Assembly: GCA_013178415.1 (NCBI GenBank)
Contig: JABLXA010000003.1
Span: forward strand, 815 to 64,814
Direction: 5' to 3'
Origin: Bacillota bacterium
GTDB taxonomy: Bacteria > Bacillota > SHA-98 > Ch115
DNA: 64,000 bases
How positions within the stretch are numbered: position 1 is the stretch's first letter; each line of letters starts with the position of its first letter. Made by a program: the position numbers and the translations under genes. The notes beneath the pieces were generated by a model. It was given only the letters and a program-made list of their open reading frames with translations, did not search any database and had not been told where the DNA came from. Shown here piece after piece: positions 1-64,000 of the stretch.

Positions 1-677
1 TCCTTTTTCCCCGTATCAAGCCACCAACCATCGAGCACCCTGGCCCGGACCGGATCCCCATTCTGCAATAAGTATTCGATAGCATCAGTGATCTCGAGTT
101 CACCGCGCCAGGACGGCTTTATTGCATCAATAGCCTTGTGAATAGCAGAGGAGAATACATATGTCCCCACAAGTGCGAGGTTACTTGGAGGCTCCTTCGG
201 CTTTTCAACCAGCCGGACGACTTCCCCGCCTCCATTGACAACAGCAACCCCAAATTGCCGCGGATCAGGGACTTCCTTCAATAATATCATTGCGGCACAC
301 TGCCATCTGAGGAATTCCTCCAGGAGAGATGTAACCCCGCCCTGTATCAGGTTGTCCCCCAAAAACATGAGAAAACTTGAATCGCCCAGGAATCTCCTGG
401 CCGTTTTAACCGCATGAGCCAGGCCCCCCGGTTTGTCCTGAAGAATGTAGGTGATGCTGGCTCCCCATCTGGAGCCATCTCCCACTGCCTCCCGCACAGA
501 GTCCCCGGTCTCAGGCGAGATGATGATGCCAATGTCGCTAAGGCCTGCGGCAACTACCTGCTCCACCACAAAGTGGATGATAGGCCTGTTTGCGACAGGG
601 ATCAATTGCTTAGCTGTTGTGTAAGTGAGGGGGCGAAGCCTGGTTCCCTTGCCGCCTGAGAGAATAAGGGCTTTCAT
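1..677 (-). CDS. rfbA: glucose-1-phosphate thymidylyltransferase (RmlA/RfbA), C-terminus runs off window start
   Basis: Manual reverse translation from ATG at 677: [36 protein letters not shown]...LGDNL...[13 protein letters not shown], the classic RmlA G-x-G-T-R-L signature. Not in the ORF track because there is no stop inside the window. Confidence 0.85.
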
Positions 678-763
678 CTTATCTCCCTTTCCCATGATTA
701 TGCCATCCCCTCGCGCCCCACATTTCCTGCACACCGCACCTGCCAGCCTGTATCACGCCAAAA

Positions 764-2032
764 TTACCCTCCAGTAGTCGCTCCATTAAGGCCATTTGCG
801 CTCTTCATAGCAATGTCAAGATTCTCTCGGACCCCGGGGCACTGGGGATCAAGCTGTAAGGCCCGCTTAAAGTATTCCAATGCCTCATTTTGTCTTCCCA
901 ATTGGAATTTGCAGATCCCTGTCAAATTTAGCCTTTCGGCATCCATTTCTGTTTCAGAAAACTTACCCCACCACTCAAGGGCTCCTTCGAAGTCTCCCTG
1001 AGACATAGCTATAAGTGCCATATTATGCCATGCATTTCTATTGGTAGGCTCAAGATCAAGAGCTCTGACTACGGTCACGTAAGATTCTTCAATCCTGGAA
1101 AGGCTGAACAGCCTTACAGATTCCTGGAGCAATGACTGGCTTGTCCATTCAGAAACTAGCGGAAAGTAATGTTTCATAGGATCAAAAGGCCGCATCAAGA
1201 CTGGCAGCGGGTTATACCCATTTGGGCCCATCTCAATGTCCCATTTCTTCCTGAATATCCAGGCATTTTCCCGCATGAGGTTCCCGTAGTCAATCCCCAT
1301 ACCTTTGAATGTTGCGCTTCCATAATGATGAATAAATACATCTCGGGCGATAATAATCTGGAATCCTGCTATCCCTGCACGAAGACAGAAATCATCATCC
1401 TCGAAATTCCCTGTTCCGAAGGTGATATCGAAGCCTCCAATTCTATCTATCACTTCACGTCTTATGAGCATGCAAAACCCTATGATCCGTGCAGTCCGCT
1501 GAGCTAAACCGGAATACCTGAATGAATGGGCCTGTGCATATTCGTCTAGCTTGGCTACGTTATACTCGGGATCTATTATCCGCTGGATGCCTGCCACGAA
1601 ATTGCTTACCGGACCGACAAGGCCGACCCTTTCGTCTCGATTCATACATTCTAGCATTCGTTTGAGCCATCCAGGGGTCACAAGAACGTCATTATTGAGA
1701 AGAAGAATATAATCGCCGCGCGCAGCCTTGATCCCCTGATTTACAGCAGCTGCGAAACCGAGGTTTTTTTCATTGGCTATGATGTTTATGTTATCGTGGT
1801 TTGCGGCAAGGCTATTTAGATAATCTAATGTGCCATCTGTAGAGCCATTGTCTATGAAAATAAGCTCAAAGCTCTCGGGAGTATGCCGCAGGATGGTATC
1901 GACGCACTGAGCCGTATATTCAAGCTGATTATGGCAAAGGATTATTATGCTGGTGAGGCCCGGATCTAAGTTTGCGCCATTTCTAGAAGGACGAGGAATC
2001 TCCTTACCAGTCGTCTGATCCAATTTGCCCAC
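764..2032 (-). CDS. family-2 glycosyltransferase with C-terminal TPR repeats (GTG start)
   Basis: IILCHNQLEYTAQCVDTILRHTPESFELIFIDNGSTDGTLDYL is a GT2 (GT-A) motif with DxD. The C-terminus has TPR-like repeats (AWHNMALIAMSQGDFEGALEWW...). Confidence 0.8.
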   Translation of the reverse strand: MGKLDQTTGKEIPRPSRNGANLDPGLTSIIILCHNQLEYTAQCVDTILRHTPESFELIFIDNGSTDGTLDYLNSLAANHDNINIIANEKNLGFAAAVNQGIKAARGDYILLLNNDVLVTPGWLKRMLECMNRDERVGLVGPVSNFVAGIQRIIDPEYNVAKLDEYAQAHSFRYSGLAQRTARIIGFCMLIRREVIDRIGGFDITFGTGNFEDDDFCLRAGIAGFQIIIARDVFIHHYGSATFKGMGIDYGNLMRENAWIFRKKWDIEMGPNGYNPLPVLMRPFDPMKHYFPLVSEWTSQSLLQESVRLFSLSRIEESYVTVVRALDLEPTNRNAWHNMALIAMSQGDFEGALEWWGKFSETEMDAERLNLTGICKFQLGRQNEALEYFKRALQLDPQCPGVRENLDIAMKSANGLNGATTGG

Positions 2033-2441
2033 ACTGCCCTCCTGCCCAAATGCTGATCACACTCGGGATTTCAGATGCTCAAAAGGAGTGTATCTGCGCC
2101 TCCACCTGCATGAGCCCCTATTTATGATCTAGCACATTCCGTGCCAGTAATTTGTCGAGAATGCGTTTACGGATTGAAAAGAGCAGCAGTCGGCCAAAGT
2201 CGATTGCGGCTATACATTGACGGGCATTATATAGGGACTGAACATCCCATTCGCCGGCGTCGTAACCCTCAGAACAACATAGCGCATGGCACAGTGAGCA
2301 ATTTCTTCACATCTTCACGGCATTAGCGCGGAAATCAGCGCCTATTGGCTATATCTGCCTAATATGCTAGCATATTCAGTAGAGCTAAAAGCTTTAGGTC
2401 CTGGATACCCGTAGACCCAGATACCAGTAGCTACGAAGGAA

Positions 2442-3623
2442 ATGATCGACAGAATGAAAGTCAAAACTATCCTCTGCAAATCTGCCCTCACCAAATCCGG
2501 CATCAGCGGCGTGGACTACGTCATAAATCCTTACACAGGTTGCGCCCATGCCTGCGTTTACTGTTATGCTGATTTCATGCGGCGATTTACCGGGCACGAG
2601 GGCGATGTGTGGGGGACTTTTGTAGATGTGAAGGCTAACATCGTCGAGCGGCTGAGAAGGGAGCTTATGGGGAGGGAAGGCCGGGAACCGGAAGAGCGGC
2701 AAAGTCTTTCGTTGCAATGCCTCCCGCTGCCACGTCTCTCACTGCATAAGATGGCGCTCCGCCAAGCCCGGGCCATGCGCTATACCGGCGAAGTTATGTT
2801 CTCCAGCGTAACCGATCCCTACCAGCCCTTGGAGGCCAAATGGAAGCTCACTAGAGGCTGCCTTGAGGTGCTTCTGGAGGCGGAGTCTATTGAGCTTACG
2901 GCGGGATTGGCTTGGGCAGAGGCAAAGCCGCAGCCGGGAGTCGCCGGGGTGGTGGCTCAGCCGGATGGCGCTGGGACGACGGCTTGGCCGGAGCTGGATA
3001 GGGTGATGATTCAGCCGGACGTCACCAGGCCGATGGATCAGGCAAAGGAGACCGCAAAAGAGTCACGGTCTGAGGCCACAGGGCCCAAGGCCGGCGGCCA
3101 GCCCAGGACAATTTCCATCCTCACCAAGTCCGACCTCGTGACGCGAGATATAGACATCCTGAGAGATTTCCGAGATTGCACCGTCGGCCTCACCATAACG
3201 ACGGCCCGCGATGATGTGGCAAGAATCTTTGAGCCTGGCGCGCCTCCGCCATCCAGGCGTTTTGCTGCCCTTGAGAAGCTCAATAAAGCCGGGATCAGGA
3301 CTTGGGTCTTTGTGGCGCCGGTATTGCCATTCTTCTCAGACCGACCTGAGGAAATGGAGCTATTATTCAAGGCTGTCGCGGCTGCTGGCACCCGGGAAAT
3401 ATCCATAGACAGCATGAATTTCTACCCATCTGTGAAATACCGTCTGAACCGCCTGTTCTCCCGCATTTCCCAAAATGGGAACCATACAGGCGGAGAGCAC
3501 GCATGCGCAATCGCTTATTTGAATAAGGCTATGCGTGATCAAGAGGCCTGGAGGATAGACATCAGGGCCAGCGCGCATGAGGCGGCAGCCAGGTGCGGAA
3601 TTCATGTAAAATTCGCCTTTTAA
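2442..3623 (+). CDS. radical SAM protein, SplB/DNA-photolyase-like (COG1533 family) with low-complexity insertions
   Basis: CAHACVYCYA CxxxCxxC motif near the N-terminus, plus TDPYQP and TKSDLVTRDIDIL motifs typical of SplB-like radical SAM enzymes. Confidence 0.65.
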   Translation: MIDRMKVKTILCKSALTKSGISGVDYVINPYTGCAHACVYCYADFMRRFTGHEGDVWGTFVDVKANIVERLRRELMGREGREPEERQSLSLQCLPLPRLSLHKMALRQARAMRYTGEVMFSSVTDPYQPLEAKWKLTRGCLEVLLEAESIELTAGLAWAEAKPQPGVAGVVAQPDGAGTTAWPELDRVMIQPDVTRPMDQAKETAKESRSEATGPKAGGQPRTISILTKSDLVTRDIDILRDFRDCTVGLTITTARDDVARIFEPGAPPPSRRFAALEKLNKAGIRTWVFVAPVLPFFSDRPEEMELLFKAVAAAGTREISIDSMNFYPSVKYRLNRLFSRISQNGNHTGGEHACAIAYLNKAMRDQEAWRIDIRASAHEAAARCGIHVKFAF

Positions 3624-3707
3624 ATGCAGGTTCCTTAATTCACGCCAATTCACTAGCGCGTTTCGGGGGTTGCTGATGCTCTGCCCCGGGGACGCCGCAC
3701 CTACTCT

Positions 3708-3779
3708 GAAAATAGCGGCACCCGCTTCGGGGGATTCTCATCCCTCTGATGGTGCTGCCATGGCGGCATGGGCGCCTCC
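3708..3779 (+). repeat. dispersed palindromic element family A, copy 1
   Basis: gaaaatagcggcacccgcttcggggg-attctcatccctctgatggtgctgccatggcggcatgggcgcctcc, near-identical to copies at 27.6, 29.6, 31.5 and 62.2 kb. Confidence 0.7.
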
Positions 3780-3931
3780 ATTGAAGTTTGGCGCGAGGGA
3801 TTCACCAGCTTTCAAAGGCCCGTCACGCAAGCGCCGGCGCCGGCAGCCCTTAAGACCGGCCACCCCTAAAACCGGCGGTCCTTCAAATTGAAAGGGCCGG
3901 GCTACGTACCGGAATAGTCGGCGGCAGGCCA

Positions 3932-4762
3932 TCATTGCCTGAGGAAGTTAACGAGCACCTTCCACTCCGGAAGAACATCCAGGGCGCTCTCTGGATTACT
4001 AATAATCCAGTCCCTGATACGCTCCCGGAATCGACCAGCATCTACACCATAAATCCGATTAAGCGCCGGTCCCAGAGCATAAAGGATGTCCTTCCCAGAG
4101 AACCAGACCAGGATATTCTCCCAGTTGGCACAGAAATCCTCGGTAAACTCAGCTATTTTACTTTCGAGTGAGCATGCTGATGTATGTGGCGATAAGGACT
4201 CGCTCACACGGTTCATGTATTCTGCTATGCACCCCAACGCCCATTCACCACATTGAATCTGATTTAACCAGGACGGTATTCCTAACTCGCGACCCTCCAG
4301 TTCAATAGGGCGGGTCTTGAGCTCATAGTGGGGAGGCAAAGTACGCCTTGCCATTCCAATAGTCCAACGCGCTGCCTCATAGAACCGGATCCTGAGAGCT
4401 GCCTCAATAAGGGCTGCTTCATAATCCTGACGCGCACCTGATGGCCAAATGAGAGCGATGAGGGCAGGGTCCAGGAGATAGTTCTCGATTTCATGCCGAC
4501 TCCAGTACCATCCCAGAGGCTCGGGAAAACGACCGTCCCTGATCTCGCCGGGCATATGATCCTGGTTAGGAGCAGGGTCAAAGTCGAAATCGCGATCGCG
4601 GACAAATGCTACACGCTGTCCAGTTCGTTTCCATTCTTGAACGGCAATGGGCTTGAGGGAGTATTTCGAACCCCGCGCCTCTACCGGAGGGGTGCCTTTC
4701 AGGATAGCGCCAAGGATATTAGCATCAAGATTACCCTCAACCAGAAGGAGGTTTACAGGCAT
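3932..4762 (-). CDS. DUF4435/OLD-type Toprim-like protein (AriB-like putative nuclease effector)
   Basis: N-terminal LLLVEGNLD (Toprim glutamate), RDRDFDFD (DxD), downstream HEIENYLLDP. Overlaps the upstream ATPase gene by 10 nt. Confidence 0.55.
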   Translation of the reverse strand: MPVNLLLVEGNLDANILGAILKGTPPVEARGSKYSLKPIAVQEWKRTGQRVAFVRDRDFDFDPAPNQDHMPGEIRDGRFPEPLGWYWSRHEIENYLLDPALIALIWPSGARQDYEAALIEAALRIRFYEAARWTIGMARRTLPPHYELKTRPIELEGRELGIPSWLNQIQCGEWALGCIAEYMNRVSESLSPHTSACSLESKIAEFTEDFCANWENILVWFSGKDILYALGPALNRIYGVDAGRFRERIRDWIISNPESALDVLPEWKVLVNFLRQ

Positions 4763-5859
4763 AGTCGTCCCCCCTTAAGGCGCATCTTCGAAGTCTCCGG
4801 GACAATATCGTCCAGATATTTCGAATGGGTCGTCACGATAAACTGGCAATCAGGCGCCAGTCTAGGGAGATTGCCATACAACGCCTGCTGTTCTGGGGGA
4901 TGTAGATGAAGCTCTAATTCATCTAAAAGAACTATGGATTTCACGATCTCAAGCCGTGTCATCTCATAGGCTAATGGAAAAACCGCCTGTTCCCCTGACG
5001 ACATCTCGGCAATGTCGTATGGGATGCTACAACCTTCGCGCTCAACCAGCACCAGGAAGTCAGAAGGGCCTGGAGCCTCAATTCCTTTTCTGGGTTCCGT
5101 TCCTACGAATCGGAAGCCTGGAAAAACCCGCTCCATGCGCTGCTGAAGCAAATGGATGTAGTCTCGTCCGCCAGGATCTGATCCTGGCCACGCCTTCCTC
5201 GTAAGGTGATAACTCCACCATACAACGAGATACGAACGGAGTTGCTCCACCCCCGCCGACCATGCGCCTGGTTTGGCTATTCCATTAAGATCAGGGTCGG
5301 TCGAAAGAGTGCCCAGATTCCTGAACTGATCAAACCAGAAGACATCCCCAACTCGTGCAAAGTCGCTGCGGAGGTCGGGCTTGATACGCTGAACACGCTT
5401 TAGATAGTACCGGCCGAGGAACTGCATTTTTGCCGCCGGCCCTTGCCGTGCCGTTACTTCGCCCCGGCTATACTGCAAAGTGACAGTCTTCGATTCCCCC
5501 GGGGGAATCCAACCGCGGGTTTCTTCTTTCGGAATCGCACTTTTACATTCCTCGTAGAGTCTGCGAGTCACAAGGATCTCATCATCGTCAAAGCCCACCT
5601 CTAGCTCGATGCGAGTCGGCCCAAGCGAATTCATTCGCTCAGGGATAAAACCATACCAGGGGAAGCTCTCAGGGTCTTTAACATGCCGCGTTGCTATCCC
5701 CAGAGTAAGCGCAATTGCCTGAAGCAGGGTTGTTTTCCCGGACCCGTTATCGCCCAGGATTAGAAGCCTGTCGCGGACCGATCCCTGTGCATCGCGAAAA
5801 TCCAGATCCAGCTCTCGCAGACCTTTAAACCGTTCTATATGTGCGCGTAGTAGCCTCAC
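4753..5859 (-). CDS. AAA_21/ABC-type ATPase (AriA-like)
   Basis: Walker A LILGDNGSGKTTLLQAI, signature-like EMSSGEQ, Walker B/D-loop IVLLDELELHLHP. Confidence 0.7.
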   Translation of the reverse strand: MRLLRAHIERFKGLRELDLDFRDAQGSVRDRLLILGDNGSGKTTLLQAIALTLGIATRHVKDPESFPWYGFIPERMNSLGPTRIELEVGFDDDEILVTRRLYEECKSAIPKEETRGWIPPGESKTVTLQYSRGEVTARQGPAAKMQFLGRYYLKRVQRIKPDLRSDFARVGDVFWFDQFRNLGTLSTDPDLNGIAKPGAWSAGVEQLRSYLVVWWSYHLTRKAWPGSDPGGRDYIHLLQQRMERVFPGFRFVGTEPRKGIEAPGPSDFLVLVEREGCSIPYDIAEMSSGEQAVFPLAYEMTRLEIVKSIVLLDELELHLHPPEQQALYGNLPRLAPDCQFIVTTHSKYLDDIVPETSKMRLKGGRLCL

Positions 5860-6159
5860 TCCCAGTTCACCCCTTCTCCTTCAAGGTGATTCCGCATGGA
5901 TCCCAGGCTATCACAAGCCAAATCTGTCATGCCGACTTCTGATGGCCTATTGAGGGGCAAGAGGGGCAGCAGCCTATTTTTACAGTATGGCAGAATCATC
6001 CACAACCACGCATCACGCCCCGCACCAGAGGACCTACACTCATTATATATTAGATTCGCGTACTGGCACAAGCAGGAAGTTCATCACTTCATCATTTCAC
6101 CATCCGCTCCTAATATGATAGAATCTCCTTGAACTCTTCTGCGAACGGGGGGAATTACC

Positions 6160-6699
6160 ATGGAACTCGTGGTTAACGGGACTCTACTCCGCTTCATTCG
6201 AGGAGACATAACCGCACAGGAGACCGACGCCATAGTCAATGCCGCCAATTCAAGCCTTATGGGTGGCGGCGGGGTGGATGGGGCGATACATAGAGCTGGT
6301 GGGCCGCAGATCCTTGAGGAATGCAAAAAGATCCGCCGGGAGAAGGGGCCTTGCCCGCCTGGAGAGGCGGTCATAACAACAGGAGGAATGCTCAAAGCCC
6401 GGTATGTGATTCATACTGTCGGCCCGATCTGGCAGGGCGGGGATCGCGGAGAGGATCAAATTCTCGCCAGTGCATACCGGAATAGCCTGAAGCTGGCAAA
6501 GGGCCATGGGATACGCACCATCTCATTTCCTTCAATCAGCACAGGGGCCTACCGTTTTCCAATAGAACGGGCCGCCAGGATAGCTCTCACCACCGTAAGG
6601 GAATTCCTGGCCGCTGAAGACGGGTTCGACGAAGTGCGATTCGTCCTGTTCAGCGATGCAGATTTAAGGGTTTATGAAGAAACGGCAACCGCGGAATAG
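6160..6699 (+). CDS. macro domain protein (O-acetyl-ADP-ribose deacetylase, YmdB-like)
   Basis: [34 protein letters not shown], canonical macro domain motifs; 179 aa. Confidence 0.85.
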
Positions 6700-6843
6700 G
6701 ACCGGGGCAACGGGATGTGCCTTACACCCGCCCCGCCAGCTACATCTGCCGCGCCAACTACACCCGTCCCGCCAGCCATTAAAATTCGAGTGAGTCGGCG
6801 GACAGGAGCTTTGACAGGCTTCTGGCCTGCGCTCCCCCAAACA

Positions 6844-6886
6844 TTGACTGATATGTCCGCTATGTTCATAATATATCTGAGAGGTG
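6844..6886 (+). promoter_or_regulatory. putative sigma-70-type promoter, palindromic operator-like box and RBS of the vapBC-1 cassette
   Basis: TTGACT - 17 bp - CATAAT, then gaggtg RBS 7 nt before ATG 6894. The core atatgtccgc[t/c]at[g/a]ttcataatata recurs at 12839-12865. Confidence 0.5.
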
Positions 6887-6893
6887 ATGGAAT

Positions 6894-7133
6894 ATGCCCG
6901 TGGTCCGAATTGGCAAACGTGGGACCATGATACTGCCTGCCGGCATTCGCCATAAAATGGATATCCGACAGGGGGATGAAATGCTTGTCGAAATGGATGA
7001 GCGGGGGACCCTTCACATGATGAAAAAGCCCAAGGATTTTGCAGCCGCGCTCCGTAACTTGCACAAGGACATATGGGAGGGAATAGACCCTATTCAGTAT
7101 GTGAGAGAGGAACGGGCTTCATGGGAAAAGTAG
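6894..7133 (+). CDS. vapB: AbrB/MazE (SpoVT-AbrB) family antitoxin
   Basis: MPVVRIGKRGTMILPAGIRHKMDIRQGDEMLVEMDE, a swapped-hairpin AbrB fold signature. Overlaps the downstream PIN gene. Confidence 0.7.
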   Translation: MPVVRIGKRGTMILPAGIRHKMDIRQGDEMLVEMDERGTLHMMKKPKDFAAALRNLHKDIWEGIDPIQYVREERASWEK

Positions 7134-7576
7134 CCGGCTTACTCGAGAACTGCAGGTACATCGGAATCGATACTAATTGCTTTATTTTTCAGTTCGATAG
7201 TGACCATTATCCCCAGCAAGCTCCTCTCGCTCAGGAGCTGTTCGAACTGGTACAATCCGGCAGGATAAAGGCAATCACTTCGCCAATAACAATTACCGAG
7301 ATTATGACCCTTCCGCGCCGACTGGGATTGGAAGATGTCGCATATCAGTATAAACTGCTCCTGATGAATTTCCCCAATCTCGAGATCCAGGACATCACTG
7401 CTGAGGTAGCAGACCGTGCGGCGTTTTTGCGGGGAGTTTATAATCTCAAGACGCCGGATGCTTTGCAGTGTGCCGCAGCACTCGTGGCGGGAGCAGATGC
7501 TCTTGTGACTTTTGACAGGGGTATGTCCAGGGTGCAACCGGCCCTCCAAGTAATAGTCCTGGATGTCGATCCATGA
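7121..7576 (+). CDS. vapC: PIN-domain toxin VapC
   Basis: IGIDTNCFIF at the start with later conserved acidic residues. Start trimmed to Met at 7121 (the track ORF starts at 7073) to give the typical TA overlap. Confidence 0.7.
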   Translation: MGKVAGLLENCRYIGIDTNCFIFQFDSDHYPQQAPLAQELFELVQSGRIKAITSPITITEIMTLPRRLGLEDVAYQYKLLLMNFPNLEIQDITAEVADRAAFLRGVYNLKTPDALQCAAALVAGADALVTFDRGMSRVQPALQVIVLDVDP

Positions 7577-7603
7577 TTCAGCTGTTCAGGTATGGAATAA
7601 ACA

Positions 7604-7654
7604 TGGCCGCTGAAGATGGATTTGACGAGGTGCGGTTCGCCCTGTTCAGCGATG
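7604..7654 (+). repeat. degenerate duplicate of the macro-domain gene 3' end (6609-6659)
   Basis: 51 nt with 45 identical; all 6 differences are transitions and the encoded [11 protein letters not shown](V/A)LFSDA is preserved. Confidence 0.75.
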
Positions 7655-7869
7655 CCCACTCCGCCGGCCGAATTCGACAGGCAAGAGATGCCGGGAGTAC
7701 CATTTACAGGATGGACAATCTATTGACGAACTCTGCACTTCCGCCAAATCTCCTTTTGTATCCTCTGGGTCGCTCGTCAGTAGACCACCTGGTACATAAT
7801 TCGGGATTTTACACATCTTGCCGCTCTCATTCCGATGTGTTATCTTCACCTTATGGATGGTGAGAATTC

Positions 7870-10800
7870 GTGATTTTGCACGGGACATGGATTCCTCTGC
7901 TGGGAAGAGGCGGTGCAGGCGGCGACAGCAACGTGGCGGCCCTCACGTCGCACAACATAAACTATTCAGACATAGAAGGATGTTTTTTTGTCTGGGGAGA
8001 GCGCTCTCCAGCTGCGACTGTCGATAGCCAGGGCGTGGCCGGGGCTTCCACTAACTCTTATGTGTTACATGGCCAGGCAGAGAAGTGGGACACAAGGGCT
8101 GGGACGGACACAAGGGGTGGGGATAAGGATTCATCGCGGTATCAGCCCCTTCGGTGCCATCCTTTCCAGGCCTCACGGAATGATTTGGTCGACGCGCTCC
8201 GGCACCTTGCCGGACTCAGGCTCCGTGACCTGGACGGCGCCGCGCGGAGGGCGCGCGTAGTGATGTTCCTGCCGTCAAGGGGCGAACGTCCCGAACCTTC
8301 CAATTCTTTTATCTTGGAATCGCCGCAGGATTCCATGAGCGCGGGCCAGCACGATCCCGCGGGCCAGAACGATCCTGGGGACCGGGATGATCCCGCAGGT
8401 CAGGATGATTCCGGAGAGGAATCTCGCGCGGGACAAGCTACCGCGGGAGGGGTTCCTTCAGGTGAAGTTGCCATGGGCCGGACGGCCGCCGAAAAGGCGA
8501 CCCTCGCTCCCTGGGAGGTCAGCGGAATCGCACTCCCCGCTTCCAGTGCGCTGAGATTCCTGGTTATCTTATCACAGAGTGATGGCATGAGTACTGGGCC
8601 TGGTGACGGTGGGCCTAGCGACGGCTGGCCTGGTGATGGCTGGGATGACGCCGCCGGCGACCTCGATAAGTCTCAGGTTTCAACCGGCCAGGATATAAGG
8701 TTTTGGAGCAAGGTGGCCAAGCTCGCCCTTGAGCTCATGGCGCGGGAAAGGTTTTCCCCCACAGTGGTCAGCGCGCAGTCAACCATCCTTAAACATGGTG
8801 CCGGTTCTGGTGACAGCATGGCGGCGGCCTGCCACGACGACGCTCCGGCCCCTGACGTCTCCGGCGTCCGTGGCATCCCCGGCCGCAGCGCCGGCAAAAG
8901 ATCGAAGCATCGCAGGGGCAATATCAGGAGCAACAAGAAGGATGCTACTGCCGCAGAGGACGAGACGAGATTTAGAGCCACCTGGCTTCCTGTCTTAAAT
9001 ACCGCTGGCGATGTGGAGCGTCTTCAATCACTTCAGGAGTCCATGCCAGCCATATGCAGGGCGATACCGGTCCTCGAGTCATCTGTCCCCGAAGCTCGCT
9101 CCTTGTTGATGAGCTTCCTGGACACATGTGTGGATGAGATGGTCCGGGAGTGGATTTCGACAGAGTCGCGCAAGGGTCATGAGGAATGGCGCAGGGATCA
9201 CGAAACCAATGCTCGCAGGATCGGGACCCGCGAGACCTATAAGGATGACTATTTCCTGAATAGGGAGCTGCGCAGGCATTTCCTGGATAAACCGAAAGCA
9301 AGGAAGGGCGGCACAGTAGCTGGCAACTGGCTCTCGGGTCTCACCTCTGATGAAGTGCTCCTCAAGGGGCCGACCCGGGAAATCAAGGAATTCTGCCGTG
9401 CGATTTCGGACTGGTCGCAGGAGATACGCGGGACCGGAGCCAGAGCGGCATTTCGGACCTGCTTCCGCCTGGAACCGCCGGCGGAGGCGGATGCTGAGAT
9501 GGGGGAAACGCCCGCGAAAGTGGGGGGAAGCGATTCGTCGCAGCCATCATCGCGTGCATCATCGCGGTCGTCCCCGCGGTCGTCGAAGGCTCCCGTAGAG
9601 CTTGATGGAGGGCTCTGGCACCTGCGGTTTCTCCTCCAGGCCGTGGATGACCCGAGCCTCCTGATCCCTGCGGAGAGGGTATGGCAGGAGCAAAAGCGAA
9701 CTCTGGAATTCATGAACCGCCGGTTTGAGAATCCGCAGGAAAGACTCCTTCACGACCTGGGCCGGGCTTCGCGGCTCTTTCCAAAGATAGAAGAGAGCCT
9801 CAAGACAGCCTGCCCTGAAGCGTGCCAACTTACGGTCCATGAGGCATACTCCTTCCTGCGGGACGTGGTCCCGGTCCTGGAAGAGAGCGGGTTTGGGGTA
9901 CTGGTCCCCGCCTGGTGGAATCCCAACGGTAACGGGCCGGCGCGCCTGGGCATCAGGCTGCGGCTCGTCAGTAAAGAGAAAAGAAAGACCAGCAGCCGGA
10001 AAGATACTGTGATCGCCAGCCAGGGCAACCTCGGTCTCGACAGCCTCATCAACTATGACTGGCAGGTTGCCCTCGGCGGGCAGGTGATGAGCCGGGAGGA
10101 ATTTGAGAGGCTTGCGGCGCTGAAGGTGCCCCTTGTCCGCATCAGGGGCGAATGGATCGAGCTGAGGACTGAGGACATCGAGGCCGCCATATGCTTTTGG
10201 GAAAACCGCGGGAAGGCCGGGCAGATGAGGGTCCGTGAGGCTCTTGCGCTGGCCCTTGCCGGTGATAACGGCAGCCACGGCTTGCCCGTGGTTGGGGTGG
10301 ATGCTGAGGGCCGTATCGCAGATCTCATCCAGCAGCTCAAGGACGGGGAAAAGGTTAGCGAGCTCCCTCAGCCTTCAGATTTGTCGGGTCAACTCAGGCC
10401 TTATCAGATAAGGGGCTATTCATGGCTTTCGTCCATGTCTCGTTGGGGGCTCGGAGCATGCCTTGCCGATGACATGGGACTCGGCAAGACCATACAGGTG
10501 ATCGCAATGCTGCTCCGCGCAAAAGAGGAAGGTCGCGCCCAGGGTCCGGCTCTGCTCATCTGCCCCACGTCTCTCGTGGGCAACTGGAGGCATGAGCTTG
10601 CCCGCTTCGGGCCTTCTCTCCGGGTGATGATTCATCATGGAGGAGGAAGGCTTACAGGATCAGAATTCGTGAAAGAAGCCATGGCAAACGATATAGTTCT
10701 CAGCACCTATACGCTTGCTCATCGCGACGAGAAGGACCTCTCCAAGGTGGAATGGGGCGCCATTATCCTCGATGAGGCGCAAAACATAAAGAATTCAGCC

Positions 10801-11829
10801 GCCAAACAGAGTCAGAGCGTACGCAGGCTGAAATCCGGTGTCAGGATCGCGCTCACCGGAACTCCCATTGAAAACCGCCTCTCCGAGCTATGGTCGATCA
10901 TGGAATTCCTGAACCCCGGTTTCTTTGGGACTCAGAAGAGCTTCCGGGCGCAGTTTGCCATTCCGATAGAACGATACCGGAACCAGCATAAGATGAAGCA
11001 ATTGCAGCGTCTGGTCCAGCCTTTTGTCCTGCGGCGTCTCAAGACCGATAGGCGAATCATTCAGGATTTGCCCGAAAAGCAGGAGATGAAGGTGTTTTGC
11101 ACCCTCACCAGGGAGCAGGCCACACTGTATGAGGCTGTCGTAAGGGATATGATGGAAAAGATCGAGGGCGCGGAGGGCATAGAACGTAGGGGGGCTGTCC
11201 TCGCCACGCTCCTGAAGCTAAAGCAGGTCTGCAACCACCCTGCGCAATTCCTTGGAGATGGCAGCCCGCTTGCGGGACGCTCGGGAAAGCTATCGCGGCT
11301 TACCGAGATGCTGGAGGAAGCGCTTGCTGCTGGAGACCGGGCACTGATTTTCACGCAATTCGCCACGATGGGCGAAATGCTAAAGACTTACCTCGAACGC
11401 GTCCTGCATCGAGAAGTTCTATTTCTGCATGGAGCAGTGCCGCAAAAGGTGAGGGATAAAATGGTGACAAGATTCCAGGAAGATCCCGACGGTCCGCCCA
11501 TATTCATTCTCTCCCTAAAGGCTGGTGGCCTGGGACTGAATCTTACCCGGGCCAATCATGTGTTCCATTTCGACCGGTGGTGGAATCCCGCCGTGGAAAA
11601 TCAGGCTACGGACCGGGCATTTCGGATCGGTCAGACCCGCGATGTGCTGGTGCACAAATTCATATGCGCTGGCACGCTGGAGGAGAGGATCGACGAGATG
11701 ATAGAAGGCAAAAAGTACCTGGCCGAAAATGTGATCGGGACCGGAGAGGAATGGCTGACCGAGATGTCCACCGATGAGCTACGAGAGATCTTTGCTCTAC
11801 GCGGCAGCGCGGTAGTGGAGGAGGATTAG
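7870..11829 (+). CDS. SNF2-family helicase (YwqA-like) with ~830 aa low-complexity N-terminal region; start uncertain
   Basis: LRPYQIRGYSWL...DDMGLGKT (motif I), DEAQNIKN (motif II), helicase-C QTRDVLVHKFI. The N-terminus has acidic/proline repeats (AGQHDPAGQNDPGDRDDPAGQDD). Confidence 0.85.
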   Translation: MILHGTWIPLLGRGGAGGDSNVAALTSHNINYSDIEGCFFVWGERSPAATVDSQGVAGASTNSYVLHGQAEKWDTRAGTDTRGGDKDSSRYQPLRCHPFQASRNDLVDALRHLAGLRLRDLDGAARRARVVMFLPSRGERPEPSNSFILESPQDSMSAGQHDPAGQNDPGDRDDPAGQDDSGEESRAGQATAGGVPSGEVAMGRTAAEKATLAPWEVSGIALPASSALRFLVILSQSDGMSTGPGDGGPSDGWPGDGWDDAAGDLDKSQVSTGQDIRFWSKVAKLALELMARERFSPTVVSAQSTILKHGAGSGDSMAAACHDDAPAPDVSGVRGIPGRSAGKRSKHRRGNIRSNKKDATAAEDETRFRATWLPVLNTAGDVERLQSLQESMPAICRAIPVLESSVPEARSLLMSFLDTCVDEMVREWISTESRKGHEEWRRDHETNARRIGTRETYKDDYFLNRELRRHFLDKPKARKGGTVAGNWLSGLTSDEVLLKGPTREIKEFCRAISDWSQEIRGTGARAAFRTCFRLEPPAEADAEMGETPAKVGGSDSSQPSSRASSRSSPRSSKAPVELDGGLWHLRFLLQAVDDPSLLIPAERVWQEQKRTLEFMNRRFENPQERLLHDLGRASRLFPKIEESLKTACPEACQLTVHEAYSFLRDVVPVLEESGFGVLVPAWWNPNGNGPARLGIRLRLVSKEKRKTSSRKDTVIASQGNLGLDSLINYDWQVALGGQVMSREEFERLAALKVPLVRIRGEWIELRTEDIEAAICFWENRGKAGQMRVREALALALAGDNGSHGLPVVGVDAEGRIADLIQQLKDGEKVSELPQPSDLSGQLRPYQIRGYSWLSSMSRWGLGACLADDMGLGKTIQVIAMLLRAKEEGRAQGPALLICPTSLVGNWRHELARFGPSLRVMIHHGGGRLTGSEFVKEAMANDIVLSTYTLAHRDEKDLSKVEWGAIILDEAQNIKNSAAKQSQSVRRLKSGVRIALTGTPIENRLSELWSIMEFLNPGFFGTQKSFRAQFAIPIERYRNQHKMKQLQRLVQPFVLRRLKTDRRIIQDLPEKQEMKVFCTLTREQATLYEAVVRDMMEKIEGAEGIERRGAVLATLLKLKQVCNHPAQFLGDGSPLAGRSGKLSRLTEMLEEALAAGDRALIFTQFATMGEMLKTYLERVLHREVLFLHGAVPQKVRDKMVTRFQEDPDGPPIFILSLKAGGLGLNLTRANHVFHFDRWWNPAVENQATDRAFRIGQTRDVLVHKFICAGTLEERIDEMIEGKKYLAENVIGTGEEWLTEMSTDELREIFALRGSAVVEED

Positions 11830-11838
11830 GCGCGCACC

Positions 11839-12387
11839 ATGGGCAAGAAGAATGAGTTCGGCGAAAACTGGTGGGCAAAACGATGGCTCTCTGTGCTGGA
11901 ATCCTTTGGGTGGGCAAACCGGCTGCAGAGGGAACGTTCTTACGCCCGCGGCGGGAACGTCCTCGATATCGATATCCAGCCGGGCATGGTCAAGGCTGAG
12001 GTGCAAGGTTCGCGACCGAGACCCTACCGGGTCACAATAAAAATGCAACCATTGTCGGACAAAGAGTGGGACCGCGTGATCTCAGCCATGGCAGGTAAGG
12101 CGATCTTCGCTGCGCGCCTGCTGGCCGGGGAAATGCCGGAGAACATCGAGGAGGCTTTTGCCAGCTCACGGGTAAGCCTTTTCCCCAAATCCTCGAGCGA
12201 CATCACCACGAGCTGCTCATGTCCTGATTGGGCTAACCCCTGCAAGCATGTGGCTGCGGTGTATTATTTGCTGGGCGAGAGATTCGACGGAGACCCATTC
12301 TTGCTCTTCCGCCTTCGCGGCCGGAGCCGCGAGGAGCTCACGGAGGCCCTGCGGCAGAGACGCGCTGCGGAGGTCTCTGAAAAATGA
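11839..12387 (+). CDS. SWIM zinc-finger protein (YwqB-like partner of the SNF2 helicase)
   Basis: CSCPDWANPCKHVAAVYYLL CxC...CxH SWIM signature. Starts 10 nt after the helicase stop. Confidence 0.75.
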   Translation: MGKKNEFGENWWAKRWLSVLESFGWANRLQRERSYARGGNVLDIDIQPGMVKAEVQGSRPRPYRVTIKMQPLSDKEWDRVISAMAGKAIFAARLLAGEMPENIEEAFASSRVSLFPKSSSDITTSCSCPDWANPCKHVAAVYYLLGERFDGDPFLLFRLRGRSREELTEALRQRRAAEVSEK

Positions 12388-12797
12388 AGAGGGAGGGAGT
12401 CGGCAAGGCGGGAGCACAGGCGGACACGCGTACCGCGGCGCAAAGTGGAAGGCAAGCCGGGGTGCAGAGCGAGACGCAGGCCGAGGCACAAGGCGAGGTG
12501 CAGGTCGGGACACAGGCTTTTGGAGTCTGCCCTGCCAAGACTCTTCAGGATTCAGCAGAGAGCTTCTGGACCGGAGACCCCAAGAGGCTCGATGCAATAG
12601 AGATCTCAATGGTCCCTCCCCCCGTGCGCATGGCAATTATCAAGCGCCTTGGGGAACCATGGTTTTGGAATGCAGATCCCGGTTTGAAAGGTAAAGATTT
12701 CATGGGTATCATGGAACGATATTACCGTAAGGTCAGCAGTCAGGCCCTGGCCTTGGCTTTCAAAGATGTTGCCGGTGACGGGAACGGGTCAAGTTGA
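12384..12797 (+). CDS. hypothetical; possibly a C-terminal continuation of the SWIM protein in another frame
   Basis: Overlaps the SWIM stop by 4 nt; low-complexity N-terminus (QAEAQGEVQVGTQA), conserved-looking C-terminus (ISMVPPPVRMAIIKRLGEPWFWNADP). Confidence 0.3.
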   Translation: MKREGVGKAGAQADTRTAAQSGRQAGVQSETQAEAQGEVQVGTQAFGVCPAKTLQDSAESFWTGDPKRLDAIEISMVPPPVRMAIIKRLGEPWFWNADPGLKGKDFMGIMERYYRKVSSQALALAFKDVAGDGNGSS

Positions 12798-12832
12798 GTC
12801 GATAGTCCATGTTGCCCCCATGCCCTCGACTC

Positions 12833-12865
12833 TTGGTTAATATGTCCGCCATATTCATAATATAA
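12833..12865 (+). promoter_or_regulatory. orphan copy of the TA promoter/operator box
   Basis: TTGGTT - 17 bp - CATAAT with core aatatgtccgccatattcataatata. The dyad AATATG-N5-CATATT is perfect. No cognate antitoxin gene follows; the next gene starts 210 nt downstream. Confidence 0.45.
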
Positions 12866-13075
12866 ATGGGTGAGTAGTCTGCAACAAATAGGGCGCCGGC
12901 GCCCCCTCAAATAGGTTGGCACGCGATGGGAAATGATCCCAGGAGGAACGATTGAGCCGGGGAACGAATGAGGCGGGACCAACGACGCACATCACGGGTA
13001 AGGCGAAAAGACTGAACCGCATGCCTATTGAATATCTCTATTGATTATGCTATCCTGTTTGTCAGGGGTGATTTT

Positions 13076-13294
13076 ATGCAACTCAATATCTACATTCCTA
13101 AAGAGAAAAGCAGCGTATTAGCTGCCCTGGACCGGATCGCGGAAACGACCAAACGTCCCAAGAACGAAATAGTCCTTGAAGCGCTTGAACGTTATTTGCC
13201 TGCCGTAGCTCCAACCATGCTCGGAGAATACAGTCTGGGAAAGATAAGCAAAGTCAGCCGCGCAGATCTCTATGAGGGAAGGTTAAAGCCTTGA
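13076..13294 (+). CDS. vapB: ribbon-helix-helix (CopG-like) antitoxin
   Basis: MQLNIYIPKEKSSVLAALDRIAETTKRPKNEIVLEALERYL, an RHH beta-strand/helix pattern. RBS aggggtg lies before ATG 13076 (the track ORF starts at TTG 13028). Overlaps the PIN gene by 4 nt. Confidence 0.65.
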   Translation: MQLNIYIPKEKSSVLAALDRIAETTKRPKNEIVLEALERYLPAVAPTMLGEYSLGKISKVSRADLYEGRLKP

Positions 13295-13749
13295 TTCTCG
13301 TGGACACAAATGTCCTGGTCCATGCCATCAACACCGATGCTCCGCAGCATGAAATGAGCAGGGCTCTAGTAAAGGCCGTCCAAACAAGGCGGCTCGATGG
13401 CGCATTATTGCCTCAGATTCTCCTGGAGTTTTTCGCCATAATCACAGATGGACGCCGCGTTGCAAGGCCTCTTGGAGCGAAGGAAGCATGGGAGCAGGTG
13501 AAGCTCTTGAAGGTCATCTTCCCGGTGCTGGATGCAGGACTCAAGTCCCTGGAGTACCTCAAAGATGCAGTAACAGAAGGAAAGGTAAAGGGCAGTGACA
13601 TTTTCAATGCCTATCTGGTTGCCCAGATGAGAGCTTGTGGCATCTCCGTCATCTGCACCTATAATACCAGAGATTTCCAAAAGTACAGCGGTATCATTGT
13701 ACAAACACCAGAAGAGCTCATCCCCAGCCGTCAGGATTCGGGACATTAG
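13291..13749 (+). CDS. vapC: PIN-domain toxin VapC (second copy)
   Basis: MILVDTNVLVHAIN is the PIN N-terminal D motif; 152 aa. Confidence 0.75.
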   Translation: MILVDTNVLVHAINTDAPQHEMSRALVKAVQTRRLDGALLPQILLEFFAIITDGRRVARPLGAKEAWEQVKLLKVIFPVLDAGLKSLEYLKDAVTEGKVKGSDIFNAYLVAQMRACGISVICTYNTRDFQKYSGIIVQTPEELIPSRQDSGH

Positions 13750-13853
13750 GTGCGTTTAGGCTTATAGTGTCATAGCAGAGACGATCCATGGGCTCTTAAT
13801 TATGTATAATGAAAACAATGCTAAAATGACCGGATTTTCAGGGGGTATCAAAA

Positions 13854-14144
13854 GTGCCTGGAAGAGAAGAAATTGAAGCAAGGTCAAAGAAGTATAAACC
13901 CTTTTTGGCCGGGCGATTTAAAGTAAAAGAGATCGGCCTTTTCGGCTCCTGTATCCGGGGGGAGCAAACCGAAGGCAGTGACGTGGATATTCTTGTGGAA
14001 TTCAGCGCGCCCATCGGGTGGGAATTTATTGACCTCAAGGATTTTTTGGAATCACTCTTGGGGCTTAAAGTAGACTTAGTAACCGGAGGGGCCCTTAAAC
14101 CCCAAATGAAGGATCGCATCCTGCAGGAGGTCGTCTACCAATGA
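13854..14144 (+). CDS. minimal nucleotidyltransferase (MNT, type VII antitoxin)
   Basis: GLFGSCIRGEQTEGSDVDILVEF, the GS...DxD nucleotidyltransferase motif. Confidence 0.8.
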   Translation: MPGREEIEARSKKYKPFLAGRFKVKEIGLFGSCIRGEQTEGSDVDILVEFSAPIGWEFIDLKDFLESLLGLKVDLVTGGALKPQMKDRILQEVVYQ

Positions 14145-14380
14145 AGCAAAAGTCCGCCAAAATCTTTGTCGAAGATATCCCTGGCGCTATAAGCAAGATC
14201 GAACACTATACTCAGGGTATGGTTTATGATGCATTCTTCGAAGACGAGCGGACCGTAGACGCCGTAATCCGGAATCTCGAAATTATTGGTGAAGCCGCGC
14301 GAAACATCCCGAAGGATCTTCCCCGGACAAAACCAAAAAAAGAATCAATGCGTAGTCATCTTAAGATTGAAGATGCCTAA
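14141..14380 (+). CDS. HepT/DUF86 HEPN-like toxin, apparently C-terminally truncated
   Basis: AVIRNLEIIGEAARNIPKDL matches the DUF86 core, but the ORF ends 20 aa later without the R-x4-HxY motif. A poly-A run (aaaaaaa) just before the divergence suggests a frameshift. Confidence 0.5.
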   Translation: MKQKSAKIFVEDIPGAISKIEHYTQGMVYDAFFEDERTVDAVIRNLEIIGEAARNIPKDLPRTKPKKESMRSHLKIEDA

Positions 14381-14404
14381 TCTGAAGCCGACAGCGATCT
14401 GCTC

Positions 14405-15145
14405 TTAGCCCGGCTCCGCCTTCACCTGTCTCTCCGCCTTCTTCCTATACATAACACACAACTGGTCAAGGGTTTTTGCATATGGCCCGCCGAGGTCGAC
14501 GTCGTTGAGCCGCAGGTGTGCCGGAAGGTGTCGCCTGATTCCCTCCAAGCTCAGGTCGCCGCGGGTCACGGTCACAAGCGTGATCCCATTGTTGTGGCTT
14601 AGGGCGAGTTTCATCAGATCATGTGACTGTGCCTGCTTGACGCCGGTTTCGCTCCTGTAGACCACAGTTATGGTGTAATGCTGGTCTCCATTGTATTCAA
14701 AGGCGACAGCCTCGTCTGGCAGGTAGAGGTCATATTCCAGGGGTTTACTGGTCAGCGGGTTGGCTAAAAAGCCCGGACGGGCGTTTTCCACCCAAACATC
14801 GCAGCATACCCAGAATAGCACGATACACTTCATCAGGAATTCGCCCTTATATCGGGCCATAGCAAACCTGGAGTTTAGGTCGGCGGCCATCTTTTCCTGA
14901 TAGTCCGCAGGGATCAGGGCTACCGGTCGCAGACTCTTGCCTTGCTTAACCAGTTTGAGCCACCCTGCAGATGCAAGCCCCTCACAGGCCCGCATGGCCC
15001 TGTAGCGGCCAAGCGAGGACTTTGCGATGAGTTCCTTCATGCTGGTTGGTTTCAGGTGTTGGATGAGAATATAGAGCGCCCGCTCCTCAAAGCCGAGGTC
15101 CGCCGCACTACACAGTCCATCCAGAACACACTTGGGTATCCACAA
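14405..15145 (-). CDS. hypothetical: N-terminal winged-helix domain plus C-terminal Vsr/DUF559-like restriction-endonuclease fold
   Basis: MarR-like wHTH (LIQHLKPTSMKELIAKSSLGRYRAMRACEGLASAGWL); YDLYLPDEAVAFEYNGDQHY resembles the DUF559 PD-(D/E)xK core. Confidence 0.45.
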   Translation of the reverse strand: MWIPKCVLDGLCSAADLGFEERALYILIQHLKPTSMKELIAKSSLGRYRAMRACEGLASAGWLKLVKQGKSLRPVALIPADYQEKMAADLNSRFAMARYKGEFLMKCIVLFWVCCDVWVENARPGFLANPLTSKPLEYDLYLPDEAVAFEYNGDQHYTITVVYRSETGVKQAQSHDLMKLALSHNNGITLVTVTRGDLSLEGIRRHLPAHLRLNDVDLGGPYAKTLDQLCVMYRKKAERQVKAEPG

Positions 15146-15369
15146 TGGTCTAACTCCCCCCTCCCGGGCTTTGACCGCATCTAAGTATCTAACTGGAACT
15201 GGAATCGCATAACCGCAACTACACTACTATTGTATCACATTTTGGGTGTAATTGGAAGCCGTGGGCGAACGTGGAAGCCATGGCCGGACGCGGTAATCAG
15301 AGATCCGGCTAAACAATGGCGCCAACACCTCTAGCTGGAGCCGTAACAGACGTTATTTGGCGGAAATAG

Positions 15370-15713
15370 TGTTAGTGGCCAGCACTATCCGCCGGGAACA
15401 ATGTTAGTAGCCAGCATCGTCCAGCGGAGATAATGTTAGTGGTTAGCATCGTCCGGCGGGGACAATGCTAATGGCTAGCACTGTTCGTCAGGAACAATAT
15501 TACTGGCTAGCACTATCCGGCGGGGACGATGTTAGTGGCTAACACTGTCCGCCGGGAACAATGCTAATGGCTAGCATCGTCTGCCAAGGACAGTGTTAGC
15601 AGCTCGCATCATCTGCCGGGGTAGTGTTAAAGGCTAGCATCGTCCGCAGAAGATAATGCTAATAGCTAGCACTATCTCCCGCCGACAGTGTTAATAGTTA
15701 ATAGTGTATTGCA
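15370..15713. repeat. tandem array of ~11 degenerate 32-bp units, each with a short inverted repeat (array B1)
   Basis: Units like GTTAGTGGCTAGCACTATCCGCCGGGAACAAT; TAGTG...CACTA arms around GCTAGC; no constant-repeat/variable-spacer partition. Confidence 0.8.
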
Positions 15714-15848
15714 CCACACACCATGCTATGAAATATTTTCCCACGACCCCCGTTTCGGGCATAGTTCCCCCTGAGCGCAGCATGCATATGCCCCCAAGGC
15801 TATCGCTATGAACACAGCCTGCTTTGGAGCGGGCTTCTGGGCGCAGGG

Positions 15849-15919
15849 CGTATAGGTCTCTCCTGGCCACAGCGCACAGGTCTCTCCTGCCCACAGCGTA
15901 TAGATCGCCCTGGCCATCG
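15849..15919. repeat. 3 x 24-bp tandem repeat
   Basis: cgtataggtctctcctggccacag / cgcacaggtctctcctgcccacag / cgtatagatcgccctggccatcg. Confidence 0.7.
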
Positions 15920-16071
15920 CACGTGTGAAACCCCATAATACAGCACATATAACTGGCCATGGCTTTGCCATGTATTCCCCGCGTGTGCTCCCATCTTCTC
16001 CAGGCGCTGTGGGGCCTGCTGTCCATAAACGCCTGTAGGCATAAATATTGCTATAAATTGCCCAAGGGGGG

Positions 16072-19000
16072 ATGAAAGTGATACCGGAAATTGAATATAA
16101 GACATGTTATCTCGACGGCAGGTTGGGCCGGGCAAGGGAGATTTTGCGCAAGCTGATCGCTGAGCATCCTGACTGTGGCGCGTTTTATGCCGACCTGGCG
16201 CTTGTATATCTACAACAGGGGGAAATTGCCGAAGCCCGCAATGCAGCGGAAAAAGCTCGGGCGCTCGTGGTCTCCGGGAACGACGCTACACCGCCAGGCG
16301 AGGAGCTTTTGAGCGATACTTCCTTAGGCAATGTATCCTCCGGAGGATCAGTTCCCGCCCGTCCCGACATCCTGGCTGCAATAGGATTCGTCCGGGAAAG
16401 GATCGGAGATCATGAAGGTGCGCTGAATCTTTATGAAGAAGCCAAATCTGCCATTTGCTCTACGGGTAGGCGACGGCTCTGGATCGACCATGCCATAGAA
16501 CGGGTGAGGAAAAGGCTATCGGGCCACGAGGGCCTGGAGGAAGATAAGGAAGGCCAGAACGAGTCTCGACGTCAGCATGTGCAGGCTCAGCTCAGGATTT
16601 CATATTTCCTGGATCCAAACCTCGGCCCTGACGCACTTCGGTTGGTATGCGAACACATGAACCGGCTTATGGCGCGAGGTCACAAGGTCTATGCAATTGC
16701 ACGTGTGGACAAGCTGGATGGGCTCTTGGCAGAGATCATTCGGGTGCCGGCGAGAGAAGAACTCTATGAAAGGACGCCTGATTCTGATATAGTCGTGGCG
16801 ACATCATGGAGGACCGCATTCGATGCGGCGCGGGTCCACGGGGCCGTGCCTTTCTATTTTGTACTGCCTTCACCTGGCTTTGAACCAAATGGGAACCCAG
16901 GGGCCGGAGGCGGGGCGGGAAGCATGACAGGAAGCGCGGCAGAAAGCGCCGACCAGTCATCAAAGAACCTTGAAGCCTCATTCAGGCTTCCCCTAAAGCT
17001 CATTGCCTCCAGCGACCACGTGCGCGACGTTCTAAAGACAAGATATAACCGGAGGGCTGAAGTGGTCCCTTATGGGGTGGACTCTAATGTGGAGCCCGGT
17101 GCCGAAGGTCGGACGGGCGGACCTCTCGCCATGGTTCCGGACCCCGGCATTCAGGAAGCCGATAAGATCCAAACTGTGAAAGACCGTCCCACCAGACTCC
17201 TGGTGGTAGGTTCCGATAAAGACGAGTGGACTGAAAGTATCTATGCCGCACTGAGGCTCGTCATCGAGCGGCGGCAGGATAAAGTGGAAGTCGTCCGGAT
17301 TTCCCCATCCCGGCGGCTGGACTTTTCTTTCCACGTGACAAAATGGGTGGAGAACCCAGACAGCAGCCAGCTCGCCAACGTCTTTTCTGAATGTGATATT
17401 CTCCTTACAGGTTCTCTGGAGGGCATTTCCTCTCAGGCTGCGGTGACAGCCATGGCATATGGTCTTCCTATTATCCTATGTGCAGGCGAGGAAAAGCTCA
17501 CTTCTCACACAGATAGCGTCGAGGGAATCCGCGTTGACGTCCCTCCGTTTAAGGATAACGCACCGGAAGGACATGCCGTACCGGCTCCTTACTTGATGGC
17601 ACCATTGAATGATGCGGAAGCAATAGTCAGAGCTATCGAAACCCTGATCGATGATGAGGAGCTCCGGAGAGAAATCGGGTCAAAAGGTCGAGAGTTCGCA
17701 AAGGTGTATACCTGGGAGCGGGTTATTGACCAGCTTGAAGGGCTCTTCCGCGCTTCGACAACCGACGTCCAACTAGCTTATCCCTCAGCAGCAGCTCTCG
17801 GAGTTTTCCCTGCTGGAGGGGCGGGTGCAAGTGGCGGCCGGCCTCGGCGCCGTCCCACCCTCAGTCTTTGTATGATCGTCAAGAACGAGGAGCGCTTCCT
17901 CGCCCGCTGCCTCGACAGCGTCAAGGACGTCGTAGACGAAATGATCATCGTGGACACAGGCTCCACCGACCGCACCGTCGAGATCGCCAAAAGCTACGGA
18001 GCCAAAGTCTATTTCCATGAGTGGAAAAACGACTTCGCCGAAGCGCGCAACGCGTCGCTGGAGAAGGCGACGGGGGATTGGATATTGGTGATGGATGCGG
18101 ATGAGGTACTTGCCCCCGGCATGTATACCGTAATTCATCGTTTAATTGATACAGGAATACGTGCCATCTATTGCGCAAGGATTTCAAATCGGAAAAGCAT
18201 TGAGGATGACCAGTCCCTCTTCGATCACTTTATGAATAGACTATTCCCTTCAGACCCAGACATCAGATTTGTCGGTTCGGTACATGAGAGAATTATCTCC
18301 CTTTCAAACGAACCCCTGCCCGTCCGTAGCATCCTTGACTTTGTGATCTTCCATATAGGATATCAAAGGGAAATTCTGGCAGGCCGAAGAAAACATGCTC
18401 GTAACTTGGCAATCCTCGAGCAATGTGTCCGCAATAACCCGTCAGACCCATATTACCATTATTCTCTTGGAGGAACATACCATGCCATCGGCAAGGTAAA
18501 CCTAGCTATCGATGAGCTCTCAGAAGCCTATAGGTTGTGTAAGGAACGCCCAGATGACGGAATGTCAAAGGCAATAGCCGTTTCCAGCCTATGCGTTCTT
18601 AGTAGAATCGTCTACTCATTTGGAGGTCGGGATCTAGCAGAGCACTATCTTCGTGAAGCACTTGACATAAGTCCTACTAATACAGATGTACTCTACTCCC
18701 TTGCGGAAATCGCCAGGATGAAGACCGAATGGAATACGGCGAAAGACCTCTATATCAAAGCGATAAACCATGGGAACAGCCAATTTTGGGGTCTAACACA
18801 CGATCCAGCAACTGCCGCGTGGAAGGCCTGGCTCGGTCTAGGAGTGTGCCAAACGGCCTTAGGCGATTTCGAACATGCGCATCAATCATTTGAGAGGGCA
18901 GCCAGCCTCTGCCCCAGTCCCGCTGAATTACTGGGTCCGCTGGTGCATGTGAGGAATCATCTAGCCTCTCTTCATGATGACATACTATCCAGATCATTAA

Positions 19001-19344
19001 AATCATGGGTGGACGAATTCATTGACCACACTGCTAGGTCAGCCTCCTGGAGCCTTGACGCCGCGTATGGTGGAGGCAAATCGTATCTACAAGAAGATGA
19101 CAGTACCAATAGACACCAGGACGACCTGGGCAGACTTGACGCATACCTTAAGGCATACAGAGCTGGTAAGCTTACCCGTGCAAATGAGTTTCACACCCTT
19201 GCGGTCTTACTTGAGGAAGCCGGACTCCTCACCGATGCCTTCAGAGTTTACCGAGATGCCCTGAGACTGGAGCCCACAAATCAGATGATAGTAGATGCTT
19301 TATTGAGGTTAGTTGGCAAAATGCGAAGAGGCCTTTCCCCATAG
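16072..19344 (+). CDS. multidomain glycosyltransferase: TPR - GT4-like - GT2 - TPR (candidate flagellin/glycan glycosyltransferase)
   Basis: GT4-like ILLTGSLEGISSQAAVTAMAYGLPIIL; GT2 TLSLCMIVKNEERFLARCLDSV...IIVDTGSTDRTVEIA...DADEVL; TPR repeats at both ends; 1090 aa. Confidence 0.8.
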   Translation: MKVIPEIEYKTCYLDGRLGRAREILRKLIAEHPDCGAFYADLALVYLQQGEIAEARNAAEKARALVVSGNDATPPGEELLSDTSLGNVSSGGSVPARPDILAAIGFVRERIGDHEGALNLYEEAKSAICSTGRRRLWIDHAIERVRKRLSGHEGLEEDKEGQNESRRQHVQAQLRISYFLDPNLGPDALRLVCEHMNRLMARGHKVYAIARVDKLDGLLAEIIRVPAREELYERTPDSDIVVATSWRTAFDAARVHGAVPFYFVLPSPGFEPNGNPGAGGGAGSMTGSAAESADQSSKNLEASFRLPLKLIASSDHVRDVLKTRYNRRAEVVPYGVDSNVEPGAEGRTGGPLAMVPDPGIQEADKIQTVKDRPTRLLVVGSDKDEWTESIYAALRLVIERRQDKVEVVRISPSRRLDFSFHVTKWVENPDSSQLANVFSECDILLTGSLEGISSQAAVTAMAYGLPIILCAGEEKLTSHTDSVEGIRVDVPPFKDNAPEGHAVPAPYLMAPLNDAEAIVRAIETLIDDEELRREIGSKGREFAKVYTWERVIDQLEGLFRASTTDVQLAYPSAAALGVFPAGGAGASGGRPRRRPTLSLCMIVKNEERFLARCLDSVKDVVDEMIIVDTGSTDRTVEIAKSYGAKVYFHEWKNDFAEARNASLEKATGDWILVMDADEVLAPGMYTVIHRLIDTGIRAIYCARISNRKSIEDDQSLFDHFMNRLFPSDPDIRFVGSVHERIISLSNEPLPVRSILDFVIFHIGYQREILAGRRKHARNLAILEQCVRNNPSDPYYHYSLGGTYHAIGKVNLAIDELSEAYRLCKERPDDGMSKAIAVSSLCVLSRIVYSFGGRDLAEHYLREALDISPTNTDVLYSLAEIARMKTEWNTAKDLYIKAINHGNSQFWGLTHDPATAAWKAWLGLGVCQTALGDFEHAHQSFERAASLCPSPAELLGPLVHVRNHLASLHDDILSRSLKSWVDEFIDHTARSASWSLDAAYGGGKSYLQEDDSTNRHQDDLGRLDAYLKAYRAGKLTRANEFHTLAVLLEEAGLLTDAFRVYRDALRLEPTNQMIVDALLRLVGKMRRGLSP

Positions 19345-19551
19345 ACAATGGTTCATCGCGGATTTGTGTAAGGCTGGCTACATAAAAACAGGTCAATCCT
19401 CTTGAATGCCGATGTATGAACATTTACTCTGGTCTATGCATATTATTCTTACATTGCTTAGTTTTCTACGGTATAGCTAATTCCTGTCGCCAAAATCATG
19501 AATGTCCTGATTCAATTTCGTAATAATCCGCGGTGAACCTAGATAATTTGA

Positions 19552-19590
19552 GGGAGGCAGGAATCTCTACGCCTCCCCTGTTTCCTATTT
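19552..19590. terminator. bidirectional rho-independent terminator between the GT gene and flagellin
   Basis: gggaggc-aggaatctctac-gcctccc hairpin followed by ctgtttcctattt. Confidence 0.55.
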
Positions 19591-19608
19591 AGCTGAGCTG
19601 AATATAAC

Positions 19609-20748
19609 TTACCGGAACAGACTGAGAACTGCCTGAGGAGCCACATTAGCCTGCGCCAGCATTGCCGTAGCAGTTTGCTGCAGTATGGACAGCTTCATCG
19701 CCTCGAGCTGTTCAGATGCCATATCAGCATTCATGATACGGCTGTATGCTGCTTCTGTATTGGCCTTTGCGATTGTCAGATTCTCTTCTTTTGAGGTAAG
19801 CCGTGAGACGAGGGCACCGATTTCTGTCATACTCTGGGATACAATAGCTATGGCATTATCGATTTCCCCGAGGTATATTTGTGCCTTATCATATGAACTA
19901 ACGTGGGACGAATAATTGATACTTGCCGTTGCATTCAGGTCCGCTGTTACACCCGTGGTAACAAGGTTCAATTGCACGCCAAGCCCCGTATCCCATAAGC
20001 CGCCGCTGATACTCGCTGCCGATATACTAGCTAGTTCTGTTGTGTCTTTCTTGAGCGAAACGGTCCCAGTGATATTCCCGCTGCTGTCATACTTAACATC
20101 TAGTGTATAATCCCCATATGCCAGTTCGTCCATGCCCGTTCCAGGGGCCGTTGCTAAAACAGATGTCAAGATGTCATTCCCGTCGCCCGTTTCGGTAGCG
20201 TAACTGCTGAGGGCATTCAGGCCCACAGTTGTGTGGTCATTTGCCAGAACGAACTCTGTCTTTTGATCTACTTCGGGGCCAGTCTGGAATTTCATAGGAT
20301 TTGTCTTGGTCAATTTGCCAAGTAGAAGATCTTGCTTATTCCACTGCGTCTCCCTAGCTATGGTATCTACCTCTTCGAGCAGTGACTTTATTTGCGCGGC
20401 TATTGCCTCTCTCTCACTCGCTCCCAAAGTGTCATTAGCCGCTTGTGCTACCTTATCACGGACAGCGAGAAGAATATCGTTGATCTTCGATAGTCCACCT
20501 TCCGCCACGGCCAAGAGATTCTTCGCGTCCCCAATATTATCAAGTGCTACCCCTAGTCCTCTCGTCCTCGCATTGAACTTAATCCCGATTGTCAACCCCG
20601 CCGGATCATCCGACGCCTGGTTGATCCTCTTACCAGTCGACAGTCGGAGCTGGTGGATGCCGAGTTTGGTGTTGATGTCTTTCAGGGCGTTCAAGGCGTT
20701 GAGTCCTGCTATGTTACTAGCGATTCTTGTAAGATCGCTTTGTGCCAT
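19609..20748 (-). CDS. fliC: flagellin
   Basis: N-terminal LNALNALKDINTKLGIHQLRLSTGKRINQASDDPAGLTIGIKFNARTRGL and C-terminal MASEQLEAMKLSILQQTATAMLAQANVAPQAVLSLFR, the conserved flagellin N/C domains. GGAGG RBS lies 8 nt upstream of the start. Confidence 0.9.
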   Translation of the reverse strand: MAQSDLTRIASNIAGLNALNALKDINTKLGIHQLRLSTGKRINQASDDPAGLTIGIKFNARTRGLGVALDNIGDAKNLLAVAEGGLSKINDILLAVRDKVAQAANDTLGASEREAIAAQIKSLLEEVDTIARETQWNKQDLLLGKLTKTNPMKFQTGPEVDQKTEFVLANDHTTVGLNALSSYATETGDGNDILTSVLATAPGTGMDELAYGDYTLDVKYDSSGNITGTVSLKKDTTELASISAASISGGLWDTGLGVQLNLVTTGVTADLNATASINYSSHVSSYDKAQIYLGEIDNAIAIVSQSMTEIGALVSRLTSKEENLTIAKANTEAAYSRIMNADMASEQLEAMKLSILQQTATAMLAQANVAPQAVLSLFR

Positions 20749-21600
20749 TTTGACCTACCTCCCTATACTTTTTGTCGCCGGGCCGTGCAATTCTGAATTC
20801 GGCGTTTCTTCGCCCGGCGTAATCTTTTTCGCTCTGGGATCCCGCACTGCTTCCGCGATCGTGCGCTCTTCCAGGATCGCATTTCCTCTGAAAGCTTAGG
20901 GGCCTCTACGATCCTGTGCTCTCTGGAAATCCTGTATTTCCACAATTCTGAGATCATATAACGTTTACTTGGCAGCGGGTCCTGGGTTCCGGTATTGGCC
21001 GAAGGACTGCGGGACCCGGATGCGCAGTCCTTGGTAATTCTTCATTTTTCAGGGGCTGACCTTTAGGTCAAGACTCTCTTAGCTTACCGGATGCCTTTTC
21101 ACCTCCCTGCGTTAGACACATTGAACGTTGTCTGGCTGCTGCGAGCGAGGGATGGAATCATCCAACCATCGCAGCGCTAAATCTCTCGAAATCTTACGTC
21201 CACTATGTTTATCGGTATGTCGGGGAAGGACTTTAGGGGAGTGATCACAAAACCGAATTTACCGAATGCCGTCGAGGGTGAGAATCAGACTGATCCTGCG
21301 GTTGTGCATATAGATTGCCGAATCAGAACTGAAAGATAACCCAGCTATGTCACCACGCGGTTGCCAGGCGCACCGCACACTGTTAGCTCATATTTCTAGA
21401 TTCGAGCTTGATCATCTATAACATGAAAGGACTAGTTAGGTATCGCGGAGCGAAGGAAGCGCTCAAGATAGCCGGAGAACCATCCGTGCTAATTTGGTTC
21501 ACTCTACTCCGCATCATCCGCATCACGCATCATCCGCACTATTGCATTATTTACCCTAATGTATGATTTGCTCTGCAATGTATGAGTCATATGATCCGCT

Positions 21601-23181
21601 CTACTCCGCCTCCTCCGCCCTGCACACAAAAGAGCCGTCTTTCGTCGGATATGCGGAGAAGAACCTCCTGCCGCATTTGGGGCAGGTGAGGGGTTCGACT
21701 GAATTCGTGGCCAGGTTGTAGAAGACTTCCTGTGTATAGACCGAATCTTTATGCTGCACTTCGAGAATGGCCTTGACCTTCGGCATCACCTGGATTGTCA
21801 CGCTATCAAGACGCGCCTCAGCCGTCATCTTATACTTTCCGATGACATCCGATATTCGCCGTTGTCGATCCAATTGGGTTGCCTGTATCTTGGCCTCTAT
21901 CCGCGACTTTTTCTCAGGATCGCCGGCCGTCTCTGCCCTGGCCTTAAGATCCTCCAGAGTCTTTTCATAGAATCCCAGCACCTTCACAAGTTCTCTCTGG
22001 CAAAAGCCGCTTACCTCTACCTGATATGTGGCCAGCCTGGCCCTGGACATCTCCTGGAGGCGGGCCAGCGCGGCGTCAAGAACCTCTTTATAGGGGCGCC
22101 TCTCTGCCAAAGGGATTCCCGGGTAAGGTGCCCTATTAGCACTGCCTGCCCTATTGGCACTATCTGCTCCATTGGCCCTGTCGGCCGTGCTAGTCGCGCC
22201 ATCGGAAGAAACAGGATTTCTCGCGCGCCCGGATGCGTCTCGGACATAAGGCGCCTCACCACCGTCACCGCCTTTGTGCGCTACTTGAGCCATAGGACGT
22301 GACCCCGCGCTTCCAGACAGCATGTCCAGGTCATCGCTCCAGAACACCGTCCTGGATTCATCGAGGAGATCAGTGTCATCCGCAAGGGTGCTGGCATCAA
22401 TGGCAATAGCTATAGAATCGCTGAATTTCTCGTCCGAGATATATGACACTATGAATCGGAACACCACCCTTTCATACGCCTGGATGGTGGTTGTCTTGAG
22501 CGTGGGCCGTCTGCAGCGATTGAAACCGACCTTACTCTCGATCCTGCCCATGAGGTTTTGGGGAACCCTGATAGCTGAAACCATGGCAGACTCCCTTATC
22601 ACACGCCCGACTTCGCTCCCGAGCGAAATGAACTTGTCAAGCGCAGGGCTGCCGAAGGTCACAAACTCGGCCCCAGGAGTCTCTTTCGCCACATCATAGT
22701 CGAAGGCGAGGGTCGCGAATTCCGGAAGAGAAAACCTGGCTGCAATATCCCCGGGCAGGGCCACATTAACGAGGGCATAGCTCGGGACCTCGACGATCCC
22801 TCCCGTGATTGTCACAAGGTCAAGAATAAATCTCTGGAGGTCGCCACGGCGCTCTTGGTCCTGCGGTCGTCCACTCTCCACTCCACCAGTCGCAAATTGC
22901 CTGCCCTCCGCAACACAGGAATCCGCCCTGCGATCGTTGTTTTCCGCATGATTGTTGTTTCCCACATGATCGCTATCTCCCGCCTGACCATTATTTCTAT
23001 TCCCCGCGCGACCGTTATTCCCCGCGCGACCGTTATTCCCCGCGCGCCCTCGATGCTCAACCTGCTCCGTATTCCTCTTTCCACCTCTGTCCCTATTTCC
23101 GCTTCTATCCTCAGCGCGCGGTTTCTCGGCGGTCTTGGCATCCGCTTGTCCTGTCGATCGCGCTAGGTTGGACCTCACCAT
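21601..23181 (-). CDS. hypothetical protein with N-terminal G/N/R-rich repeats and C-terminal zinc ribbon (possibly YqhG-like partner of the downstream-encoded SNF2 helicase)
   Basis: GRAGNNGRAGNNGRAGN repeats encoded by 3 x 18-bp DNA repeats; C-terminal CPKCGRRF...FVCRAEE; co-directional with, and immediately downstream of, the helicase. Confidence 0.45.
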   Translation of the reverse strand: MVRSNLARSTGQADAKTAEKPRAEDRSGNRDRGGKRNTEQVEHRGRAGNNGRAGNNGRAGNRNNGQAGDSDHVGNNNHAENNDRRADSCVAEGRQFATGGVESGRPQDQERRGDLQRFILDLVTITGGIVEVPSYALVNVALPGDIAARFSLPEFATLAFDYDVAKETPGAEFVTFGSPALDKFISLGSEVGRVIRESAMVSAIRVPQNLMGRIESKVGFNRCRRPTLKTTTIQAYERVVFRFIVSYISDEKFSDSIAIAIDASTLADDTDLLDESRTVFWSDDLDMLSGSAGSRPMAQVAHKGGDGGEAPYVRDASGRARNPVSSDGATSTADRANGADSANRAGSANRAPYPGIPLAERRPYKEVLDAALARLQEMSRARLATYQVEVSGFCQRELVKVLGFYEKTLEDLKARAETAGDPEKKSRIEAKIQATQLDRQRRISDVIGKYKMTAEARLDSVTIQVMPKVKAILEVQHKDSVYTQEVFYNLATNSVEPLTCPKCGRRFFSAYPTKDGSFVCRAEEAE

Positions 23182-23395
23182 TTACGATCCCCTCTCCCAA
23201 ATAAGACAGATCCATTCGCACTTTACTTTCTCGAGTCAGACTGGTTCATTCGCGTTTTCCTCTCCCGCATCAAACACAGATTCATTCGGACATTCCGCTC
23301 CCAAACCAGACAAGTCTATTTGCGCCTTCCTATCCCGAATCAGACTGGCCCATTCGCGCTTTCCCCTCCCGAATCAAACGCGGCTATCCGCTCAC
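23179..23395. repeat. ~6 degenerate tandem 36-bp repeats in the helicase / Zn-ribbon intergenic region
   Basis: Consensus CATTCGCGYTTTCCYCTCCCGAATCARACRCAGAYT repeated from 23179 to 23395. Confidence 0.7.
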
Positions 23396-25921
23396 GGCCT
23401 TCCCTTCCGCTTTCGACTCCTGCTCCGCTGAACTCAATTCAGAACCAAATATCTTGTCATCATATTCCTTCGTCTGTTCATACCGGGCCTTAGCCTGAGC
23501 CAATTTCTCCCCAAGGGAATCGAATCCCTGTCGAAGTTCTTCCTCAGTCTTGGCGCCCGCCCAGAGGTCCATGATAGTATCCTCAAAGTCCTCTTCTTCC
23601 TCCACATTGCCCAGGATCATGTCCAGTTCGCCTATCACCAGCTCGAACATGTTGATCTTCGCATCAAGAATGTCGAGTATATGCGCCTCAAGGGTCTCGG
23701 CGGCTGACAGGTTGAAAACAAAGACATCATTCTCCTGGCCGATTCTATGAATTCGGCCAATCCGCTGCTCTATCTTCATGGGGTTCCATGGGAGGTCGAA
23801 ATTCGCCATGACATGACAGAATTGAAGGTTCCGCCCTTCCCCGCCTGACTCAGTTGAAAGAAGCACCTGCTTATCCCCTCTGAAGGCCTCGACAGCTCGT
23901 TCCTTATCTAGGCGCGGCATTTCCCCTGAAAAAGTTGCAAACTGTATCCCCGACTTTTTCAGAAATTGAGCGAGGAATTCCAGTGTAGCAGTATAGCCAG
24001 TAAAGACCAGGACCTTTTCTCCGGTATTCTGAAGGAGTTTCAGGAGAGCCTGGGCCTTCGCCGAGTCTTCAATAGCCTCCCCTATATCGATAAGAAACCT
24101 TAGATCTTTCCTGGCGCCGTTGAAATTCCCCGAATCAAGCATCTTGCGGAGGGTCGGCACCGCGGCGAAGGCGCTAGAGCCAGCTTCTTTCTGGAGTGTT
24201 TTCAAGGTGAACCTGTTAACCGCTTTCCCATTAGCCCGCCCATCAAGCCCTGCGCCATATTGTGCCCTGACGAATTCACTCACCTTTGAATAGAATTCCG
24301 CCTCTTGTGGACTGAGCGCGACTCGCACGGTTTCCGCCCTTCTCCTGGGAAGCTGAATGCCGCATGTTTCGCGGCGGTTCCGCACCATAACCTCCTTCAT
24401 TAGCCCACGCAATTCTGAGACATTCCTCGGCTTGAGCTTGTCCCCCCTGGTGATGAACCTCCGGGAGAAATCAGATGCCGTCTCAAGCTGGCCTGGGCGG
24501 AGAAGGGTTATGAGGTTGAAAAGTTCATGAAGATCATTCTGCACTGGAGTCGCGGTGAGAAGGAGAATGTATTTCTTTTTGAGTCCATTTACGAGCTTCC
24601 AGTTGAGGGTATTCTTGTTGCGGCACCGGTGCGCCTCATCGACGATCACAAGATCGAATGGTGCAGATTGAACCAGTCTGCTATGTGGTTCGCGCTTCGC
24701 AGTGTCGATAGACGCGATGATCCTGTCCACCTCGAGCCAGGGATTCTTGCGCGCAAGAAAAGATGGATCATCGGATGTGACAAAATCTATGTTGAATTTG
24801 GACCGCATTTCATCCATCCACTGAGACATGAGTGGCGGCGGGCATAAAATCAATACTCGCTTGGCGAGTCCCCTGAGAATATATTCCATCATCACGAGGC
24901 CGGCTTCAATTGTCTTGCCAAGTCCCACCTCATCAGCGAGGATAGCGCGACCGCGCATTCTCCGGAGCACTTCTTTCACTGCGCCGACCTGATATGTGAA
25001 TGGCAGGATATTTCGAACAACATCGAGCGATATCAGCCTGTCAAAACCCGGACTCGTAGAAAGAACAAGGGCCTTTCTGTGGACTTCCGCGCTTTCGCGG
25101 CTGTCGAATTGCCCCGCCTGGAGCCTCTTGAGCATCCCTTCTATAGACTCCTGGTCCACAGGGATTATGATATCCCCCGGCACGGAGAAAAGCTGGGCCT
25201 TGATAATATCTCGGGCCATTTTTTCGAAATCGATGACCTTCTGGCGATCAGATTCGACACTGATAGCCTTCTCGCGGCCGGATTCACCACCACCGGCAGC
25301 TTTCCGGTCATCGGACTCACCGGCAATACCCTTCCGCTGGTGAGACCCGCCAGTGGCATCGACTTCAGCGCGCTGCTTACTATAGTCAATTCTTTTGTTG
25401 GGGTCAGAGCTTTTGCCAGCGCCAGTAGCCCTGGGTCCGGAAAGACCTTTGTCACTAGCGATATTCCCTCGGACCCCTTTCCTTGCCCTGCTCTCAAGTA
25501 ACTTTGCAATGCTCATGCGTCCCGCCGCTATTTGCTGCTTTATCAGAAACGCGTCAACAAGACTAATATCTATTCCTTCAATATCAGCGATCTCAGCGGC
25601 AGTAACGAACATATAGACTCTCTTAACATTATTTGTTTTTCCAATATATAGATATGGATTTTCATCTTTGAGGTTGTCCCCCATAATCTCGACAAAGAAC
25701 TCCCATAGGCCGGGCGCGAAGATAACACTATGCCTGCGGTGGAATTCAGCGGTAATGGATATGTTATGGGTTAGACCGCCCAAAGTAAGAAATTCCACAT
25801 CCCGCTTATGTGGAAGGATCTCCTTGACATCCTTGTCCACATGCAGCATATCGCGCGCTAACAATGTGACATCCAGGCGGATCTTTATCAAATCATATGG
25901 ATGCACATGGACCTCAAGCAA
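23384..25921 (-). CDS. SNF2-family helicase (YqhH-like) with ~330 aa N-terminal region of unknown function
   Basis: ILADEVGLGKTIEAGLVM (motif I), DEAHRCRN (II), helicase-C LLSTESGGEGRNLQFCHVMANFDLPWNPMKIEQRIGRIHRIGQ. Confidence 0.85.
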   Translation of the reverse strand: MLEVHVHPYDLIKIRLDVTLLARDMLHVDKDVKEILPHKRDVEFLTLGGLTHNISITAEFHRRHSVIFAPGLWEFFVEIMGDNLKDENPYLYIGKTNNVKRVYMFVTAAEIADIEGIDISLVDAFLIKQQIAAGRMSIAKLLESRARKGVRGNIASDKGLSGPRATGAGKSSDPNKRIDYSKQRAEVDATGGSHQRKGIAGESDDRKAAGGGESGREKAISVESDRQKVIDFEKMARDIIKAQLFSVPGDIIIPVDQESIEGMLKRLQAGQFDSRESAEVHRKALVLSTSPGFDRLISLDVVRNILPFTYQVGAVKEVLRRMRGRAILADEVGLGKTIEAGLVMMEYILRGLAKRVLILCPPPLMSQWMDEMRSKFNIDFVTSDDPSFLARKNPWLEVDRIIASIDTAKREPHSRLVQSAPFDLVIVDEAHRCRNKNTLNWKLVNGLKKKYILLLTATPVQNDLHELFNLITLLRPGQLETASDFSRRFITRGDKLKPRNVSELRGLMKEVMVRNRRETCGIQLPRRRAETVRVALSPQEAEFYSKVSEFVRAQYGAGLDGRANGKAVNRFTLKTLQKEAGSSAFAAVPTLRKMLDSGNFNGARKDLRFLIDIGEAIEDSAKAQALLKLLQNTGEKVLVFTGYTATLEFLAQFLKKSGIQFATFSGEMPRLDKERAVEAFRGDKQVLLSTESGGEGRNLQFCHVMANFDLPWNPMKIEQRIGRIHRIGQENDVFVFNLSAAETLEAHILDILDAKINMFELVIGELDMILGNVEEEEDFEDTIMDLWAGAKTEEELRQGFDSLGEKLAQAKARYEQTKEYDDKIFGSELSSAEQESKAEGKAVSG

Positions 25922-25965
25922 GCAGCTATCACCTCCTGATCATTATAGCATACCCCCAGGACTGC

Positions 25966-27555
25966 CTATGCCATTCTCAACGTAAACCAAAATTCCGTCC
26001 CATGCCCTGCTTCGCTTGAGGCGCCAACCTCACCTCCATGAGATTCGATGATCCTTTTCACGATAGAAAGGCCAATACCAGTCCCGACTCCCTCTTCGCG
26101 GCTCCTGGCTTTATTCACCTTGTAAAACCTGTCCCAGATATATGGAAGGTCCTCGCGTGGAATTCCCCGACCAGTGTCCGTTACGCTCACGCGGACGAAT
26201 CCGCGCGCTGATTCACTCCCCTCAGCAATTCTTGCTGACAATGTTATGCTTCCACCCCGTGGAGTAGCGTGAATCGCGTTATTGATCAAGTTAGACAGAA
26301 CCTGCTCTATCCTGTCGCCGTCAGCCATCACGGGAGGCAGATCCGGGGGCACATCATCGACCATGGAGATGCCAGATTCAGAGACCTTGAGCGCCAGCTT
26401 TTCCAGAACACTTTCAACCACTTCTTTAATATTGAGCGGGCTGAATTCCATCTTTGCCTTTCCCGCCTCGATACGCGATAGGTCAAGCAAATCCTCGAGG
26501 AGCCGGTCTGTACGGATCGATTCATCCCGAATGAGTCTAAGATATTTCTGCCGCTGTTCGTCGCTTTGAACCGTACCATCGGTGAGCGCCTGAGCAAAGC
26601 CGCGTATGGCAGTGAGCGGCGCCCTTAATTCATGTGAGACATTTGCGATGAATTCACGACGATTTTCTTCGATGCGGCCGAGTTCCTCCGCCATGTGATT
26701 GAATGAATGGGCGAGCTCGCGAATTTCGTCGCCCACAGGATTTGATGGATTTCCTATATAGGGTAATTCCTCCCGGCTCGCGAAATCGCCTCGAGCCATT
26801 CGCACCGCGATTTTACTCATCTGGCGAATAGGCCGGGAGACATGGCGGGAGATGGAATAGCCCAACCCCAGGGCGACGATTAGAGCCAGCAGGCCCGCAT
26901 AGGCAATAAATCGCATGAGTTGGTTCGAGGTGGCGATTATGCCGGTAACCGGTGAATGAAGGATCAGGGCGCCCACCACTTCACCATCGCGTTTGATTGG
27001 AATGCCCACTGAAATCACTTGACGCGTGATTGGCGGGGACGGGGACGGCGCCACCCCGTCTGGTGGGCCCATGCGGCCCGGGCCGGGAACAGGAGGCCCC
27101 ATGCGATGTGGTCCAGGACTGGGGCCGGGGCCACGACCATACGGGCCCATGCGGCCCTCCTCGGGGAGCGGCAGCTGAGCGCGCCGCACGACAGTCTCGC
27201 CGGCCAAGATGCGTTCCACCTCATCGGAACTCAGCCTCATCCCGCGAAATCTCCCCCTGCCAGGGCGAGATGTGGCCACAACTAATCCGGTCCTATCCAC
27301 AATCCAGGCCCGCGCATTCACAAAGGTATCAAGGGCATCCAGTATCCGCAGTGTGGTGGCTTCACTTTCCCTGCCCTCAAGGAAATCGCTTGCGATATTG
27401 GCAATCTCCTGTCCCTTAGTTACGAGCTCACGTTCCTTAGAAGTGATGAAATAGCCTTGAATAAGGCGAGAAAGGGTTATAGCGGGAATACTCAATGCAA
27501 CGACGATGACTACGATATATGTGATAAGAAGCCTTGCGAAAAAACTCTTAGGCAA
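25966..27555 (-). CDS. sensor histidine kinase (HAMP-HisKA-HATPase; CpxA/BaeS-like)
   Basis: HisKA box VSHELRAPLTAIRGF; N/G boxes LINNAIHATP and DTGRGIPREDLPYIWDRFYK...GTGIGLSIVKRIIESHGG; two TM segments. Confidence 0.9.
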   Translation of the reverse strand: MPKSFFARLLITYIVVIVVALSIPAITLSRLIQGYFITSKERELVTKGQEIANIASDFLEGRESEATTLRILDALDTFVNARAWIVDRTGLVVATSRPGRGRFRGMRLSSDEVERILAGETVVRRAQLPLPEEGRMGPYGRGPGPSPGPHRMGPPVPGPGRMGPPDGVAPSPSPPITRQVISVGIPIKRDGEVVGALILHSPVTGIIATSNQLMRFIAYAGLLALIVALGLGYSISRHVSRPIRQMSKIAVRMARGDFASREELPYIGNPSNPVGDEIRELAHSFNHMAEELGRIEENRREFIANVSHELRAPLTAIRGFAQALTDGTVQSDEQRQKYLRLIRDESIRTDRLLEDLLDLSRIEAGKAKMEFSPLNIKEVVESVLEKLALKVSESGISMVDDVPPDLPPVMADGDRIEQVLSNLINNAIHATPRGGSITLSARIAEGSESARGFVRVSVTDTGRGIPREDLPYIWDRFYKVNKARSREEGVGTGIGLSIVKRIIESHGGEVGASSEAGHGTEFWFTLRMA

Positions 27556-27608
27556 TTAGCTCACCTCATATGTGACAGAAGGCCCCCGGGTGATTTGCTC
27601 GCTCTCGG

Positions 27609-27740
27609 GGTGGTCCCTCATGCCGCCATGGCAGCACCATCATGGGGATGAAAATTCCCCGAAGTGGCCACCGCTATCTTCTGGGTCGACGCCCATGCTG
27701 CTGCTGCGGCACCATCAGAGTAATGAAAACCGCGGCGCGC
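27609..27740 (-). repeat. family A dispersed element, two tandem copies (A2, A3), inserted between the HK and RR genes
   Basis: Reverse complement reads catgcgcgccgcggttttcattactctgatggtgccgcagcagca...aattttcatccccatgatggtgctgccatggcggcatgaggg. Confidence 0.7.
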
Positions 27741-27829
27741 ATGTTCAGGGTAGTATCGCAGGGGACCCCCGGATAATCGGCTCGCCCCCGCGGACCAATG
27801 GCCATCCGATATGCGCCTCCTCGCCAGGT

Positions 27830-28582
27830 CTACTCCAACAACTCAAACTTATATCCCACACCCCAGACAGTCTTTATCCGCCAGGGGCGCTGCTCACCCG
27901 GTTTCGGCGCCAGCTTTTCCCTGATCCTCTTTATATGAACATCCACGGTGCGGTCATCCCCATAAAAATCTTGGCCCCACACATGCTGGATCAGCTGTTC
28001 TCTGGTAAAAGCTTTCCCAGGATTGCCGGCAAGAACCCATAACAACTCGATCTCTTTTCTGGTGAAAGGAACTACCTCGCCTTCAACCCTCACTTCGTAT
28101 TCAGAAAGACTCACAGAAAGGGATGGGTAATTGATGACCTTATCATCGGGGCGGGTCTGCGCGGAAGGCCAGTCAGACTGGCGCGCTCGCCTCAAAACAG
28201 CCTTGACCCTCGCGACAAGTTCAATTGGGTTGAAAGGCTTGGCCACATAATCATCAGCGCCCAATTCGAGCCCCAGGATCTTGTCATGATCCTCGGACTT
28301 TGCCGTGAGCATGATTATCGGAAGCCCAGGTTCATCTTCCCTGAGACGCTTCAATACCTGCCACCCATCAAGATCCGGCAACATCACATCGAGTATGACA
28401 AGCACCGGAACCTGATCTCGCGCTTTCTGAATAGCCTCTTGGCCATTCTTAGCACTCGTGGTGGAAAGCCCCTCCTTTTCCAGATAGAGTCTGAGGAGCT
28501 CCAGCACATTTTCATCATCATCAACCAGCAAAATCTGCGGAATTCCCGCCTCTCGCGGGGTTCCTACATCGATCGTATTCAC
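27830..28582 (-). CDS. OmpR-family response regulator
   Basis: Receiver domain LLVDDDENV...ILDVMLPDLDG...LTAKSEDHD, plus the winged-helix C-terminus LTRKEIELLWVLAGNPGKAFTREQLIQHVWG. Confidence 0.9.
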   Translation of the reverse strand: MNTIDVGTPREAGIPQILLVDDDENVLELLRLYLEKEGLSTTSAKNGQEAIQKARDQVPVLVILDVMLPDLDGWQVLKRLREDEPGLPIIMLTAKSEDHDKILGLELGADDYVAKPFNPIELVARVKAVLRRARQSDWPSAQTRPDDKVINYPSLSVSLSEYEVRVEGEVVPFTRKEIELLWVLAGNPGKAFTREQLIQHVWGQDFYGDDRTVDVHIKRIREKLAPKPGEQRPWRIKTVWGVGYKFELLE

Positions 28583-29046
28583 TATTCTGACCGCACCCCA
28601 TTTACAGGAGGAATTGAATGCTCACCGCCGCTGCTATGCACGCATCGATCTCTATACCTAAATTGGCACAGCCTATGCCAACATCTAATTTGATAGTATC
28701 GCACCAGAAAGATTCTGACAAGCACGCATGAGGAGAAGGGTGTATAAGCTCTTTGTTACCTTGAAGATGAATTTATTGGTAACGTATTTGCTCGCGCCAT
28801 GCCAGTGACCTGGTGAGACAAGGCTGTCATAGGAGGCCTTGAATTTGAGGGAATAAGGAAGGCTATGGATATGGCGCAGCTGTGGACTTATGGATAATGC
28901 CTTGGGGTTATCCACAGGGTCCCCAGCTGATTGGACAACACTTCGCGTTGACCACATATCCACAGCGCCGACGACGCCGGTCTGATTTATTGAGAGACAG
29001 AGCAAAGGCGAGATCGAAAGAGCTAGTTTTGAGACATTAAGATAGG

Positions 29047-29547
29047 TGACGAATATGGCGTCACCGCTGAACGCAGACTGGCGAATGGCGAAACCATCGC
29101 CGGCCCTGCCCTCATCCTGGCCAGAATATCGCCAGCTTTGCCTTCAGCCTGGCCAGAATATCGCCAGCTTTGCCTTCAGCCTGATCGAAATATCGTCACC
29201 TTGACCCAATATATACCATAAAGTGTATTATACTGGATAATTATATCCTTGAATTTTCCAATTTGGACATGAGGTGGCGAAGATTTCGCCATCCGGGAAC
29301 GAAGACTGGCGGCATTGCCGCCACTTCTCAACGAAACCTGACGAAATTTCAGCCACCTGTAGATAACGCAGACCCAGGATCTCCCAAAATCGACTTGACC
29401 TGACGACCATTTCGCCATTTCTGAGAGGAGATTGCCGGAATTCTCGCCATCTTCACACAGGACCTGCCTAAAAACACGTCACCCCCGATTTGAGGTGGCG
29501 AGGAATTAGCCATGTCTGTCCAGAAAGTGATGGGATTTTCGCCAGCC
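29047..29547. repeat. tandem array of ~14 units (~32 bp) with a TGGCGA-N4-6-TCGCCA hairpin core (array B2), in two blocks
   Basis: For example tggccagaatatcgccagctttgccttcagcc repeated exactly twice; gaggtggcgaagatttcgccatcc; tgatgggattttcgccagcc. Confidence 0.8.
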
Positions 29548-29584
29548 CATACTTTTGGATAGACCCCCGTACCACCGCGGTAGC

Positions 29585-29680
29585 GCCATCGGAAAGGTGA
29601 AACCCCCCAAGGCGGGCGCCGCTGTCTTTTGGCTAGTCGTCCATGACGCCGGGGCGGCGCCAACGAGGGATGAAAATGGT
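29585..29680 (-). repeat. family A dispersed element, copy A4
   Basis: Reverse complement ccattttcatccctcgttggcgccgccccggcgtcatggacgactagcc aligns with copy A6. Confidence 0.6.
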
Positions 29681-30045
29681 AGCCGTCTATTCCCAGGGCA
29701 GTTTTCCGTTGGACATCCACGATATCAAAACTCATGGAAGGCACCGGGGACCTCTCAAATCCGCCGGAGACCCCAAGGGTACGCCAATGCTCGCTAATCC
29801 GATGCAGAATGCCTCATCTGACGCTAATCAAGCGGTCCCGGGCCGCCCGCCTGCAAGGCGCATAGATAAAGGCTTCATCTTACATCTTTCCTTTAAACTC
29901 CCTGTAAGATTCATCCTTCTTTCTTCTTTTCTTCAAGCTTTCTTCATAATCTCCTGATACAATGAAATTGGCGCGAGACACACTATGGCTGATTGGTGTG
30001 GCCAAGTGAACGCGCAAAGCATTTCAAGAAAGGAGTCAGGTATCA

Positions 30046-30630
30046 ATGAAGAGACTCATAGGTATTGGGCTAGCTCTGGTACTTATTGCCGGAACAGTCG
30101 GCATCGCAGCAGCGGCGGGAGGGCCGGGTTATGGCGGGCGAGGCGGCTTTGGCGCCGGAATCGGCGGCCAGCTCGGAGCCGGAATTAGCGCCGGAATCTG
30201 CAGGATGGCTTCGTATCTGGGGCTTTCTGACGAGCAACAGCAAAAGCTCCTCCAGCTCCGCCAGGATTTCATCAACAGGACCCAGGCTCTCAGGTTTGAG
30301 CTTCAGCGGAAGATGCTCGAGCTTCGCCAGTTGTGGGCAAAACAGCCTCTAGATCAGCAAGCGATCGCTAACAAGACTGCAGAGGTCACCTCGCTAAAAG
30401 TAAAGCTGGCTGAGGAAGCGCAATCACAGGCAGCGGCAGTGAGAAACGTCCTGACGCCTGAGCAGCAGAAGAAGCTGGACGAGGCGCAGGCTAACGCCCA
30501 GCAGTATGGGCCTGGATTCCGCGGCAGGGGTGGCAGAGGAGTCGGTCGCGGCATGATGGGCGGCGGAATGAGGGGCACAGGAATGGGCCTCGGACCCTGC
30601 GGAGCCTATGCCACAGGGAATGCGCAATAG
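30046..30630 (+). CDS. periplasmic Spy/CpxP-family (LTXXQ) stress protein with signal peptide and Gly-rich N-terminus
   Basis: Signal peptide MKRLIGIGLALVLIAGTVGIAAA; LSDEQQQKL and LTPEQQKKL LTXXQ motifs. Confidence 0.65.
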   Translation: MKRLIGIGLALVLIAGTVGIAAAAGGPGYGGRGGFGAGIGGQLGAGISAGICRMASYLGLSDEQQQKLLQLRQDFINRTQALRFELQRKMLELRQLWAKQPLDQQAIANKTAEVTSLKVKLAEEAQSQAAAVRNVLTPEQQKKLDEAQANAQQYGPGFRGRGGRGVGRGMMGGGMRGTGMGLGPCGAYATGNAQ

Positions 30631-30702
30631 CAAAATCCGTAGATCCTTATATATCCTGCATTGATACTGCGTAGATCAGATCTGTAAATCAGCTCTAACG
30701 AA

Positions 30703-30734
30703 TATTCAAAAAGGGGGGGCAATTCTAAACCCCC
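30703..30734. terminator. bidirectional rho-independent terminator between the CpxP-like and GAF genes
   Basis: ggggggg-caattctaaa-cccccc hairpin followed by ttccaatataatt. Confidence 0.6.
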
Positions 30735-30829
30735 CTTCCAATATAATTCCCCAGCCAAACCGGCATCGGCGACAGGCGGCGATATTATTTGGCATACTTG
30801 AAGCTTGATCAGAGCCCGCAGTCTCGATA

Positions 30830-31417
30830 TTATGTTGAGCTGTCTGGTGACGGCGAGAAAACGCCCAGCAAAGGATATTGGATAATGGCCGTAAACCGAC
30901 TCAACCCTTCGCCATCTGTCTCATCGAACCTATCTTGATATGGGCTGTCTATATCCAGAACTCCTACTAGCTTCCCTTCTGAGATGATAGGAATCACAAT
31001 TTCAGAACGGGACCGTGGATCGCATGCGATGTGCCCCGGGAATTTGTGAACATCGGGGACGATATAGACCTTCCGATCTCTAGCCGCAGCTCCGCAGACT
31101 CCTTTCCCCAGTGGAATTCTAGTGCAGGCAGGCCTACCCTGAAACGGTCCCAATACCAGCTCTATCCCCCTGCATTCGTCCGATTTAATCCTACCATATT
31201 TACCTTGATCCTCAGTGCTAACCGCAAGGTAAAACCCGGTCCAGTTTATCCTGGGAAGAACTGCATAAAGAAGTGCCGATAGATTGGCCATATTGGCTAG
31301 CCAGCTTGTTTCCCCATCTATGAGGGCTCTTGCGACCTTAATGAGCTCCTCATAGAAACCCCTCTTGTTTTCCGAATATAGCGCTGTCAGACCGGCAAAA
31401 GCTAGATCTCGATCCAC
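30830..31417 (-). CDS. GAF-domain protein, free methionine-(R)-sulfoxide reductase-like (fRMsr/MsrC)
   Basis: GKGVCGAAARDRKVYIVPDVHKFPGHIACDPRSRSEIVIPII...GVLDIDS matches the fRMsr active-site Cys pattern. Confidence 0.75.
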   Translation of the reverse strand: MDRDLAFAGLTALYSENKRGFYEELIKVARALIDGETSWLANMANLSALLYAVLPRINWTGFYLAVSTEDQGKYGRIKSDECRGIELVLGPFQGRPACTRIPLGKGVCGAAARDRKVYIVPDVHKFPGHIACDPRSRSEIVIPIISEGKLVGVLDIDSPYQDRFDETDGEGLSRFTAIIQYPLLGVFSPSPDSST

Positions 31418-31519
31418 CTGAACATCTCTCTCCTAATAGACCCCGCACCGGAGGCATACATTACCTACCGATAGCCGGGCGCGCCCTTCTAACCCGAAAA
31501 TACCGGGATGGCAGCCCAG

Positions 31520-31650
31520 GAATTTTCATCCTTCTGATGGTATCGCTGCAGCGGCATAGAGGGCTACTTCGAAAATAGCTGAGCGCCATTTTCATTTTTC
31601 GTTGGTACCGCCCCGGCGGCATGGAGGGCTACCCCGAAAACTAGCGCCCC
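31520..31650 (+). repeat. family A dispersed element, two tandem copies (A5, A6)
   Basis: ggaattttcatccttctgatggtatcgctgcagcggcatagagggctacttcgaaaatagc; gccattttcatttttcgttggtaccgccccggcggcatggagggctaccccgaaaactagc. Confidence 0.7.
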
Positions 31651-31775
31651 ACGTCATCCCTACTCTAATAGCCAGACTCACGCGCCATTCTATGCCGGTA
31701 ACCGGAGCTATATGCCATGCCCGGTAATCGGAGCCATATGCTATGTAACGCCGGCAATTTGACCCATATGCCATC

Positions 31776-32741
31776 CTATGCCGATAGCCGGAAAATCGGC
31801 TTGAGTCCCTTCGCCTTTTCCCTCAGAAATTCAACTTCCACCTCACTAAGTGGTTTGAATTTCTCCCCTACATCAAGGGCAAGCCTGAATAGGCCCATAT
31901 CTCCGGGGGGAATAGCCAGGGTCACAGGCTGGGATAGGGTAAACCGCAAAGCTAACGCCGCAAGAGCCGGATCAGTAACGGGCTCATACCAGCATTTTTC
32001 GCGAACACGCGGGTGTCCCTCAGGTATGAGCGTTTTCGCTAAAGCTTTGATGGCGGGCCGCCCCATATTCTTGGCCTGAGCGCGTTCCAATACCTGAGGC
32101 CCGAAGTTGGCGTTGAAATAGTTCACCCAATTTATTGGAAAGAGAACTGAATCAAAGTCGAACGCATCAATCAGTTTCAGCGCGATCTCAGCTGAATGCG
32201 CTGAAAACCCCAGGAATCTCACCAGGCCTTTCTCTCGCGCCTCGATGAACGCCTCAATCGCACCGCCCGGGCCCATGGCGGTTTCAAAATCCTGTTCGGT
32301 GGTCATTCCGTGAAGCTGATAAAGATCAAAATGGTCTGTCTTGAGTTTCCGCAGAGATTCATGAAGCTGGGCTTCCGCCCCCTTCTTCGTTCTCTCGCCC
32401 GTCTTGCAGGCAAGGAATATCTGATCCCTCTTATGCTCTATCGCGGGCCCTAGCCGGTCCTCAGCATCTCCATAGGATGGAGCAACATCAAAGTAGTTGA
32501 TGCCACGATCAATGGCCTCAGCTACAATATTGTTCGCCTCATTCTGCTCGAGATTCATGACTACTATGCCGCCAAAGCCAATAATGGAAACACTCTCACC
32601 CGTCCTGCCGAAAATTCTTCTTTCCACCTTGTCTCCCTCCCATAGTTCAAGAATTGGGATCTCATTACATGGAGTAATCAAGCCCAAAGCCCGATAACCA
32701 TACTCGCCCCCGACCGCCGGACGCATCGCAATACGACGCAT
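31776..32741 (-). CDS. aldo/keto reductase family oxidoreductase
   Basis: GINYFDVAPSYGDAEDRLG, the AKR catalytic-tetrad region (D...Y...K...H); 321 aa. Confidence 0.85.
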   Translation of the reverse strand: MRRIAMRPAVGGEYGYRALGLITPCNEIPILELWEGDKVERRIFGRTGESVSIIGFGGIVVMNLEQNEANNIVAEAIDRGINYFDVAPSYGDAEDRLGPAIEHKRDQIFLACKTGERTKKGAEAQLHESLRKLKTDHFDLYQLHGMTTEQDFETAMGPGGAIEAFIEAREKGLVRFLGFSAHSAEIALKLIDAFDFDSVLFPINWVNYFNANFGPQVLERAQAKNMGRPAIKALAKTLIPEGHPRVREKCWYEPVTDPALAALALRFTLSQPVTLAIPPGDMGLFRLALDVGEKFKPLSEVEVEFLREKAKGLKPIFRLSA

Positions 32742-33368
32742 GATTTGGATTCGAGCTTGTTAATTTATTATTGCACAACATTGGCTTCAACGCCATACAA
32801 ATGGATAATCTCTTTTGTCATATCTCGCCCTTCAAGGCGTTGAACCTATGGCGAGATTATCGGAGATTCTCCTCCCATCGCTTGTGATAATCATCATCCT
32901 ACTTATCATATTATCCTTCGTGACGCCCGGCCTTACCCATCTGGAGAATCTACTTCCTACATCGGAAAGAGGGATCGGGCAGTTATAGCTGTAACCGTAA
33001 TCATATTCGCGATCTTTGTGAGAAATGCAGTCGTCTTTGGGGTGACGGAAGGCCAGCGGCTTGATTTCCTTAACCTCGCCTCTATTCAGCAAGTACGTCT
33101 TGGCGACTTCTTTTCGAGAGAGCCTTCATTGGCCCATACCCCGGCACAGGATGGGATCTCGCCATAGATACTCCCATCTTCCGGAAACCTATACCGAGCC
33201 TCATGCATCGCCACTGAAACGAAAGCACTCAAAATGGCCACAACGAGCACCTCCCATCGTTATTACCTGAACTAGATCAGACCGGCGTTGTACGATCGGG
33301 GCAATTCGGGGGGTTTACAGAAAACGAAGTTTCAGTTAAAATATGAGTGTCCGACAGAATAAGAATGT

Positions 33369-33456
33369 GCCGAAGTGGCGGAACTGGCAGACGCACGCGA
33401 CTCAAAATCGCGCGGAGTGACCCTCCATGGGGGTTCGATTCCCCCCTTCGGCACCA
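33369..33456 (+). tRNA. tRNA-Leu (anticodon CAA) with long variable arm and encoded CCA
   Basis: Acceptor GCCGAAG/CTTCGGC; anticodon stem CGCGA/TCGCG with loop CTCAAAA; long extra arm; TpsiC GGTTCGATTCC; 3' CCA. Confidence 0.85.
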
Positions 33457-33526
33457 AATATGTACAAAGGCTTATTTGGTGCGGGTTTGAAGGATTCCAA
33501 GAGGGCACCTGCTAATCATTTGCTAA

Positions 33527-34072
33527 TCAGTGTATATTGAGGATGTCGCCCATGACTTGGGCGGCTTCTCTTTGCATGGTAGGCGTCACATGCGAATACC
33601 GATCAAGCGTCATGCTGATGTTGGAATGGCCCAATCTTTCCTGTACGATTTTCGGGTGCATCCCGCGGGCAAGTAAGAGCGTGGCGCATGTATGACGCAG
33701 GTTATGGAAGCGGATCTTCTTGACTCCAGAAGCCTCTATTAGCTGGGCGAACTCCCTCTGCCCAAAGTTGTTCATCTGGAGGGGTTCCCCCGTCTCCTTA
33801 GCAAACACGAATCCAAGGTTACGGTACACTACACCTAGCTTGAGGCGCTGCTGATTCTGTTCAGCCTTATGGCGTGCCAGGAGCCTCGCTAGTGCTGGTG
33901 ATATGGCAATCGCCCTGCCCCTGCCGGTCTTTGGCGTGCCCATTGTCGATACCGGCGTAAAATGACATTGATATATGCGGCATTTCCGATTGAAGGTGAC
34001 GTGCCTGCGGTAGTTGAAAATCCAGCATCGATTCCTCTTTCCAGGCCATCTCGAAATCTTCACATTTACCAT
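33527..34072 (-). pseudogene. tyrosine recombinase (phage integrase) remnant, C-terminal catalytic domain only
   Basis: FHNLRHTCATLL and LGHSNISMTLDRYSHV (R-H-R-Y catalytic residues) in the last ~130 aa; the N-terminal 50 aa of the ORF are non-homologous; immediately 3' of tRNA-Leu. Confidence 0.7.
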
Positions 34073-34095
34073 TGCTCATGGGTGATAACACTTGC

Positions 34096-34578
34096 TCAGC
34101 CCTTGATATGCTGTAACACTGCAGCAACCTCCGGACGCGACAGGTTCCTGGCCTCAATCAGCATATTTTGAACCCCCGGTTCAGGAAACAGAGAGAGTGC
34201 CATCTGTTTCCCGGATATCAGCGTGCGCCTTCCGAAGGCCTGACCCAGCACGCTTTCTGTAACACTGATGTCCTTCAGCCGGGAACTCAGGTAAGCCTGG
34301 CACTCCCCGGCGTCATTGGCACTCCTGGGTATGAAGAAACCATATGGCGGATGCGATGCGATCGGATAACCTTGGCGCCTTAGTTTCGCGATGGTGGCCC
34401 GCACCTCGCGCTCGCTTATACCTGTCAGCCCGGCGAGCTGACGGGCGGTCAGGACCTCACCTGGATTTTTGAAATCTTTCAAAAATCTCCATATTTTCTT
34501 TTGATAAGCAATCATAACGTTTTGTTTCCTCTCATCATCACGCCGATTCGTGGACACTATAGTAGAGGGGTGTACCAT
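34096..34578 (-). CDS. hypothetical HTH-domain protein (mobile-element associated?)
   Basis: LTARQLAGLTGISEREVRATIAKLRRQGYPIAS is helix-turn-helix-like; adjacent to the integrase remnant. Confidence 0.35.
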   Translation of the reverse strand: MVHPSTIVSTNRRDDERKQNVMIAYQKKIWRFLKDFKNPGEVLTARQLAGLTGISEREVRATIAKLRRQGYPIASHPPYGFFIPRSANDAGECQAYLSSRLKDISVTESVLGQAFGRRTLISGKQMALSLFPEPGVQNMLIEARNLSRPEVAAVLQHIKG

Positions 34579-34916
34579 ATGAATGCTAAAACCACAAGTT
34601 GGATTACCATCGGCCTTGGGGCCGTTGTTTCAGCTATCGGTCAAGCTATGAGACCCAGCGAATTCGGAGCCGGAGTGCTGGGTTTCGGGCTTGCCCATGT
34701 TGTCCTGGGCGCCCTTGATATGCTGAGGCCGACGGTACGGCAACAATCCTGAATCTCATGTACCTACTCCATCTAGGCTGCCGGCGAACAACCGGCAGCT
34801 GCCCGTTTGCTCGAGTTCTTTGGCTAAATCATCATGCGGGACGCTATAATCGCAAATGATCTCCAGAACCTCCAGGAACGCCGCTCTCCAATCCTGTGTC
34901 ATGCCCTTCTTTCGGA

Positions 34917-36053
34917 TCAAGCGCCCAGGAGATTGGCTGCTTCTGCTCTTTCCTCCAGGGACATGCCAAGGGATTTGTAAAATTTCGCTACGGCTACGTT
35001 GTAATCAAACATCGCCTGGAGATAGGCTGTTTCTGCCTGGTAGACCCCTCTCTGGGCGTCTGCAAGATCCATCGCTGTTATAACGCCAGCATCATAGCGC
35101 GCCTTGGCAATACGAAGGCTCTCCCTAGCTTTCTCCAGGGACTTCTCTTGCAGTGGAACCTGCCTTTCAGCATCCTTGAGACTTTCGAAGTTTTGTCTAA
35201 TCTCGAGGATAATATTCGCCTTCACATTCTCTAGATCCACCTGCGCAGATTCCAGACCGATTCTGGACTTCTCGAGGACAAGAGGCGGAGTGAAATCGTT
35301 ATTGTATACCTCAATTTCCTTCTGCCTTTGAGTTATCGCATCTTCGGCCCTCTTGATCTCAAGTCTATGAGAGAGTCCATATTGGATGGCCTTATCTAGA
35401 GCTATTGGCATAGGTTTGTATGAAAATTGACTTGTGAGCTTTATCGGAATATCAAGTGCAAGTCCTAAGCCATTGTTGAATTTCATTTTGGCAAGCGCAA
35501 GATTCGCTTGAGCCTTACTTAGATCAGCCTCTGCGCTGGCAACCTCGGTCTCTGCCGAGATCACATCGATCTGAGCCACCATGCCCAACTTGAGCTTGCT
35601 CTGCGCAGTCTTGAGCTGGTCTTTTGCCCGATCCAGATTCTCTTGGGCAAGGGTCAGCGCCCGTTCGGCCTTTAGCACGTCATAATATGACTGTTCCACC
35701 TGCATGGCTATATCTGCTTTCGCGATTTCAAAATTTCTTTGAGCGACAAGCCATGCATTCTCTATCGACAAAGAAGTGAGGACTGAAGGCTTCAGGAGCT
35801 GGTCGGCCATGGATTGCTTGTAAGATATCTCTGCGTCTTTGAGTTCAAGGGAGGCGGACTTCATGCTGCCAGCCTGTTGGAGAGCGAGATTCACGGCATC
35901 CTGCAAGGTTAAAGTCTTCTCCTGTTGTCTAGGATTTTGCGGCTTGTCTTGGGCGAGACAAGGGGTCATGAATATGCTAAGGCTTATTGATACTAGAAAA
36001 AGAGCATAGATCAACTTGAAGTTACGTGGCACGCGAAACCATGATTTTGACAT
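34917..36053 (-). CDS. TolC-family outer membrane efflux protein (short paralogue)
   Basis: Signal peptide, then LTLQDAVNLALQ... and a repeated coiled-coil OEP architecture; 378 aa. Confidence 0.75.
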   Translation of the reverse strand: MSKSWFRVPRNFKLIYALFLVSISLSIFMTPCLAQDKPQNPRQQEKTLTLQDAVNLALQQAGSMKSASLELKDAEISYKQSMADQLLKPSVLTSLSIENAWLVAQRNFEIAKADIAMQVEQSYYDVLKAERALTLAQENLDRAKDQLKTAQSKLKLGMVAQIDVISAETEVASAEADLSKAQANLALAKMKFNNGLGLALDIPIKLTSQFSYKPMPIALDKAIQYGLSHRLEIKRAEDAITQRQKEIEVYNNDFTPPLVLEKSRIGLESAQVDLENVKANIILEIRQNFESLKDAERQVPLQEKSLEKARESLRIAKARYDAGVITAMDLADAQRGVYQAETAYLQAMFDYNVAVAKFYKSLGMSLEERAEAANLLGA

Positions 36054-36084
36054 TATCTTAACACCTCCGGTTATAGGTCACTAG

Positions 36085-37296
36085 TTATTCATAACGCAAT
36101 GCTGTTATTGGGCTAAGATGACTTGCGCGCCGAGCTGGGTAGATGCCGAAGAATAGCCCTACCCCTATAGAAACGCCCAATGCTATGGCTATAGAGGATA
36201 GAGATACTGTCGTCGTCCAACTAGAGAACCGCGCGATCAGCCTGGCTAGTCCCGCCCCGGCAAGAATCCCGACAATCCCCCCTACCCCGCTCAGCGTCGA
36301 GGATTCGATCATAAACTGGATGAGAATATCCCTGGGTCTGGCTCCGACGGCTTTTCGGAGGCCTATCTCCCGTGTTCGTTCGGCCACGGAAACAAGCATT
36401 ATGTTCATTATGCCTATGCCGCCGACAAGCAGCGAAATGCCAGTTATGGCTCCCAAGAGCAAAGTGAATGTGCCGGTTACACTCTCAATGGTATTGAGAA
36501 TATCCTGTTGATTTGTGATCGTAAATTTCTCTGGGTCTTTCAACTTACGAAGGAAAAATCTATAGAGCTGATCGTACACGATATTGGTGTTCCTGTTCGA
36601 TGAAGCCTGAACAGTGATACTCTGCAAGTAGCGGTTTCCAATAAGCCGCGTCTGGGCGGTTGTGATTGGCACAAAGACCTGATCTCCGAGGTCCCTACCT
36701 CCCATAGTCTTGCTTTCCATCACTCCAATGACCCTGAAATTCACGTTTCCTATGCGGATGATATTGTTGAGTGCCGCCCCAACCGCCCCAAAGAGATCCT
36801 CGGCAGCTGTGCTCCCCAGGACAGCAACGCTTGTCACCTGATCCAGGTCATATTGAGAAAAGAATCGGCCGAGCTGAACATGGAAATTATGGGCATCGCA
36901 GTATTCGGGGGTCGTCCCGATCACCATAGTTGTAGTGCTGTTTTTGCCGTACCTTATGACTTTTCTAGTTGAAGATTCCGCCAGAATGGCTGTGGCGCCG
37001 AACAGCGTCTCCTGCTTCAGCTCCAGAAAATGCGAATAAGTCAGGATATTGAAACCGCCGCGGGCGCCAAAAGCCATACCTGGGAGGGCCCTCATACGGC
37101 CCGGCGTGACGGTCACAAGGTTCGATCCAAGGTTACCGATTTGTGATGTCACCTGAGTGCGGGCGCCTTCCCCGACTGATACCATGGCTACGACTGACGC
37201 CACGCCGATGATCACTCCAAGCATCGTAAGAAAGGATCGGAGTTTATTGCTATTTAAGCTTGATATGGCGGTCATGAAACTTTCCGCAAGGTTCAC
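36085..37296 (-). CDS. ABC transporter permease, MacB/FtsX family
   Basis: N-terminal TM segment, large periplasmic domain, C-terminal FtsX 3-TM bundle ([31 protein letters not shown]). Confidence 0.85.
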
Positions 37297-38129
37297 AGCA
37301 CTGCCATCTCCTTGCCTGCACCCCTCGACGCCGCTTCAGAATCTATGACGCCTTGTCCGGTATTTTCATTTTTCTTATGTTCGAGCAAATACCTGGCCGC
37401 ATCAAGGGGTGATTCTACGTATTCGTTCGATAATAGAAGACCATCTCTAAAGTGAAGTATTCTTCGCGCATGGAGGGCTATGTCTCGCTCATGGGTGACC
37501 AATATGATGGTTTTTCCCTGCCGGTTGAGGTCTTGAAATATCTGCATGATCTCCTCCCCCGAGCTTGTATCAAGGTTGCCCGTAGGCTCGTCAGCAAGAA
37601 TTATTGACGGTTCATTGACCAGGGCCCTGGCAATAGCCACCCTCTGAGCTTGCCCTCCAGAAAGCTGGTTTGGCCGGTGGTGCATCCTCCCTTCCAGACC
37701 CACCCTCTTAAGGGCCGTAGTGGCAATCATCCTGCGCCTGGCGCGGGGCACCCCTGAATAAACAAGAGGTAGCTCAACATTCTGCAGAGCCGTCAGCCTG
37801 GGCAACAAGTTGAATGTTTGAAAGACAAACCCTATCTTATGGGTCCTTATGACTGCTAACTGGTTTTCATTGAGGCACGAAACCTCCTGCCCATCAAGCT
37901 GGTAGCTGCCGCTGGTCGGCACATCAAGACACCCCAGGATGTTCATCAATGTTGATTTGCCGGATCCAGATGGCCCCATTATGGCGACAAACTCGCCTTG
38001 ATGTATGGAAAACGATACACCCCGCAGCGCGTTGACCTCGACTCCATCCATCTTGTATTTCTTGATCAGATTCTTGACCTCGATGACAGGAATCTGCTTT
38101 ACCTTTTCCTCCAACTTATATCCCACCAC
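37293..38129 (-). CDS. ABC transporter ATP-binding protein (MacB/LolD-type)
   Basis: Walker [11 protein letters not shown]; signature [15 protein letters not shown]; Walker [12 protein letters not shown]; 4-nt overlap with the permease. Confidence 0.9.
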
Positions 38130-38136
38130 CTTATAC

Positions 38137-39483
38137 TCAATGGCGTGGCACTCCCATATTTATCCTAAATTGATTTCCGGATGGCACCCTGGTGCCGGAA
38201 AATGATCTGAATGGGGCTCTGGTATCTGAATATCCTGAAGGTGTCATTTGTTGAGCTGTCTCCCTGATCAAGACGCGATCTTCTTCAGAAAGCCCATCCA
38301 CTATTTCGACAAATGAATCATTCCTCAGACCCACCTTGACATTCCTGGGAACTGGCCCATCTTGACCGGCCACCAGGACAATAGTCCGGCCATACCTTTC
38401 CTGGAGAGCGTCAACGGGAAGGACCAGGACATCCTTCTTAGATTGCAGGATAACTGTGACATCGGCTGTCATCCCTCCTCTGAGTTTTCCATCAGGGTTA
38501 GGAATGTCAGCAGTCACTTCATAGGTGACTATATTATCTCTGATTTGTCCTTCATATCCGACTGAGCTGACCTTTCCATGGAATCTCTGTCCGGGCAGAG
38601 CATCAAGGGTTATCGCCACCTGCTGTCCAGGGACTATCTTGGGCATATCGATCTCGTTCACCGGAATCACAGCCTTCATTTTGGTGAGATCCGCGAGTGT
38701 CACCAGGGTGGCGCCCTGTTTGACAACATCGCCCTCTTGCACCGCTACATCCGTTATAGTCCCGTCTATGGGAGCAACGACTGTCAGAGAATCCATCTGT
38801 CTTTTTATGGAAGCGAGATTTGCTTCGGCCTGAGCTAATTCTGCTCTCGCCACCTCGACATCTTCTTTCTTCGGCCCGCTGCGCGCAGAATCAAGTTTTT
38901 CCTTCGCAGCGATGAACTGTTGTTCGGCCAGTTTCACCCTAGACCGGCTATCCTGGAATTGCTGCTCTGAGATAGCGCCATTATGAAATAGCGCCTCATC
39001 GCGGGCCAGCTGTTTCTTGGCATCATCGAGGGATATGCGAGCCTGCTCATAGGAAGTCTCCATTTGCGCGACATCGGATGCATCGGGGCCCGCAAGGAGC
39101 TTATTGAGCTTGGCCCGGGCAGAAAGGACTCCGGCCTCTGCCTGCTTGAGTATGACAGGGAGGTCCCCAGGATCGATCTTCACTATTCGCTGACCCTTCT
39201 TTACCAGTTCCCCTTGTTTTACAAATATTCTCTCCACCTTTCCATCAACTTCGGGCTTGACTTCGACCCGGAGGTATGGTTCGAGATTGCCAAGGGCGGA
39301 AATTGACTCGGTTATTTCACCTATATGAGGGTTGACCTCCTGAAATCTGGCCTGCAACGCCTGATTGTCACGGGCGCCACGGACTCTCTGCCATCCGAAG
39401 ATTCCGGAGACTATGCCCACCAACGCTATCAAGGAAACGACCATTACCACCCTTCTGCGGGGGATGGATGCCATGAGACTCAT
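38137..39483 (-). CDS. HlyD/MacA-family periplasmic adaptor (membrane fusion protein)
   Basis: N-terminal TM segment, long coiled-coil, beta-barrel/lipoyl motifs ([23 protein letters not shown]). Confidence 0.85.
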
Positions 39484-39488
39484 CCTTT

Positions 39489-40958
39489 CTATTCGCCGAG
39501 TGACTTGCCTGCTGCTCTCTTTAACCTGGCTTCCGCCAACATATAGTCATATACCGCAAAATCGCGGTTGGTGATGGCCTGCTGAAGAGCAAGCTCCGCC
39601 TGGCTTACATCACGATCTGTGGCATATCCTTTATCACGACGCAATTGAATGATCCTGAGACTCTCTTGGGCGAGCTTCACTGCGCTCTCAGCATTTTGCA
39701 CAGCGCCTTGGGCCGCTATAAAGTCATTGTAGGCTTGGTGTATTGAGAGGACTATCTGCGATTCCTGGTCGCGGACCTGTCTTGTTGCCTGCGCCACCTG
39801 TATTCGAGCCTCTTTTTCCTTTTCCAGGCTTACACCACCGTCAAATGGGGTCCACGAAAGGCTGATCCCTGCATGCCAGCCATCGTCTCCCTTTTGCTCC
39901 CCAGATAAGCCCGCATTATACTGGCCCATGTTGTATTGGCCGCTTATCTGCCAGTTCAAATCCCATGTTGGATTGCTGGTTGAGAGATCAAAAGATAATT
40001 CCTTTCCCGCATAGCCACCTGAAACCGTTATGGTGGGTTTCCGGGACTTAAGGATCTCATCTAGGTTTATGGTAGCCTCCATAAGATTATCCTTCGCCTT
40101 CTGCATCTCAAGGTGATTCTCAAGAGCACTTTCAAGGAGCTGGCCAATATCATATGATGATGGACTGTAATCAAACTCCTCTGAAAGGGACACGGAAGCA
40201 TCCAGCGGGAGCCCGGTCAGCTGGTTAAACTGCAGAGATGCTAGTTCCAGAGAAGCTCGGGCTTTAGTTACATTATCCCTGGCCTCGTCTAGAGTCTGCT
40301 GCGCCTTGAGCAAATCCGAAGTAGAGGCAATCCCTAGATTCAGTTTTGTCCTTGCATCTTGGAAGAGAATCTCCGAAAGATCAAGCGATTTCTGTGCTAG
40401 GGCCAAGGATTTCTGAGCCTTGAGAAACCCGATGTATGTGGACATGGTCTTGTAGATCACTTCTTCCTTTGAAAGAGCGAGATTCCTTTCCGCATCTCTT
40501 ATCCGAAGCATTGCAAGCTTTTCCGCCTCGGATGGGCCGGTCAAGTACTTGCCCGTTGGGAGCGAATCCTGAATAGTCATCGTGATCTCCCTCGAGTCCG
40601 TCCTTGAATCCGTGCCATTGCTCCAAAATGCGTCTGCCCTGGCACCAACTTTGACCGTGGGATTGATAAGAACATCTCGTGATACCAATGCCAGGTTCGA
40701 GCGGGCGATATCTAGGGCGTCCTTAGCATTAGCGACGGCCGGGCTGGCGGCGAGGGCAAGGTCTATGGCTTCCTTCAGCGAAAGCGTATCACCTGTAGAT
40801 CTATGCAGCTCAATATCCTCATTTTGGCTGGCAATGGCGGATCGTGTGCCCGCCCACGGCATCAATGATATTGCAGTTATGACGAATGTAATCGCCAGGC
40901 GACTGGATCTATGCACCGGCTGATCACCACCTTTCAGTATTGGAGGGGCAAAGGCCAT
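39489..40958 (-). CDS. TolC-like outer membrane efflux protein (long paralogue)
   Basis: Signal peptide; repeated OEP coiled-coil architecture (LKEAIDLALAASPAVANAKDALDIARSNL...); 489 aa. Confidence 0.7.
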   Translation of the reverse strand: MAFAPPILKGGDQPVHRSSRLAITFVITAISLMPWAGTRSAIASQNEDIELHRSTGDTLSLKEAIDLALAASPAVANAKDALDIARSNLALVSRDVLINPTVKVGARADAFWSNGTDSRTDSREITMTIQDSLPTGKYLTGPSEAEKLAMLRIRDAERNLALSKEEVIYKTMSTYIGFLKAQKSLALAQKSLDLSEILFQDARTKLNLGIASTSDLLKAQQTLDEARDNVTKARASLELASLQFNQLTGLPLDASVSLSEEFDYSPSSYDIGQLLESALENHLEMQKAKDNLMEATINLDEILKSRKPTITVSGGYAGKELSFDLSTSNPTWDLNWQISGQYNMGQYNAGLSGEQKGDDGWHAGISLSWTPFDGGVSLEKEKEARIQVAQATRQVRDQESQIVLSIHQAYNDFIAAQGAVQNAESAVKLAQESLRIIQLRRDKGYATDRDVSQAELALQQAITNRDFAVYDYMLAEARLKRAAGKSLGE

Positions 40959-41145
40959 GTGTAAGAGTTATATCATCCCGCAAAGGCCATGCGATGCGCG
41001 ATTATGGGATGATATACACCGATTTCGGGAAGTCAGGGCACCTTCCCCTGAACAGGGTACCCTCCCCTAAACTGGAAAAGCTCCTACCAAGAGTACATAA
41101 CGCATATGAGCATAATTAAGTTCCTGAGAGATAGAAAATTGCTCA

Positions 41146-41370
41146 TTGGGGATAATATCAGATGGGAAATCCATGATGCGGGGTGTAGAAACTATTGGAC
41201 GCAAGAAAGACAACGATCAGCTTCGTGAAGAGCGGGCCCTCGACCGGCTCAAATGGGAAACGGCTGAACAACTCGGCCTGGCAGATGATCTGCAAGATGC
41301 CGATGAATTGAGCGTACGCGAGGCAGGAAAGATCGGTGGCAAGGCGGACCGTCTATTGCCTCGACAATAG
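41146..41370 (+). CDS. alpha/beta-type small acid-soluble spore protein-like
   Basis: LKWETAEQLGL and EAGKIGGKADRLL resemble the two conserved SASP boxes (K-x-E-I-A-x-E-x-G; G-x-V-G-G-x-I-T-K-R-L-V). Confidence 0.4.
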   Translation: MGIISDGKSMMRGVETIGRKKDNDQLREERALDRLKWETAEQLGLADDLQDADELSVREAGKIGGKADRLLPRQ

Positions 41371-41647
41371 CAGAATGGCCGAGTAGCGTGACGCGGATAC
41401 CCCACTTATCGCCCGCTTTTATCTCGGTATAGACCGCCATTTTATCGCTGGGACGCTCCCACGTCCCGTTACATAGTAGCTGTCTTAAGATCGATACTCT
41501 TTCAGCCGCATCATTGCTCATGTATCTATTATGGAATCCAATCCGGCCCAGTTTGCACATGGAAGATAAAATCTGGTTTGTGACCGGATCAGAGCTAACG
41601 CTATATTACGATCCCTGCGGATGCTGAATTGACGCGATACCTCTTCC

Positions 41648-42118
41648 TCATCCCATCTGACGCGGCGTAAGGCGGACGCTCAGCCAGCGGAGCAGGATGC
41701 TGCATCCTATGCCGCCTAATGCCATGAGCCATTCAATAGGTAGGATGGGCGCCCGCGGGATGATGATGTGAACCGTTGCCACCGCCGCCGGAAAGAATAG
41801 GGCCTCATATGATAGCGTCTTAAAGAAGCGTGAGGTGAGCAAGCCAGCATTTATACCCCTCATATAGTATTCAGGAATATAGATGCTAAGTGCGATCAGT
41901 CCTATGGCAGAGACAAACATGAGACCGTAACCGAGGAGCACCTTCGCAAAAGGCTTCACATTTCCCTCAGCCCCTTGGTGAATACCCTCCGCCATTCCCA
42001 CAAACACCAATTGATTTCTGGCATTAGTCAGCAAAAAAAGGACAAATACCGCGGCAATACCGATGGTGATGATACTCATCACTATGGCCAGAAATGAATA
42101 AAGCGGTCTGCTCTTCAT
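41648..42118 (-). CDS. hypothetical integral membrane protein (4 TM)
   Basis: Hydrophobic segments only. Confidence 0.4.
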   Translation of the reverse strand: MKSRPLYSFLAIVMSIITIGIAAVFVLFLLTNARNQLVFVGMAEGIHQGAEGNVKPFAKVLLGYGLMFVSAIGLIALSIYIPEYYMRGINAGLLTSRFFKTLSYEALFFPAAVATVHIIIPRAPILPIEWLMALGGIGCSILLRWLSVRLTPRQMG

Positions 42119-42255
42119 GGATTCAAATCCCTCCTTCCGGCCCTCCGAGGGGCCAAATCATACGCTGAATCTTATAGCCAGATCTCATCGAATCCTGCGA
42201 TGTCAGAGAGCCCAGCCTTCAAGCGTTGGGAGGAAATGCTGCGGGATTTGATGAA

Positions 42256-43686
42256 TTATGCAAAATGATGCCCTAGCATTCGATCCCTGGGATCGAAAAG
42301 TTCCGCATAAAGATCGAGGGCCCCCCGATCAGTCAATGAGGCAAGATAAATGGCAACTTCACGTGCTATGTCTTTTGGATTCGAAAGACCTTTCAGTCTG
42401 AGCTGAGCCCCCTCGGACAAAAGCCGGTGATTCTCCATGAGACGATCAAAGAGGCTGGTCATGATCCACCTTTCCTTCTCATTCTGTCGTTCAACCAAGG
42501 GGCTGCTATATACATTTTCAAATAGATACTTCACCATCTTTAGAATGCCATCCTGCAATGTCGCTGGTAACGAGATGACCGGGATCCCCCAATTGATCAC
42601 ATCTTCATGGACCTTTAGGTTATGAGATCTGGCAAGGTCGGTACTATATCTTACGGCTTCTTTTATGGTCTTATCTATGAGGTGACGCCTGGCACGGGTG
42701 ATGAGGAGGCGACGTTTGTCCTCGCGGGATAGGGATTCGGCGCGATGACTCCTGTCAAACTCTAGGACAGCCATCTCCCAGCACTCATGCCATAGACTCA
42801 AGCTATCTTCTCCGGCTATAGTCTCGGGGCTTAAGAGGCCGACTTCAATGGCATCCTGAATATCATGTCCGGCATAGGCTATAATATCTGCCAGATTCAC
42901 TACTTGCGCCTCTGGGATAGGCTGCAGGCACTCGTCGAAATCCCTTGCGGGCCTGTCAAAGGGGGTCTCATGGCGTGCAATGCCCTGGCGCGTCGCATAT
43001 GTCAAATTGAGTCCCGGGGCGTCAGGATAGACAAGCTCCAGTTCGTCAACCACAAGAAGCGAATGCCTGTTGGAATCCCATCCCCTTTCATCCCCATACC
43101 TCCGGAGACATTGGTCCAGCGCCTCTTCCCCTGCATGGCCAAAAGGCGAATGTCCAAGATCATGAGCCAGGGCAATAGCCTCAGCTAAAGGCTCGCTCAA
43201 TCCCAGCAAACGCGCCATGGTCCGGCTTATCTGAGCCACCTCCAGGGTGTGAGTGAGCCTGGTGCGGTAAAAATCGCCCTCATGGATGAGATATACCTGA
43301 GTTTTATACTGGAGTTTATGAAAAGCGACACTATGAAGCACACGGTCTCGATCCCGATTATACGGATCCCTAGGATCTTGGTCGACCACTGGGATCCTCC
43401 GAGCAGACCATGGTTCCTTATCTGGAGTGGATAAATATGTGAGGAGAGCCTCCCGCCTAGGATCTTGCTCTGGATGGTTCAAAATCCACACTCTCCCATT
43501 GATGGATGTCTTGCCGGCTCCCGTCGCGCCCACAAATGCCACAGTCCGGCCGCGCTTCACATGGAAACTCACATCACCCCCGGCCCGACTACTGCATTTA
43601 CTGACACTGGCATGCCCCCTGCAGCACAACCCCATCAGGGCGGTGACACTCATGTCCAGATCCAGCCTCAGTAAATAATACCTCAA
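42256..43686 (-). CDS. dgt: dGTP triphosphohydrolase-like HD-domain protein; the annotated 5' ~75 codons are chimeric and the native start is probably internal
   Basis: DPRDPYNRDRDRVLHSVAFHKLQYKTQVY...RTRLTHTLEVAQISRTMARLLG...ALAHDLGHSPFGHAGE Dgt motifs. ORF codons ~30-62 (DVSFHVKRGRTVAFVGATGAGKTS) are an ABC-ATPase Walker-A fragment. Confidence 0.75.
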   Translation of the reverse strand: MRYYLLRLDLDMSVTALMGLCCRGHASVSKCSSRAGGDVSFHVKRGRTVAFVGATGAGKTSINGRVWILNHPEQDPRREALLTYLSTPDKEPWSARRIPVVDQDPRDPYNRDRDRVLHSVAFHKLQYKTQVYLIHEGDFYRTRLTHTLEVAQISRTMARLLGLSEPLAEAIALAHDLGHSPFGHAGEEALDQCLRRYGDERGWDSNRHSLLVVDELELVYPDAPGLNLTYATRQGIARHETPFDRPARDFDECLQPIPEAQVVNLADIIAYAGHDIQDAIEVGLLSPETIAGEDSLSLWHECWEMAVLEFDRSHRAESLSREDKRRLLITRARRHLIDKTIKEAVRYSTDLARSHNLKVHEDVINWGIPVISLPATLQDGILKMVKYLFENVYSSPLVERQNEKERWIMTSLFDRLMENHRLLSEGAQLRLKGLSNPKDIAREVAIYLASLTDRGALDLYAELFDPRDRMLGHHFA

Positions 43687-43701
43687 TTTTCATACAGAAA
43701 C

Positions 43702-43740
43702 AAGGGGCGTAGAACTTGCTACACCCCTTGTTTGCCTCGT
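43702..43740 (-). terminator. rho-independent terminator downstream of pfp
   Basis: aaggggcgtag-aacttg-ctacacccctt hairpin with flanking T-rich tracts. Confidence 0.5.
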
Positions 43741-43845
43741 CAGGCTGCGTATGTCGCACTAGATACGAAGAGATGCAATAATAGCAGCCATTTCTTTGAA
43801 CCGGACGATCCTGCTCTATCAGGAAACCGCCCAGGCAGTCTCAGA

Positions 43846-44907
43846 CTACCGGAAAAGGGATTTGGCCACTTCCCAAAGCTCCGCCGGTACGGTCTTTGTC
43901 TTGCCAACTGCGACTTCAAGCGCCACAGGCTTTATGGAATCTCCCACCACCGCGGGCATCATTCCAAACTGCCCGGCCTTCACCATATCTACGGCAGCAA
44001 GACCGAGCCTGGTTGGAAGATATCTGTCCCGGAGCACCGGGGGTCCGCCCCTCTGGATGTGCCCGATGACTGCTGATCTGGTGGAGATGCCAGTCTTCTT
44101 CTGAATTATATCTGCCACAGCCGGCCCTACGCCGCGGAGTCCAAGCCTGGTATGGCCAAATGCATCTACCTCAACTTCAGCCCCCGCCTCCGCTCCGGCT
44201 GCCTCAGAAAGCCTGATGGCCTCAGAGACGACTACTGTCCCGAATCGGCGGCCTTTGTTCTTTATCTCAACCAGATGGTTGCACATCTCGTCGAGATCCG
44301 TCTCAAATTCAGGCAGCATTATCCAATCTGCCCCTCCGGCCATGCCAGTCATCAACGCGACCCAGCCAGCTTCTCGTCCCATGACCTCCAGGACCATGAC
44401 CCGCTGGTGAGATTTTGCCGTGTCCTTGAGCCTTTCCAGAGCATCCACCGCTACAGACACCGCCGTATCGAAACCGATGCAATAATCCGTCCCTGATACA
44501 TCGTTGTCCATGGTCTTGGGAACTCCCACGCACGGGGCTCCCTCTTTGCTGAGCTTGTTCGCGACTCCCAGAGTATCATCTCCGCCGATCGCGACTACTG
44601 CGTCAAGTCCAAGTTTTCCGATATTCTCTATGGCCTTCTGCTTGTCCGCTTCATTCTTGTACGGATTGGTGCGGGATGTACCGAGCATTGTGCCGCCCAC
44701 GGAGATTATATCCCGCACATCATTCACTCCAATGGGGCCTGCATCTGCCTTAATGAGCCCGGCCCAGCCTTCACGAATACCGTACACCTCGTACCCATAA
44801 TCAGCTGCACGATATACGACTGCGCGTATGGCGGGGTTCAAACCCGGGCAGTCCCCTCCACCTGTCAAGACTCCAATTCTCTTGATGGTAGCCATTCTCT
44901 CATTCAC
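43846..44907 (-). CDS. pfp: pyrophosphate-dependent 6-phosphofructokinase (short Pfp type)
   Basis: GGDDTLG (Asp in place of Gly104) and PKTMDND (Lys in place of Gly124), the residues that mark PPi-PFKs; 4-nt overlap with fba. Confidence 0.75.
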   Translation of the reverse strand: MNERMATIKRIGVLTGGGDCPGLNPAIRAVVYRAADYGYEVYGIREGWAGLIKADAGPIGVNDVRDIISVGGTMLGTSRTNPYKNEADKQKAIENIGKLGLDAVVAIGGDDTLGVANKLSKEGAPCVGVPKTMDNDVSGTDYCIGFDTAVSVAVDALERLKDTAKSHQRVMVLEVMGREAGWVALMTGMAGGADWIMLPEFETDLDEMCNHLVEIKNKGRRFGTVVVSEAIRLSEAAGAEAGAEVEVDAFGHTRLGLRGVGPAVADIIQKKTGISTRSAVIGHIQRGGPPVLRDRYLPTRLGLAAVDMVKAGQFGMMPAVVGDSIKPVALEVAVGKTKTVPAELWEVAKSLFR

Positions 44908-45830
44908 TCCCTTGAAAGCTCTTTCTCGGTCAGCTTCTCTGCTTTACCCATAGGGGCCGCTCCGCGACCCATCGTATCTCCGGCCTTTCCAGAGCATCCA
45001 AAGAGGCGCATCTTGGCCTTCACGACTTCTTTGACGAGATCTTTGGCTCGGGTCAAAGCCTTCCTGGGGTCGACTTCATTCGGATTTTTCTCCATTGCTT
45101 CTTTGACGCCACGGGTAAATGCCTTGTTCAATTCAGTAGCGATATTGATCTTGCAGATACCTGCAGGGATCCCTAGCCTATAACCTTCATCAGTCACACC
45201 TGAAGCGCCATGCAGGACCAAAGGAATACCTGTGAGCTCCTTGATCTTCTTAATCCTGTCGATATCCAGCCTGGCCTCCTGGATCTTCATCCTGTGAATG
45301 CTCCCGACAGAGACTGCTAGCGAATCCACGCCGGTCAGTTCCACGAATTTCTTAGCTTCTTCTGGGTCTGTCATCAATGCCTTGAGCTCCTCAAAGCTCA
45401 CATCCCCCGCCTGAGGCACCTTGCCGAGCTCAGCTTCCACCGGAATCCCACATGCATGGGCCATCTCCGTGATCTTGCTGGTTATCTTGACGTTTTCCTC
45501 AAATGGCAGGGCTGATCCATCGAACATCAATGATGTAAAACCAGCCCTCAGGCACCTCACGTTTTGCGCATAGTCTGTTCCATGATCCAGGTGAAGGACT
45601 ACAGGCACGGATACGGCTTCGGCGGCCACCTTCACCATCCCCACGATCTGCTCAAGACCTGCATATTTGATGGCGCCCTGGCTGGCCTGCAGGATAACAG
45701 GAGCCTGTTCCTCCTCGGCGGCCTCGATTATGGCTTGGACATATTCGAGGTTATTTGCGTTGAATGCGCCAACGGCATAACCTCCGGCCTGAGCAGCTTT
45801 AAGTACCTCCTTGCTTGTCACTAGCGGCAT
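44904..45830 (-). CDS. fba: class II fructose-bisphosphate aldolase
   Basis: GYAVGAFNANNLE...HLDHG...HGASG motifs. Confidence 0.9.
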   Translation of the reverse strand: MPLVTSKEVLKAAQAGGYAVGAFNANNLEYVQAIIEAAEEEQAPVILQASQGAIKYAGLEQIVGMVKVAAEAVSVPVVLHLDHGTDYAQNVRCLRAGFTSLMFDGSALPFEENVKITSKITEMAHACGIPVEAELGKVPQAGDVSFEELKALMTDPEEAKKFVELTGVDSLAVSVGSIHRMKIQEARLDIDRIKKIKELTGIPLVLHGASGVTDEGYRLGIPAGICKINIATELNKAFTRGVKEAMEKNPNEVDPRKALTRAKDLVKEVVKAKMRLFGCSGKAGDTMGRGAAPMGKAEKLTEKELSRE

Positions 45831-46032
45831 CTTATAAAACCTCCTTATGCTAAAATATAGCCACGATGGTCCTATGGAAAAGCACCGCCGCGGCCAGTGC
45901 TAGGCTAATTGCTCAGAAATAGCATTTGCCTCTTCCCGCCTTCTATTCGGCAAGTATCGCCGGATTCCTGCTGAATGAAGAAATGGAAATTGCATAAAGT
46001 GTATCGAATAATGAAAGGAGTGCTGAAAATCT

Positions 46033-46791
46033 ATGGTAGCCGCCGCTGTTCTCGGAATAGTCTCCGGCCTTATAGGCACCGGACTCGGCGGACTCATAAC
46101 ATTCCTACACCCGAGGCCTGGCAGGCAGCTCTTGGCATCACTCCTCGCATTCGCGGGTGGCATAATGCTGTCAATGGTTATCTTTGACCTGTTGCCGGCC
46201 TCCATCAACACGTCGGGTGGCATTGCAGGTGCATGTTCCTTCGGGCTTGGCGTCATTGCCATCTCAAGGCTTGAAAAGGCATTTTTCTCCGAACACGGCA
46301 AGCCAATTCGCATCATATCGCATGCTTCCAAACGCCCGGGCAGAAATGGATACTTGCGGACCGGCCTGATGGTAGCCCTGGGAATAGCTCTTCATGATCT
46401 GACCGAAGGGCTTGCCATCGGGGCGGGATATGCGCTCCAGCAGGACCTGGGCCTCAGGGTAGCTGTGATGATGGCGCTCCATAATATCCCTGAAGGTATC
46501 GCCATAGCGGGTCCGCTCAGGCTGGCTACAGTCCGCCCCTGGAAAGCGCTCCTCGTCACTCTCCTGGCCAGCAGTCCCACAGGATTGGGGGCCCTGGCAG
46601 GTGTCCTCGCCGGGGATATATCCGCGGCCTTTCTTGGGGTGAGCCTTGCCATAGCAGCAGGCGCTATGACAGCCGTGGCTGCTATCGATCTTCTCCCCGA
46701 CGCCATAAACATGGCGCAGGTTCACGCAGGAATGGGCGCCCTGATTGGAATCCTCGCAGGCATTATCCTCACTCGACTTGATGTATCTTGA
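46033..46791 (+). CDS. zupT: ZIP-family metal (Zn) transporter
   Basis: HDLTEGLAIGAGYA and HNIPEGIAIAGPL ZIP signatures; 8 TM. Confidence 0.85.
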   Translation: MVAAAVLGIVSGLIGTGLGGLITFLHPRPGRQLLASLLAFAGGIMLSMVIFDLLPASINTSGGIAGACSFGLGVIAISRLEKAFFSEHGKPIRIISHASKRPGRNGYLRTGLMVALGIALHDLTEGLAIGAGYALQQDLGLRVAVMMALHNIPEGIAIAGPLRLATVRPWKALLVTLLASSPTGLGALAGVLAGDISAAFLGVSLAIAAGAMTAVAAIDLLPDAINMAQVHAGMGALIGILAGIILTRLDVS

Positions 46792-48190
46792 TCAGGTTCG
46801 TGGTCCCGGGAACTCCCGTGCGCACGCCGGCTGTAATGGCCACTAAGTCGCCGCGTCCGATGATCCCGGTAGCAAGGCCTGATTCTACGGCAATATCGAG
46901 CATATCATCGATATTTCTAGCAGAGCGCGATACTATGGGGCAGACTCCCCACACAAGCGAAAGCTTTCGTGCAACATCGGGATTCGGAGTGACGGCCACG
47001 ATAGGCACCCTCGGACGGTACTTGGAAGCCATCCTCGCGGTAGCTCCTGACTGAGTGGATGTCAGGATTGCCTTTATATGTAGATCGTGAGCTATCTGGC
47101 TGGCAGCATGACTTATTGCGTCGGCCACCGTCGGCGTTGGGGTCATCTGCCTTTCAAAGAAGATCTCCTCATATCTCGAACTTGATTCGATAGCCTCAGC
47201 TATTTTTGACATCATTTTCACTGCCTGGACCGGATAGCATCCCACAGCGGTCTCCCCTGAAAGCATGATGGCGTCAGTGCCATCGAGAATGGCATTTGCC
47301 ACATCGGTGACTTCCGCCCTTGTCGGACGCGGGTTATGAATCATTGACTCAAGCATTTCAGTAGCGATGATAACCGGTTTGCCTTTTCGATTGCACTCCG
47401 TCACGATCATCTTTTGCACCAGAGGGACCCTTTCAGGAGGCGTTTCAACCCCAAGATCCCCGCGAGCCACCATCACTCCGTCTGCCGCTTCCACGATTTC
47501 GCTGATATTATTGACCCCTTCACCGGATTCGATCTTCGCGATCACATCAGCATTGCTACCACATTGCCTGACCATTGTCTTGACTTCAGCAACATCCCGA
47601 GCCTTGCGGATAAAGGAAGCGGCAACGAAATCTGCTCCCTGGGAGAGCCCGATGCGCAGGTCCTCGATATCCTTATCGGTGACAGCAGGAAGGTCTATGC
47701 TGACCCCGGGAAGGGTTACTCCTTTTCTTGAACCAAGAATTCCGCCGGAGATTACCTGACATAAGATATGATCACGAGCCAGATCCACTTCTTCCACCTG
47801 AAGCTCAATGAGCCCATCGCTCAATAATATCCTGGATCCCGGCCTGACTGATTGGGTGAGCTTTGGATACCCGATGCTCAGGATCTCGGCATTGCCTTCG
47901 AGGGGCCTTGTAGTCAAGGAAACAAACGATCCAGTCGTCAGCTCTATCTTGCCGCCTTCCACCGGCCCGGTCCGGATCTTTGGCCCTGCGATGTCAATCA
48001 TCAGGCTCACATGCCGGCCGAGCTGCGAGGCTATATCCCGGACGGCGGCCATCCGTCGTATATGCTCCTCATGGGTTCCATGGGACATGTTGATTCTCGC
48101 TACATCCATGCCAGACTGGATGAGCTTGCGCAAAAGCTCGGGTGAATCAGTCGCCGGGCCGAGGGTGCAGATAATCTTTGTCCGTTTCAT
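46769..48190 (-). CDS. pyk: pyruvate kinase (no PEP-utilizer extension)
   Basis: MKRTKIICTLGPAT...ARINMSHGTHEEH...MVARGDLGVE; convergent 23-nt overlap with zupT. Confidence 0.9.
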   Translation of the reverse strand: MKRTKIICTLGPATDSPELLRKLIQSGMDVARINMSHGTHEEHIRRMAAVRDIASQLGRHVSLMIDIAGPKIRTGPVEGGKIELTTGSFVSLTTRPLEGNAEILSIGYPKLTQSVRPGSRILLSDGLIELQVEEVDLARDHILCQVISGGILGSRKGVTLPGVSIDLPAVTDKDIEDLRIGLSQGADFVAASFIRKARDVAEVKTMVRQCGSNADVIAKIESGEGVNNISEIVEAADGVMVARGDLGVETPPERVPLVQKMIVTECNRKGKPVIIATEMLESMIHNPRPTRAEVTDVANAILDGTDAIMLSGETAVGCYPVQAVKMMSKIAEAIESSSRYEEIFFERQMTPTPTVADAISHAASQIAHDLHIKAILTSTQSGATARMASKYRPRVPIVAVTPNPDVARKLSLVWGVCPIVSRSARNIDDMLDIAVESGLATGIIGRGDLVAITAGVRTGVPGTTNLIKIHQVE

Positions 48191-48217
48191 ACGACTTTCT
48201 TCCTTCCAAATCTCAGG

Positions 48218-49279
48218 TCAAGTAAGCATCTGCGCCAACCGGTAATCGTCCAGGTTTATGGATTTCTTCTGACTTATCGCGTAGGTGATATCAAAATCCT
48301 GAAGCTGGCCGCCGATGATTCCCACCATTCTTCCTGCGGAGCCGGACATGAGAAGTTTTACGGCTCGCTCGCCGAATCTGGAAGCGAGGATCCGGTCCTG
48401 AGCCGTGGGATTGCCGCCACGCTGTATGTAACCAAGCACAGTGACCCGGGTCTCGAGGTCTATCTTGTCCCTTATCGCTCTCCCTATCTTAAACCCCGCG
48501 CTATGGCCGAATTCCAGGTCAGGATCATGATATCCGCCGACTCCCTCGGCGACTACTATGATACTATGAGTCTTGCCGCGTTGATAGCCCTTCACGATCT
48601 TCTGACAGATTTCGTCCAAATTGAACGGGACCTCAGGGATCAGGATATGTTCGGCTCCCCCTGCGAGGCCGGCAGAAAGGGCTAGAAAGCCTGTTGTCCT
48701 GCCCATGACCTCGATGATATTGACCCGGCCATGGGAGCTTGCAGTATCCCTTATCTTCGTGATAGCATCAAGGGCAGAGTTCAGAGCAGTGTCAAATCCT
48801 ATGGTATAATCTGTACAGGATACATCATTATCGATACTTGCAGGGATTCCCATGGTCGGAACTCCCAAATCCGCCAGGCATTTCGCTCCCCTGAAGGATC
48901 CATCGCCACCTATGACAACCAGTCCTTCAATTCCATGTTTCTGTAGTTGGGCGACTGCCTTTTTCCGGCCTTCCTCTGTCTTGAATTCCTCAGATCTCGC
49001 CGAGCGAAGGATGGTACCCGCCCTCTGAACGATATCTCCCACGGAACGCGTATCCATCTCAGCCATCTCACCGTTGATGAGACCGGCATAACCTCTCGAT
49101 ATCCCTACGACGCTGAGGCCATAATATAATCCTGACCTTACCACAGACCTTATCGCAGCATTCATCCCCGGCGCGTCGCCGCCACTTGTGAGTACAGCTA
49201 TTCGCTTCAAACTTCCTCCCTCCAACCACAATCGCGTGACTTCACCGAATATCCAAGTATATCCAGTAAATATGCTCAC
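48218..49279 (-). CDS. pfkA: ATP-dependent 6-phosphofructokinase
   Basis: GGDGSFRGA (Gly104) and GIPASIDND; 4-nt overlap with accA. Confidence 0.9.
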   Translation of the reverse strand: MSIFTGYTWIFGEVTRLWLEGGSLKRIAVLTSGGDAPGMNAAIRSVVRSGLYYGLSVVGISRGYAGLINGEMAEMDTRSVGDIVQRAGTILRSARSEEFKTEEGRKKAVAQLQKHGIEGLVVIGGDGSFRGAKCLADLGVPTMGIPASIDNDVSCTDYTIGFDTALNSALDAITKIRDTASSHGRVNIIEVMGRTTGFLALSAGLAGGAEHILIPEVPFNLDEICQKIVKGYQRGKTHSIIVVAEGVGGYHDPDLEFGHSAGFKIGRAIRDKIDLETRVTVLGYIQRGGNPTAQDRILASRFGERAVKLLMSGSAGRMVGIIGGQLQDFDITYAISQKKSINLDDYRLAQMLT

Positions 49280-50280
49280 GAAAAATGCTCAGCTGCTGCC
49301 GCGTTCTCGCGCCCAGGGTTTTCCTGACTCACCCTGTAGACACCAATCATCCTGTATTTTTGGTATCTCTTCTCTACCAGCCGCTTTGGCGGGATCGAGA
49401 CAAGATCGGACAGGTGACGGATCAGGCAGGCCTTTATCGACCCTGCCATCGCGCCTGGGTCTTTATGAGCCGCGCCAAGAGGCTCCGGCAGGACCTCATC
49501 CGCGATGCCTAGATTCTTTAGGTCAGCAGCTGTAAGTTTGAGGGCCTCTGCCGCATCTTTAGCGCGCGATGCATCTTTCCATAGGATAGCAGCGCATCCT
49601 TCCGGGGAGATTACGGAAAAGTAAGCGTTTTGCAACATTATCAATCTATCAGCAACGCCTATAGCGAGGGCCCCGCCGCTTCCGCCTTCACCGGTGACGA
49701 CAGCGATGATTGGCACCTCGAGCCCCATCATCTCATAGAGGTTGGCTGCAATGATCACTCCCTGGCCTCTCTCTTCCGCCTCTATGCCGGGATAGGCGCC
49801 TACCACGTCGATGAAACACACAATGGGGCGGCCAAATTTCTCAGCCTGTTTCATGAACCGGAGGGCCTTCCGGTAACCCTCAGGGTGCGGGCTGCCGAAG
49901 TTCCTGGCCAGATTCTCCTTTGTATCGCGCCCCTTCTGAGTGCCAATGACTGTGATAGGACGGCCGGCAAGTCTGCCAATGCCGGCAACGATGGACTTAT
50001 CATCTCGAAAGCATCTATCCCCATGAAGCTCGATGAAGTCGTCAAGTATGCGGGAGATGTAATCAAGAGTGGTAGGCCGACCAGGATGACGGGCAAGCTG
50101 CACTCTTTGCCATGGGGAGAGATTATTATAGATCTCCTGGCGCAAGGCCTCTGCCTTTCTTTCCAGCGTAGCGATTTCCCCTGACAGGTCGATCTGGCGC
50201 TCTTTACTGAAAGACTTCAGCTCCTGAATTCGTCCCTCGAGTTCCACAAGGGGCTTCTCAAAGTCAAGGGCTCCTGTCAT
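49276..50280 (-). CDS. accA: acetyl-CoA carboxylase carboxyltransferase alpha subunit
   Basis: ARHPGRPTTLDYI...FGSPHPEGYRKALRFMKQAEKFGRPIVCFIDVVGAYPG. Confidence 0.9.
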   Translation of the reverse strand: MTGALDFEKPLVELEGRIQELKSFSKERQIDLSGEIATLERKAEALRQEIYNNLSPWQRVQLARHPGRPTTLDYISRILDDFIELHGDRCFRDDKSIVAGIGRLAGRPITVIGTQKGRDTKENLARNFGSPHPEGYRKALRFMKQAEKFGRPIVCFIDVVGAYPGIEAEERGQGVIIAANLYEMMGLEVPIIAVVTGEGGSGGALAIGVADRLIMLQNAYFSVISPEGCAAILWKDASRAKDAAEALKLTAADLKNLGIADEVLPEPLGAAHKDPGAMAGSIKACLIRHLSDLVSIPPKRLVEKRYQKYRMIGVYRVSQENPGRENAAAAEHFS

Positions 50281-51167
50281 CTTGCTTCGACCACCCTCCT
50301 GGCATGGAGAGAAAGGAGGTAAGCGAGTGTAGGTTTCAGCTGGCTCCTCTCCACTATTTTATCTATCATCCCGTGCTCCAAAACAAATTCGGCCGTCTGA
50401 AATCCCGGCGGCAATTTTTGCTTTATGGTCTCCTCGATGACTCTCGGACCGGCAAACCCTATATGCGCCCCGGGTTCAGCGAGGACAATATCGCCAAGAG
50501 AGGCAAAACTAGCGAATACGCCGGCAGTGGTCGGATCGGTGAGAACTGAGATATACAAGAGCCCGGCCTCGCTATGTTTCCTCACTGCGCCGCTCGTCTT
50601 GGCCATTTGCATCAAAGATAGGATGCCCTCTTGCATCCTGGCCCCGCCTGACGTGCATATCATCACTACAGGCAGATGCCTAGAAATAGCCCTTTCAAAA
50701 GTGCGGGTCACTTTCTCTCCCACAACAGAACCCATGCTCGCCCCGATAAAACCGAAGTCCATTATGCCAGCAGCCACGGGGTAACCTTCTATGAACCCTT
50801 CCCCGGTGATGATGGCCTCAGGGAGGCCGGTCGCAGAGACAGATTTCTTGATCTTCTCCTGATAGTCGGGGAAAACTAGCGGATCATCCGGTATCAAATC
50901 CTTATCATATTCAACAAAAGTCCCTTGATCAAAGATCATCTCGACCCGTTCTCTGCAGGATAGCCTGAAATGGAACCCGCATTTCGGACATACCTTGAAA
51001 GTGCCGGAGAGTTCTTTTGTGTATATCATCTGATCACATTTCTCACATTTTACCCAAAGGCCATCCGGGATCTCACGCTTCGACGCGACCGGCCTGACAG
51101 TCACATAGCGCGGTTTACTGCGGAAAAGATCCTTTAGCATGGAGGACATATGATCCCCTCCAAACAT
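50277..51167 (-). CDS. accD: acetyl-CoA carboxylase carboxyltransferase beta subunit (Zn-ribbon)
   Basis: CEKCDQMIY...CPKCGFHFRL zinc ribbon plus the CT domain; TGA stop overlaps the accA ATG. Confidence 0.9.
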   Translation of the reverse strand: MFGGDHMSSMLKDLFRSKPRYVTVRPVASKREIPDGLWVKCEKCDQMIYTKELSGTFKVCPKCGFHFRLSCRERVEMIFDQGTFVEYDKDLIPDDPLVFPDYQEKIKKSVSATGLPEAIITGEGFIEGYPVAAGIMDFGFIGASMGSVVGEKVTRTFERAISRHLPVVMICTSGGARMQEGILSLMQMAKTSGAVRKHSEAGLLYISVLTDPTTAGVFASFASLGDIVLAEPGAHIGFAGPRVIEETIKQKLPPGFQTAEFVLEHGMIDKIVERSQLKPTLAYLLSLHARRVVEAR

Positions 51168-51176
51168 ATCATTCGA

Positions 51177-51380
51177 CTACTTATCGAATTCCTCGCTGAG
51201 AGCTGCCTGGGCGTCTTCTGCCTCCGATTCAGGAACCAGGATCTCGAAGTTGCACGCTGATCCATGAGAAATCCCAACCGGACGTATTGTTGCAAGGTAC
51301 CCCTGCTTCTCCAGGAATTCTTTCATAGAATCTGCAACAGAGCGACTTGGAGCAATATATACAACAGTCCACATCGGCAA
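51177..51380 (-). CDS. small hypothetical protein (67 aa) between dnaE and accD
   Basis: ORF only; conserved position in the dnaE-acc operon. Confidence 0.3.
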   Translation of the reverse strand: MPMWTVVYIAPSRSVADSMKEFLEKQGYLATIRPVGISHGSACNFEILVPESEAEDAQAALSEEFDK

Positions 51381-51411
51381 CTCATGCCTCCTCTCGCGAT
51401 CGCCAGGCGAA

Positions 51412-54400
51412 TCACCCTGCCGTCCTCATCCTGGAGCCTAATAGACCGTGTATCATATTGAGGAGATCGGCACTTCCCCGAACCCACAGATCCGGCGGCG
51501 TTGATATTATAGCCTTTCCTTCGGCGGTCTTTACCGTCACAAATACAGGTCTGTCGCCCTTGTTTTGCTCCAACACATTTCTAACCCTGGAAAGGAGCTC
51601 TTGTTTCAGTTCTGTCGAATCAAGCATAATATTCACATCTTCTCTGGTCAAGGGGATGATCTCATTGGCTATGAGTTTGGCCCCCTCTTCTTCCTTGCTG
51701 TCTGTCTTACCCTGTATTATAACTACCCGGTCCTCGGAAAGAAAAGATGAGTATTTCTCATAGGTTTTCGGGAATACGATGACCTCAACTGAGCCATAGA
51801 GATCCTCAACCTCAACGAAAGCCATCTGCTGCCCGTTCTTGGTGGTGATTTTCTTTATAGCGGTGACCATGCCCCCAATTGTGACATCGGTTCCGTCCGG
51901 GAGATGGGGCAAGGTAGCGCATGTTACCGTAGCCAGTTCCCTTATCTGATCCGCTACAGGCATAAGCGGGTGCCCCGTGATGTAAAGGCCCAGGAGTTCC
52001 TTTTCCATGGCCAGCCGTTCCCTCTCTGGGAATTCGTCTATATCGGGCAAGGGTATGTCATACGACGCGAACTCCGACTTTTCCTCGAACAAGTCGAAGA
52101 AAGAAGCCTGGCCGCCATTTTTCTTTCTCCTGCCGGACTGCGCCATATCATATGCAGTATCAAGAATAGCCAGTAACTGCGACCTGCGATGCCCCAGAGA
52201 ATCGAACGCGCCACAACGAATCAGACTCTCAGTAACCTTTTTGGTCACAACTGAAGTATCCACTTTCTCGCAAAAATCCATCAGATTCGTAAATCTTTTA
52301 TGCTCTTTTCTAGCTTTTATGATGGCTTCGACAGCTGAACGCCCTACATTCTTTACCGCAGCAAGGCCGAATCTTATACCACCCCCGACGACAGTAAAAT
52401 CAGTGAGGCTTTCATTCACATCAGGGGGCAATACCTCAATGCCTTTACGTCTGCATTCATCGATATAGAAGGCTACCTTGTCTGTATTGCCTGATACGCT
52501 TGTGAGCAGAGCCGCCATGAATTCCACTGGATAATGGGCCTTTAGATAAGCCGTCTGATAGGATATCAAAGCATAGGCTGCGCTATGGGATTTATTGAAA
52601 CCATACCCGGCGAAATACTCCATGAGATCGAATATCTCATTCGCCGTCTTTTCGGGCACCCCTCCTTTTACCGATCCTTCCACAAACCTTGTACGCAGTC
52701 CGGCCAGGACTTCAGGCTTTTTCTTGCCCATGGCCCGCCTCATAAGGTCGGCCTCGCCCATGGAGAAACCGGCAAGGTAGTTCGCCACCATCATAACTTG
52801 CTCTTGATAAAGCATGATGCCATAAGTTTCCTTAAGGATGGGCTCAACCTTGGGGTGAGGATATTTTATCTCAATTTCCCCATGTTTTTGCTTGACAAAG
52901 TCAGAAATGCAGTTCATCGGGCCGGGCCTGCCTAGGGCCAAGATGGCTATGAGATCCTCAAAAGATTGCGGCTTTACCTCCCTCAGCAGATTTCTGAAGA
53001 GGCTGCTCTCCAGTTGAAATACGCCCATTGAGTCTCCTTTGCATAGCATCTCATAGACCTTGCTATCGTTGAGCGGCAGGTTGGACATGTCAAGTTTCTC
53101 ATGAGTAGTAGCTTCTACTATCTTCACGGCATTCCCTATCATCGTAAGAGTCCTGAGACCCAGGAAATCCATCTTGAGGACGCCCAGGCTCTCCAGGTCT
53201 GACATAGGATACTGGGTTGTTATGACACCATCAGAACCCCTATAAAGCGGTACATGCTCCATCAAGGGTATATCAGAAATGACTACTCCGGCGGCATGGA
53301 CGGAAGCATGCCTTGGCATTCCTTCCACGCCCCTCGCCATATCTATGAGGGTCCTCACCCGTTCATTGGAATCATATAGAACCTTCAGGTCAGGAGCGGT
53401 CTCAAGGGCTTTATCTATCGTGATGTTCAACTCCGCAGGCACCAATTTGGCTATACGGTCGACTTCAGCATATGGGAGAGCAAGTGCCCTCCCTACATCA
53501 CGGACTGCCGCCCTCGCTGCCATGGTCCCGAAGGTTATGATCTGCGCCACTCTATCTTCGCCATATTTTCTCGTTACATAATCAATGACATCCTGGCGTC
53601 TTTCATAGCAAAAGTCCACATCGATGTCTGGCATGCTTACCCTTTCGGGGTTTAGAAAGCGCTCAAAGATGAGCCCGTATTTGAGGGGATCCAAACTTGT
53701 GATCCCTAGAGAATATGCCACAAGGCTCCCGGGGGCCGAGCCTCGGCCAGGCCCCACGTAAATGCCAGACTGCCGGGCGAAGTGTATAAAATCCCAGACT
53801 ATGAGGAAGTACCCGCAATACCCCATTTTCTGAATGACATCTAATTCGTAATTCAGCCTATCTTGTATCTCCTGAGTCACCTTGGAATAGCGTTTCTTAA
53901 CCCCGTCAAAACAGAGCTCCCGGAGGTAACTCTCTTCTGTATGGCCCTCGGGCACAGGATATCTGGGAACCCTTGAACGGCCAAAAGTGAAATCGAAATT
54001 GCACCGATCGGCTATTGCGACGGTGTTCTTGAGCGCTTCATCGAGCTCCCCCGCAAATGACCTTTTCATTTCTTGAGGAGTCTTGAAATAGAACTGGTTG
54101 GTAGGAAATTTCAATCTGCCGGTGTCCTCTACTGATTTCCCTGTTTGAATGCACAGCAACACATCATGGAGCGAGGCATCCCCCATGTCCAGGTAATGGA
54201 CATCATTGGTAGCTACAAGAGGAATCCCTAGTTCCCGAGACATAGCCACTATCTTTTTGTTTACCTCATCCTGATCAGCGATGCCGATATCCTGTACCTC
54301 CAGGAAAAAGTCATCCGGCCCGAAGATCTCCCGGTATTCTCTGGCCTTGTTGTATGCCTCCTCCTGGCGGCCTGCCAATAAAAGCTTGGGGATTTCCCCC

Positions 54401-54825
54401 GATAGGCACGCCGACGTGGCGATGAGTCCCTCGCTATACTGGCGCAAGACCTCAAGATCTACGCGGGGCTTGTAATAGAAACCTTCCGTGAAAGCAATGG
54501 AGGAAAGCCTCACTAGATTACGATACCCGGTCTCGTTCTCAGCCAGTAAAACTAGATGGTGAGGATCATCATCCACTTTGGGCGTGCGGTCATGCCGCGA
54601 CCTGGGAGCGACATAGACCTCGCATCCTATGATAGGCTTTATGCCGGCCTTTTTCGCAACCTTGTAGAACTCAACTGCTCCAAAAAGAACGCCATGATCA
54701 GTCATAGCGACTGCATCATAGCCCATGGCAAGAGCCTTCTCCATAAGCTTGTCCAGTTTACAAGCGCCGTCTAGTCAAAGAAGAGAGTACTGTGTGTGCA
54801 GGTGAAGGTGCACAAAGTCTCCCAT
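51412..54825 (-). CDS. dnaE: DNA polymerase III alpha subunit DnaE; homology extends 27 codons upstream of the track ORF start (54744) across an in-frame TGA at 54775-54777
   Basis: Upstream frame reads MGDFVHLHLHTQYSLL*LDGACKLDKL-MEKALAMGYDAVAMTDHG, matching the canonical PHP N-terminus (FVHLHVHTEYSLLDGA). The rest is a full-length DnaE (1110 aa) with PHP, palm, fingers and OB domains. Confidence 0.9.
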
Positions 54826-55130
54826 CCAAGATCACCCCCCATAGGCCGCAAGACCCTCCAGTTTATTCTTTCTCATCAGGGGCCTCTTCTTCTCGCTCTC
54901 TATCTTTCCATAGGAGGTTCTTATTTTTCTCCCCCAATATATCGGCCTCTTCCTCTTCATTCGCTTCCGTCATCATCATATCGAGGAAATCCTTATCATC
55001 GACATCAATGGGCTTGTGAGCCATCTTCTTGCCTGAACGCCTCTTGATCATGGCTAAGACCTCCAAGTTATCCCGCTATTGCTGGCATTATAGGCCATCC
55101 TTTTATATTACCCTGATAAGAGGTGAAAAT

Positions 55131-56099
55131 CTATAACAAATACCTACCATCTTGAATGACAACCTTTCCATCGATCTCCAGAGTGGGCGAAAGCAAAATA
55201 CCATCAAGGTGGCTTTGCACCTTGATCTTTCCGCCAAAGCCGCTGTTGTTCCCGATGGCCACATGGACAGTCCCCATCGCTTTCTCATCCTCGAGGACTT
55301 TCCCTGTGACCACAGCGAGGTCATTTGTGCCTATGCCCAATTCAGCGACATTCAAAGCATCTCGTCCAAGCCCATTTATTACTTTTTCGAGAAGGACCTT
55401 GCCTTCTCCTCCCTCTATTCTTGACACATATCCATCTTCAACATGCAATACGAGAGGTTCAGCCAAGAGGCCAACGCCGGCCATTGCCCCATCCACCACA
55501 AGCACTCCGCTGGCCGTTCCCTCTACAGGCGCTATATACGCTTCACCCGCCGGGAGATTTCCAAAATCTCCAGGGGTGAGATACTGGCCCGTATCGGGAT
55601 AGCCGATTCGTCCCTCAATGGACATTACGAGATCTGTCCCGCGAGCGCTGGTTAGATGAACCCTGACGCCTGAACTAAGCACCTCGGCAAGGTCGATGCT
55701 TCTCTCGGCGATAGCATCATAATCTGCCACAAGCGTCCTGGCCATACATTCTTCTGTTATTCCCGGCAGACTCGCAATCCTCGCTCCCGCTTTACATGCC
55801 TCCTTGCGAGCCTCGGTATGGGAGAGAGATTTCGATGTGGGAATCAAAACAACCCGTGCCGATTTCATAGCCTCTGCGACGACCCTGGGCGGTTCCTCGC
55901 CATTCCTCTGCCGTGGCGCCATCTCCAGGATCATCGCTTCTGCCCCCAACTCTGATGCTTCAGCCCAAAATATCTTACCTATGGAGCGAAGCGGAGCATC
56001 TGTTACAATAAGACAGGTCTCTTTAGATTCCAGCCCCATGCATTGACGAAGCGCGGTCCTTGCGGCACGCCTGAGATCTGACGGATCAACCTGAGACAT
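55131..56099 (-). CDS. M29 (aminopeptidase T/PepS)-like family protein, short form
   Basis: Resembles M29 family proteins (CLIVTDAP...GEAYIAPVEGTASGVLVVDGAM...GTVHVAIGNNSGFGG). Confidence 0.45.
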   Translation of the reverse strand: MSQVDPSDLRRAARTALRQCMGLESKETCLIVTDAPLRSIGKIFWAEASELGAEAMILEMAPRQRNGEEPPRVVAEAMKSARVVLIPTSKSLSHTEARKEACKAGARIASLPGITEECMARTLVADYDAIAERSIDLAEVLSSGVRVHLTSARGTDLVMSIEGRIGYPDTGQYLTPGDFGNLPAGEAYIAPVEGTASGVLVVDGAMAGVGLLAEPLVLHVEDGYVSRIEGGEGKVLLEKVINGLGRDALNVAELGIGTNDLAVVTGKVLEDEKAMGTVHVAIGNNSGFGGKIKVQSHLDGILLSPTLEIDGKVVIQDGRYLL

Positions 56100-56356
56100 A
56101 CATATCTCCCCCTTATCTTAAGCCTAATTCTTGCTCCGTTCCACTTTTCCTGCCTCAGGACGAAGCTGCAAAAGGCAAACTTAGGCAACACTATGGTACC
56201 ATTGACTACTGTACACGAATTCTTCTCGTCTTATGCCTTATGCCTTATGCCTGATGCCTCTCGCTCTATGGCTTCTTCTCGCGCATAGAAAACATCAAAA
56301 AGATCTAATACTAAATGTTGACGCAGGTCAAGTAATTTCTATGAGGAGGCGACAGA

Positions 56357-56680
56357 ATGGCAAGAAGGATGATAGGAGACCTGTTCCTTGATGGTAGAGT
56401 TGCGGTTGATCCATTTCCACCTTCCACCGGGAAAAAGGCTGTCATAATGTATAAAGGGCTGCTGGCAAAATCCGGAGCCGATGCAGTCTATGCTCACGTT
56501 GGATATGGGTACGACAACTGGTCAAACGTAAAAACAATTCCCATGACGAAAGTAGACCAGGATACGTGGACGGCAGAGATCCCCATCGAGGGCGAGACAA
56601 AACTGAATTTCTGCTTCAAGGACGGGGCAGATAACTGGGATAATAACAACGGTCTCAACTGGGGCTGCGCCATAGTCTAA
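56357..56680 (+). CDS. hypothetical small protein with carbohydrate-binding-module-like beta-sandwich sequence
   Basis: YAHVGYGYDNWSNVKTIPM...WTAEIPIEGETKLNFCFKDGADNWDNNNGLNW, an aromatic-rich CBM-like pattern. Confidence 0.3.
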   Translation: MARRMIGDLFLDGRVAVDPFPPSTGKKAVIMYKGLLAKSGADAVYAHVGYGYDNWSNVKTIPMTKVDQDTWTAEIPIEGETKLNFCFKDGADNWDNNNGLNWGCAIV

Positions 56681-56692
56681 CGGGGAGAACGG

Positions 56693-56935
56693 GGATGGTG
56701 ATACCGTCCCATCGGACGCGGCATGGCTAGGTGATGGTGGTATCGTCCCATCGGACGCGACCTTGCAGCAGGTCGCTCTGTGATCCGAGGACCTATACCT
56801 TGAGGGCCGAGGACCACCGAGCAGCCTCGCAGCAAGGCTGCGTCCGGCGTAAGGGATACCGTTGCGCCCCAGCGCGGCTATGCTGCGTCCGCCGGGAGGA
56901 GTATCCATAATCCATACCCCGGCCATGCCGCGTCC
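56693..56935. repeat. short tandem repeats preceding array B3
   Basis: gatggtg(a/g)ta(c/t)cgtcccatcggacgcg x2; gc(t/c)gcgtccg(n)cg...ggat x3. Confidence 0.6.
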
Positions 56936-56964
56936 GAGCGCGGGGATGAGTTGGTGGTTACCGA

Positions 56965-57463
56965 GAGTGGTGAGTTTTTAGGCAGGTCTCTGGGGAGAGT
57001 GGCAGGTTTTTAGTCACCTTAAACTGGGAGTGGCAAGTTTTTGGGCAGGTTACGTGCGGAAGTGACTAAAAATCCGTCAGCCTAGACCAATGGTGACGAG
57101 ACTGTAGGCAGATTCCCCTTAGAAGTGGCTAAAAATCTGTCAGCTTCCTCGCTGGGGTGGCGATATTCTCGCCAGGTCGGGATGGTTTTAGCAAAGTCTG
57201 GGTCAAACTCACCTTGAGGTGGCTGAAATTTAGGCAAGTTTCGCTCAAATGTGGTCAAGATTTCGCCAGCCCCGGGTCTGGGGTGGCAGATTTCTCGCCA
57301 CCTTCCCCTTAGATTGGAAAATTATAGGCTATGATTATCCATAAAAAGGAACTTTATGGTATATATTGGCTGGAGGTGGCGATACTCTAGCCAGCCTGAA
57401 TGCAGAGGTGGCTGGGATCTTACCAGCCTCCGCTTTCAAGTGGCGAAAATCTAGCCAGCTCAG
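56965..57463. repeat. tandem array of ~14 units (~33 bp) with GTGGC-N-TTT-GCCAG hairpin cores (array B3)
   Basis: Units such as ggggtggcgatattctcgccaggtcgggat, ggggtggcagatttctcgccaccttcccctta, gaggtggcgatactctagccagcc; same family as the 29.0-29.5 kb array. Confidence 0.8.
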
Positions 57464-57610
57464 CCCATGAGACGCAATATCGCACCGCATATTCCAAGTT
57501 TGAGCTTGTATGTCTCTCTTATATGTCCGAAGTACAGTTTTCGAAAGCATTATTAGCACAGCGATTCATGCTCTCTATTTGTTATTTGAATAGAAAGGAT
57601 CAAACCAGAA

Positions 57611-58618
57611 ATGACATCTCAAACCATACCCCAGGAAGCTAGCTTTGACCAAAAGCTGGCCTTTCATTTGTTGCACCCTAGATTACCAGCGGTTGAAAGG
57701 CGTCTGCTAGAGATAGTGGGCAGTGACAAGAGCCCTGCAGGTGAGCTTGCGGCCATCGTGGTGAAGGCCGGAGGGAAGCGAATACGACCCGCATTGACCC
57801 TCATCTCGTCTGATTTCTTCAAAGACAATTGTGACCATGAGATGACCATTGATGTGGCCTCGGCCATAGAATTGATCCATATGGCGTCCATCGTTCATGA
57901 TGATGTCATAGATGGGACCAGTTATAGGCGGAAGAATCGAACACTAAATGCCGCATTCGGAAATCATGTTGCCATTCTTGCAGGCGATCTCTTTCTTTCC
58001 AAGGCATTAGCGATTCTGAGCAGCCATAAAAAGTATGAGATAATCAATATATTGGCAGAGACTGTGACATACATGTCTGAGGCTGAAATAGAGCAATCGC
58101 TGCGGGCCTTTAATGATAAGGTGACAGAGGCTGAATATAATCAATATATCGGCAAGAAAACGGCGCACCTCATGGCGGTATCATGTTATGCAGGTCTGCT
58201 GGCAGCCGGGGCCTGTGAGAAAGCGATGTCTCATATGTGGCACTACGGCTATTATATGGGCATCGCCTTTCAGATAATAGATGATACCCTGGACCTCGTC
58301 GGGGACCAGAAGACCATGGGGAAAACCATTTGGCAGGATCTCCCCTCTGGCATTATCACTCTACCGGTTATCAAAGGGCTGAGTCACCCCAAAGCAGGCC
58401 CATTTTTATCGAAACTCATTCATTCACGAAAGTTTGATCATGAGCGGATGAACAGGGTGCGAGAGATCTTGTTGGAAATCGGGGCGATAGAGTATGCGCG
58501 TGAACAAGCCCGCTCTTACATAAGGTCTGCTCAGGAAAGGCTCATGTTGATGCCACCATGTGAAGCGAGAAACAAGCTATTTGCCATATCGGAGCTTAGT
58601 TTACAAAGAAATGCGTAG
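57611..58618 (+). CDS. trans-polyprenyl diphosphate synthase (hepta/octaprenyl-PP synthase type)
   Basis: First DDxxD IVHDDVIDG, second FQIIDDTLD. Confidence 0.85.
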   Translation: MTSQTIPQEASFDQKLAFHLLHPRLPAVERRLLEIVGSDKSPAGELAAIVVKAGGKRIRPALTLISSDFFKDNCDHEMTIDVASAIELIHMASIVHDDVIDGTSYRRKNRTLNAAFGNHVAILAGDLFLSKALAILSSHKKYEIINILAETVTYMSEAEIEQSLRAFNDKVTEAEYNQYIGKKTAHLMAVSCYAGLLAAGACEKAMSHMWHYGYYMGIAFQIIDDTLDLVGDQKTMGKTIWQDLPSGIITLPVIKGLSHPKAGPFLSKLIHSRKFDHERMNRVREILLEIGAIEYAREQARSYIRSAQERLMLMPPCEARNKLFAISELSLQRNA

Positions 58619-58675
58619 CAGCCAACCCCAGGATAGTCCTGGGGAAAAGGAGATGCAGACGCAGGGGACCGCCTG

Positions 58676-59845
58676 CTACACGACTCCGGCAGTCCTGAAA
58701 AGCTTTACAAAGGCTCTGGTGATGAACGCCTCCGGGCCTATCTGGTCAAAGAAATGTTCTGACGCTTCTTCAAGCCCCTGGGCGCTGACCTTTCTATCGG
58801 AAAGATAAAGGGCCAGCAACCCCTTTACAACAGTTGTGTGGAATGAAGCAAAAGAAAGCCGGGATGCCCGGCGAAAGCCCTCATTTACAAAGAGACTCAA
58901 TCTCTCACGGCACTCCTCCTGATTTTTGTAGTAGCTCACGAAATTCAGGTCACCGCCCTCTTCATCCTCCCTCTGGTCAATGAAATAATCCAGCAGGATG
59001 TGCAAGCCAGCTATCCAGGGGAAATAGGCTTCGATTAGACTCTGAACATCCCTGTTTTGCAGTCCTTTTAGCGCAGAGGCCGCTATCAGAGCAAAGATCC
59101 CGAGAGTCGACCCGCACGCTGCGGCAAATTCCCACCATCGAATGTCTCTGAGGGTGAACTCTCGTCGATGTACATCTATGGATCTATCTGCATATTCATC
59201 ATACCACCGGATGAGAAGGGATTCACGGACGCTCAGATCAGCATGTTTCTTGATCTGCAGGTCACAATAAAGCCTTGTAAATTGAATAACTTGAGGTTTC
59301 ACCTTCTCATAGGAAGGTAGATGCTTGAGCTGGTTCTTACATTCCTCTACAAGTGAAACCAGATAGCCACCATCATTCTTATGGGGATAAAGGCGATAAT
59401 AGTCCCTATCAAGACTCGGGCCATCTGGCTGCATGGAATCAGCAGGCTCGAGCGCATCGAGCATGGAGCAATGGAGGGCGCTGAAAGCATTCTCATCATA
59501 GCAGCCAGCTCTATCACACAAATTGTCCAGGTAATCGCTGATGGTCTGAAAGGCCACTATAAATCTGACAATATGGTATAACTGGTCTAATGCAAACGAA
59601 AAGTTGGAATGACCCAGGGTGAACAGAGGATAGGCTGCATATACGGAACCTCCTTGTGCATGAAACCGTTTATGGAGTATACTGGACCTGCCAAGATCGC
59701 GTAAAACTATATTAGGACAGGAATTCAGCCCGGTCCTCCACCTTTTGAGTTCGCGGTCTACTGCGGGAAGTATGCGAAACGCCATGGTGAATATGATATC
59801 CAGCTCAGCAAGGAACTCTCTGACCGACAAAATATCACCATCCAT
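58676..59845 (-). CDS. DUF2600/YtpB-like protein (tetraprenyl-beta-curcumene synthase family) - tentative
   Basis: Size, all-alpha composition and similarity to Bacillus YtpB recalled from memory; convergent with the polyprenyl synthase gene. Confidence 0.45.
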   Translation of the reverse strand: MDGDILSVREFLAELDIIFTMAFRILPAVDRELKRWRTGLNSCPNIVLRDLGRSSILHKRFHAQGGSVYAAYPLFTLGHSNFSFALDQLYHIVRFIVAFQTISDYLDNLCDRAGCYDENAFSALHCSMLDALEPADSMQPDGPSLDRDYYRLYPHKNDGGYLVSLVEECKNQLKHLPSYEKVKPQVIQFTRLYCDLQIKKHADLSVRESLLIRWYDEYADRSIDVHRREFTLRDIRWWEFAAACGSTLGIFALIAASALKGLQNRDVQSLIEAYFPWIAGLHILLDYFIDQREDEEGGDLNFVSYYKNQEECRERLSLFVNEGFRRASRLSFASFHTTVVKGLLALYLSDRKVSAQGLEEASEHFFDQIGPEAFITRAFVKLFRTAGVV

Positions 59846-59994
59846 TACTTGACATTCCTAAAACCTGGCTATGGCAGGCCCGCTTAGCCTAAGCAGGCTC
59901 CACATTAGATTCCCCGGGATAGCAAGGCTTATTCATGGTTATGGCGCGCATTTAAATTTAATCCATACTATATAGGATCAGGAGGTTTTCATAG

Positions 59995-61686
59995 ATGTCC
60001 GACCAGAATGAGATTGAGATAACGATTATGATGCCAGGCGAAGTAAAACGCCGCGTGCCACGGGGCATAACGATCCAGGAACTGATCAGGCAAGACATGC
60101 CGGCCCCAAAGGTCCCAGTGGTAGCGGCAAAGATTAACAACGATCTTGTCGAGCTTACAGCAAGACTCAATGAGGACTCAAAGGTCGAATTTGTGGATAT
60201 GAGCTCTGAAGATGGCATGAGAATCTACAGGCGCAGCGTCGTCTTTGTGTTGATCAGGGCTGCCCGTGAAATTCTCCCAGGATGCAGGGTGAGAATCGAG
60301 CATTCTCTTGCCAACGGGTTATATGGCGAGATTTTCTGGAAGCGCCCCCTCACGGAAAAGGACGTGAGTAATATAGAAGCCAGGATGTGGAAAATAGTTG
60401 AAGAAGATGTGCCGTTTGAGAAGAGCCGGATTTCCAAGGAAGAGGCCATAAAGCTATTTCACGAAGATGGGCAAGATGATAAGGTGCATCTACTCAAATA
60501 CAGGCAGGCGCCAACAGTAAACATTTATAAGTGTGGCTGGCTGCATGACTATTTCTATGGTTACATGGTACCGTCGAGCGGATACCTGAGATATTTTAAG
60601 CTGAGATTCTACCTGCCAGGTTTTATCATCGAGTTCCCGAGGATAGAGGACCCTACGACCATCCCCCCCTATGTGGAACAAGGGAAACTTGCAGGGGTAT
60701 ATTTCGAGGCAGAAAAATGGGGTAATATTCTCAAAGTCGCAAATGTGGCATCGTTGAATGATGTTATACTTTCTAAAGATGTCGGGATGCTCATACGGAC
60801 GGCAGAGGCTTTTCATGAGAAGAAGATAGCAAGGATAGCGGATATGATAACACAGGATAGGGACAGGCTGAGAGTGATCCTCATCGCAGGGCCATCTTCG
60901 TCCGGCAAGACAACATTTGCGCAAAGACTGATGGTAGAGCTCAGGGTAAATGGCCTCGATCCCGTGTCAATTTCACTGGACGATTATTTCGTTGACAGGG
61001 AAAAGACTCAAAAAGGAAACGACGGGAAGCTCGACTTTGAATCCCTGGAGGCCATAGATATCGCCTTATTCAATGAAGATCTGACGCGACTCATTCAGGG
61101 TGAAGAAATTCAGGTGCCAAGGTTCAACTTCCTTGAGGGCCGCCGTGAATATCGAGGCGAAACTCTGAGAGTCTCAAGGGATCAACCTATAATAATCGAA
61201 GGTATCCACGGGCTAAATGACAGGCTGACTCAATCCATTCCAAAGGGTCGGAAATTCAAGATCTATGTGAGCGCGCTCACTCAATTGAATATCGATGACC
61301 ACAACAGGATCCCCACCACAGATGTCCGGCTCATCCGCAGGATCGTAAGGGACAACAAATTCCGTGGACACAGCGCCGCCAACACCATCCAGATGTGGCC
61401 GATGGTGAGACGCGGAGAGGAAAGGAATATATTCCCATTTCAAGAAGAAGCGGATATCATGTTCAATTCAGCATTACCATATGAATTAGCGGTTCTCAAA
61501 ACACATATCAGTCCCCTGCTGGAAGCTATCGGAAAGGATATGCCAGAATACAGCGAGGCAAAGAGGCTGCTCAAATTTTTGAACTATTTTATCGCCATAG
61601 ACGACGATGAAGTGCCTCAGAACTCCATCCTTCGTGAATTCATCGGGGGAAGCTGTTTTTATCGGGATATCGAGAAGGCGTCATAG
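59995..61686 (+). CDS. TGS/ThrRS-N-domain protein fused to a uridine kinase/phosphoribulokinase-family P-loop domain
   Basis: N-terminal TGS-like beta-grasp plus second additional domain; C-terminal ILIAGPSSSGKTTFAQRL Walker A with a PRK/Udk-like fold. Confidence 0.7.
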   Translation: MSDQNEIEITIMMPGEVKRRVPRGITIQELIRQDMPAPKVPVVAAKINNDLVELTARLNEDSKVEFVDMSSEDGMRIYRRSVVFVLIRAAREILPGCRVRIEHSLANGLYGEIFWKRPLTEKDVSNIEARMWKIVEEDVPFEKSRISKEEAIKLFHEDGQDDKVHLLKYRQAPTVNIYKCGWLHDYFYGYMVPSSGYLRYFKLRFYLPGFIIEFPRIEDPTTIPPYVEQGKLAGVYFEAEKWGNILKVANVASLNDVILSKDVGMLIRTAEAFHEKKIARIADMITQDRDRLRVILIAGPSSSGKTTFAQRLMVELRVNGLDPVSISLDDYFVDREKTQKGNDGKLDFESLEAIDIALFNEDLTRLIQGEEIQVPRFNFLEGRREYRGETLRVSRDQPIIIEGIHGLNDRLTQSIPKGRKFKIYVSALTQLNIDDHNRIPTTDVRLIRRIVRDNKFRGHSAANTIQMWPMVRRGEERNIFPFQEEADIMFNSALPYELAVLKTHISPLLEAIGKDMPEYSEAKRLLKFLNYFIAIDDDEVPQNSILREFIGGSCFYRDIEKAS

Positions 61687-61885
61687 AGTCGATAAGGGCG
61701 ATCCCGTTCCATGGAAAAGTCTAACGGAAAAGAAGGAATAAGAAGATGCGCGGAGAAAATATTGTCCGGCTATAGACATCTTTGATCCGTGTAGTATAAT
61801 CTGTCTGGGTGCGGTATATATTAATCAGCCGATGAGCAATAGACTACAGTCTGCACCGTGTACACTCATTTGGAGGGATCTAGCG

Positions 61886-62074
61886 ATGAAAGTTGAAGTG
61901 GACCAGGATCTGTGCATCAGTTGTGGCGCATGCATTGATACCTGCCCGGAAGTATTTGACTGGAATGATGACGAAAAGGCCTCTTCCAAAGTGGATGAAG
62001 TCCCCCCGGAAGTAGAGGATGCGTGCCGCGAGGCGATGGAGGGGTGCCCTACCGAAGCTATCAAAGAAGTATGA
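61886..62074 (+). CDS. single-cluster [4Fe-4S] ferredoxin
   Basis: CISCGACIDTCP...CREAMEGCP; RBS ggaggg lies 8 nt before ATG 61886 (the track ORF starts at 61832). Confidence 0.8.
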   Translation: MKVEVDQDLCISCGACIDTCPEVFDWNDDEKASSKVDEVPPEVEDACREAMEGCPTEAIKEV

Positions 62075-62180
62075 TTGGCGTTACATAGTGATCGGATCGG
62101 TGAAAAATAAAGGGCGACGGTGTTCCGTCGCTCCATTTAATATCTAGTATTGTTGATCCAACTATGCTCTACTTTACCCT

Positions 62181-62242
62181 GAAAATGCGCGCCGCGGTTT
62201 TCATCCTTCTGATGGTGCCGCCGCAGCGGCATGAAGGTCTAC
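62181..62242 (+). repeat. family A dispersed element, copy A7
   Basis: gaaaatgcgcgccgcggttttcatccttctgatggtgccgccgcagcggcatgaaggtctac. Confidence 0.7.
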
Positions 62243-62273
62243 TTTAGATTATCTGGAAAGGAAAGATAGGAGA

Positions 62274-63287
62274 ATGCCTTTTGTAGTAGGCCTCGCCTAC
62301 AATCTTAAAAAAGACTGCCCCAGGACCGGTAATGATCCTGAGGACATAGCGGCGGAGTACGAGGAACAGTCTACTGTAAACCGCATAGCAAAGGCATTGA
62401 GGGCGAAAGGCCACAGGGTGGTGAGACTGCCTTATGGGGCAGATATCCCAAGCCGGCTCAAACGCTCTCATGTTGACATAGTTTTCAATATAGCCGAAGG
62501 ATGGGATGGGCGTAATAGAGAGGCACATGTGCCCGCGATCTTGGAGATTTGTGGAGTCCCTTATACGGGATCCGACCCTCTGACGCTGTCCCTTGCCCTT
62601 GATAAATCTCTGGCCAAGATGGTAATGAAGGCGCGGGGAATCCCCACCCCGAAATTCGCTGTAGTCCGGAATGAGCATGATTTTCCCAAGATCAACCTGA
62701 AATTCCCTATCTTTATAAAGCCGGCGTATGAGGGTTCCAGCAAAGGGATCAGGGATAGCTGCAAAGTTGACGATCAAGATCAGCTACGGCAACAGGTCAA
62801 TTGGGCGCTCAACACTTACCATCAGCCCATTTTGCTGGAGGAATTCCTGCCGGGCCGTGAGTTTACTGTGGGAATCCTGGGCAATCACGATGATCTCCAG
62901 GTCTTTCCGGTAATGGAGATACGCCCCAAAAAGGATATCTCACCAGAAGGTTTCGTTTATTCTTACGAGACCAAGAGCCAAAATCTGGAGCAATTTCTAT
63001 GTCCTGCTCCTATCCCAAAGGCTCTGGAACGCAAGATAAAGAGCATTGCCGTGCGTGCCTTCCAGGCGCTTGAATGTCGCGATATGGCCCGGGTTGATGT
63101 GAGGCTTGACGGAAATGATAGCCCGTTTTTCCTGGAGATCAATCCCCTTCCCGGGCTCTCGAGTGTGAGCCTGTTTCCTCTTACGGCGCTGGCTGCGGGT
63201 ATTTCATTCGAGGAACTCATAGACAAAATCCTGATGCTGGCTGCTGCCAGGGCAAACCTCAGGATAAGGGAGGAAGCCGTCCTGTGA
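62274..63287 (+). CDS. D-alanine--D-alanine ligase family ATP-grasp enzyme
   Basis: ATP-grasp layout: HGxxGEDG-like region (NIAEGWDGRNREAHVPAILEICGVPYTGS), PIFIKPAYEGSSKGI, EINPLPG. Confidence 0.7.
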   Translation: MPFVVGLAYNLKKDCPRTGNDPEDIAAEYEEQSTVNRIAKALRAKGHRVVRLPYGADIPSRLKRSHVDIVFNIAEGWDGRNREAHVPAILEICGVPYTGSDPLTLSLALDKSLAKMVMKARGIPTPKFAVVRNEHDFPKINLKFPIFIKPAYEGSSKGIRDSCKVDDQDQLRQQVNWALNTYHQPILLEEFLPGREFTVGILGNHDDLQVFPVMEIRPKKDISPEGFVYSYETKSQNLEQFLCPAPIPKALERKIKSIAVRAFQALECRDMARVDVRLDGNDSPFFLEINPLPGLSSVSLFPLTALAAGISFEELIDKILMLAAARANLRIREEAVL

Positions 63288-63751
63288 TGAAAACAGAGCG
63301 TATCGTGCGCGGGGCTGCGATCGCCGGACTCTATGTAGCCCTCGTATACATCTTTCAACCCATCAGCTTCGGGCAAATCCAGCTCCGGATCGCTGAGGCG
63401 CTCACTGTGCTTCCCATACTCTATGTGGAAGCCGTTCCCGCGCTTTTCGTAGGCTGCCTGCTGGCGAATCTGCTGGGCCCCGTTGGACCCTGGGACATCA
63501 TCGGCGGCAGCCTTGTCACTCTTCTTGCCGCCATCGGGACATACAAATTCAGAAACAGCATTCTTGCCTACCTATCACCCGTGATTTTGAATGGCCTCCT
63601 GGTAAGCTTGTACCTTACCTGGATAATCGAAAAACTCCCCTACTGGATCACAGCCATCAGTATCAGCGTAAGCGAGGCCATAGTCGTCTTCGGCCTCGGC
63701 ATGCCGTTGATCAACTATCTCAAAGGAAGGGCGGGAAAAGGCAAGAGCTGA
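63284..63751 (+). CDS. queT: QueT-family transporter (ECF S-component for a queuosine precursor)
   Basis: 155 aa, 5 TM, IVRGAAIAGLYVALVYIF...IAEALTVLP typical of QueT. Confidence 0.65.
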   Translation: MMKTERIVRGAAIAGLYVALVYIFQPISFGQIQLRIAEALTVLPILYVEAVPALFVGCLLANLLGPVGPWDIIGGSLVTLLAAIGTYKFRNSILAYLSPVILNGLLVSLYLTWIIEKLPYWITAISISVSEAIVVFGLGMPLINYLKGRAGKGKS

Positions 63752-63800
63752 GCCGCCCGGCCCATTTCCTGGATTGTCTCCTGCGGAACCCTCTCCTGAG

Positions 63801-64000
63801 TCACCTCCTGCGGAACCCTCTCAACCTCAGGCTATTCGTCACTACTGAAACAGAACTCAATGCCATGGCAAGCGCTGCTATCATGGGATTCAACAAGATT
63901 CCAGTGAAAGGATAAAGGACTCCCGCTGCAATAGGAATACCTGCCGAATTGTATGCAAAGGCCCAAAAGAGATTCTGTTTGATTGTAGACATGGTGCGCC
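63801..64000 (-). CDS. heavy-metal-translocating P-type ATPase, C-terminal end (gene continues beyond window end)
   Basis: [52 protein letters not shown] is the conserved last two TM helices of P1B ATPases. Confidence 0.8.

Follow-up and report, generated by a model that had tools for sequence, protein, structure and literature searches.

The palindromic repeats dispersed through a 64-kb stretch of Bacillota DNA (64,000 nt, analysed whole and called the window below) are most probably miniature relics of IS110-family insertion sequences. In the explanation that we favor, to which we assign a probability of about 85%, each copy consists of the left terminus of such an element fused via a short linker to its right terminus, the recombinase gene and the bridge RNA having been lost. 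The termini are homologous to those of full-length elements and the boundaries can be placed exactly; bridge RNAs are present in the full-length relatives, and intermediates with internal deletions occur in other genomes. As transposase-less IS110 miniatures, the repeats are best regarded as decayed selfish DNA rather than as genes, peptides or REP sequences specific to their host.

Repeat units in the window

The family is real, and comprises the seven copies listed in an initial annotation of the same sequence, an eighth degenerate copy and a truncated ninth (Table 1). Units are 65 or 74-75 bp long with exact boundaries, and they are arranged as two singletons and three head-to-tail arrays with exact junctions. 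The arrays and singletons are spread over 58 kb, are intergenic throughout and have no transposase close by. The positions given previously (3.7, 27.6 twice, 29.6, 31.5 twice and 62.2 kb) were borne out, the occurrence in both orientations and the intergenic settings were confirmed, the 16-bp near-palindrome is present as described in copies 1 and 2, and a tandem pair does lie between response-regulator and histidine-kinase genes. However, the earlier count was incomplete, and the literal consensus proposed with it has no match in the window even when three mismatches are allowed. A relaxed pattern, TTYTCATNNNNNNGATGGTNNNGCNNNNGCNGCAT, gives five matches compared with 0.00 expected from 100 shuffles, and the two remaining copies, each with a 1-nt deletion, still align with the rest. 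Moreover, a profile constructed from the left ends of 15 full-length, bridge-RNA-bearing IS110 copies in other genomes, with no window sequence included, recovers all seven of the listed copies at E values of 5e-15 to 2e-4. The eighth copy aligns over its full length with c1, c2 and c5, and its profile match, from a separate search, is weak.

Table 1. Repeat units of the window, with arrows giving coordinates in element sense.
Unit	Position	Strand	Length	Profile E	Right end	Other features and setting
c1	3701..3775	-	75 bp	3.6e-9	ATTTTCAGAGTAG (3713->3701)	Left end and hairpin module 3775->3734; linker 3733->3714; between convergent genes (radical-SAM gene ending 3623, minus-strand ORF ending 3932)
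c2	27614..27688	+	75 bp	1.5e-8	ATCTTCTGGGTCG (degenerate)	First unit of head-to-tail pair; with c3 in 274-nt gap between response-regulator (27830-28582, -) and histidine-kinase (25966-27555, -) genes, antisense to both
c3	27689..27753	+	65 bp	1.3e-10	ATGTTCAGGGTAG	Begins one base past right end of c2; setting as for c2
c8	29563..29636	+	74 bp	4.5	GTCTTTTGGCTAG (left flank of c4)	Degenerate; abuts c4; absent from initial annotation
c4	29637..29701	+	65 bp	1.7e-4	ATTCCCAGGGCAG	Head-to-tail after c8; module with 1-nt deletion
c5	31489..31563	-	75 bp	7.3e-10	ATTTTCGGGTTAG (31501->31489)	Last unit of 31.5-kb array
c6	31564..31628	-	65 bp	1.5e-6	ATTTTCGAAGTAG (left flank of c5)	Directly upstream of c5 in element sense
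Array remnant	31629..31673	-				Read by eye
Remnant, solo right-end-like 13-mer	31673->31661	-			CTATTAGAGTAG	
Remnant, 5'-truncated unit	31660->31629	-				GGATGA-cgtggggcgc-TAGTTTTCGGGGTAG
c7	62174..62238	-	65 bp	5.3e-15	ATTTTCAGGGTAA (62186->62174)	Best-preserved copy; start ACCTTC 62238->62233; stem TGCCGC/GCGGCA 62231->62226 and 62221->62216; CCATCAGAAGGATGAAAA 62215->62198; linker 62197->62187; 36 nt upstream of D-Ala-D-Ala ligase gene (62274-63287, +), antisense

Read on the strand opposite to that chosen initially, each unit has four parts, which are, 5' to 3', a 6-nt start (ACNNNC), a conserved hairpin module (ATGCCGC-N4-GCGGCA-CCATCAGAAGGATGAAAAT), a linker of 11-21 nt and a 13-nt right end (ATTTTCAGGGTAG). 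A 13-mer resembling this right end follows the module at that distance in every copy, and elements of 1.55 kb end in the same 13-mer. ACNNNC appears to represent the right-donor sequence, and ATTTTCAGGGTAG the left-donor sequence plus core. The linker ccgcggcgcgc is identical in c3 and c7, which lie 34 kb apart, and a second linker is common to c1, c2 and c8. Identity of the c3 and c7 linkers at unlinked sites implies past copying, and it would seem that the miniatures spread as miniatures.

The window units lack terminal inverted repeats, their ends being ACNNNCATGCC... and ...CAGGGTAG, and the sole complementarity is an internal GAAAAT/ATTTTC. Target-site duplications were looked for in the flanks and no direct duplication was found; the left flank instead resembles the right end of the element. 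Both absences follow from the parent being an IS110-family bridge-RNA element. Thus, the description of the family as MITE-like holds insofar as the copies are non-autonomous IS derivatives, but not with regard to inverted repeats and classical target-site duplications.

Full-length relatives and deletion intermediates

The family had been taken to be genome-specific, but the relaxed pattern matches 104 loci elsewhere, nearly all in Bacillota and none overlapping the window. These loci were gathered with a pattern that demands the module, which places elements with other left ends outside the sample. The same termini range from Bacilli to Moorellia and Desulfotomaculia. The unit ends are the left and right termini of IS110-family elements of ~1.55 kb carried by Bacillus, Siminovitchia, Paenibacillus, Alicyclobacillus and Desulfosporosinus, where they flank a DEDD recombinase gene together with a two-loop bridge RNA. 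For 15 distinct cases, a non-coding RNA of the form GGCTGG...CCAGCC lies 25-60 nt beyond the module; most of these cases have an ORF of ~406 aa 3' of the RNA, and the full-length element ends in ...ATTTTCAGGRTAG about 1.55 kb downstream of the module. The ORF scores 268-288 bits against NF033542 (cutoff 140), contains the Pfam domains DEDD_Tnp_IS110 and Transposase_20, and matches the IS621 structure 8wt6 with an E value of 4.5e-18, matches that identify it as an IS110 RNA-guided transposase.

A closing stem and two internal-loop stems make up the fold of the non-coding RNA, in which nine pairs are compensated. One loop strand repeats the left flank of the very copy that encodes it, over 10 nt at two loci (L008 and L015), 9 nt at two others (L064 and L085) and 7-8 nt in Alicyclobacillus dauci; the mean match is 7.2 for own flanks compared with 5.3 for mismatched pairings. 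AGGRTAGA, found in the other loop, corresponds to the right end extended by the first base of the left end. In these respects the RNA behaves as a bridge RNA. No consistent match was found by eye for the right-target and right-donor guides of the full-length relatives, and a search of Rfam with five related loci, bridge RNA included, returned nothing relevant at E<=1.

These relatives resemble the IS621/IS110 group (PMC11208160, PMC11208158) in their plan: a two-loop RNA is encoded in a long non-coding left end, its loops correspond to the flank and to the ends of the element, the recombinase is of the DEDD/Tnp type, the right end is short, and terminal inverted repeats are absent. The window copies, in contrast to IS621, have neither a bridge RNA nor a recombinase. 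Two further differences are the ~40-nt hairpin module beside the left boundary, which is not a described IS621 feature, and the similarity between the left halves of target and donor in the family to which the window copies belong.

A size series with the same ends, found in other Bacillota, connects the full-length elements to the miniatures, with interiors of 5-21, 37-88, 190-330 and ~1,500 nt. Candidatus Desulfosporosinus nitrosoreducens has both a copy with the start of a recombinase gene (L064, cut by the end of the locus) and a copy that keeps the bridge RNA and has lost the recombinase gene (L097). In Dethiobacter SURF_39, a bridge-RNA remnant, a recombinase 3' remnant and miniatures are present, and at locus L045 a degenerate recombinase 3' end with its right end is followed directly by a 65-bp miniature. 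Finally, N. carbonis (L031) and N. stamsii (L093) have interiors of 57 and 226 nt, respectively, at the same chromosomal site, a pair that represents an in-situ internal deletion.

Placement and conservation of the hairpin

In Siminovitchia, the module and IS body are identical at 12 contig ends and the flanks cease to be related directly 5' of TTAGAC; coverage of a collapsed contig of 1,596 bp exceeds that of its neighbours ~20x. On the A. dauci plasmid NZ_CP104065.1, two identical copies likewise have flanks that differ outside ..TTAG|AC and ..GGATAG|. Because the flanks of multi-copy elements diverge just outside these boundaries, and because the loop strand matches the left flank of its own copy, the hairpin can be placed inside the element.

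This placement bears on the possibility that the units are host REP-like palindromes which serve as preferred landing sites for IS110 elements, and that they look like IS110 termini since the IS is always seen within a unit. REP hairpins are established targets of IS110 elements (PMC12288879; preprint 10.64898/2026.03.19.712850), with IS621, ISPpu9 and ISPpu10 as parallels, the left flanks of many copies are right-end-like, and full-length copies in Bacillus lie directly after right-end-like sequences. However, the flanks in Siminovitchia and A. dauci are unrelated right outside TTAG|AC and GATAG|, no empty units were matched in Siminovitchia, and the right flanks of full-length copies are without the hairpin. 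In addition, the bridge-RNA guide matches, and varies with, the sequence to the left of the hairpin, which places strand exchange outside it. The landing-site proposal is thus largely refuted, and we give it little credence.

Across genomes the stem of the hairpin covaries, with compensatory pair changes and with hypervariable positions that correspond to the 4-nt loop. Wobble pairs of both the U-G and the C-A class are present and favor neither strand as the transcribed one. A local hairpin pairing CATC with GATG was considered and rejected, as an alternative outer pairing (columns 8-37 and 9-36) holds the compensatory changes instead. Folding of the window copies themselves is not superior to that of shuffled sequence (z from -2.3 to +1.6). 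In our module-requiring sample, the ~40-nt hairpin module is near-invariant across several Bacillota classes and is present in every transposase-less derivative. The bridge-RNA model neither explains this strict conservation nor requires the module.

Regulatory, REPIN and coding interpretations

Whatever their origin, the units are very unlikely to have a present role as cis-regulatory elements or small RNAs, for example as terminators, insulators or mRNA-stabilising hairpins. All copies are intergenic, c1 and the c6/c5 array each follow a gene of the same orientation, c2/c3 and c7 are antisense to the operon or gene that they would otherwise interrupt, and stem covariation is seen across genomes. 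The linker hairpin together with the T-run of the right end is terminator-like, in element sense, in just two copies, c5 and c8. However, this covariation stems from the IS left end in general and not from the window copies, whose sequence decay speaks against selection here, and no promoter-like site occurs within or beside the units. The small RNA family suggested initially also finds no backing in Rfam 15, a search of which with the window gave only a tRNA at the gathering threshold, or in the folding of the window copies. The main hairpin was never called in the terminator scan.

REP sequences carry a GTAG tetranucleotide near their hairpin and are mobilised via RAYT. It is exceedingly improbable that the window units form such a REPIN/RAYT system, in which REP hairpins would be moved by an IS200/IS605-like Y1 transposase, even though they bear a superficial resemblance to REP sequences. 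As in REP, BIME and REPIN families, the units are short GC-rich intergenic palindromes in many copies, with GTAG a few bases from the hairpin. REPINs, however, are inverted pairs tied to RAYT transposases, whereas all three window arrays are head-to-tail without inverted pairs, both unit ends are IS110 termini, and no RAYT is found among the ORFs flanking the copies.

The proposal of a small conserved protein gene that starts at the reverse-strand ATG can be dismissed. In its favor, the ATG is invariant, the first 12 codons (MPL.RHHQKDEN) are alike in all copies and a GGAGG lies upstream of copy 1. However, the ATG and following codons are simply the hairpin stem and invariant module. Past codon 12 the frame enters unrelated sequence; the 76 distinct frames vary from 3-93 codons in length and agree fully over the module alone. 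Changes take the form of compensatory pairs, the hypervariable positions fall in the 4-nt loop, and the GGAGG sits in the flank with no Shine-Dalgarno sequence conserved among copies. By sequence comparison, the frame is an accident of the hairpin and not a gene.

Proposed mobilization in trans

If the units are IS110 miniatures, a single copy would be unable to move alone and would depend on a full-length relative to supply recombinase and bridge RNA in trans. This machinery would read only a short donor site, which circularisation creates at the junction of right end and left end. For IS621, a 22-bp donor plus bridge RNA in trans suffices for recombination (PMC11208160). Among the window copies, c3 alone has a predicted circle junction (AGGGTAG|A) that matches the donor guide AGGRTAGA of the full-length relatives; c7 has one mismatch and the others have two or more. 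Most window copies have thus drifted from the donor consensus, and it is from other genomes that we infer mobility.

Most copies have on their left a sequence similar to the right end of the element itself (TTTTCNGGGTAG). For 80 non-autonomous copies, left flanks agree with ATTTTCAGGGTAG at 6.9 of 13 positions, compared with 3.5 for a control taken 30 nt upstream. This resemblance suggests that right-end-like sites are where insertion is directed, and since the right end of each inserted copy is a new site of this kind, exact head-to-tail pairs would result.

No IS110 recombinase was detected in the 64-kb window by tblastn with three IS110 proteins, and bridge-RNA landmarks have no match there. 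A 422-aa ORF at 764-2032 was considered as a recombinase and rejected, being glycosyltransferase-like with TPR repeats by its motifs. It had drawn attention since its length equals that of an ORF, the first one listed, in the IS contig of Siminovitchia. Among strains found via histidine-kinase homologues there is no clean empty site: a locus whose kinase is 97% identical (L106) keeps both units, and the closest relative with another arrangement (L107, kinase 73% identical) has a 124-nt response-regulator/kinase spacer without units that is too diverged to align across the junction. Two window-specific strings had no match in metagenome scans, nor did the general pattern in a scan of viral contigs. 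An exact-protein search gave a short Logan contig alone, which ends inside c7. The window copies, most of which have decayed, are probably fossils of past mobilisation in trans, and most likely they are now immobile, with incidental effects at most on neighbouring genes.

Relation to known elements and implications

MITE-like elements derived from the IS110 family are already known, an example being MITEPpu9, the partner of ISPpu9 in Pseudomonas putida (PMC12288879). MITEPpu9 is found both beside its IS and alone, and mobilisation in trans through circles has been proposed for it (PMC12288879). However, it carries the ssr9 small-RNA gene, is much larger, resides in REP targets and has a gammaproteobacterial host, whereas the window units are 65-75 bp long, carry no cargo, occur in Bacillota, have a conserved left-end hairpin and adjoin right-end-like sequences. 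Tandem units described at expanded IS110 loci are likewise head-to-tail and non-coding, with boundaries that match only the left-donor half, and were put down to half-match recombination by the authors (preprint 10.64898/2026.08.14.744561). Those units adjoin a transposase module, unlike the arrays and singletons of the window, which are dispersed without a transposase.

A further parallel is the 5' stem-loop of the IS621 bridge RNA, reported to be a cis-regulatory brake (preprint 10.64898/2026.03.19.712850). Both this stem-loop and the module are stable hairpins close to the left boundary; they precede the guide loops and lie in the path of transcription crossing the right-end/left-end junction. 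The module differs in that 25-60 variable nucleotides separate it from the closing stem of the bridge RNA, that it has no U-tract and is not called terminator-like, and that its sequence (ACCATCAG, GATGAAAAT) is conserved as well as its pairing.

More speculatively, the hairpin module and 13-nt right end might constitute a minimal portable mobilisation cassette for the bridge-RNA recombinases of Bacillota, with the hairpin as an obligatory cis site outside the donor that is read by RNA and the miniatures as self-renewing landing pads, although we regard this proposal as doubtful. The hairpin could then serve to load the recombinase or a host factor, or to prime the complementary strand on a single-stranded circle. 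By recreating a right-end-like target, each insertion might steer further IS110 insertions, along with diverse rod-shaped non-coding cargo, into harmless intergenic arrays.

Bridge-RNA recombinases are under development as genome-editing tools, and natural minimal substrates are therefore informative; units of 65-75 bp suggest how little cis DNA such an element needs. The likeness of target and donor left halves in this family would explain the head-to-tail arrays. For annotation of this genome, the repeats are to be read as relics of decayed mobile elements, which break short-read assemblies, and not as genes, peptides or regulatory RNAs.

A dispersed repeat family with IS110 termini

The initial annotation described seven copies of a palindromic repeat (c1-c7). 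Its literal consensus had no match in the window with three mismatches allowed, but the family itself is real: a relaxed, alignment-derived pattern matches five times against a chance expectation of 0.00, and the remaining two copies carry a 1-nt deletion yet can be aligned with the other five. The same family was recovered by repeat finding (D3 and I2-I5). Reading of the flanks added a degenerate eighth copy (c8) adjoining the 29.6-kb copy and, upstream of the 31.5-kb pair, a truncated unit with a solo right-end-like 13-mer. All copies are intergenic, as claimed, and the tandem pair c2/c3 indeed occupies most of the 274-nt gap between genes for an OmpR-type response regulator and a HAMP/HisKA kinase. 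Units measure 65 or 74-75 bp and are joined head to tail with 0 intervening bases at three window sites.

A relaxed-pattern scan of one genome per species returned 104 loci, nearly all in Bacillota (Bacillus and relatives, Paenibacillus, Siminovitchia, Desulfotomaculum, Desulfosporosinus, Peptococcaceae, Syntrophomonadaceae, Neomoorella, Heliobacterium and Dethiobacter). Several matches fall at the ends of contigs or on contigs of ~1.6 kb with about twenty-fold coverage, and these encode a ~406-aa protein that three tests identify as an IS110-family RNA-guided transposase: it scores 268-288 bits against NF033542 (cutoff 140), contains DEDD_Tnp_IS110 and Transposase_20 domains, and resembles the IS621 structure (E 4.5e-18). 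The annotated core, reverse-complemented, lies ~230 nt 5′ of the transposase start codon, and the element's right end, ...ATTTTCAGGRTAG, ~1.55 kb further on. On the IS strand, the window unit consists of ACNNNC, ATGCCGC-N4-GCGGCA-CCATCAGAAGGATGAAAAT, a linker of 11-21 nt, and ATTTTCAGGGTAG. Put differently, the IS left terminus is fused to the right terminus. A profile that draws solely on bridge-RNA-bearing copies of other genomes, using their left ends, finds 7/7 reported copies (E 5e-15 to 2e-4).

Repeat copies and other features of the window
Feature	Positions	Strand	Remarks
c1	3701-3775	-	
32-nt tandem repeat	15324-15705		About twelve units, ~74% matches; period not divisible by three; within 545 nt that lack a long ORF, 5′ of a 1090-aa ORF
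34-nt tandem repeat	23191-23376		5.4 copies, 66% matches; between two minus-strand genes
c2	27614-27688	+	
c3	27689-27753	+	
Second dispersed repeat, copy 1	~29090-29330	+	Three 32-nt units (ATCGCCAGCTTTGCCTTCAGCCTGGCCAGAAT)
c8	29563-29636	+	Degenerate
c4	29637-29701	+	
c5	31489-31563	-	
c6	31564-31628	-	
tRNA	33369-33453		Variable arm long; matches Rfam tRNA at 55.6 bits; no other curated RNA family was found in the window
Second dispersed repeat, copy 2	~57250-57500	-	
c7	62174-62238	-	
D-Ala-D-Ala ligase gene	62274-63287	+	

The second dispersed repeat (~200-240 bp, mean column identity 77%) has the block CCAATATATACCATAAAGT in both copies and may be a shared regulatory region.

The hairpin belongs to the element

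Twelve Siminovitchia contig ends carry an identical left-end hairpin module and IS body, with similarity stopping immediately 5′ of TTAGAC, and two identical copies on a complete Alicyclobacillus dauci plasmid are surrounded by differing DNA outside ...TTAG|AC and ...GGATAG|. The module is separated from the recombinase gene by a non-coding RNA that folds with a closing stem (GGCTGG/CCAGCC) plus two internal-loop stems and shows nine compensated pairs. One loop strand equals the copy's own left flank over 10 nt (loci L008 and L015), 9 nt (L064 and L085) or 7-8 nt (A. dauci), with a mean match of 7.2 for own flanks versus 5.3 for mismatched pairings; the second loop contains AGGRTAGA, which corresponds to the right end followed by the first base of the left end. 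The RNA behaves as a bridge RNA, with the logic of target and donor loops that has been described for IS621 (PMC11208160). This places strand exchange left of the hairpin. Hence the alternative that the hairpin is a REP-like target of the IS is unsupported, since flanks diverge outside the element and the guide reads left of the hairpin. The Siminovitchia, A. dauci and bridge RNA results agree in placing the hairpin in the element interior.

Across 76 distinct left ends, compensatory changes at two pairs stand well above shuffles and slid controls (stem pair 14-23: C-G 46, U-A 13; outer pair 8-37: C-G 36, U-A 12, U-G 10), and ACCATCAG and GATGAAAAT are invariant. Because the collecting pattern fixes many module columns, only free columns count as evidence. 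The covariation comes from IS left ends in general; the window copies do not fold any better than shuffles. The module stays conserved while recombinase identity drops to 59%; it has no Rfam match and is not terminator-like in either direction. The module might act as a brake, as reported for the IS621 5′ stem-loop (preprint 10.64898/2026.03.19.712850), or serve as a cis site on the excised circle; both roles are purely hypothetical. The ATG-initiated peptide frame proposed for the reverse strand is not a gene: its ATG is part of the hairpin stem, and in 76 distinct copies frames run from 3 to 93 codons and agree only over the module.

State and origin of the small copies

No recombinase or bridge-RNA landmark was found within the 64-kb window, mean column identity among copies is 60% (closest pairs 84-87%), and the donor consensus is kept only by c3 and nearly by c7. 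Given this decay and the poor folding, the window copies are probably fossils. A strain with a 97%-identical kinase (biogas-fermenter metagenome contig) still has c2 and c3 with hardly any change; both are absent from a relative with a 73%-identical kinase (MAG AS04akNAM_35), whose divergence is too great for the junction to be defined. Judging by these two kinase matches, the window comes from an uncultured member of the Bacillota living in anaerobic digesters. The sole public contig with an identical D-Ala-D-Ala ligase (L105, Logan SRR6186653) ends 70 nt 5′ of the gene, inside c7, a repeat that breaks short-read assemblies.

In other Bacillota the same two termini enclose interiors of 5-21, 37-88, 190-330 and ~1,500 nt. 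In locus L097 (Ca. Desulfosporosinus nitrosoreducens) the bridge RNA is still present, but of the recombinase gene just the last codons are left, and L039 (Dethiobacter) likewise retains the bridge RNA and has lost the recombinase gene. The target guide reads ATCTAGGC in L097 but ATATAGAC in L064, another copy from that genome, which is truncated by the end of the locus past the start of its recombinase gene; the difference tracks each copy's left flank. Neomoorella carbonis (57-nt interior) and N. stamsii (226 nt) share one chromosomal site and its flanks, an internal deletion in place. In Dethiobacter, a 65-bp mini comes directly after a degenerate recombinase 3′ end and its right end. An 11-nt linker is identical in c3 and c7, 34 kb apart, and another is common to c1, c2 and c8; minis were therefore copied as minis. 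The mini linker tggtaaaacgct is identical in L047, from a MAG labelled candidate division WWE3, and L066, a Dethiobacter MAG from the same sample; the former contig is probably mis-binned Dethiobacter DNA.

At least six unrelated non-coding interiors (190-330 nt) also occur between this left-end hairpin and right-end 13-mer, each type multi-copy within its own genome (loci L027, L049, L063, L070, L093; L003/L068/L103/L104; L010/L020/L088; L005/L072/L095; L057/L075; L032/L089). The Neomoorella/Peptococcaceae type folds as one imperfect rod of ~74 bp (consensus -121 kcal/mol), and L027 has no Rfam match.

Target sites and mobilization

For 80 non-autonomous copies, the 13 nt on the left side agree with the right-end consensus at 6.9 positions; a control window scores 3.5. 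Every window copy has a right-end-like left flank, which in the arrays is the preceding unit's right end. Insertion would thus be steered to right-end-like sites, and each insertion would thereby renew the site. This agrees with preprints describing, at IS110 loci, tandem non-coding units that match the left donor only (10.64898/2026.08.14.744561) and half-match recombination (10.64898/2026.08.31.748434). Mobilization of minis in trans is plausible by analogy, because a 22-bp IS621 donor works with bridge RNA supplied in trans (PMC11208160).

Four full-length Bacillus-group copies (L015, L008, L001 and L061) lie directly 3′ of a ~50-nt sequence resembling sibling right ends (TAGTATTGCC...ATTTTCATGGTAG). 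Their target guide is CATGGTAGAC, mutated to TATGGTATAC in L061, and these elements seem to target sequences that resemble the right ends of relatives.

IS110-associated MITE-like elements are already known, as are bridge RNAs and non-coding units in tandem; examples of the first are MITEPpu9 (PMC12288879) and an IS110-related entry in the ISfinder MITE listing (PMC11602168). What sets this family apart is that its units are very small, together with the conservation of the left-end module, the likeness of target and donor left halves, the range across Bacillota classes and the several unrelated rod-shaped non-coding cargos.

Follow-up and report, generated by a model that had tools for sequence, protein, structure and literature searches.

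The repetitive arrays that we analysed are best explained as phased duplex-DNA binding sites for dimeric DNA-binding proteins, and not as RNA genes or guides; from the patterns in the sequence, we put the probability of this reading at roughly 0.55. Each unit consists of a dyad-symmetric site of ~20 bp followed by a linker of ~12 bp, and the repeat length of 31–34 bp, about three helical turns, aligns consecutive sites along the same helix face, where bound dimers could touch and build a cooperative filament or a wrapped complex. The sequence data show the periodicity, the dyad symmetry, a constraint on the sites, the conserved linkage of one array to its neighbouring gene and a lack of RNA-type covariation; protein binding, the identity of the binder, cooperativity and the regulatory outcome are what we infer here.

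The arrays lie in a window of 64 kb, by which we mean the whole stretch of DNA analysed (64,000 nucleotides), and fall into three sequence families, represented by locus 1, by loci 2 and 3, and by an array at 23191–23376. They are non-coding, with stops in all frames and no common open reading frame (ORF). An initial annotation had described three periodic tandem arrays as a single repeat class. Their periodicity is real, as indicated by Tandem Repeats Finder (TRF), autocorrelation and motif counts compared with shuffled sequences, and it is shared by the three loci. However, locus 1 constitutes a family of its own, a second, composite element is present as two inverted paralogues (loci 2 and 3), and a fourth array of the same design had been missed.

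Locus 1 is a tandem array of 32-bp units

The locus-1 array (15340–15713, minus strand) consists of ~11 head-to-tail units of 32 bp, as delimited by TRF, autocorrelation, register, position weight matrix (PWM) matches and dyad pairing; read in register, it contains 10 full units plus degenerate units at the ends. The host of the arrays is an uncultured Firmicute from a biogas reactor. TRF reported a period of 32 at 15359–15576 (6.8 copies), 15558–15641 and 15376–15672. Self-identity at lag 32 was 0.75 in the best 160-bp window and 0.65 over the whole array, compared with 0.22–0.27 at lags 31 and 33. TRF also hinted at a 96-bp higher-order repeat, which we rejected because the identity at lag 96 (0.57) was no gain over that at lag 64 (0.59).

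The consensus on the minus strand, which is the sense strand of the adjacent gene, is CATTGTCCCCGGCGGACAGTG-CTAGCCATTAA. Each unit comprises a 21-bp dyad, CAYYGTCC-N5-GGAYRRTG, and then an 11-bp linker. Dyads occupy 15383–15403 and recur every 32 bp to 15670–15690, with one unit 1 bp short, and a degenerate proximal unit occupies 15351–15371 (all on the minus strand). Pairing between the dyad arms reached 84%, compared with 24–60% in slid controls. Strong PWM matches in the window were confined to the arrays, and those of 20–29 bits for locus 1 occurred only inside the locus-1 array. The hairpin core previously assigned to these units, TAGTG-GCTAG-CACTA, turns out to be the lineage-specific linker joined to one arm of the conserved dyad. 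Similarly, a variable tail of ~14 nt in each unit is found at loci 2 and 3 but not at locus 1, where the whole unit is conserved (linker identity of 0.76 within the array).

The locus-1 array is inherited with a wHTH–nuclease gene

The gene beside locus 1 (14405–15145, minus strand) encodes a protein of 246 aa with an N-terminal wHTH, a helical linker and a C-terminal nuclease-like domain. The wHTH domain is confidently predicted: in the AF2 model it spans residues 1–76 with a block-mean pLDDT of ~80–93, and the nuclease part is poorly modelled. Foldseek searches with this model returned generic MarR/ArsR/TrmB-type wHTH domains only, none at E ≤ 0.001, with TrmBL2 as the top, non-significant match, and Pfam gave weak matches to MarR_2, TrmB and IclR. 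PHROG “HNH/homing endonuclease” families matched residues 133–208 (E values of 9e-11 and 2e-9), and from the motif YDLYLP...AFEYNGDQH we infer a Vsr/DUF559-like nuclease. Searches of Pfam, NCBIfam and PADLOC assigned the protein to no family. It is 100% identical to the NCBI MAG protein HPY52_03100, and the same MAG encodes a paralogue, HPY52_16720, with 83% identity. The gene is monocistronic and is followed by a convergent MNT/HEPN pair.

The DNA separating the array from the gene contains a probable extended −10 element of this gene (TGA-TACAAT; 15229–15237, minus strand), which precedes the TTG start by ~80 bp and is ~140 bp away from the closest complete repeat. When the window is aligned with L006, a contig from another sample, this candidate falls in the best-conserved stretch of non-coding sequence (..TGATACAATAG.. 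in both), and its counterpart at the same position in L010 reads TGATACTAAT. Its promoter status is deduced from sequence because a simple promoter scan did not flag it.

Comparison with homologues, L006 (73% amino acid identity) and L087 (41%) in particular, supports the suggested link between locus 1 and the adjacent wHTH protein. In L006, at least 12 units of 32 bp are found in register and at the same distance from the gene, and the array, promoter and wHTH+nuclease gene follow in the same order. In L087, at least two clear units of ~34 bp, possibly four by eye, lie directly upstream of the gene, and the contig starts within the array. Homologues in L007 and L008 (37–38%) are preceded by 5–6 copies of TAGCTATACCGACAGCTA spaced 31 to 63 bp apart, and the one in L010 by a 20-nt inverted repeat and a third half-site 63 bp away. 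The window, L006, L087, L007/L008 and L010 therefore have repeated dyad sites that precede the regulator’s own gene and are passed on with it, and repeat sequence and protein appear to co-diverge between these lineages. No obvious upstream repeats were seen for the homologues in L013 and L015, and the array is therefore not universal in the protein family. The three closest arrays probably share a common ancestor, and their linkage to the gene thus represents conserved synteny rather than repeated independent association. Arrays with a period of 28–38 bp are rare in the other DNA that we fetched, with two unrelated cases in 483 kb.

Locus 1 belongs to a heritable module made up of the array, ~140 bp, the probable promoter and the wHTH+nuclease gene, in which the array is probably bound by the neighbouring protein. 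Binding of the wHTH–nuclease to its own array would provide switch-like autoregulation and/or keep a potentially harmful nuclease sequestered.

Loci 2 and 3 are inverted copies of a composite element

Loci 2 (29046–29545) and 3 (56967–57487) each contain 14–15 sites spaced 31–32 bp apart, with the site sequence CTGGCGAAAATTTCGCCAC. They had been taken for plain arrays, which overlooked both the AT-rich core that splits each of them and their mutual inversion; they are inverted paralogous copies of one composite element with a short arm, a 74-bp AT-rich core and a long arm. In locus 2 (plus strand), the short arm (29046–29199) carries five 19-bp sites with starts at 29046, 29085, 29117, 29149 and 29181. 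It is followed by the core (29200–29273; CCAATATATACCATAAAGT...TGGATAAT.ATA.CC...AATTTTCCAAT) and by the long arm (29274–29545), in which eight recognisable sites start at 29274, 29306, 29338, 29400, 29432, 29464, 29495 and 29527, 31–32 bp apart, with one degenerate unit (~29369, GACCCAG) between the third and the fourth. Locus 3 repeats this layout on the minus strand. Its long arm (56967–57301) contains ten sites and one degenerate unit (~57206, GACCCAG), its core (57302–57375) is paralogous to 29200–29273, and its short arm (57376–57487) has clear sites at 57394, 57426 and 57458 plus a weak terminal one at 57487. Locus 3 extends beyond the end initially given, to ~57487, where the short arm ends 124 bp upstream of a hepT-like gene at 57611.

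The two copies of the element in the 64-kb window share 74% identity. Their long arms are positionally homologous, alignment of their cores reveals 19 identical bases followed by further conserved blocks, and the sites flanking the core start 93 bp apart in both. The motif CTGGCGANNNTNTCGCCAC, with up to three mismatches, matched 26 times in the window versus 2.2 expected, a count that none of 100 shuffles reached, and 20 of the 26 matches fall in loci 2 and 3. TRF reported the period only at 29096–29202 within these loci because the other units are too divergent.

In both copies, the long arm, core and short arm are followed by a gene reading away from the element, which makes an effect on neighbouring promoters plausible. 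Loci 2 and 3 are old inverted paralogues in which ~4 and ~10 sites flank the 74-bp AT-rich core, and they are probably bound by a factor encoded elsewhere. No adjacent candidate binding protein was found for locus 2, locus 3 or the 23.2-kb array, and no known motif pointed to an array binder; possible resemblances to the Spo0A 0A box (TGNCGAA), sigma-54 −24/−12 elements, CIRCE, the pho box and Fur-like sites serve as leads only. An OmpR-type regulator is encoded nearby (27830–28582) and, like Spo0A and DnaA, would be a conceivable binder of the locus-2/3 site. A sigma-70 scan of the two cores gave no convincing promoter.

Further copies of the element were sought in several ways. A 19-nt core pattern had only two stray matches in GTDB species-representative genomes, both without motif matches; a shorter core pattern (22 specified bases) had no match in viral contigs; and an ORF-based search yielded no candidates. 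Because loci 2 and 3 are inverted and separated by 28 kb, they were considered as transposon ends. This was rejected, as the DNA between them carries dnaE, accDA, pfkA, pyk and efflux genes but encodes no transposase. In the alignment of locus 2 with locus 3, neither terminal inverted repeats nor target duplications were recognised.

The fourth array (23191–23376, no strand assigned) sits between two minus-strand genes. TRF delimits 5.4 units of 34 bp (CCTCTCCCGAATCAGACAGGTCCATTCGCGCTTT), and autocorrelation at lag 34 is 0.59. Its unit, with a candidate dyad read directly from the sequence, is CGAAT-N11-ATTCG followed by a linker of ~13 bp.

The arrays are unlikely to be assembly artefacts, a possibility that had been named among the ways to refute them. 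Locus 3 is spanned completely, at unchanged length and with 9 SNPs, by an independent ENA assembly (L004); the distal two units of locus 2 are confirmed by Logan contig L100; and a homologous array is present in L006. Short-read contigs end at window positions 14434, 29487 and 57315, and Logan contig L001 starts at 57315, inside the locus-3 core.

Sites are conserved while linkers diverge

Among the alternatives, the one that fares best, although we regard it as unlikely, is that the arrays are neutral minisatellites, in which slippage or unequal recombination multiplied one operator- or terminator-like palindrome, the array itself is idle and only the founding site mattered. The comparison of locus 1 with L006 speaks to both sides. 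Linker identity is 0.31 between species versus 0.65–0.76 within arrays, that is, linkers are homogenised within arrays and unrelated between species, as amplification and concerted evolution predict. Dyad identity, however, is 0.62 between species and 0.61–0.68 within arrays, and the presence of the array, its 32-bp period, its register and its ~11–12 units have been kept over 27% protein divergence with the linker completely replaced.

The comparison of locus 2 with locus 3 gave a similar picture. Spacers of positional partners are 52% identical versus 36% for non-partners, and loci 2 and 3 are therefore true paralogues. Neutral amplification is hard to reconcile with the fact that, with spacers worn down to 52%, not one of the 11 partner pairs differs at site positions T2, G3, C17 and A18, or with the phase kept across the core of each paralogue; sites are more alike than spacers (Fisher p = 0.012).

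Turnover of the arrays is what minisatellites would display. The rate of change in locus 3 is approximately three times that of the mostly coding DNA around it (9 SNPs in 500 bp versus 0.5% overall), the locus is absent altogether from the nearest syntenic relative, L005, and the genome is rich in tandem repeats generally. Differences between units are mostly transitions (44:9 and 67:13), as in the strain-level spectrum (~47:7); this match with a neutral spectrum also led us to reject RNA wobble or editing as the source of the transition-rich divergence. Nonetheless, the strain SNPs avoid the conserved positions: all nine in locus 3 fall in spacers, in the variable part of the core or at positions 1 and 4 of the 19-bp site, and none hits the six best-conserved site positions, a weak avoidance with a chance of ~0.03 for zero hits in nine SNPs by our own estimate (10 best-conserved of 32 positions). 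The conservation of dyads between species, the identity of paralogous sites and this SNP avoidance indicate that constraint acts on the duplex-DNA sites.

A bolder version of the protein-binding reading, which we consider a speculative outside chance, is that the array, promoter and wHTH–nuclease gene form a self-contained, previously undescribed chromosomal module. The nuclease, of a selfish or defence type, would polymerise on its own array of 11 units phased by three helical turns and use it as a platform for storage, self-marking or sensing; the same nucleoprotein system would have orphan platforms at loci 2 and 3 and in the 23.2-kb array, and the whole would amount to a dedicated phased-iteron chromatin class in this lineage.

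Replication origins, centromeres and RNA

Lower still in our ranking, and improbable, is the view that the arrays belong to, or are relics of, an integrated plasmid-like replicon as its iteron origins or centromere-like partition sites, with the wHTH protein as initiator or centromere-binding protein. The architecture is suggestive, as the direct repeats each contain a dyad and loci 2 and 3 have two in-phase repeat sets around an AT-rich core, but loci 2 and 3 flank the core housekeeping genes dnaE, accDA, pfkA and pyk, and the scanned ORFs include neither a partition NTPase, Rep, relaxase or other plasmid gene nor, beside any array, a ParA-, ParM- or TubZ-like gene. A cluster of DnaA-box-like sequences at 28865–28964, 80–180 bp from the locus-2 short arm, includes the window’s only perfect TTATCCACA, yet the cumulative GC skew shows no turn at locus 2. 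Locus 3 has one weak DnaA box, a one-mismatch copy within its AT-rich core, and locus 1 has neither core nor boxes. As for the protein, a weak match to PHROG 270 “replication initiation protein” covers the wHTH (E = 0.17) and the centromere-binding wHTH of AspA is among its weak fold matches, but homologues of its gene sit in ordinary chromosomal contexts. No match to plasmid or phage DNA emerged: a BLAST search of plasmids with the two elements and the protein returned nothing relevant, and viral scans with three patterns gave isolated chance matches only. The archaeal ORB/oriC idea was discarded since the genes of the window are bacterial (OmpR-type regulator, flagellin, TolC).

The initial annotation had offered iteron/operator arrays or structured RNA arrays; the former fits the evidence, and the latter is not supported, nor is a selected RNA or single-stranded DNA hairpin. 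Every unit can form a hairpin of 5–8 bp and the dyads are real (pairing of 71% versus 25–51%, and 84% versus 24–60%, in slid controls), but pairing equals that of column-shuffled units (71.4% versus 71.3%, and 84.2% versus 85.0%, in small samples of 27 and 19 units). In these same units there were no compensatory stem changes, of the kind expected for a REP-like hairpin, beyond column composition. Departures from pairing are balanced between G-U and A-C, without strand bias (27:21 and 15:17), and this pattern is the one predicted by independently selected half-sites rather than by a hairpin. Across the window, Rfam 15 matched a tRNA-Leu alone; even at E ≤ 1, loci 2 and 3 gave nothing, and locus 1 gave three eukaryotic miRNA matches far below threshold, which we regard as noise.

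The earlier rejection of CRISPR stands, with a period of 32–34 bp, degenerate repeats and no cas domain in the scanned ORFs (Pfam scans of ORFs ≥120 aa, together covering most of the window). CRISPR arrays have near-identical repeats of ~23–50 bp and unique spacers of similar length, with a period of ~55–75 bp. Here, by contrast, the conserved part is a degenerate 19–21-bp dyad with a mean column identity of 63–70%. Loci 2 and 3 do alternate short conserved blocks with variable stretches in a superficially repeat/spacer-like manner, but their “spacers” are 13 bp long and correspond position by position in the two paralogues, having diverged through point mutations rather than been acquired. 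TIGR-Tas arrays have 36-nt units, with two variable spacers each, beside a Nop-domain Tas protein, whereas the present units are 32–34 bp, show no sign of processing, and the scanned ORFs encode no Nop-domain protein. With no promoter or terminator bracketing the arrays in sigma-70 and terminator scans, and the locus-1 array upstream of the candidate promoter of its gene, transcription into structured or processed RNAs, whether hairpin arrays or CRISPR/TIGR-like guides, is very improbable.

Relation to known systems

A literature search found nothing specific on such arrays, and we compared them with four kinds of known element. The sopC site of the F plasmid consists of 12 direct repeats of 43 bp, each with a 7-bp inverted repeat bound by SopB, and in parC of R1 two sets of five iterons, bound by ParR, flank the parMR promoter core. 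The arrays described here resemble them in being long and head-to-tail, with one putative dyad-symmetric protein site per unit and helical phasing; in the two in-phase repeat sets around an AT-rich, promoter-like core at loci 2 and 3; and in the position of the locus-1 array upstream of the gene of a small DNA-binding protein. They differ in being chromosomal, in the absence of a ParA, ParM or TubZ NTPase gene, in a period of 32 bp rather than 43 or 11, in a candidate binder with a nuclease-like domain, and in having no sequence similarity to plasmids.

Iterons of theta plasmids and phages (pPS10, P1, lambda ori) precede an autoregulated rep gene, usually with a spacing of ~22 bp and 3–9 copies. 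Locus 1 is similar in that direct repeats lie upstream of the promoter of a winged-helix protein gene, but it has neither a replicon context nor a recognisable Rep domain, and no AT-rich unwinding element adjoins it.

Cooperative operator arrays that wrap DNA or form filaments, such as Lrp/FFRP sites about three turns apart and those of TrmBL2 and BldC, share with the present arrays multiple phased sites, here putative, for an oligomerising (w)HTH protein, for which a spacing of ~30–32 bp corresponds to one helix face. Known examples have 2–6 sites, as opposed to the 11–15 near-perfectly periodic tandem units seen here, and our protein has no demonstrable family membership.

Firmicutes also carry modular intergenic repeats such as the pneumococcal BOX element, boxA-(boxB)n-boxC, and there are REP/BIME clusters. 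Like these, loci 2 and 3 are composite, dispersed and non-coding, contain a tandem internal module and appear as an insertion relative to the nearest relative. Unlike them, they are seen in only two copies in 64 kb, all units are direct at a fixed 32-bp phase, and no terminal inverted repeats or target duplications were identified.

Implications

Arrays of this kind break short-read assemblies, draw spurious ORF calls and could pass for RNA or CRISPR-like features. Were they minisatellites and nothing more, they would be an ordinary finding. If they are cooperative protein platforms, they would provide an unusually clean natural case of 11–15 near-perfectly phased dyad sites in a chromosome. 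One array would then have co-evolved with an uncharacterised wHTH–nuclease family, yielding a directly testable protein–DNA pair, and the arrays as a whole could serve as a model for the expansion of an operator into homogenised arrays in which the binding dyad stays fixed.

Three periodic non-coding arrays

Locus 1 (15340-15713) is a clear 32-bp tandem array, detected by TRF in overlapping rows at 15359-15672 and showing a self-identity of 0.65-0.75 at lag 32 vs ~0.25 at neighbouring lags. At locus 2 (29046-29545) and locus 3 (56967-57487), the units are too degenerate for TRF, which returned nothing except 29096-29202; a 19-bp motif concentrated in these two loci, ~12-fold above shuffles, recurs with start spacings of 31-32 bp. 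The periodicity that the initial annotation had described at three loci is therefore genuine. Every frame of the array loci carries stops, and no ORF common to them was found. Locus 3 was reproduced at identical length in an independent assembly of the same species, which makes the possibility raised at the outset, that the arrays are assembly artefacts, unlikely. Short-read contigs often terminate inside or close to the arrays: same-species Logan contigs end at 14434 (the 3′ end of the wHTH-nuclease gene adjoining locus 1, which has an 83% paralogue), 29487 (locus-2 long arm) and 57315 (locus-3 core), and these breaks are caused by the repeats.

A fourth intergenic array of the same design (23191-23376; 34 bp × 5.4 copies, with a CGAAT-N11-ATTCG dyad) lies directly upstream of a 526-aa ORF that matched no family and has 18-bp (6-aa) repeats within its N-terminal coding region (22856-23166). 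Only two arrays with a 28-38-bp period, both unrelated, were found in 483 kb of other DNA, indicating that the window is unusually rich in them. Small intergenic tandem duplications (65 bp × 1.9, 26 bp × 2.0 and 24 bp × 2.7) occur at 31522-31745 and 15854-15916, and in general this genome seems to form tandem repeats readily in its intergenic DNA.

A conserved dyad upstream of the wHTH-nuclease gene

The locus-1 array lies within a 927-bp divergent intergenic region beside the gene for a 246-aa wHTH-nuclease (14405-15145, minus strand), and was compared with three or four informative homologous loci. One of them, L006, comes from a different sample: this Logan contig begins inside an array of 32-bp units, of which it has at least 12, and encodes a homologue (P0006) 73% identical to the window protein. 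When the gene-sense strands were aligned, both arrays were in register. The part of the unit common to both is a 21-bp dyad, CAYYGTCC-N5-GGAYRRTG, whose identity between window and L006 (0.62) equals the level within each array (0.61-0.68). The 11-bp linkers have been homogenised inside either array (0.65-0.76) and are unrelated between the two (0.31; CTAGCCACTAA vs CTCATTTTGCA). TAGTG-GCTAG-CACTA, initially taken as the core, is actually one dyad arm plus lineage-specific linker. A ..TGATACAATAG.. block between array and gene is kept in both sequences and reads as an extended -10 element, which would place the array upstream of the promoter.

Repeats also precede more divergent homologues: L087 (41%) has ~34-bp units containing CTGTC.CC, L007 and L008 (37-38%) have five to six TAGCTATACCGACAGCTA copies spaced 31 to 63 bp apart in two clusters, and L010 has a 20-nt inverted repeat with a third half-site 63 bp away. 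No obvious repeated sites were seen upstream of the L013 and L015 homologues. The suggested link between the array and the adjacent wHTH protein is supported by L006, L087, L007/L008 and L010 and is not obvious for L013/L015. The more distant homologues occupy unrelated chromosomal neighbourhoods. Structural modelling of the protein gave a confident N-terminal wHTH, a helical segment and a poorly modelled nuclease part; a fold search yielded generic MarR/ArsR/TrmB-type matches, none significant. For the C-terminal part, matches were to phage PHROGs annotated as 'homing/HNH endonuclease', and Pfam, NCBIfam and PADLOC yielded no family. Separately, a 1-kb metagenome contig (L050) encodes a distant nuclease-domain homologue (31% identity across residues 106-193) followed by a 34-bp × 4.8 tandem array (GACAGAGTCAGAATGAAGACGGAGTCAGGAGTCA; 867-1023), and may be another co-location of nuclease and array.

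Loci 2 and 3 are copies of one composite element

Loci 2 and 3 align across ~370 bp in opposite orientation. Comparison of these two copies showed that each has its AT-rich core of 74 bp between a short arm (five sites in locus 2, three to four in locus 3) and a long arm (eight recognisable sites and ten, respectively), the fourth long-arm unit being additionally degenerate (GACCCAG) in both. The cores share 19 identical bases (CCAATATATACCATAAAGT) and further conserved blocks, and 93 bp separate the starts of the two core-flanking sites in either copy, so that phase is nearly kept across the core. The 12-13-bp spacers are 52% identical between positional partners vs 36% between non-partners, indicating that the loci are old duplicates of the whole element, not independent arrays. 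Both are ordered long arm, core, short arm and a gene pointing away, namely a hepT-like gene at 57611 (plus strand) for locus 3 and a response regulator at 28582 (minus strand) for locus 2.

Partner units are more alike in their sites than in their spacers (p=0.012), and T2, G3, C17 and A18 of the 19-bp site are identical in 11/11 pairs. G at position 3 and C at position 17 are invariant in all 27 units; T2, G15 and A18 reach 90% conservation or more. Conservation is stronger in the right half (GCCAC) than in the left (CTGNC); this slight asymmetry of the site agrees with the units being arranged head to tail. Nine SNPs separate locus 3 from that of strain L004, all in spacers, the variable part of the core or site positions 1/4, and none at the six best-conserved site positions. 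In a syntenic relative (L005), the 107-aa gene directly adjoins the hepT-like gene; locus 3 therefore lies within ~930 bp of lineage-specific intergenic DNA. Scanning GTDB species-representative genomes with the core 19-mer gave stray hits only.

Chromosomal setting

The window derives from the chromosome of an uncultured Firmicutes-type bacterium and has a dnaE-accD-accA-pfkA-pyk block, flagellin, an OmpR-type two-component pair and a TolC/MacAB efflux system. The protein adjoining locus 1 is also found, with 100% identity, as HPY52_03100 in an NCBI 'Firmicutes bacterium' MAG. The species recurs in biogas-fermenter assemblies (L004, ENA ERZ925059; 99.5% identical across 10.35 kb) and in Logan contigs L001, L098, L099 and L100; the nearest retrievable relative, L005 (GCA_012842565.1), has a hepT-like protein only 53% identical. 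Across 48968-59317, L004 differs by 54 substitutions with a strong transition bias (~47 transitions to 7 transversions).

Defence-like genes form a block, with defence-island-like content at 3932-12387 and 23384-25921: a Septu PtuA-like AAA ATPase (4753-5859) with a partner ORF, a Macro-domain protein, a PIN protein, a 1319-aa SNF2 helicase (ZorD/DpdE-like) followed by a SWIM zinc-finger protein, and a second SNF2 helicase (BrxHI/DrmD-like). VapBC-like and MNT/HEPN pairs occupy 13028-14380. Adjoining the MacAB-TolC efflux operon, a tRNA-Leu(CAA) precedes a truncated tyrosine-recombinase ORF of 181 aa and an HTH protein (33369-34578); the arrangement looks like the remnant of an element integrated at the tRNA gene.

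Discussion

The arrays best fit duplex-DNA sites under purifying selection. The weightiest alternative is a neutral minisatellite expanded from a single operator, favoured by the linker homogenisation and by the faster evolution seen at locus 3; the conservation of period, register and unit count and the invariance of site positions speak against it. Next comes an origin as iteron or centromere remnants. The array architecture agrees with this, as does a ~100-bp cluster of DnaA-box-like 9-mers at 28865-28964, 80-180 bp from the locus-2 short arm (TATGGATAA, TTATCCACA, ATATCCACA and weaker ones), in which TTATCCACA is the only perfect DnaA box in the 64 kb; the locus-3 core contains a box with one mismatch (TTATCCATA; 57335-57343). 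Against this origin, no replicon or partition gene was found in the ORFs scanned, and the gene context is housekeeping.

RNA or guide arrays are disfavoured on all tests. The dyads themselves are real, with pairing in 71% and 84% of cells of the two site families vs 24-60% with slid partners. However, pairing did not exceed column-shuffled expectation in either family and symmetry departures were as often A-C as G-U, so that a selected hairpin is unsupported on either strand; nor did any Rfam family match, and the structured RNA envisaged initially is not supported. Unit-to-unit differences show excess transitions (44:9 and 67:13), similar to the strain-level spectrum (~47:7), and strong PWM matches occur only within arrays. 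The arrays did not qualify as any of the plasmid systems or as CRISPR, TIGR or Rfam families, in agreement with the initial exclusion of CRISPR; at family level they share a single trait, namely repeated dyads that are passed on together with a wHTH gene. Their nearest mechanistic analogues are sopC/parC-type centromeres, plasmid iterons and cooperative operator arrays.

The duplex sites lie three helical turns apart, which would place bound dimers on one face of the helix, where they could interact. For locus 1, the most economical explanation is that the wHTH-nuclease next to it has this array as its cognate target, which could serve autoregulation and/or sequestration, and loci 2 and 3 form a second, paralogous element with a putative binder. 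Protein binding, cooperativity and regulatory outcome are what we infer for the arrays, and none of the findings overturns expectation. Locus 1 and the wHTH-nuclease provide a concrete, testable protein-DNA pair, and the arrays neatly exemplify how operators are amplified and evolve in concert.
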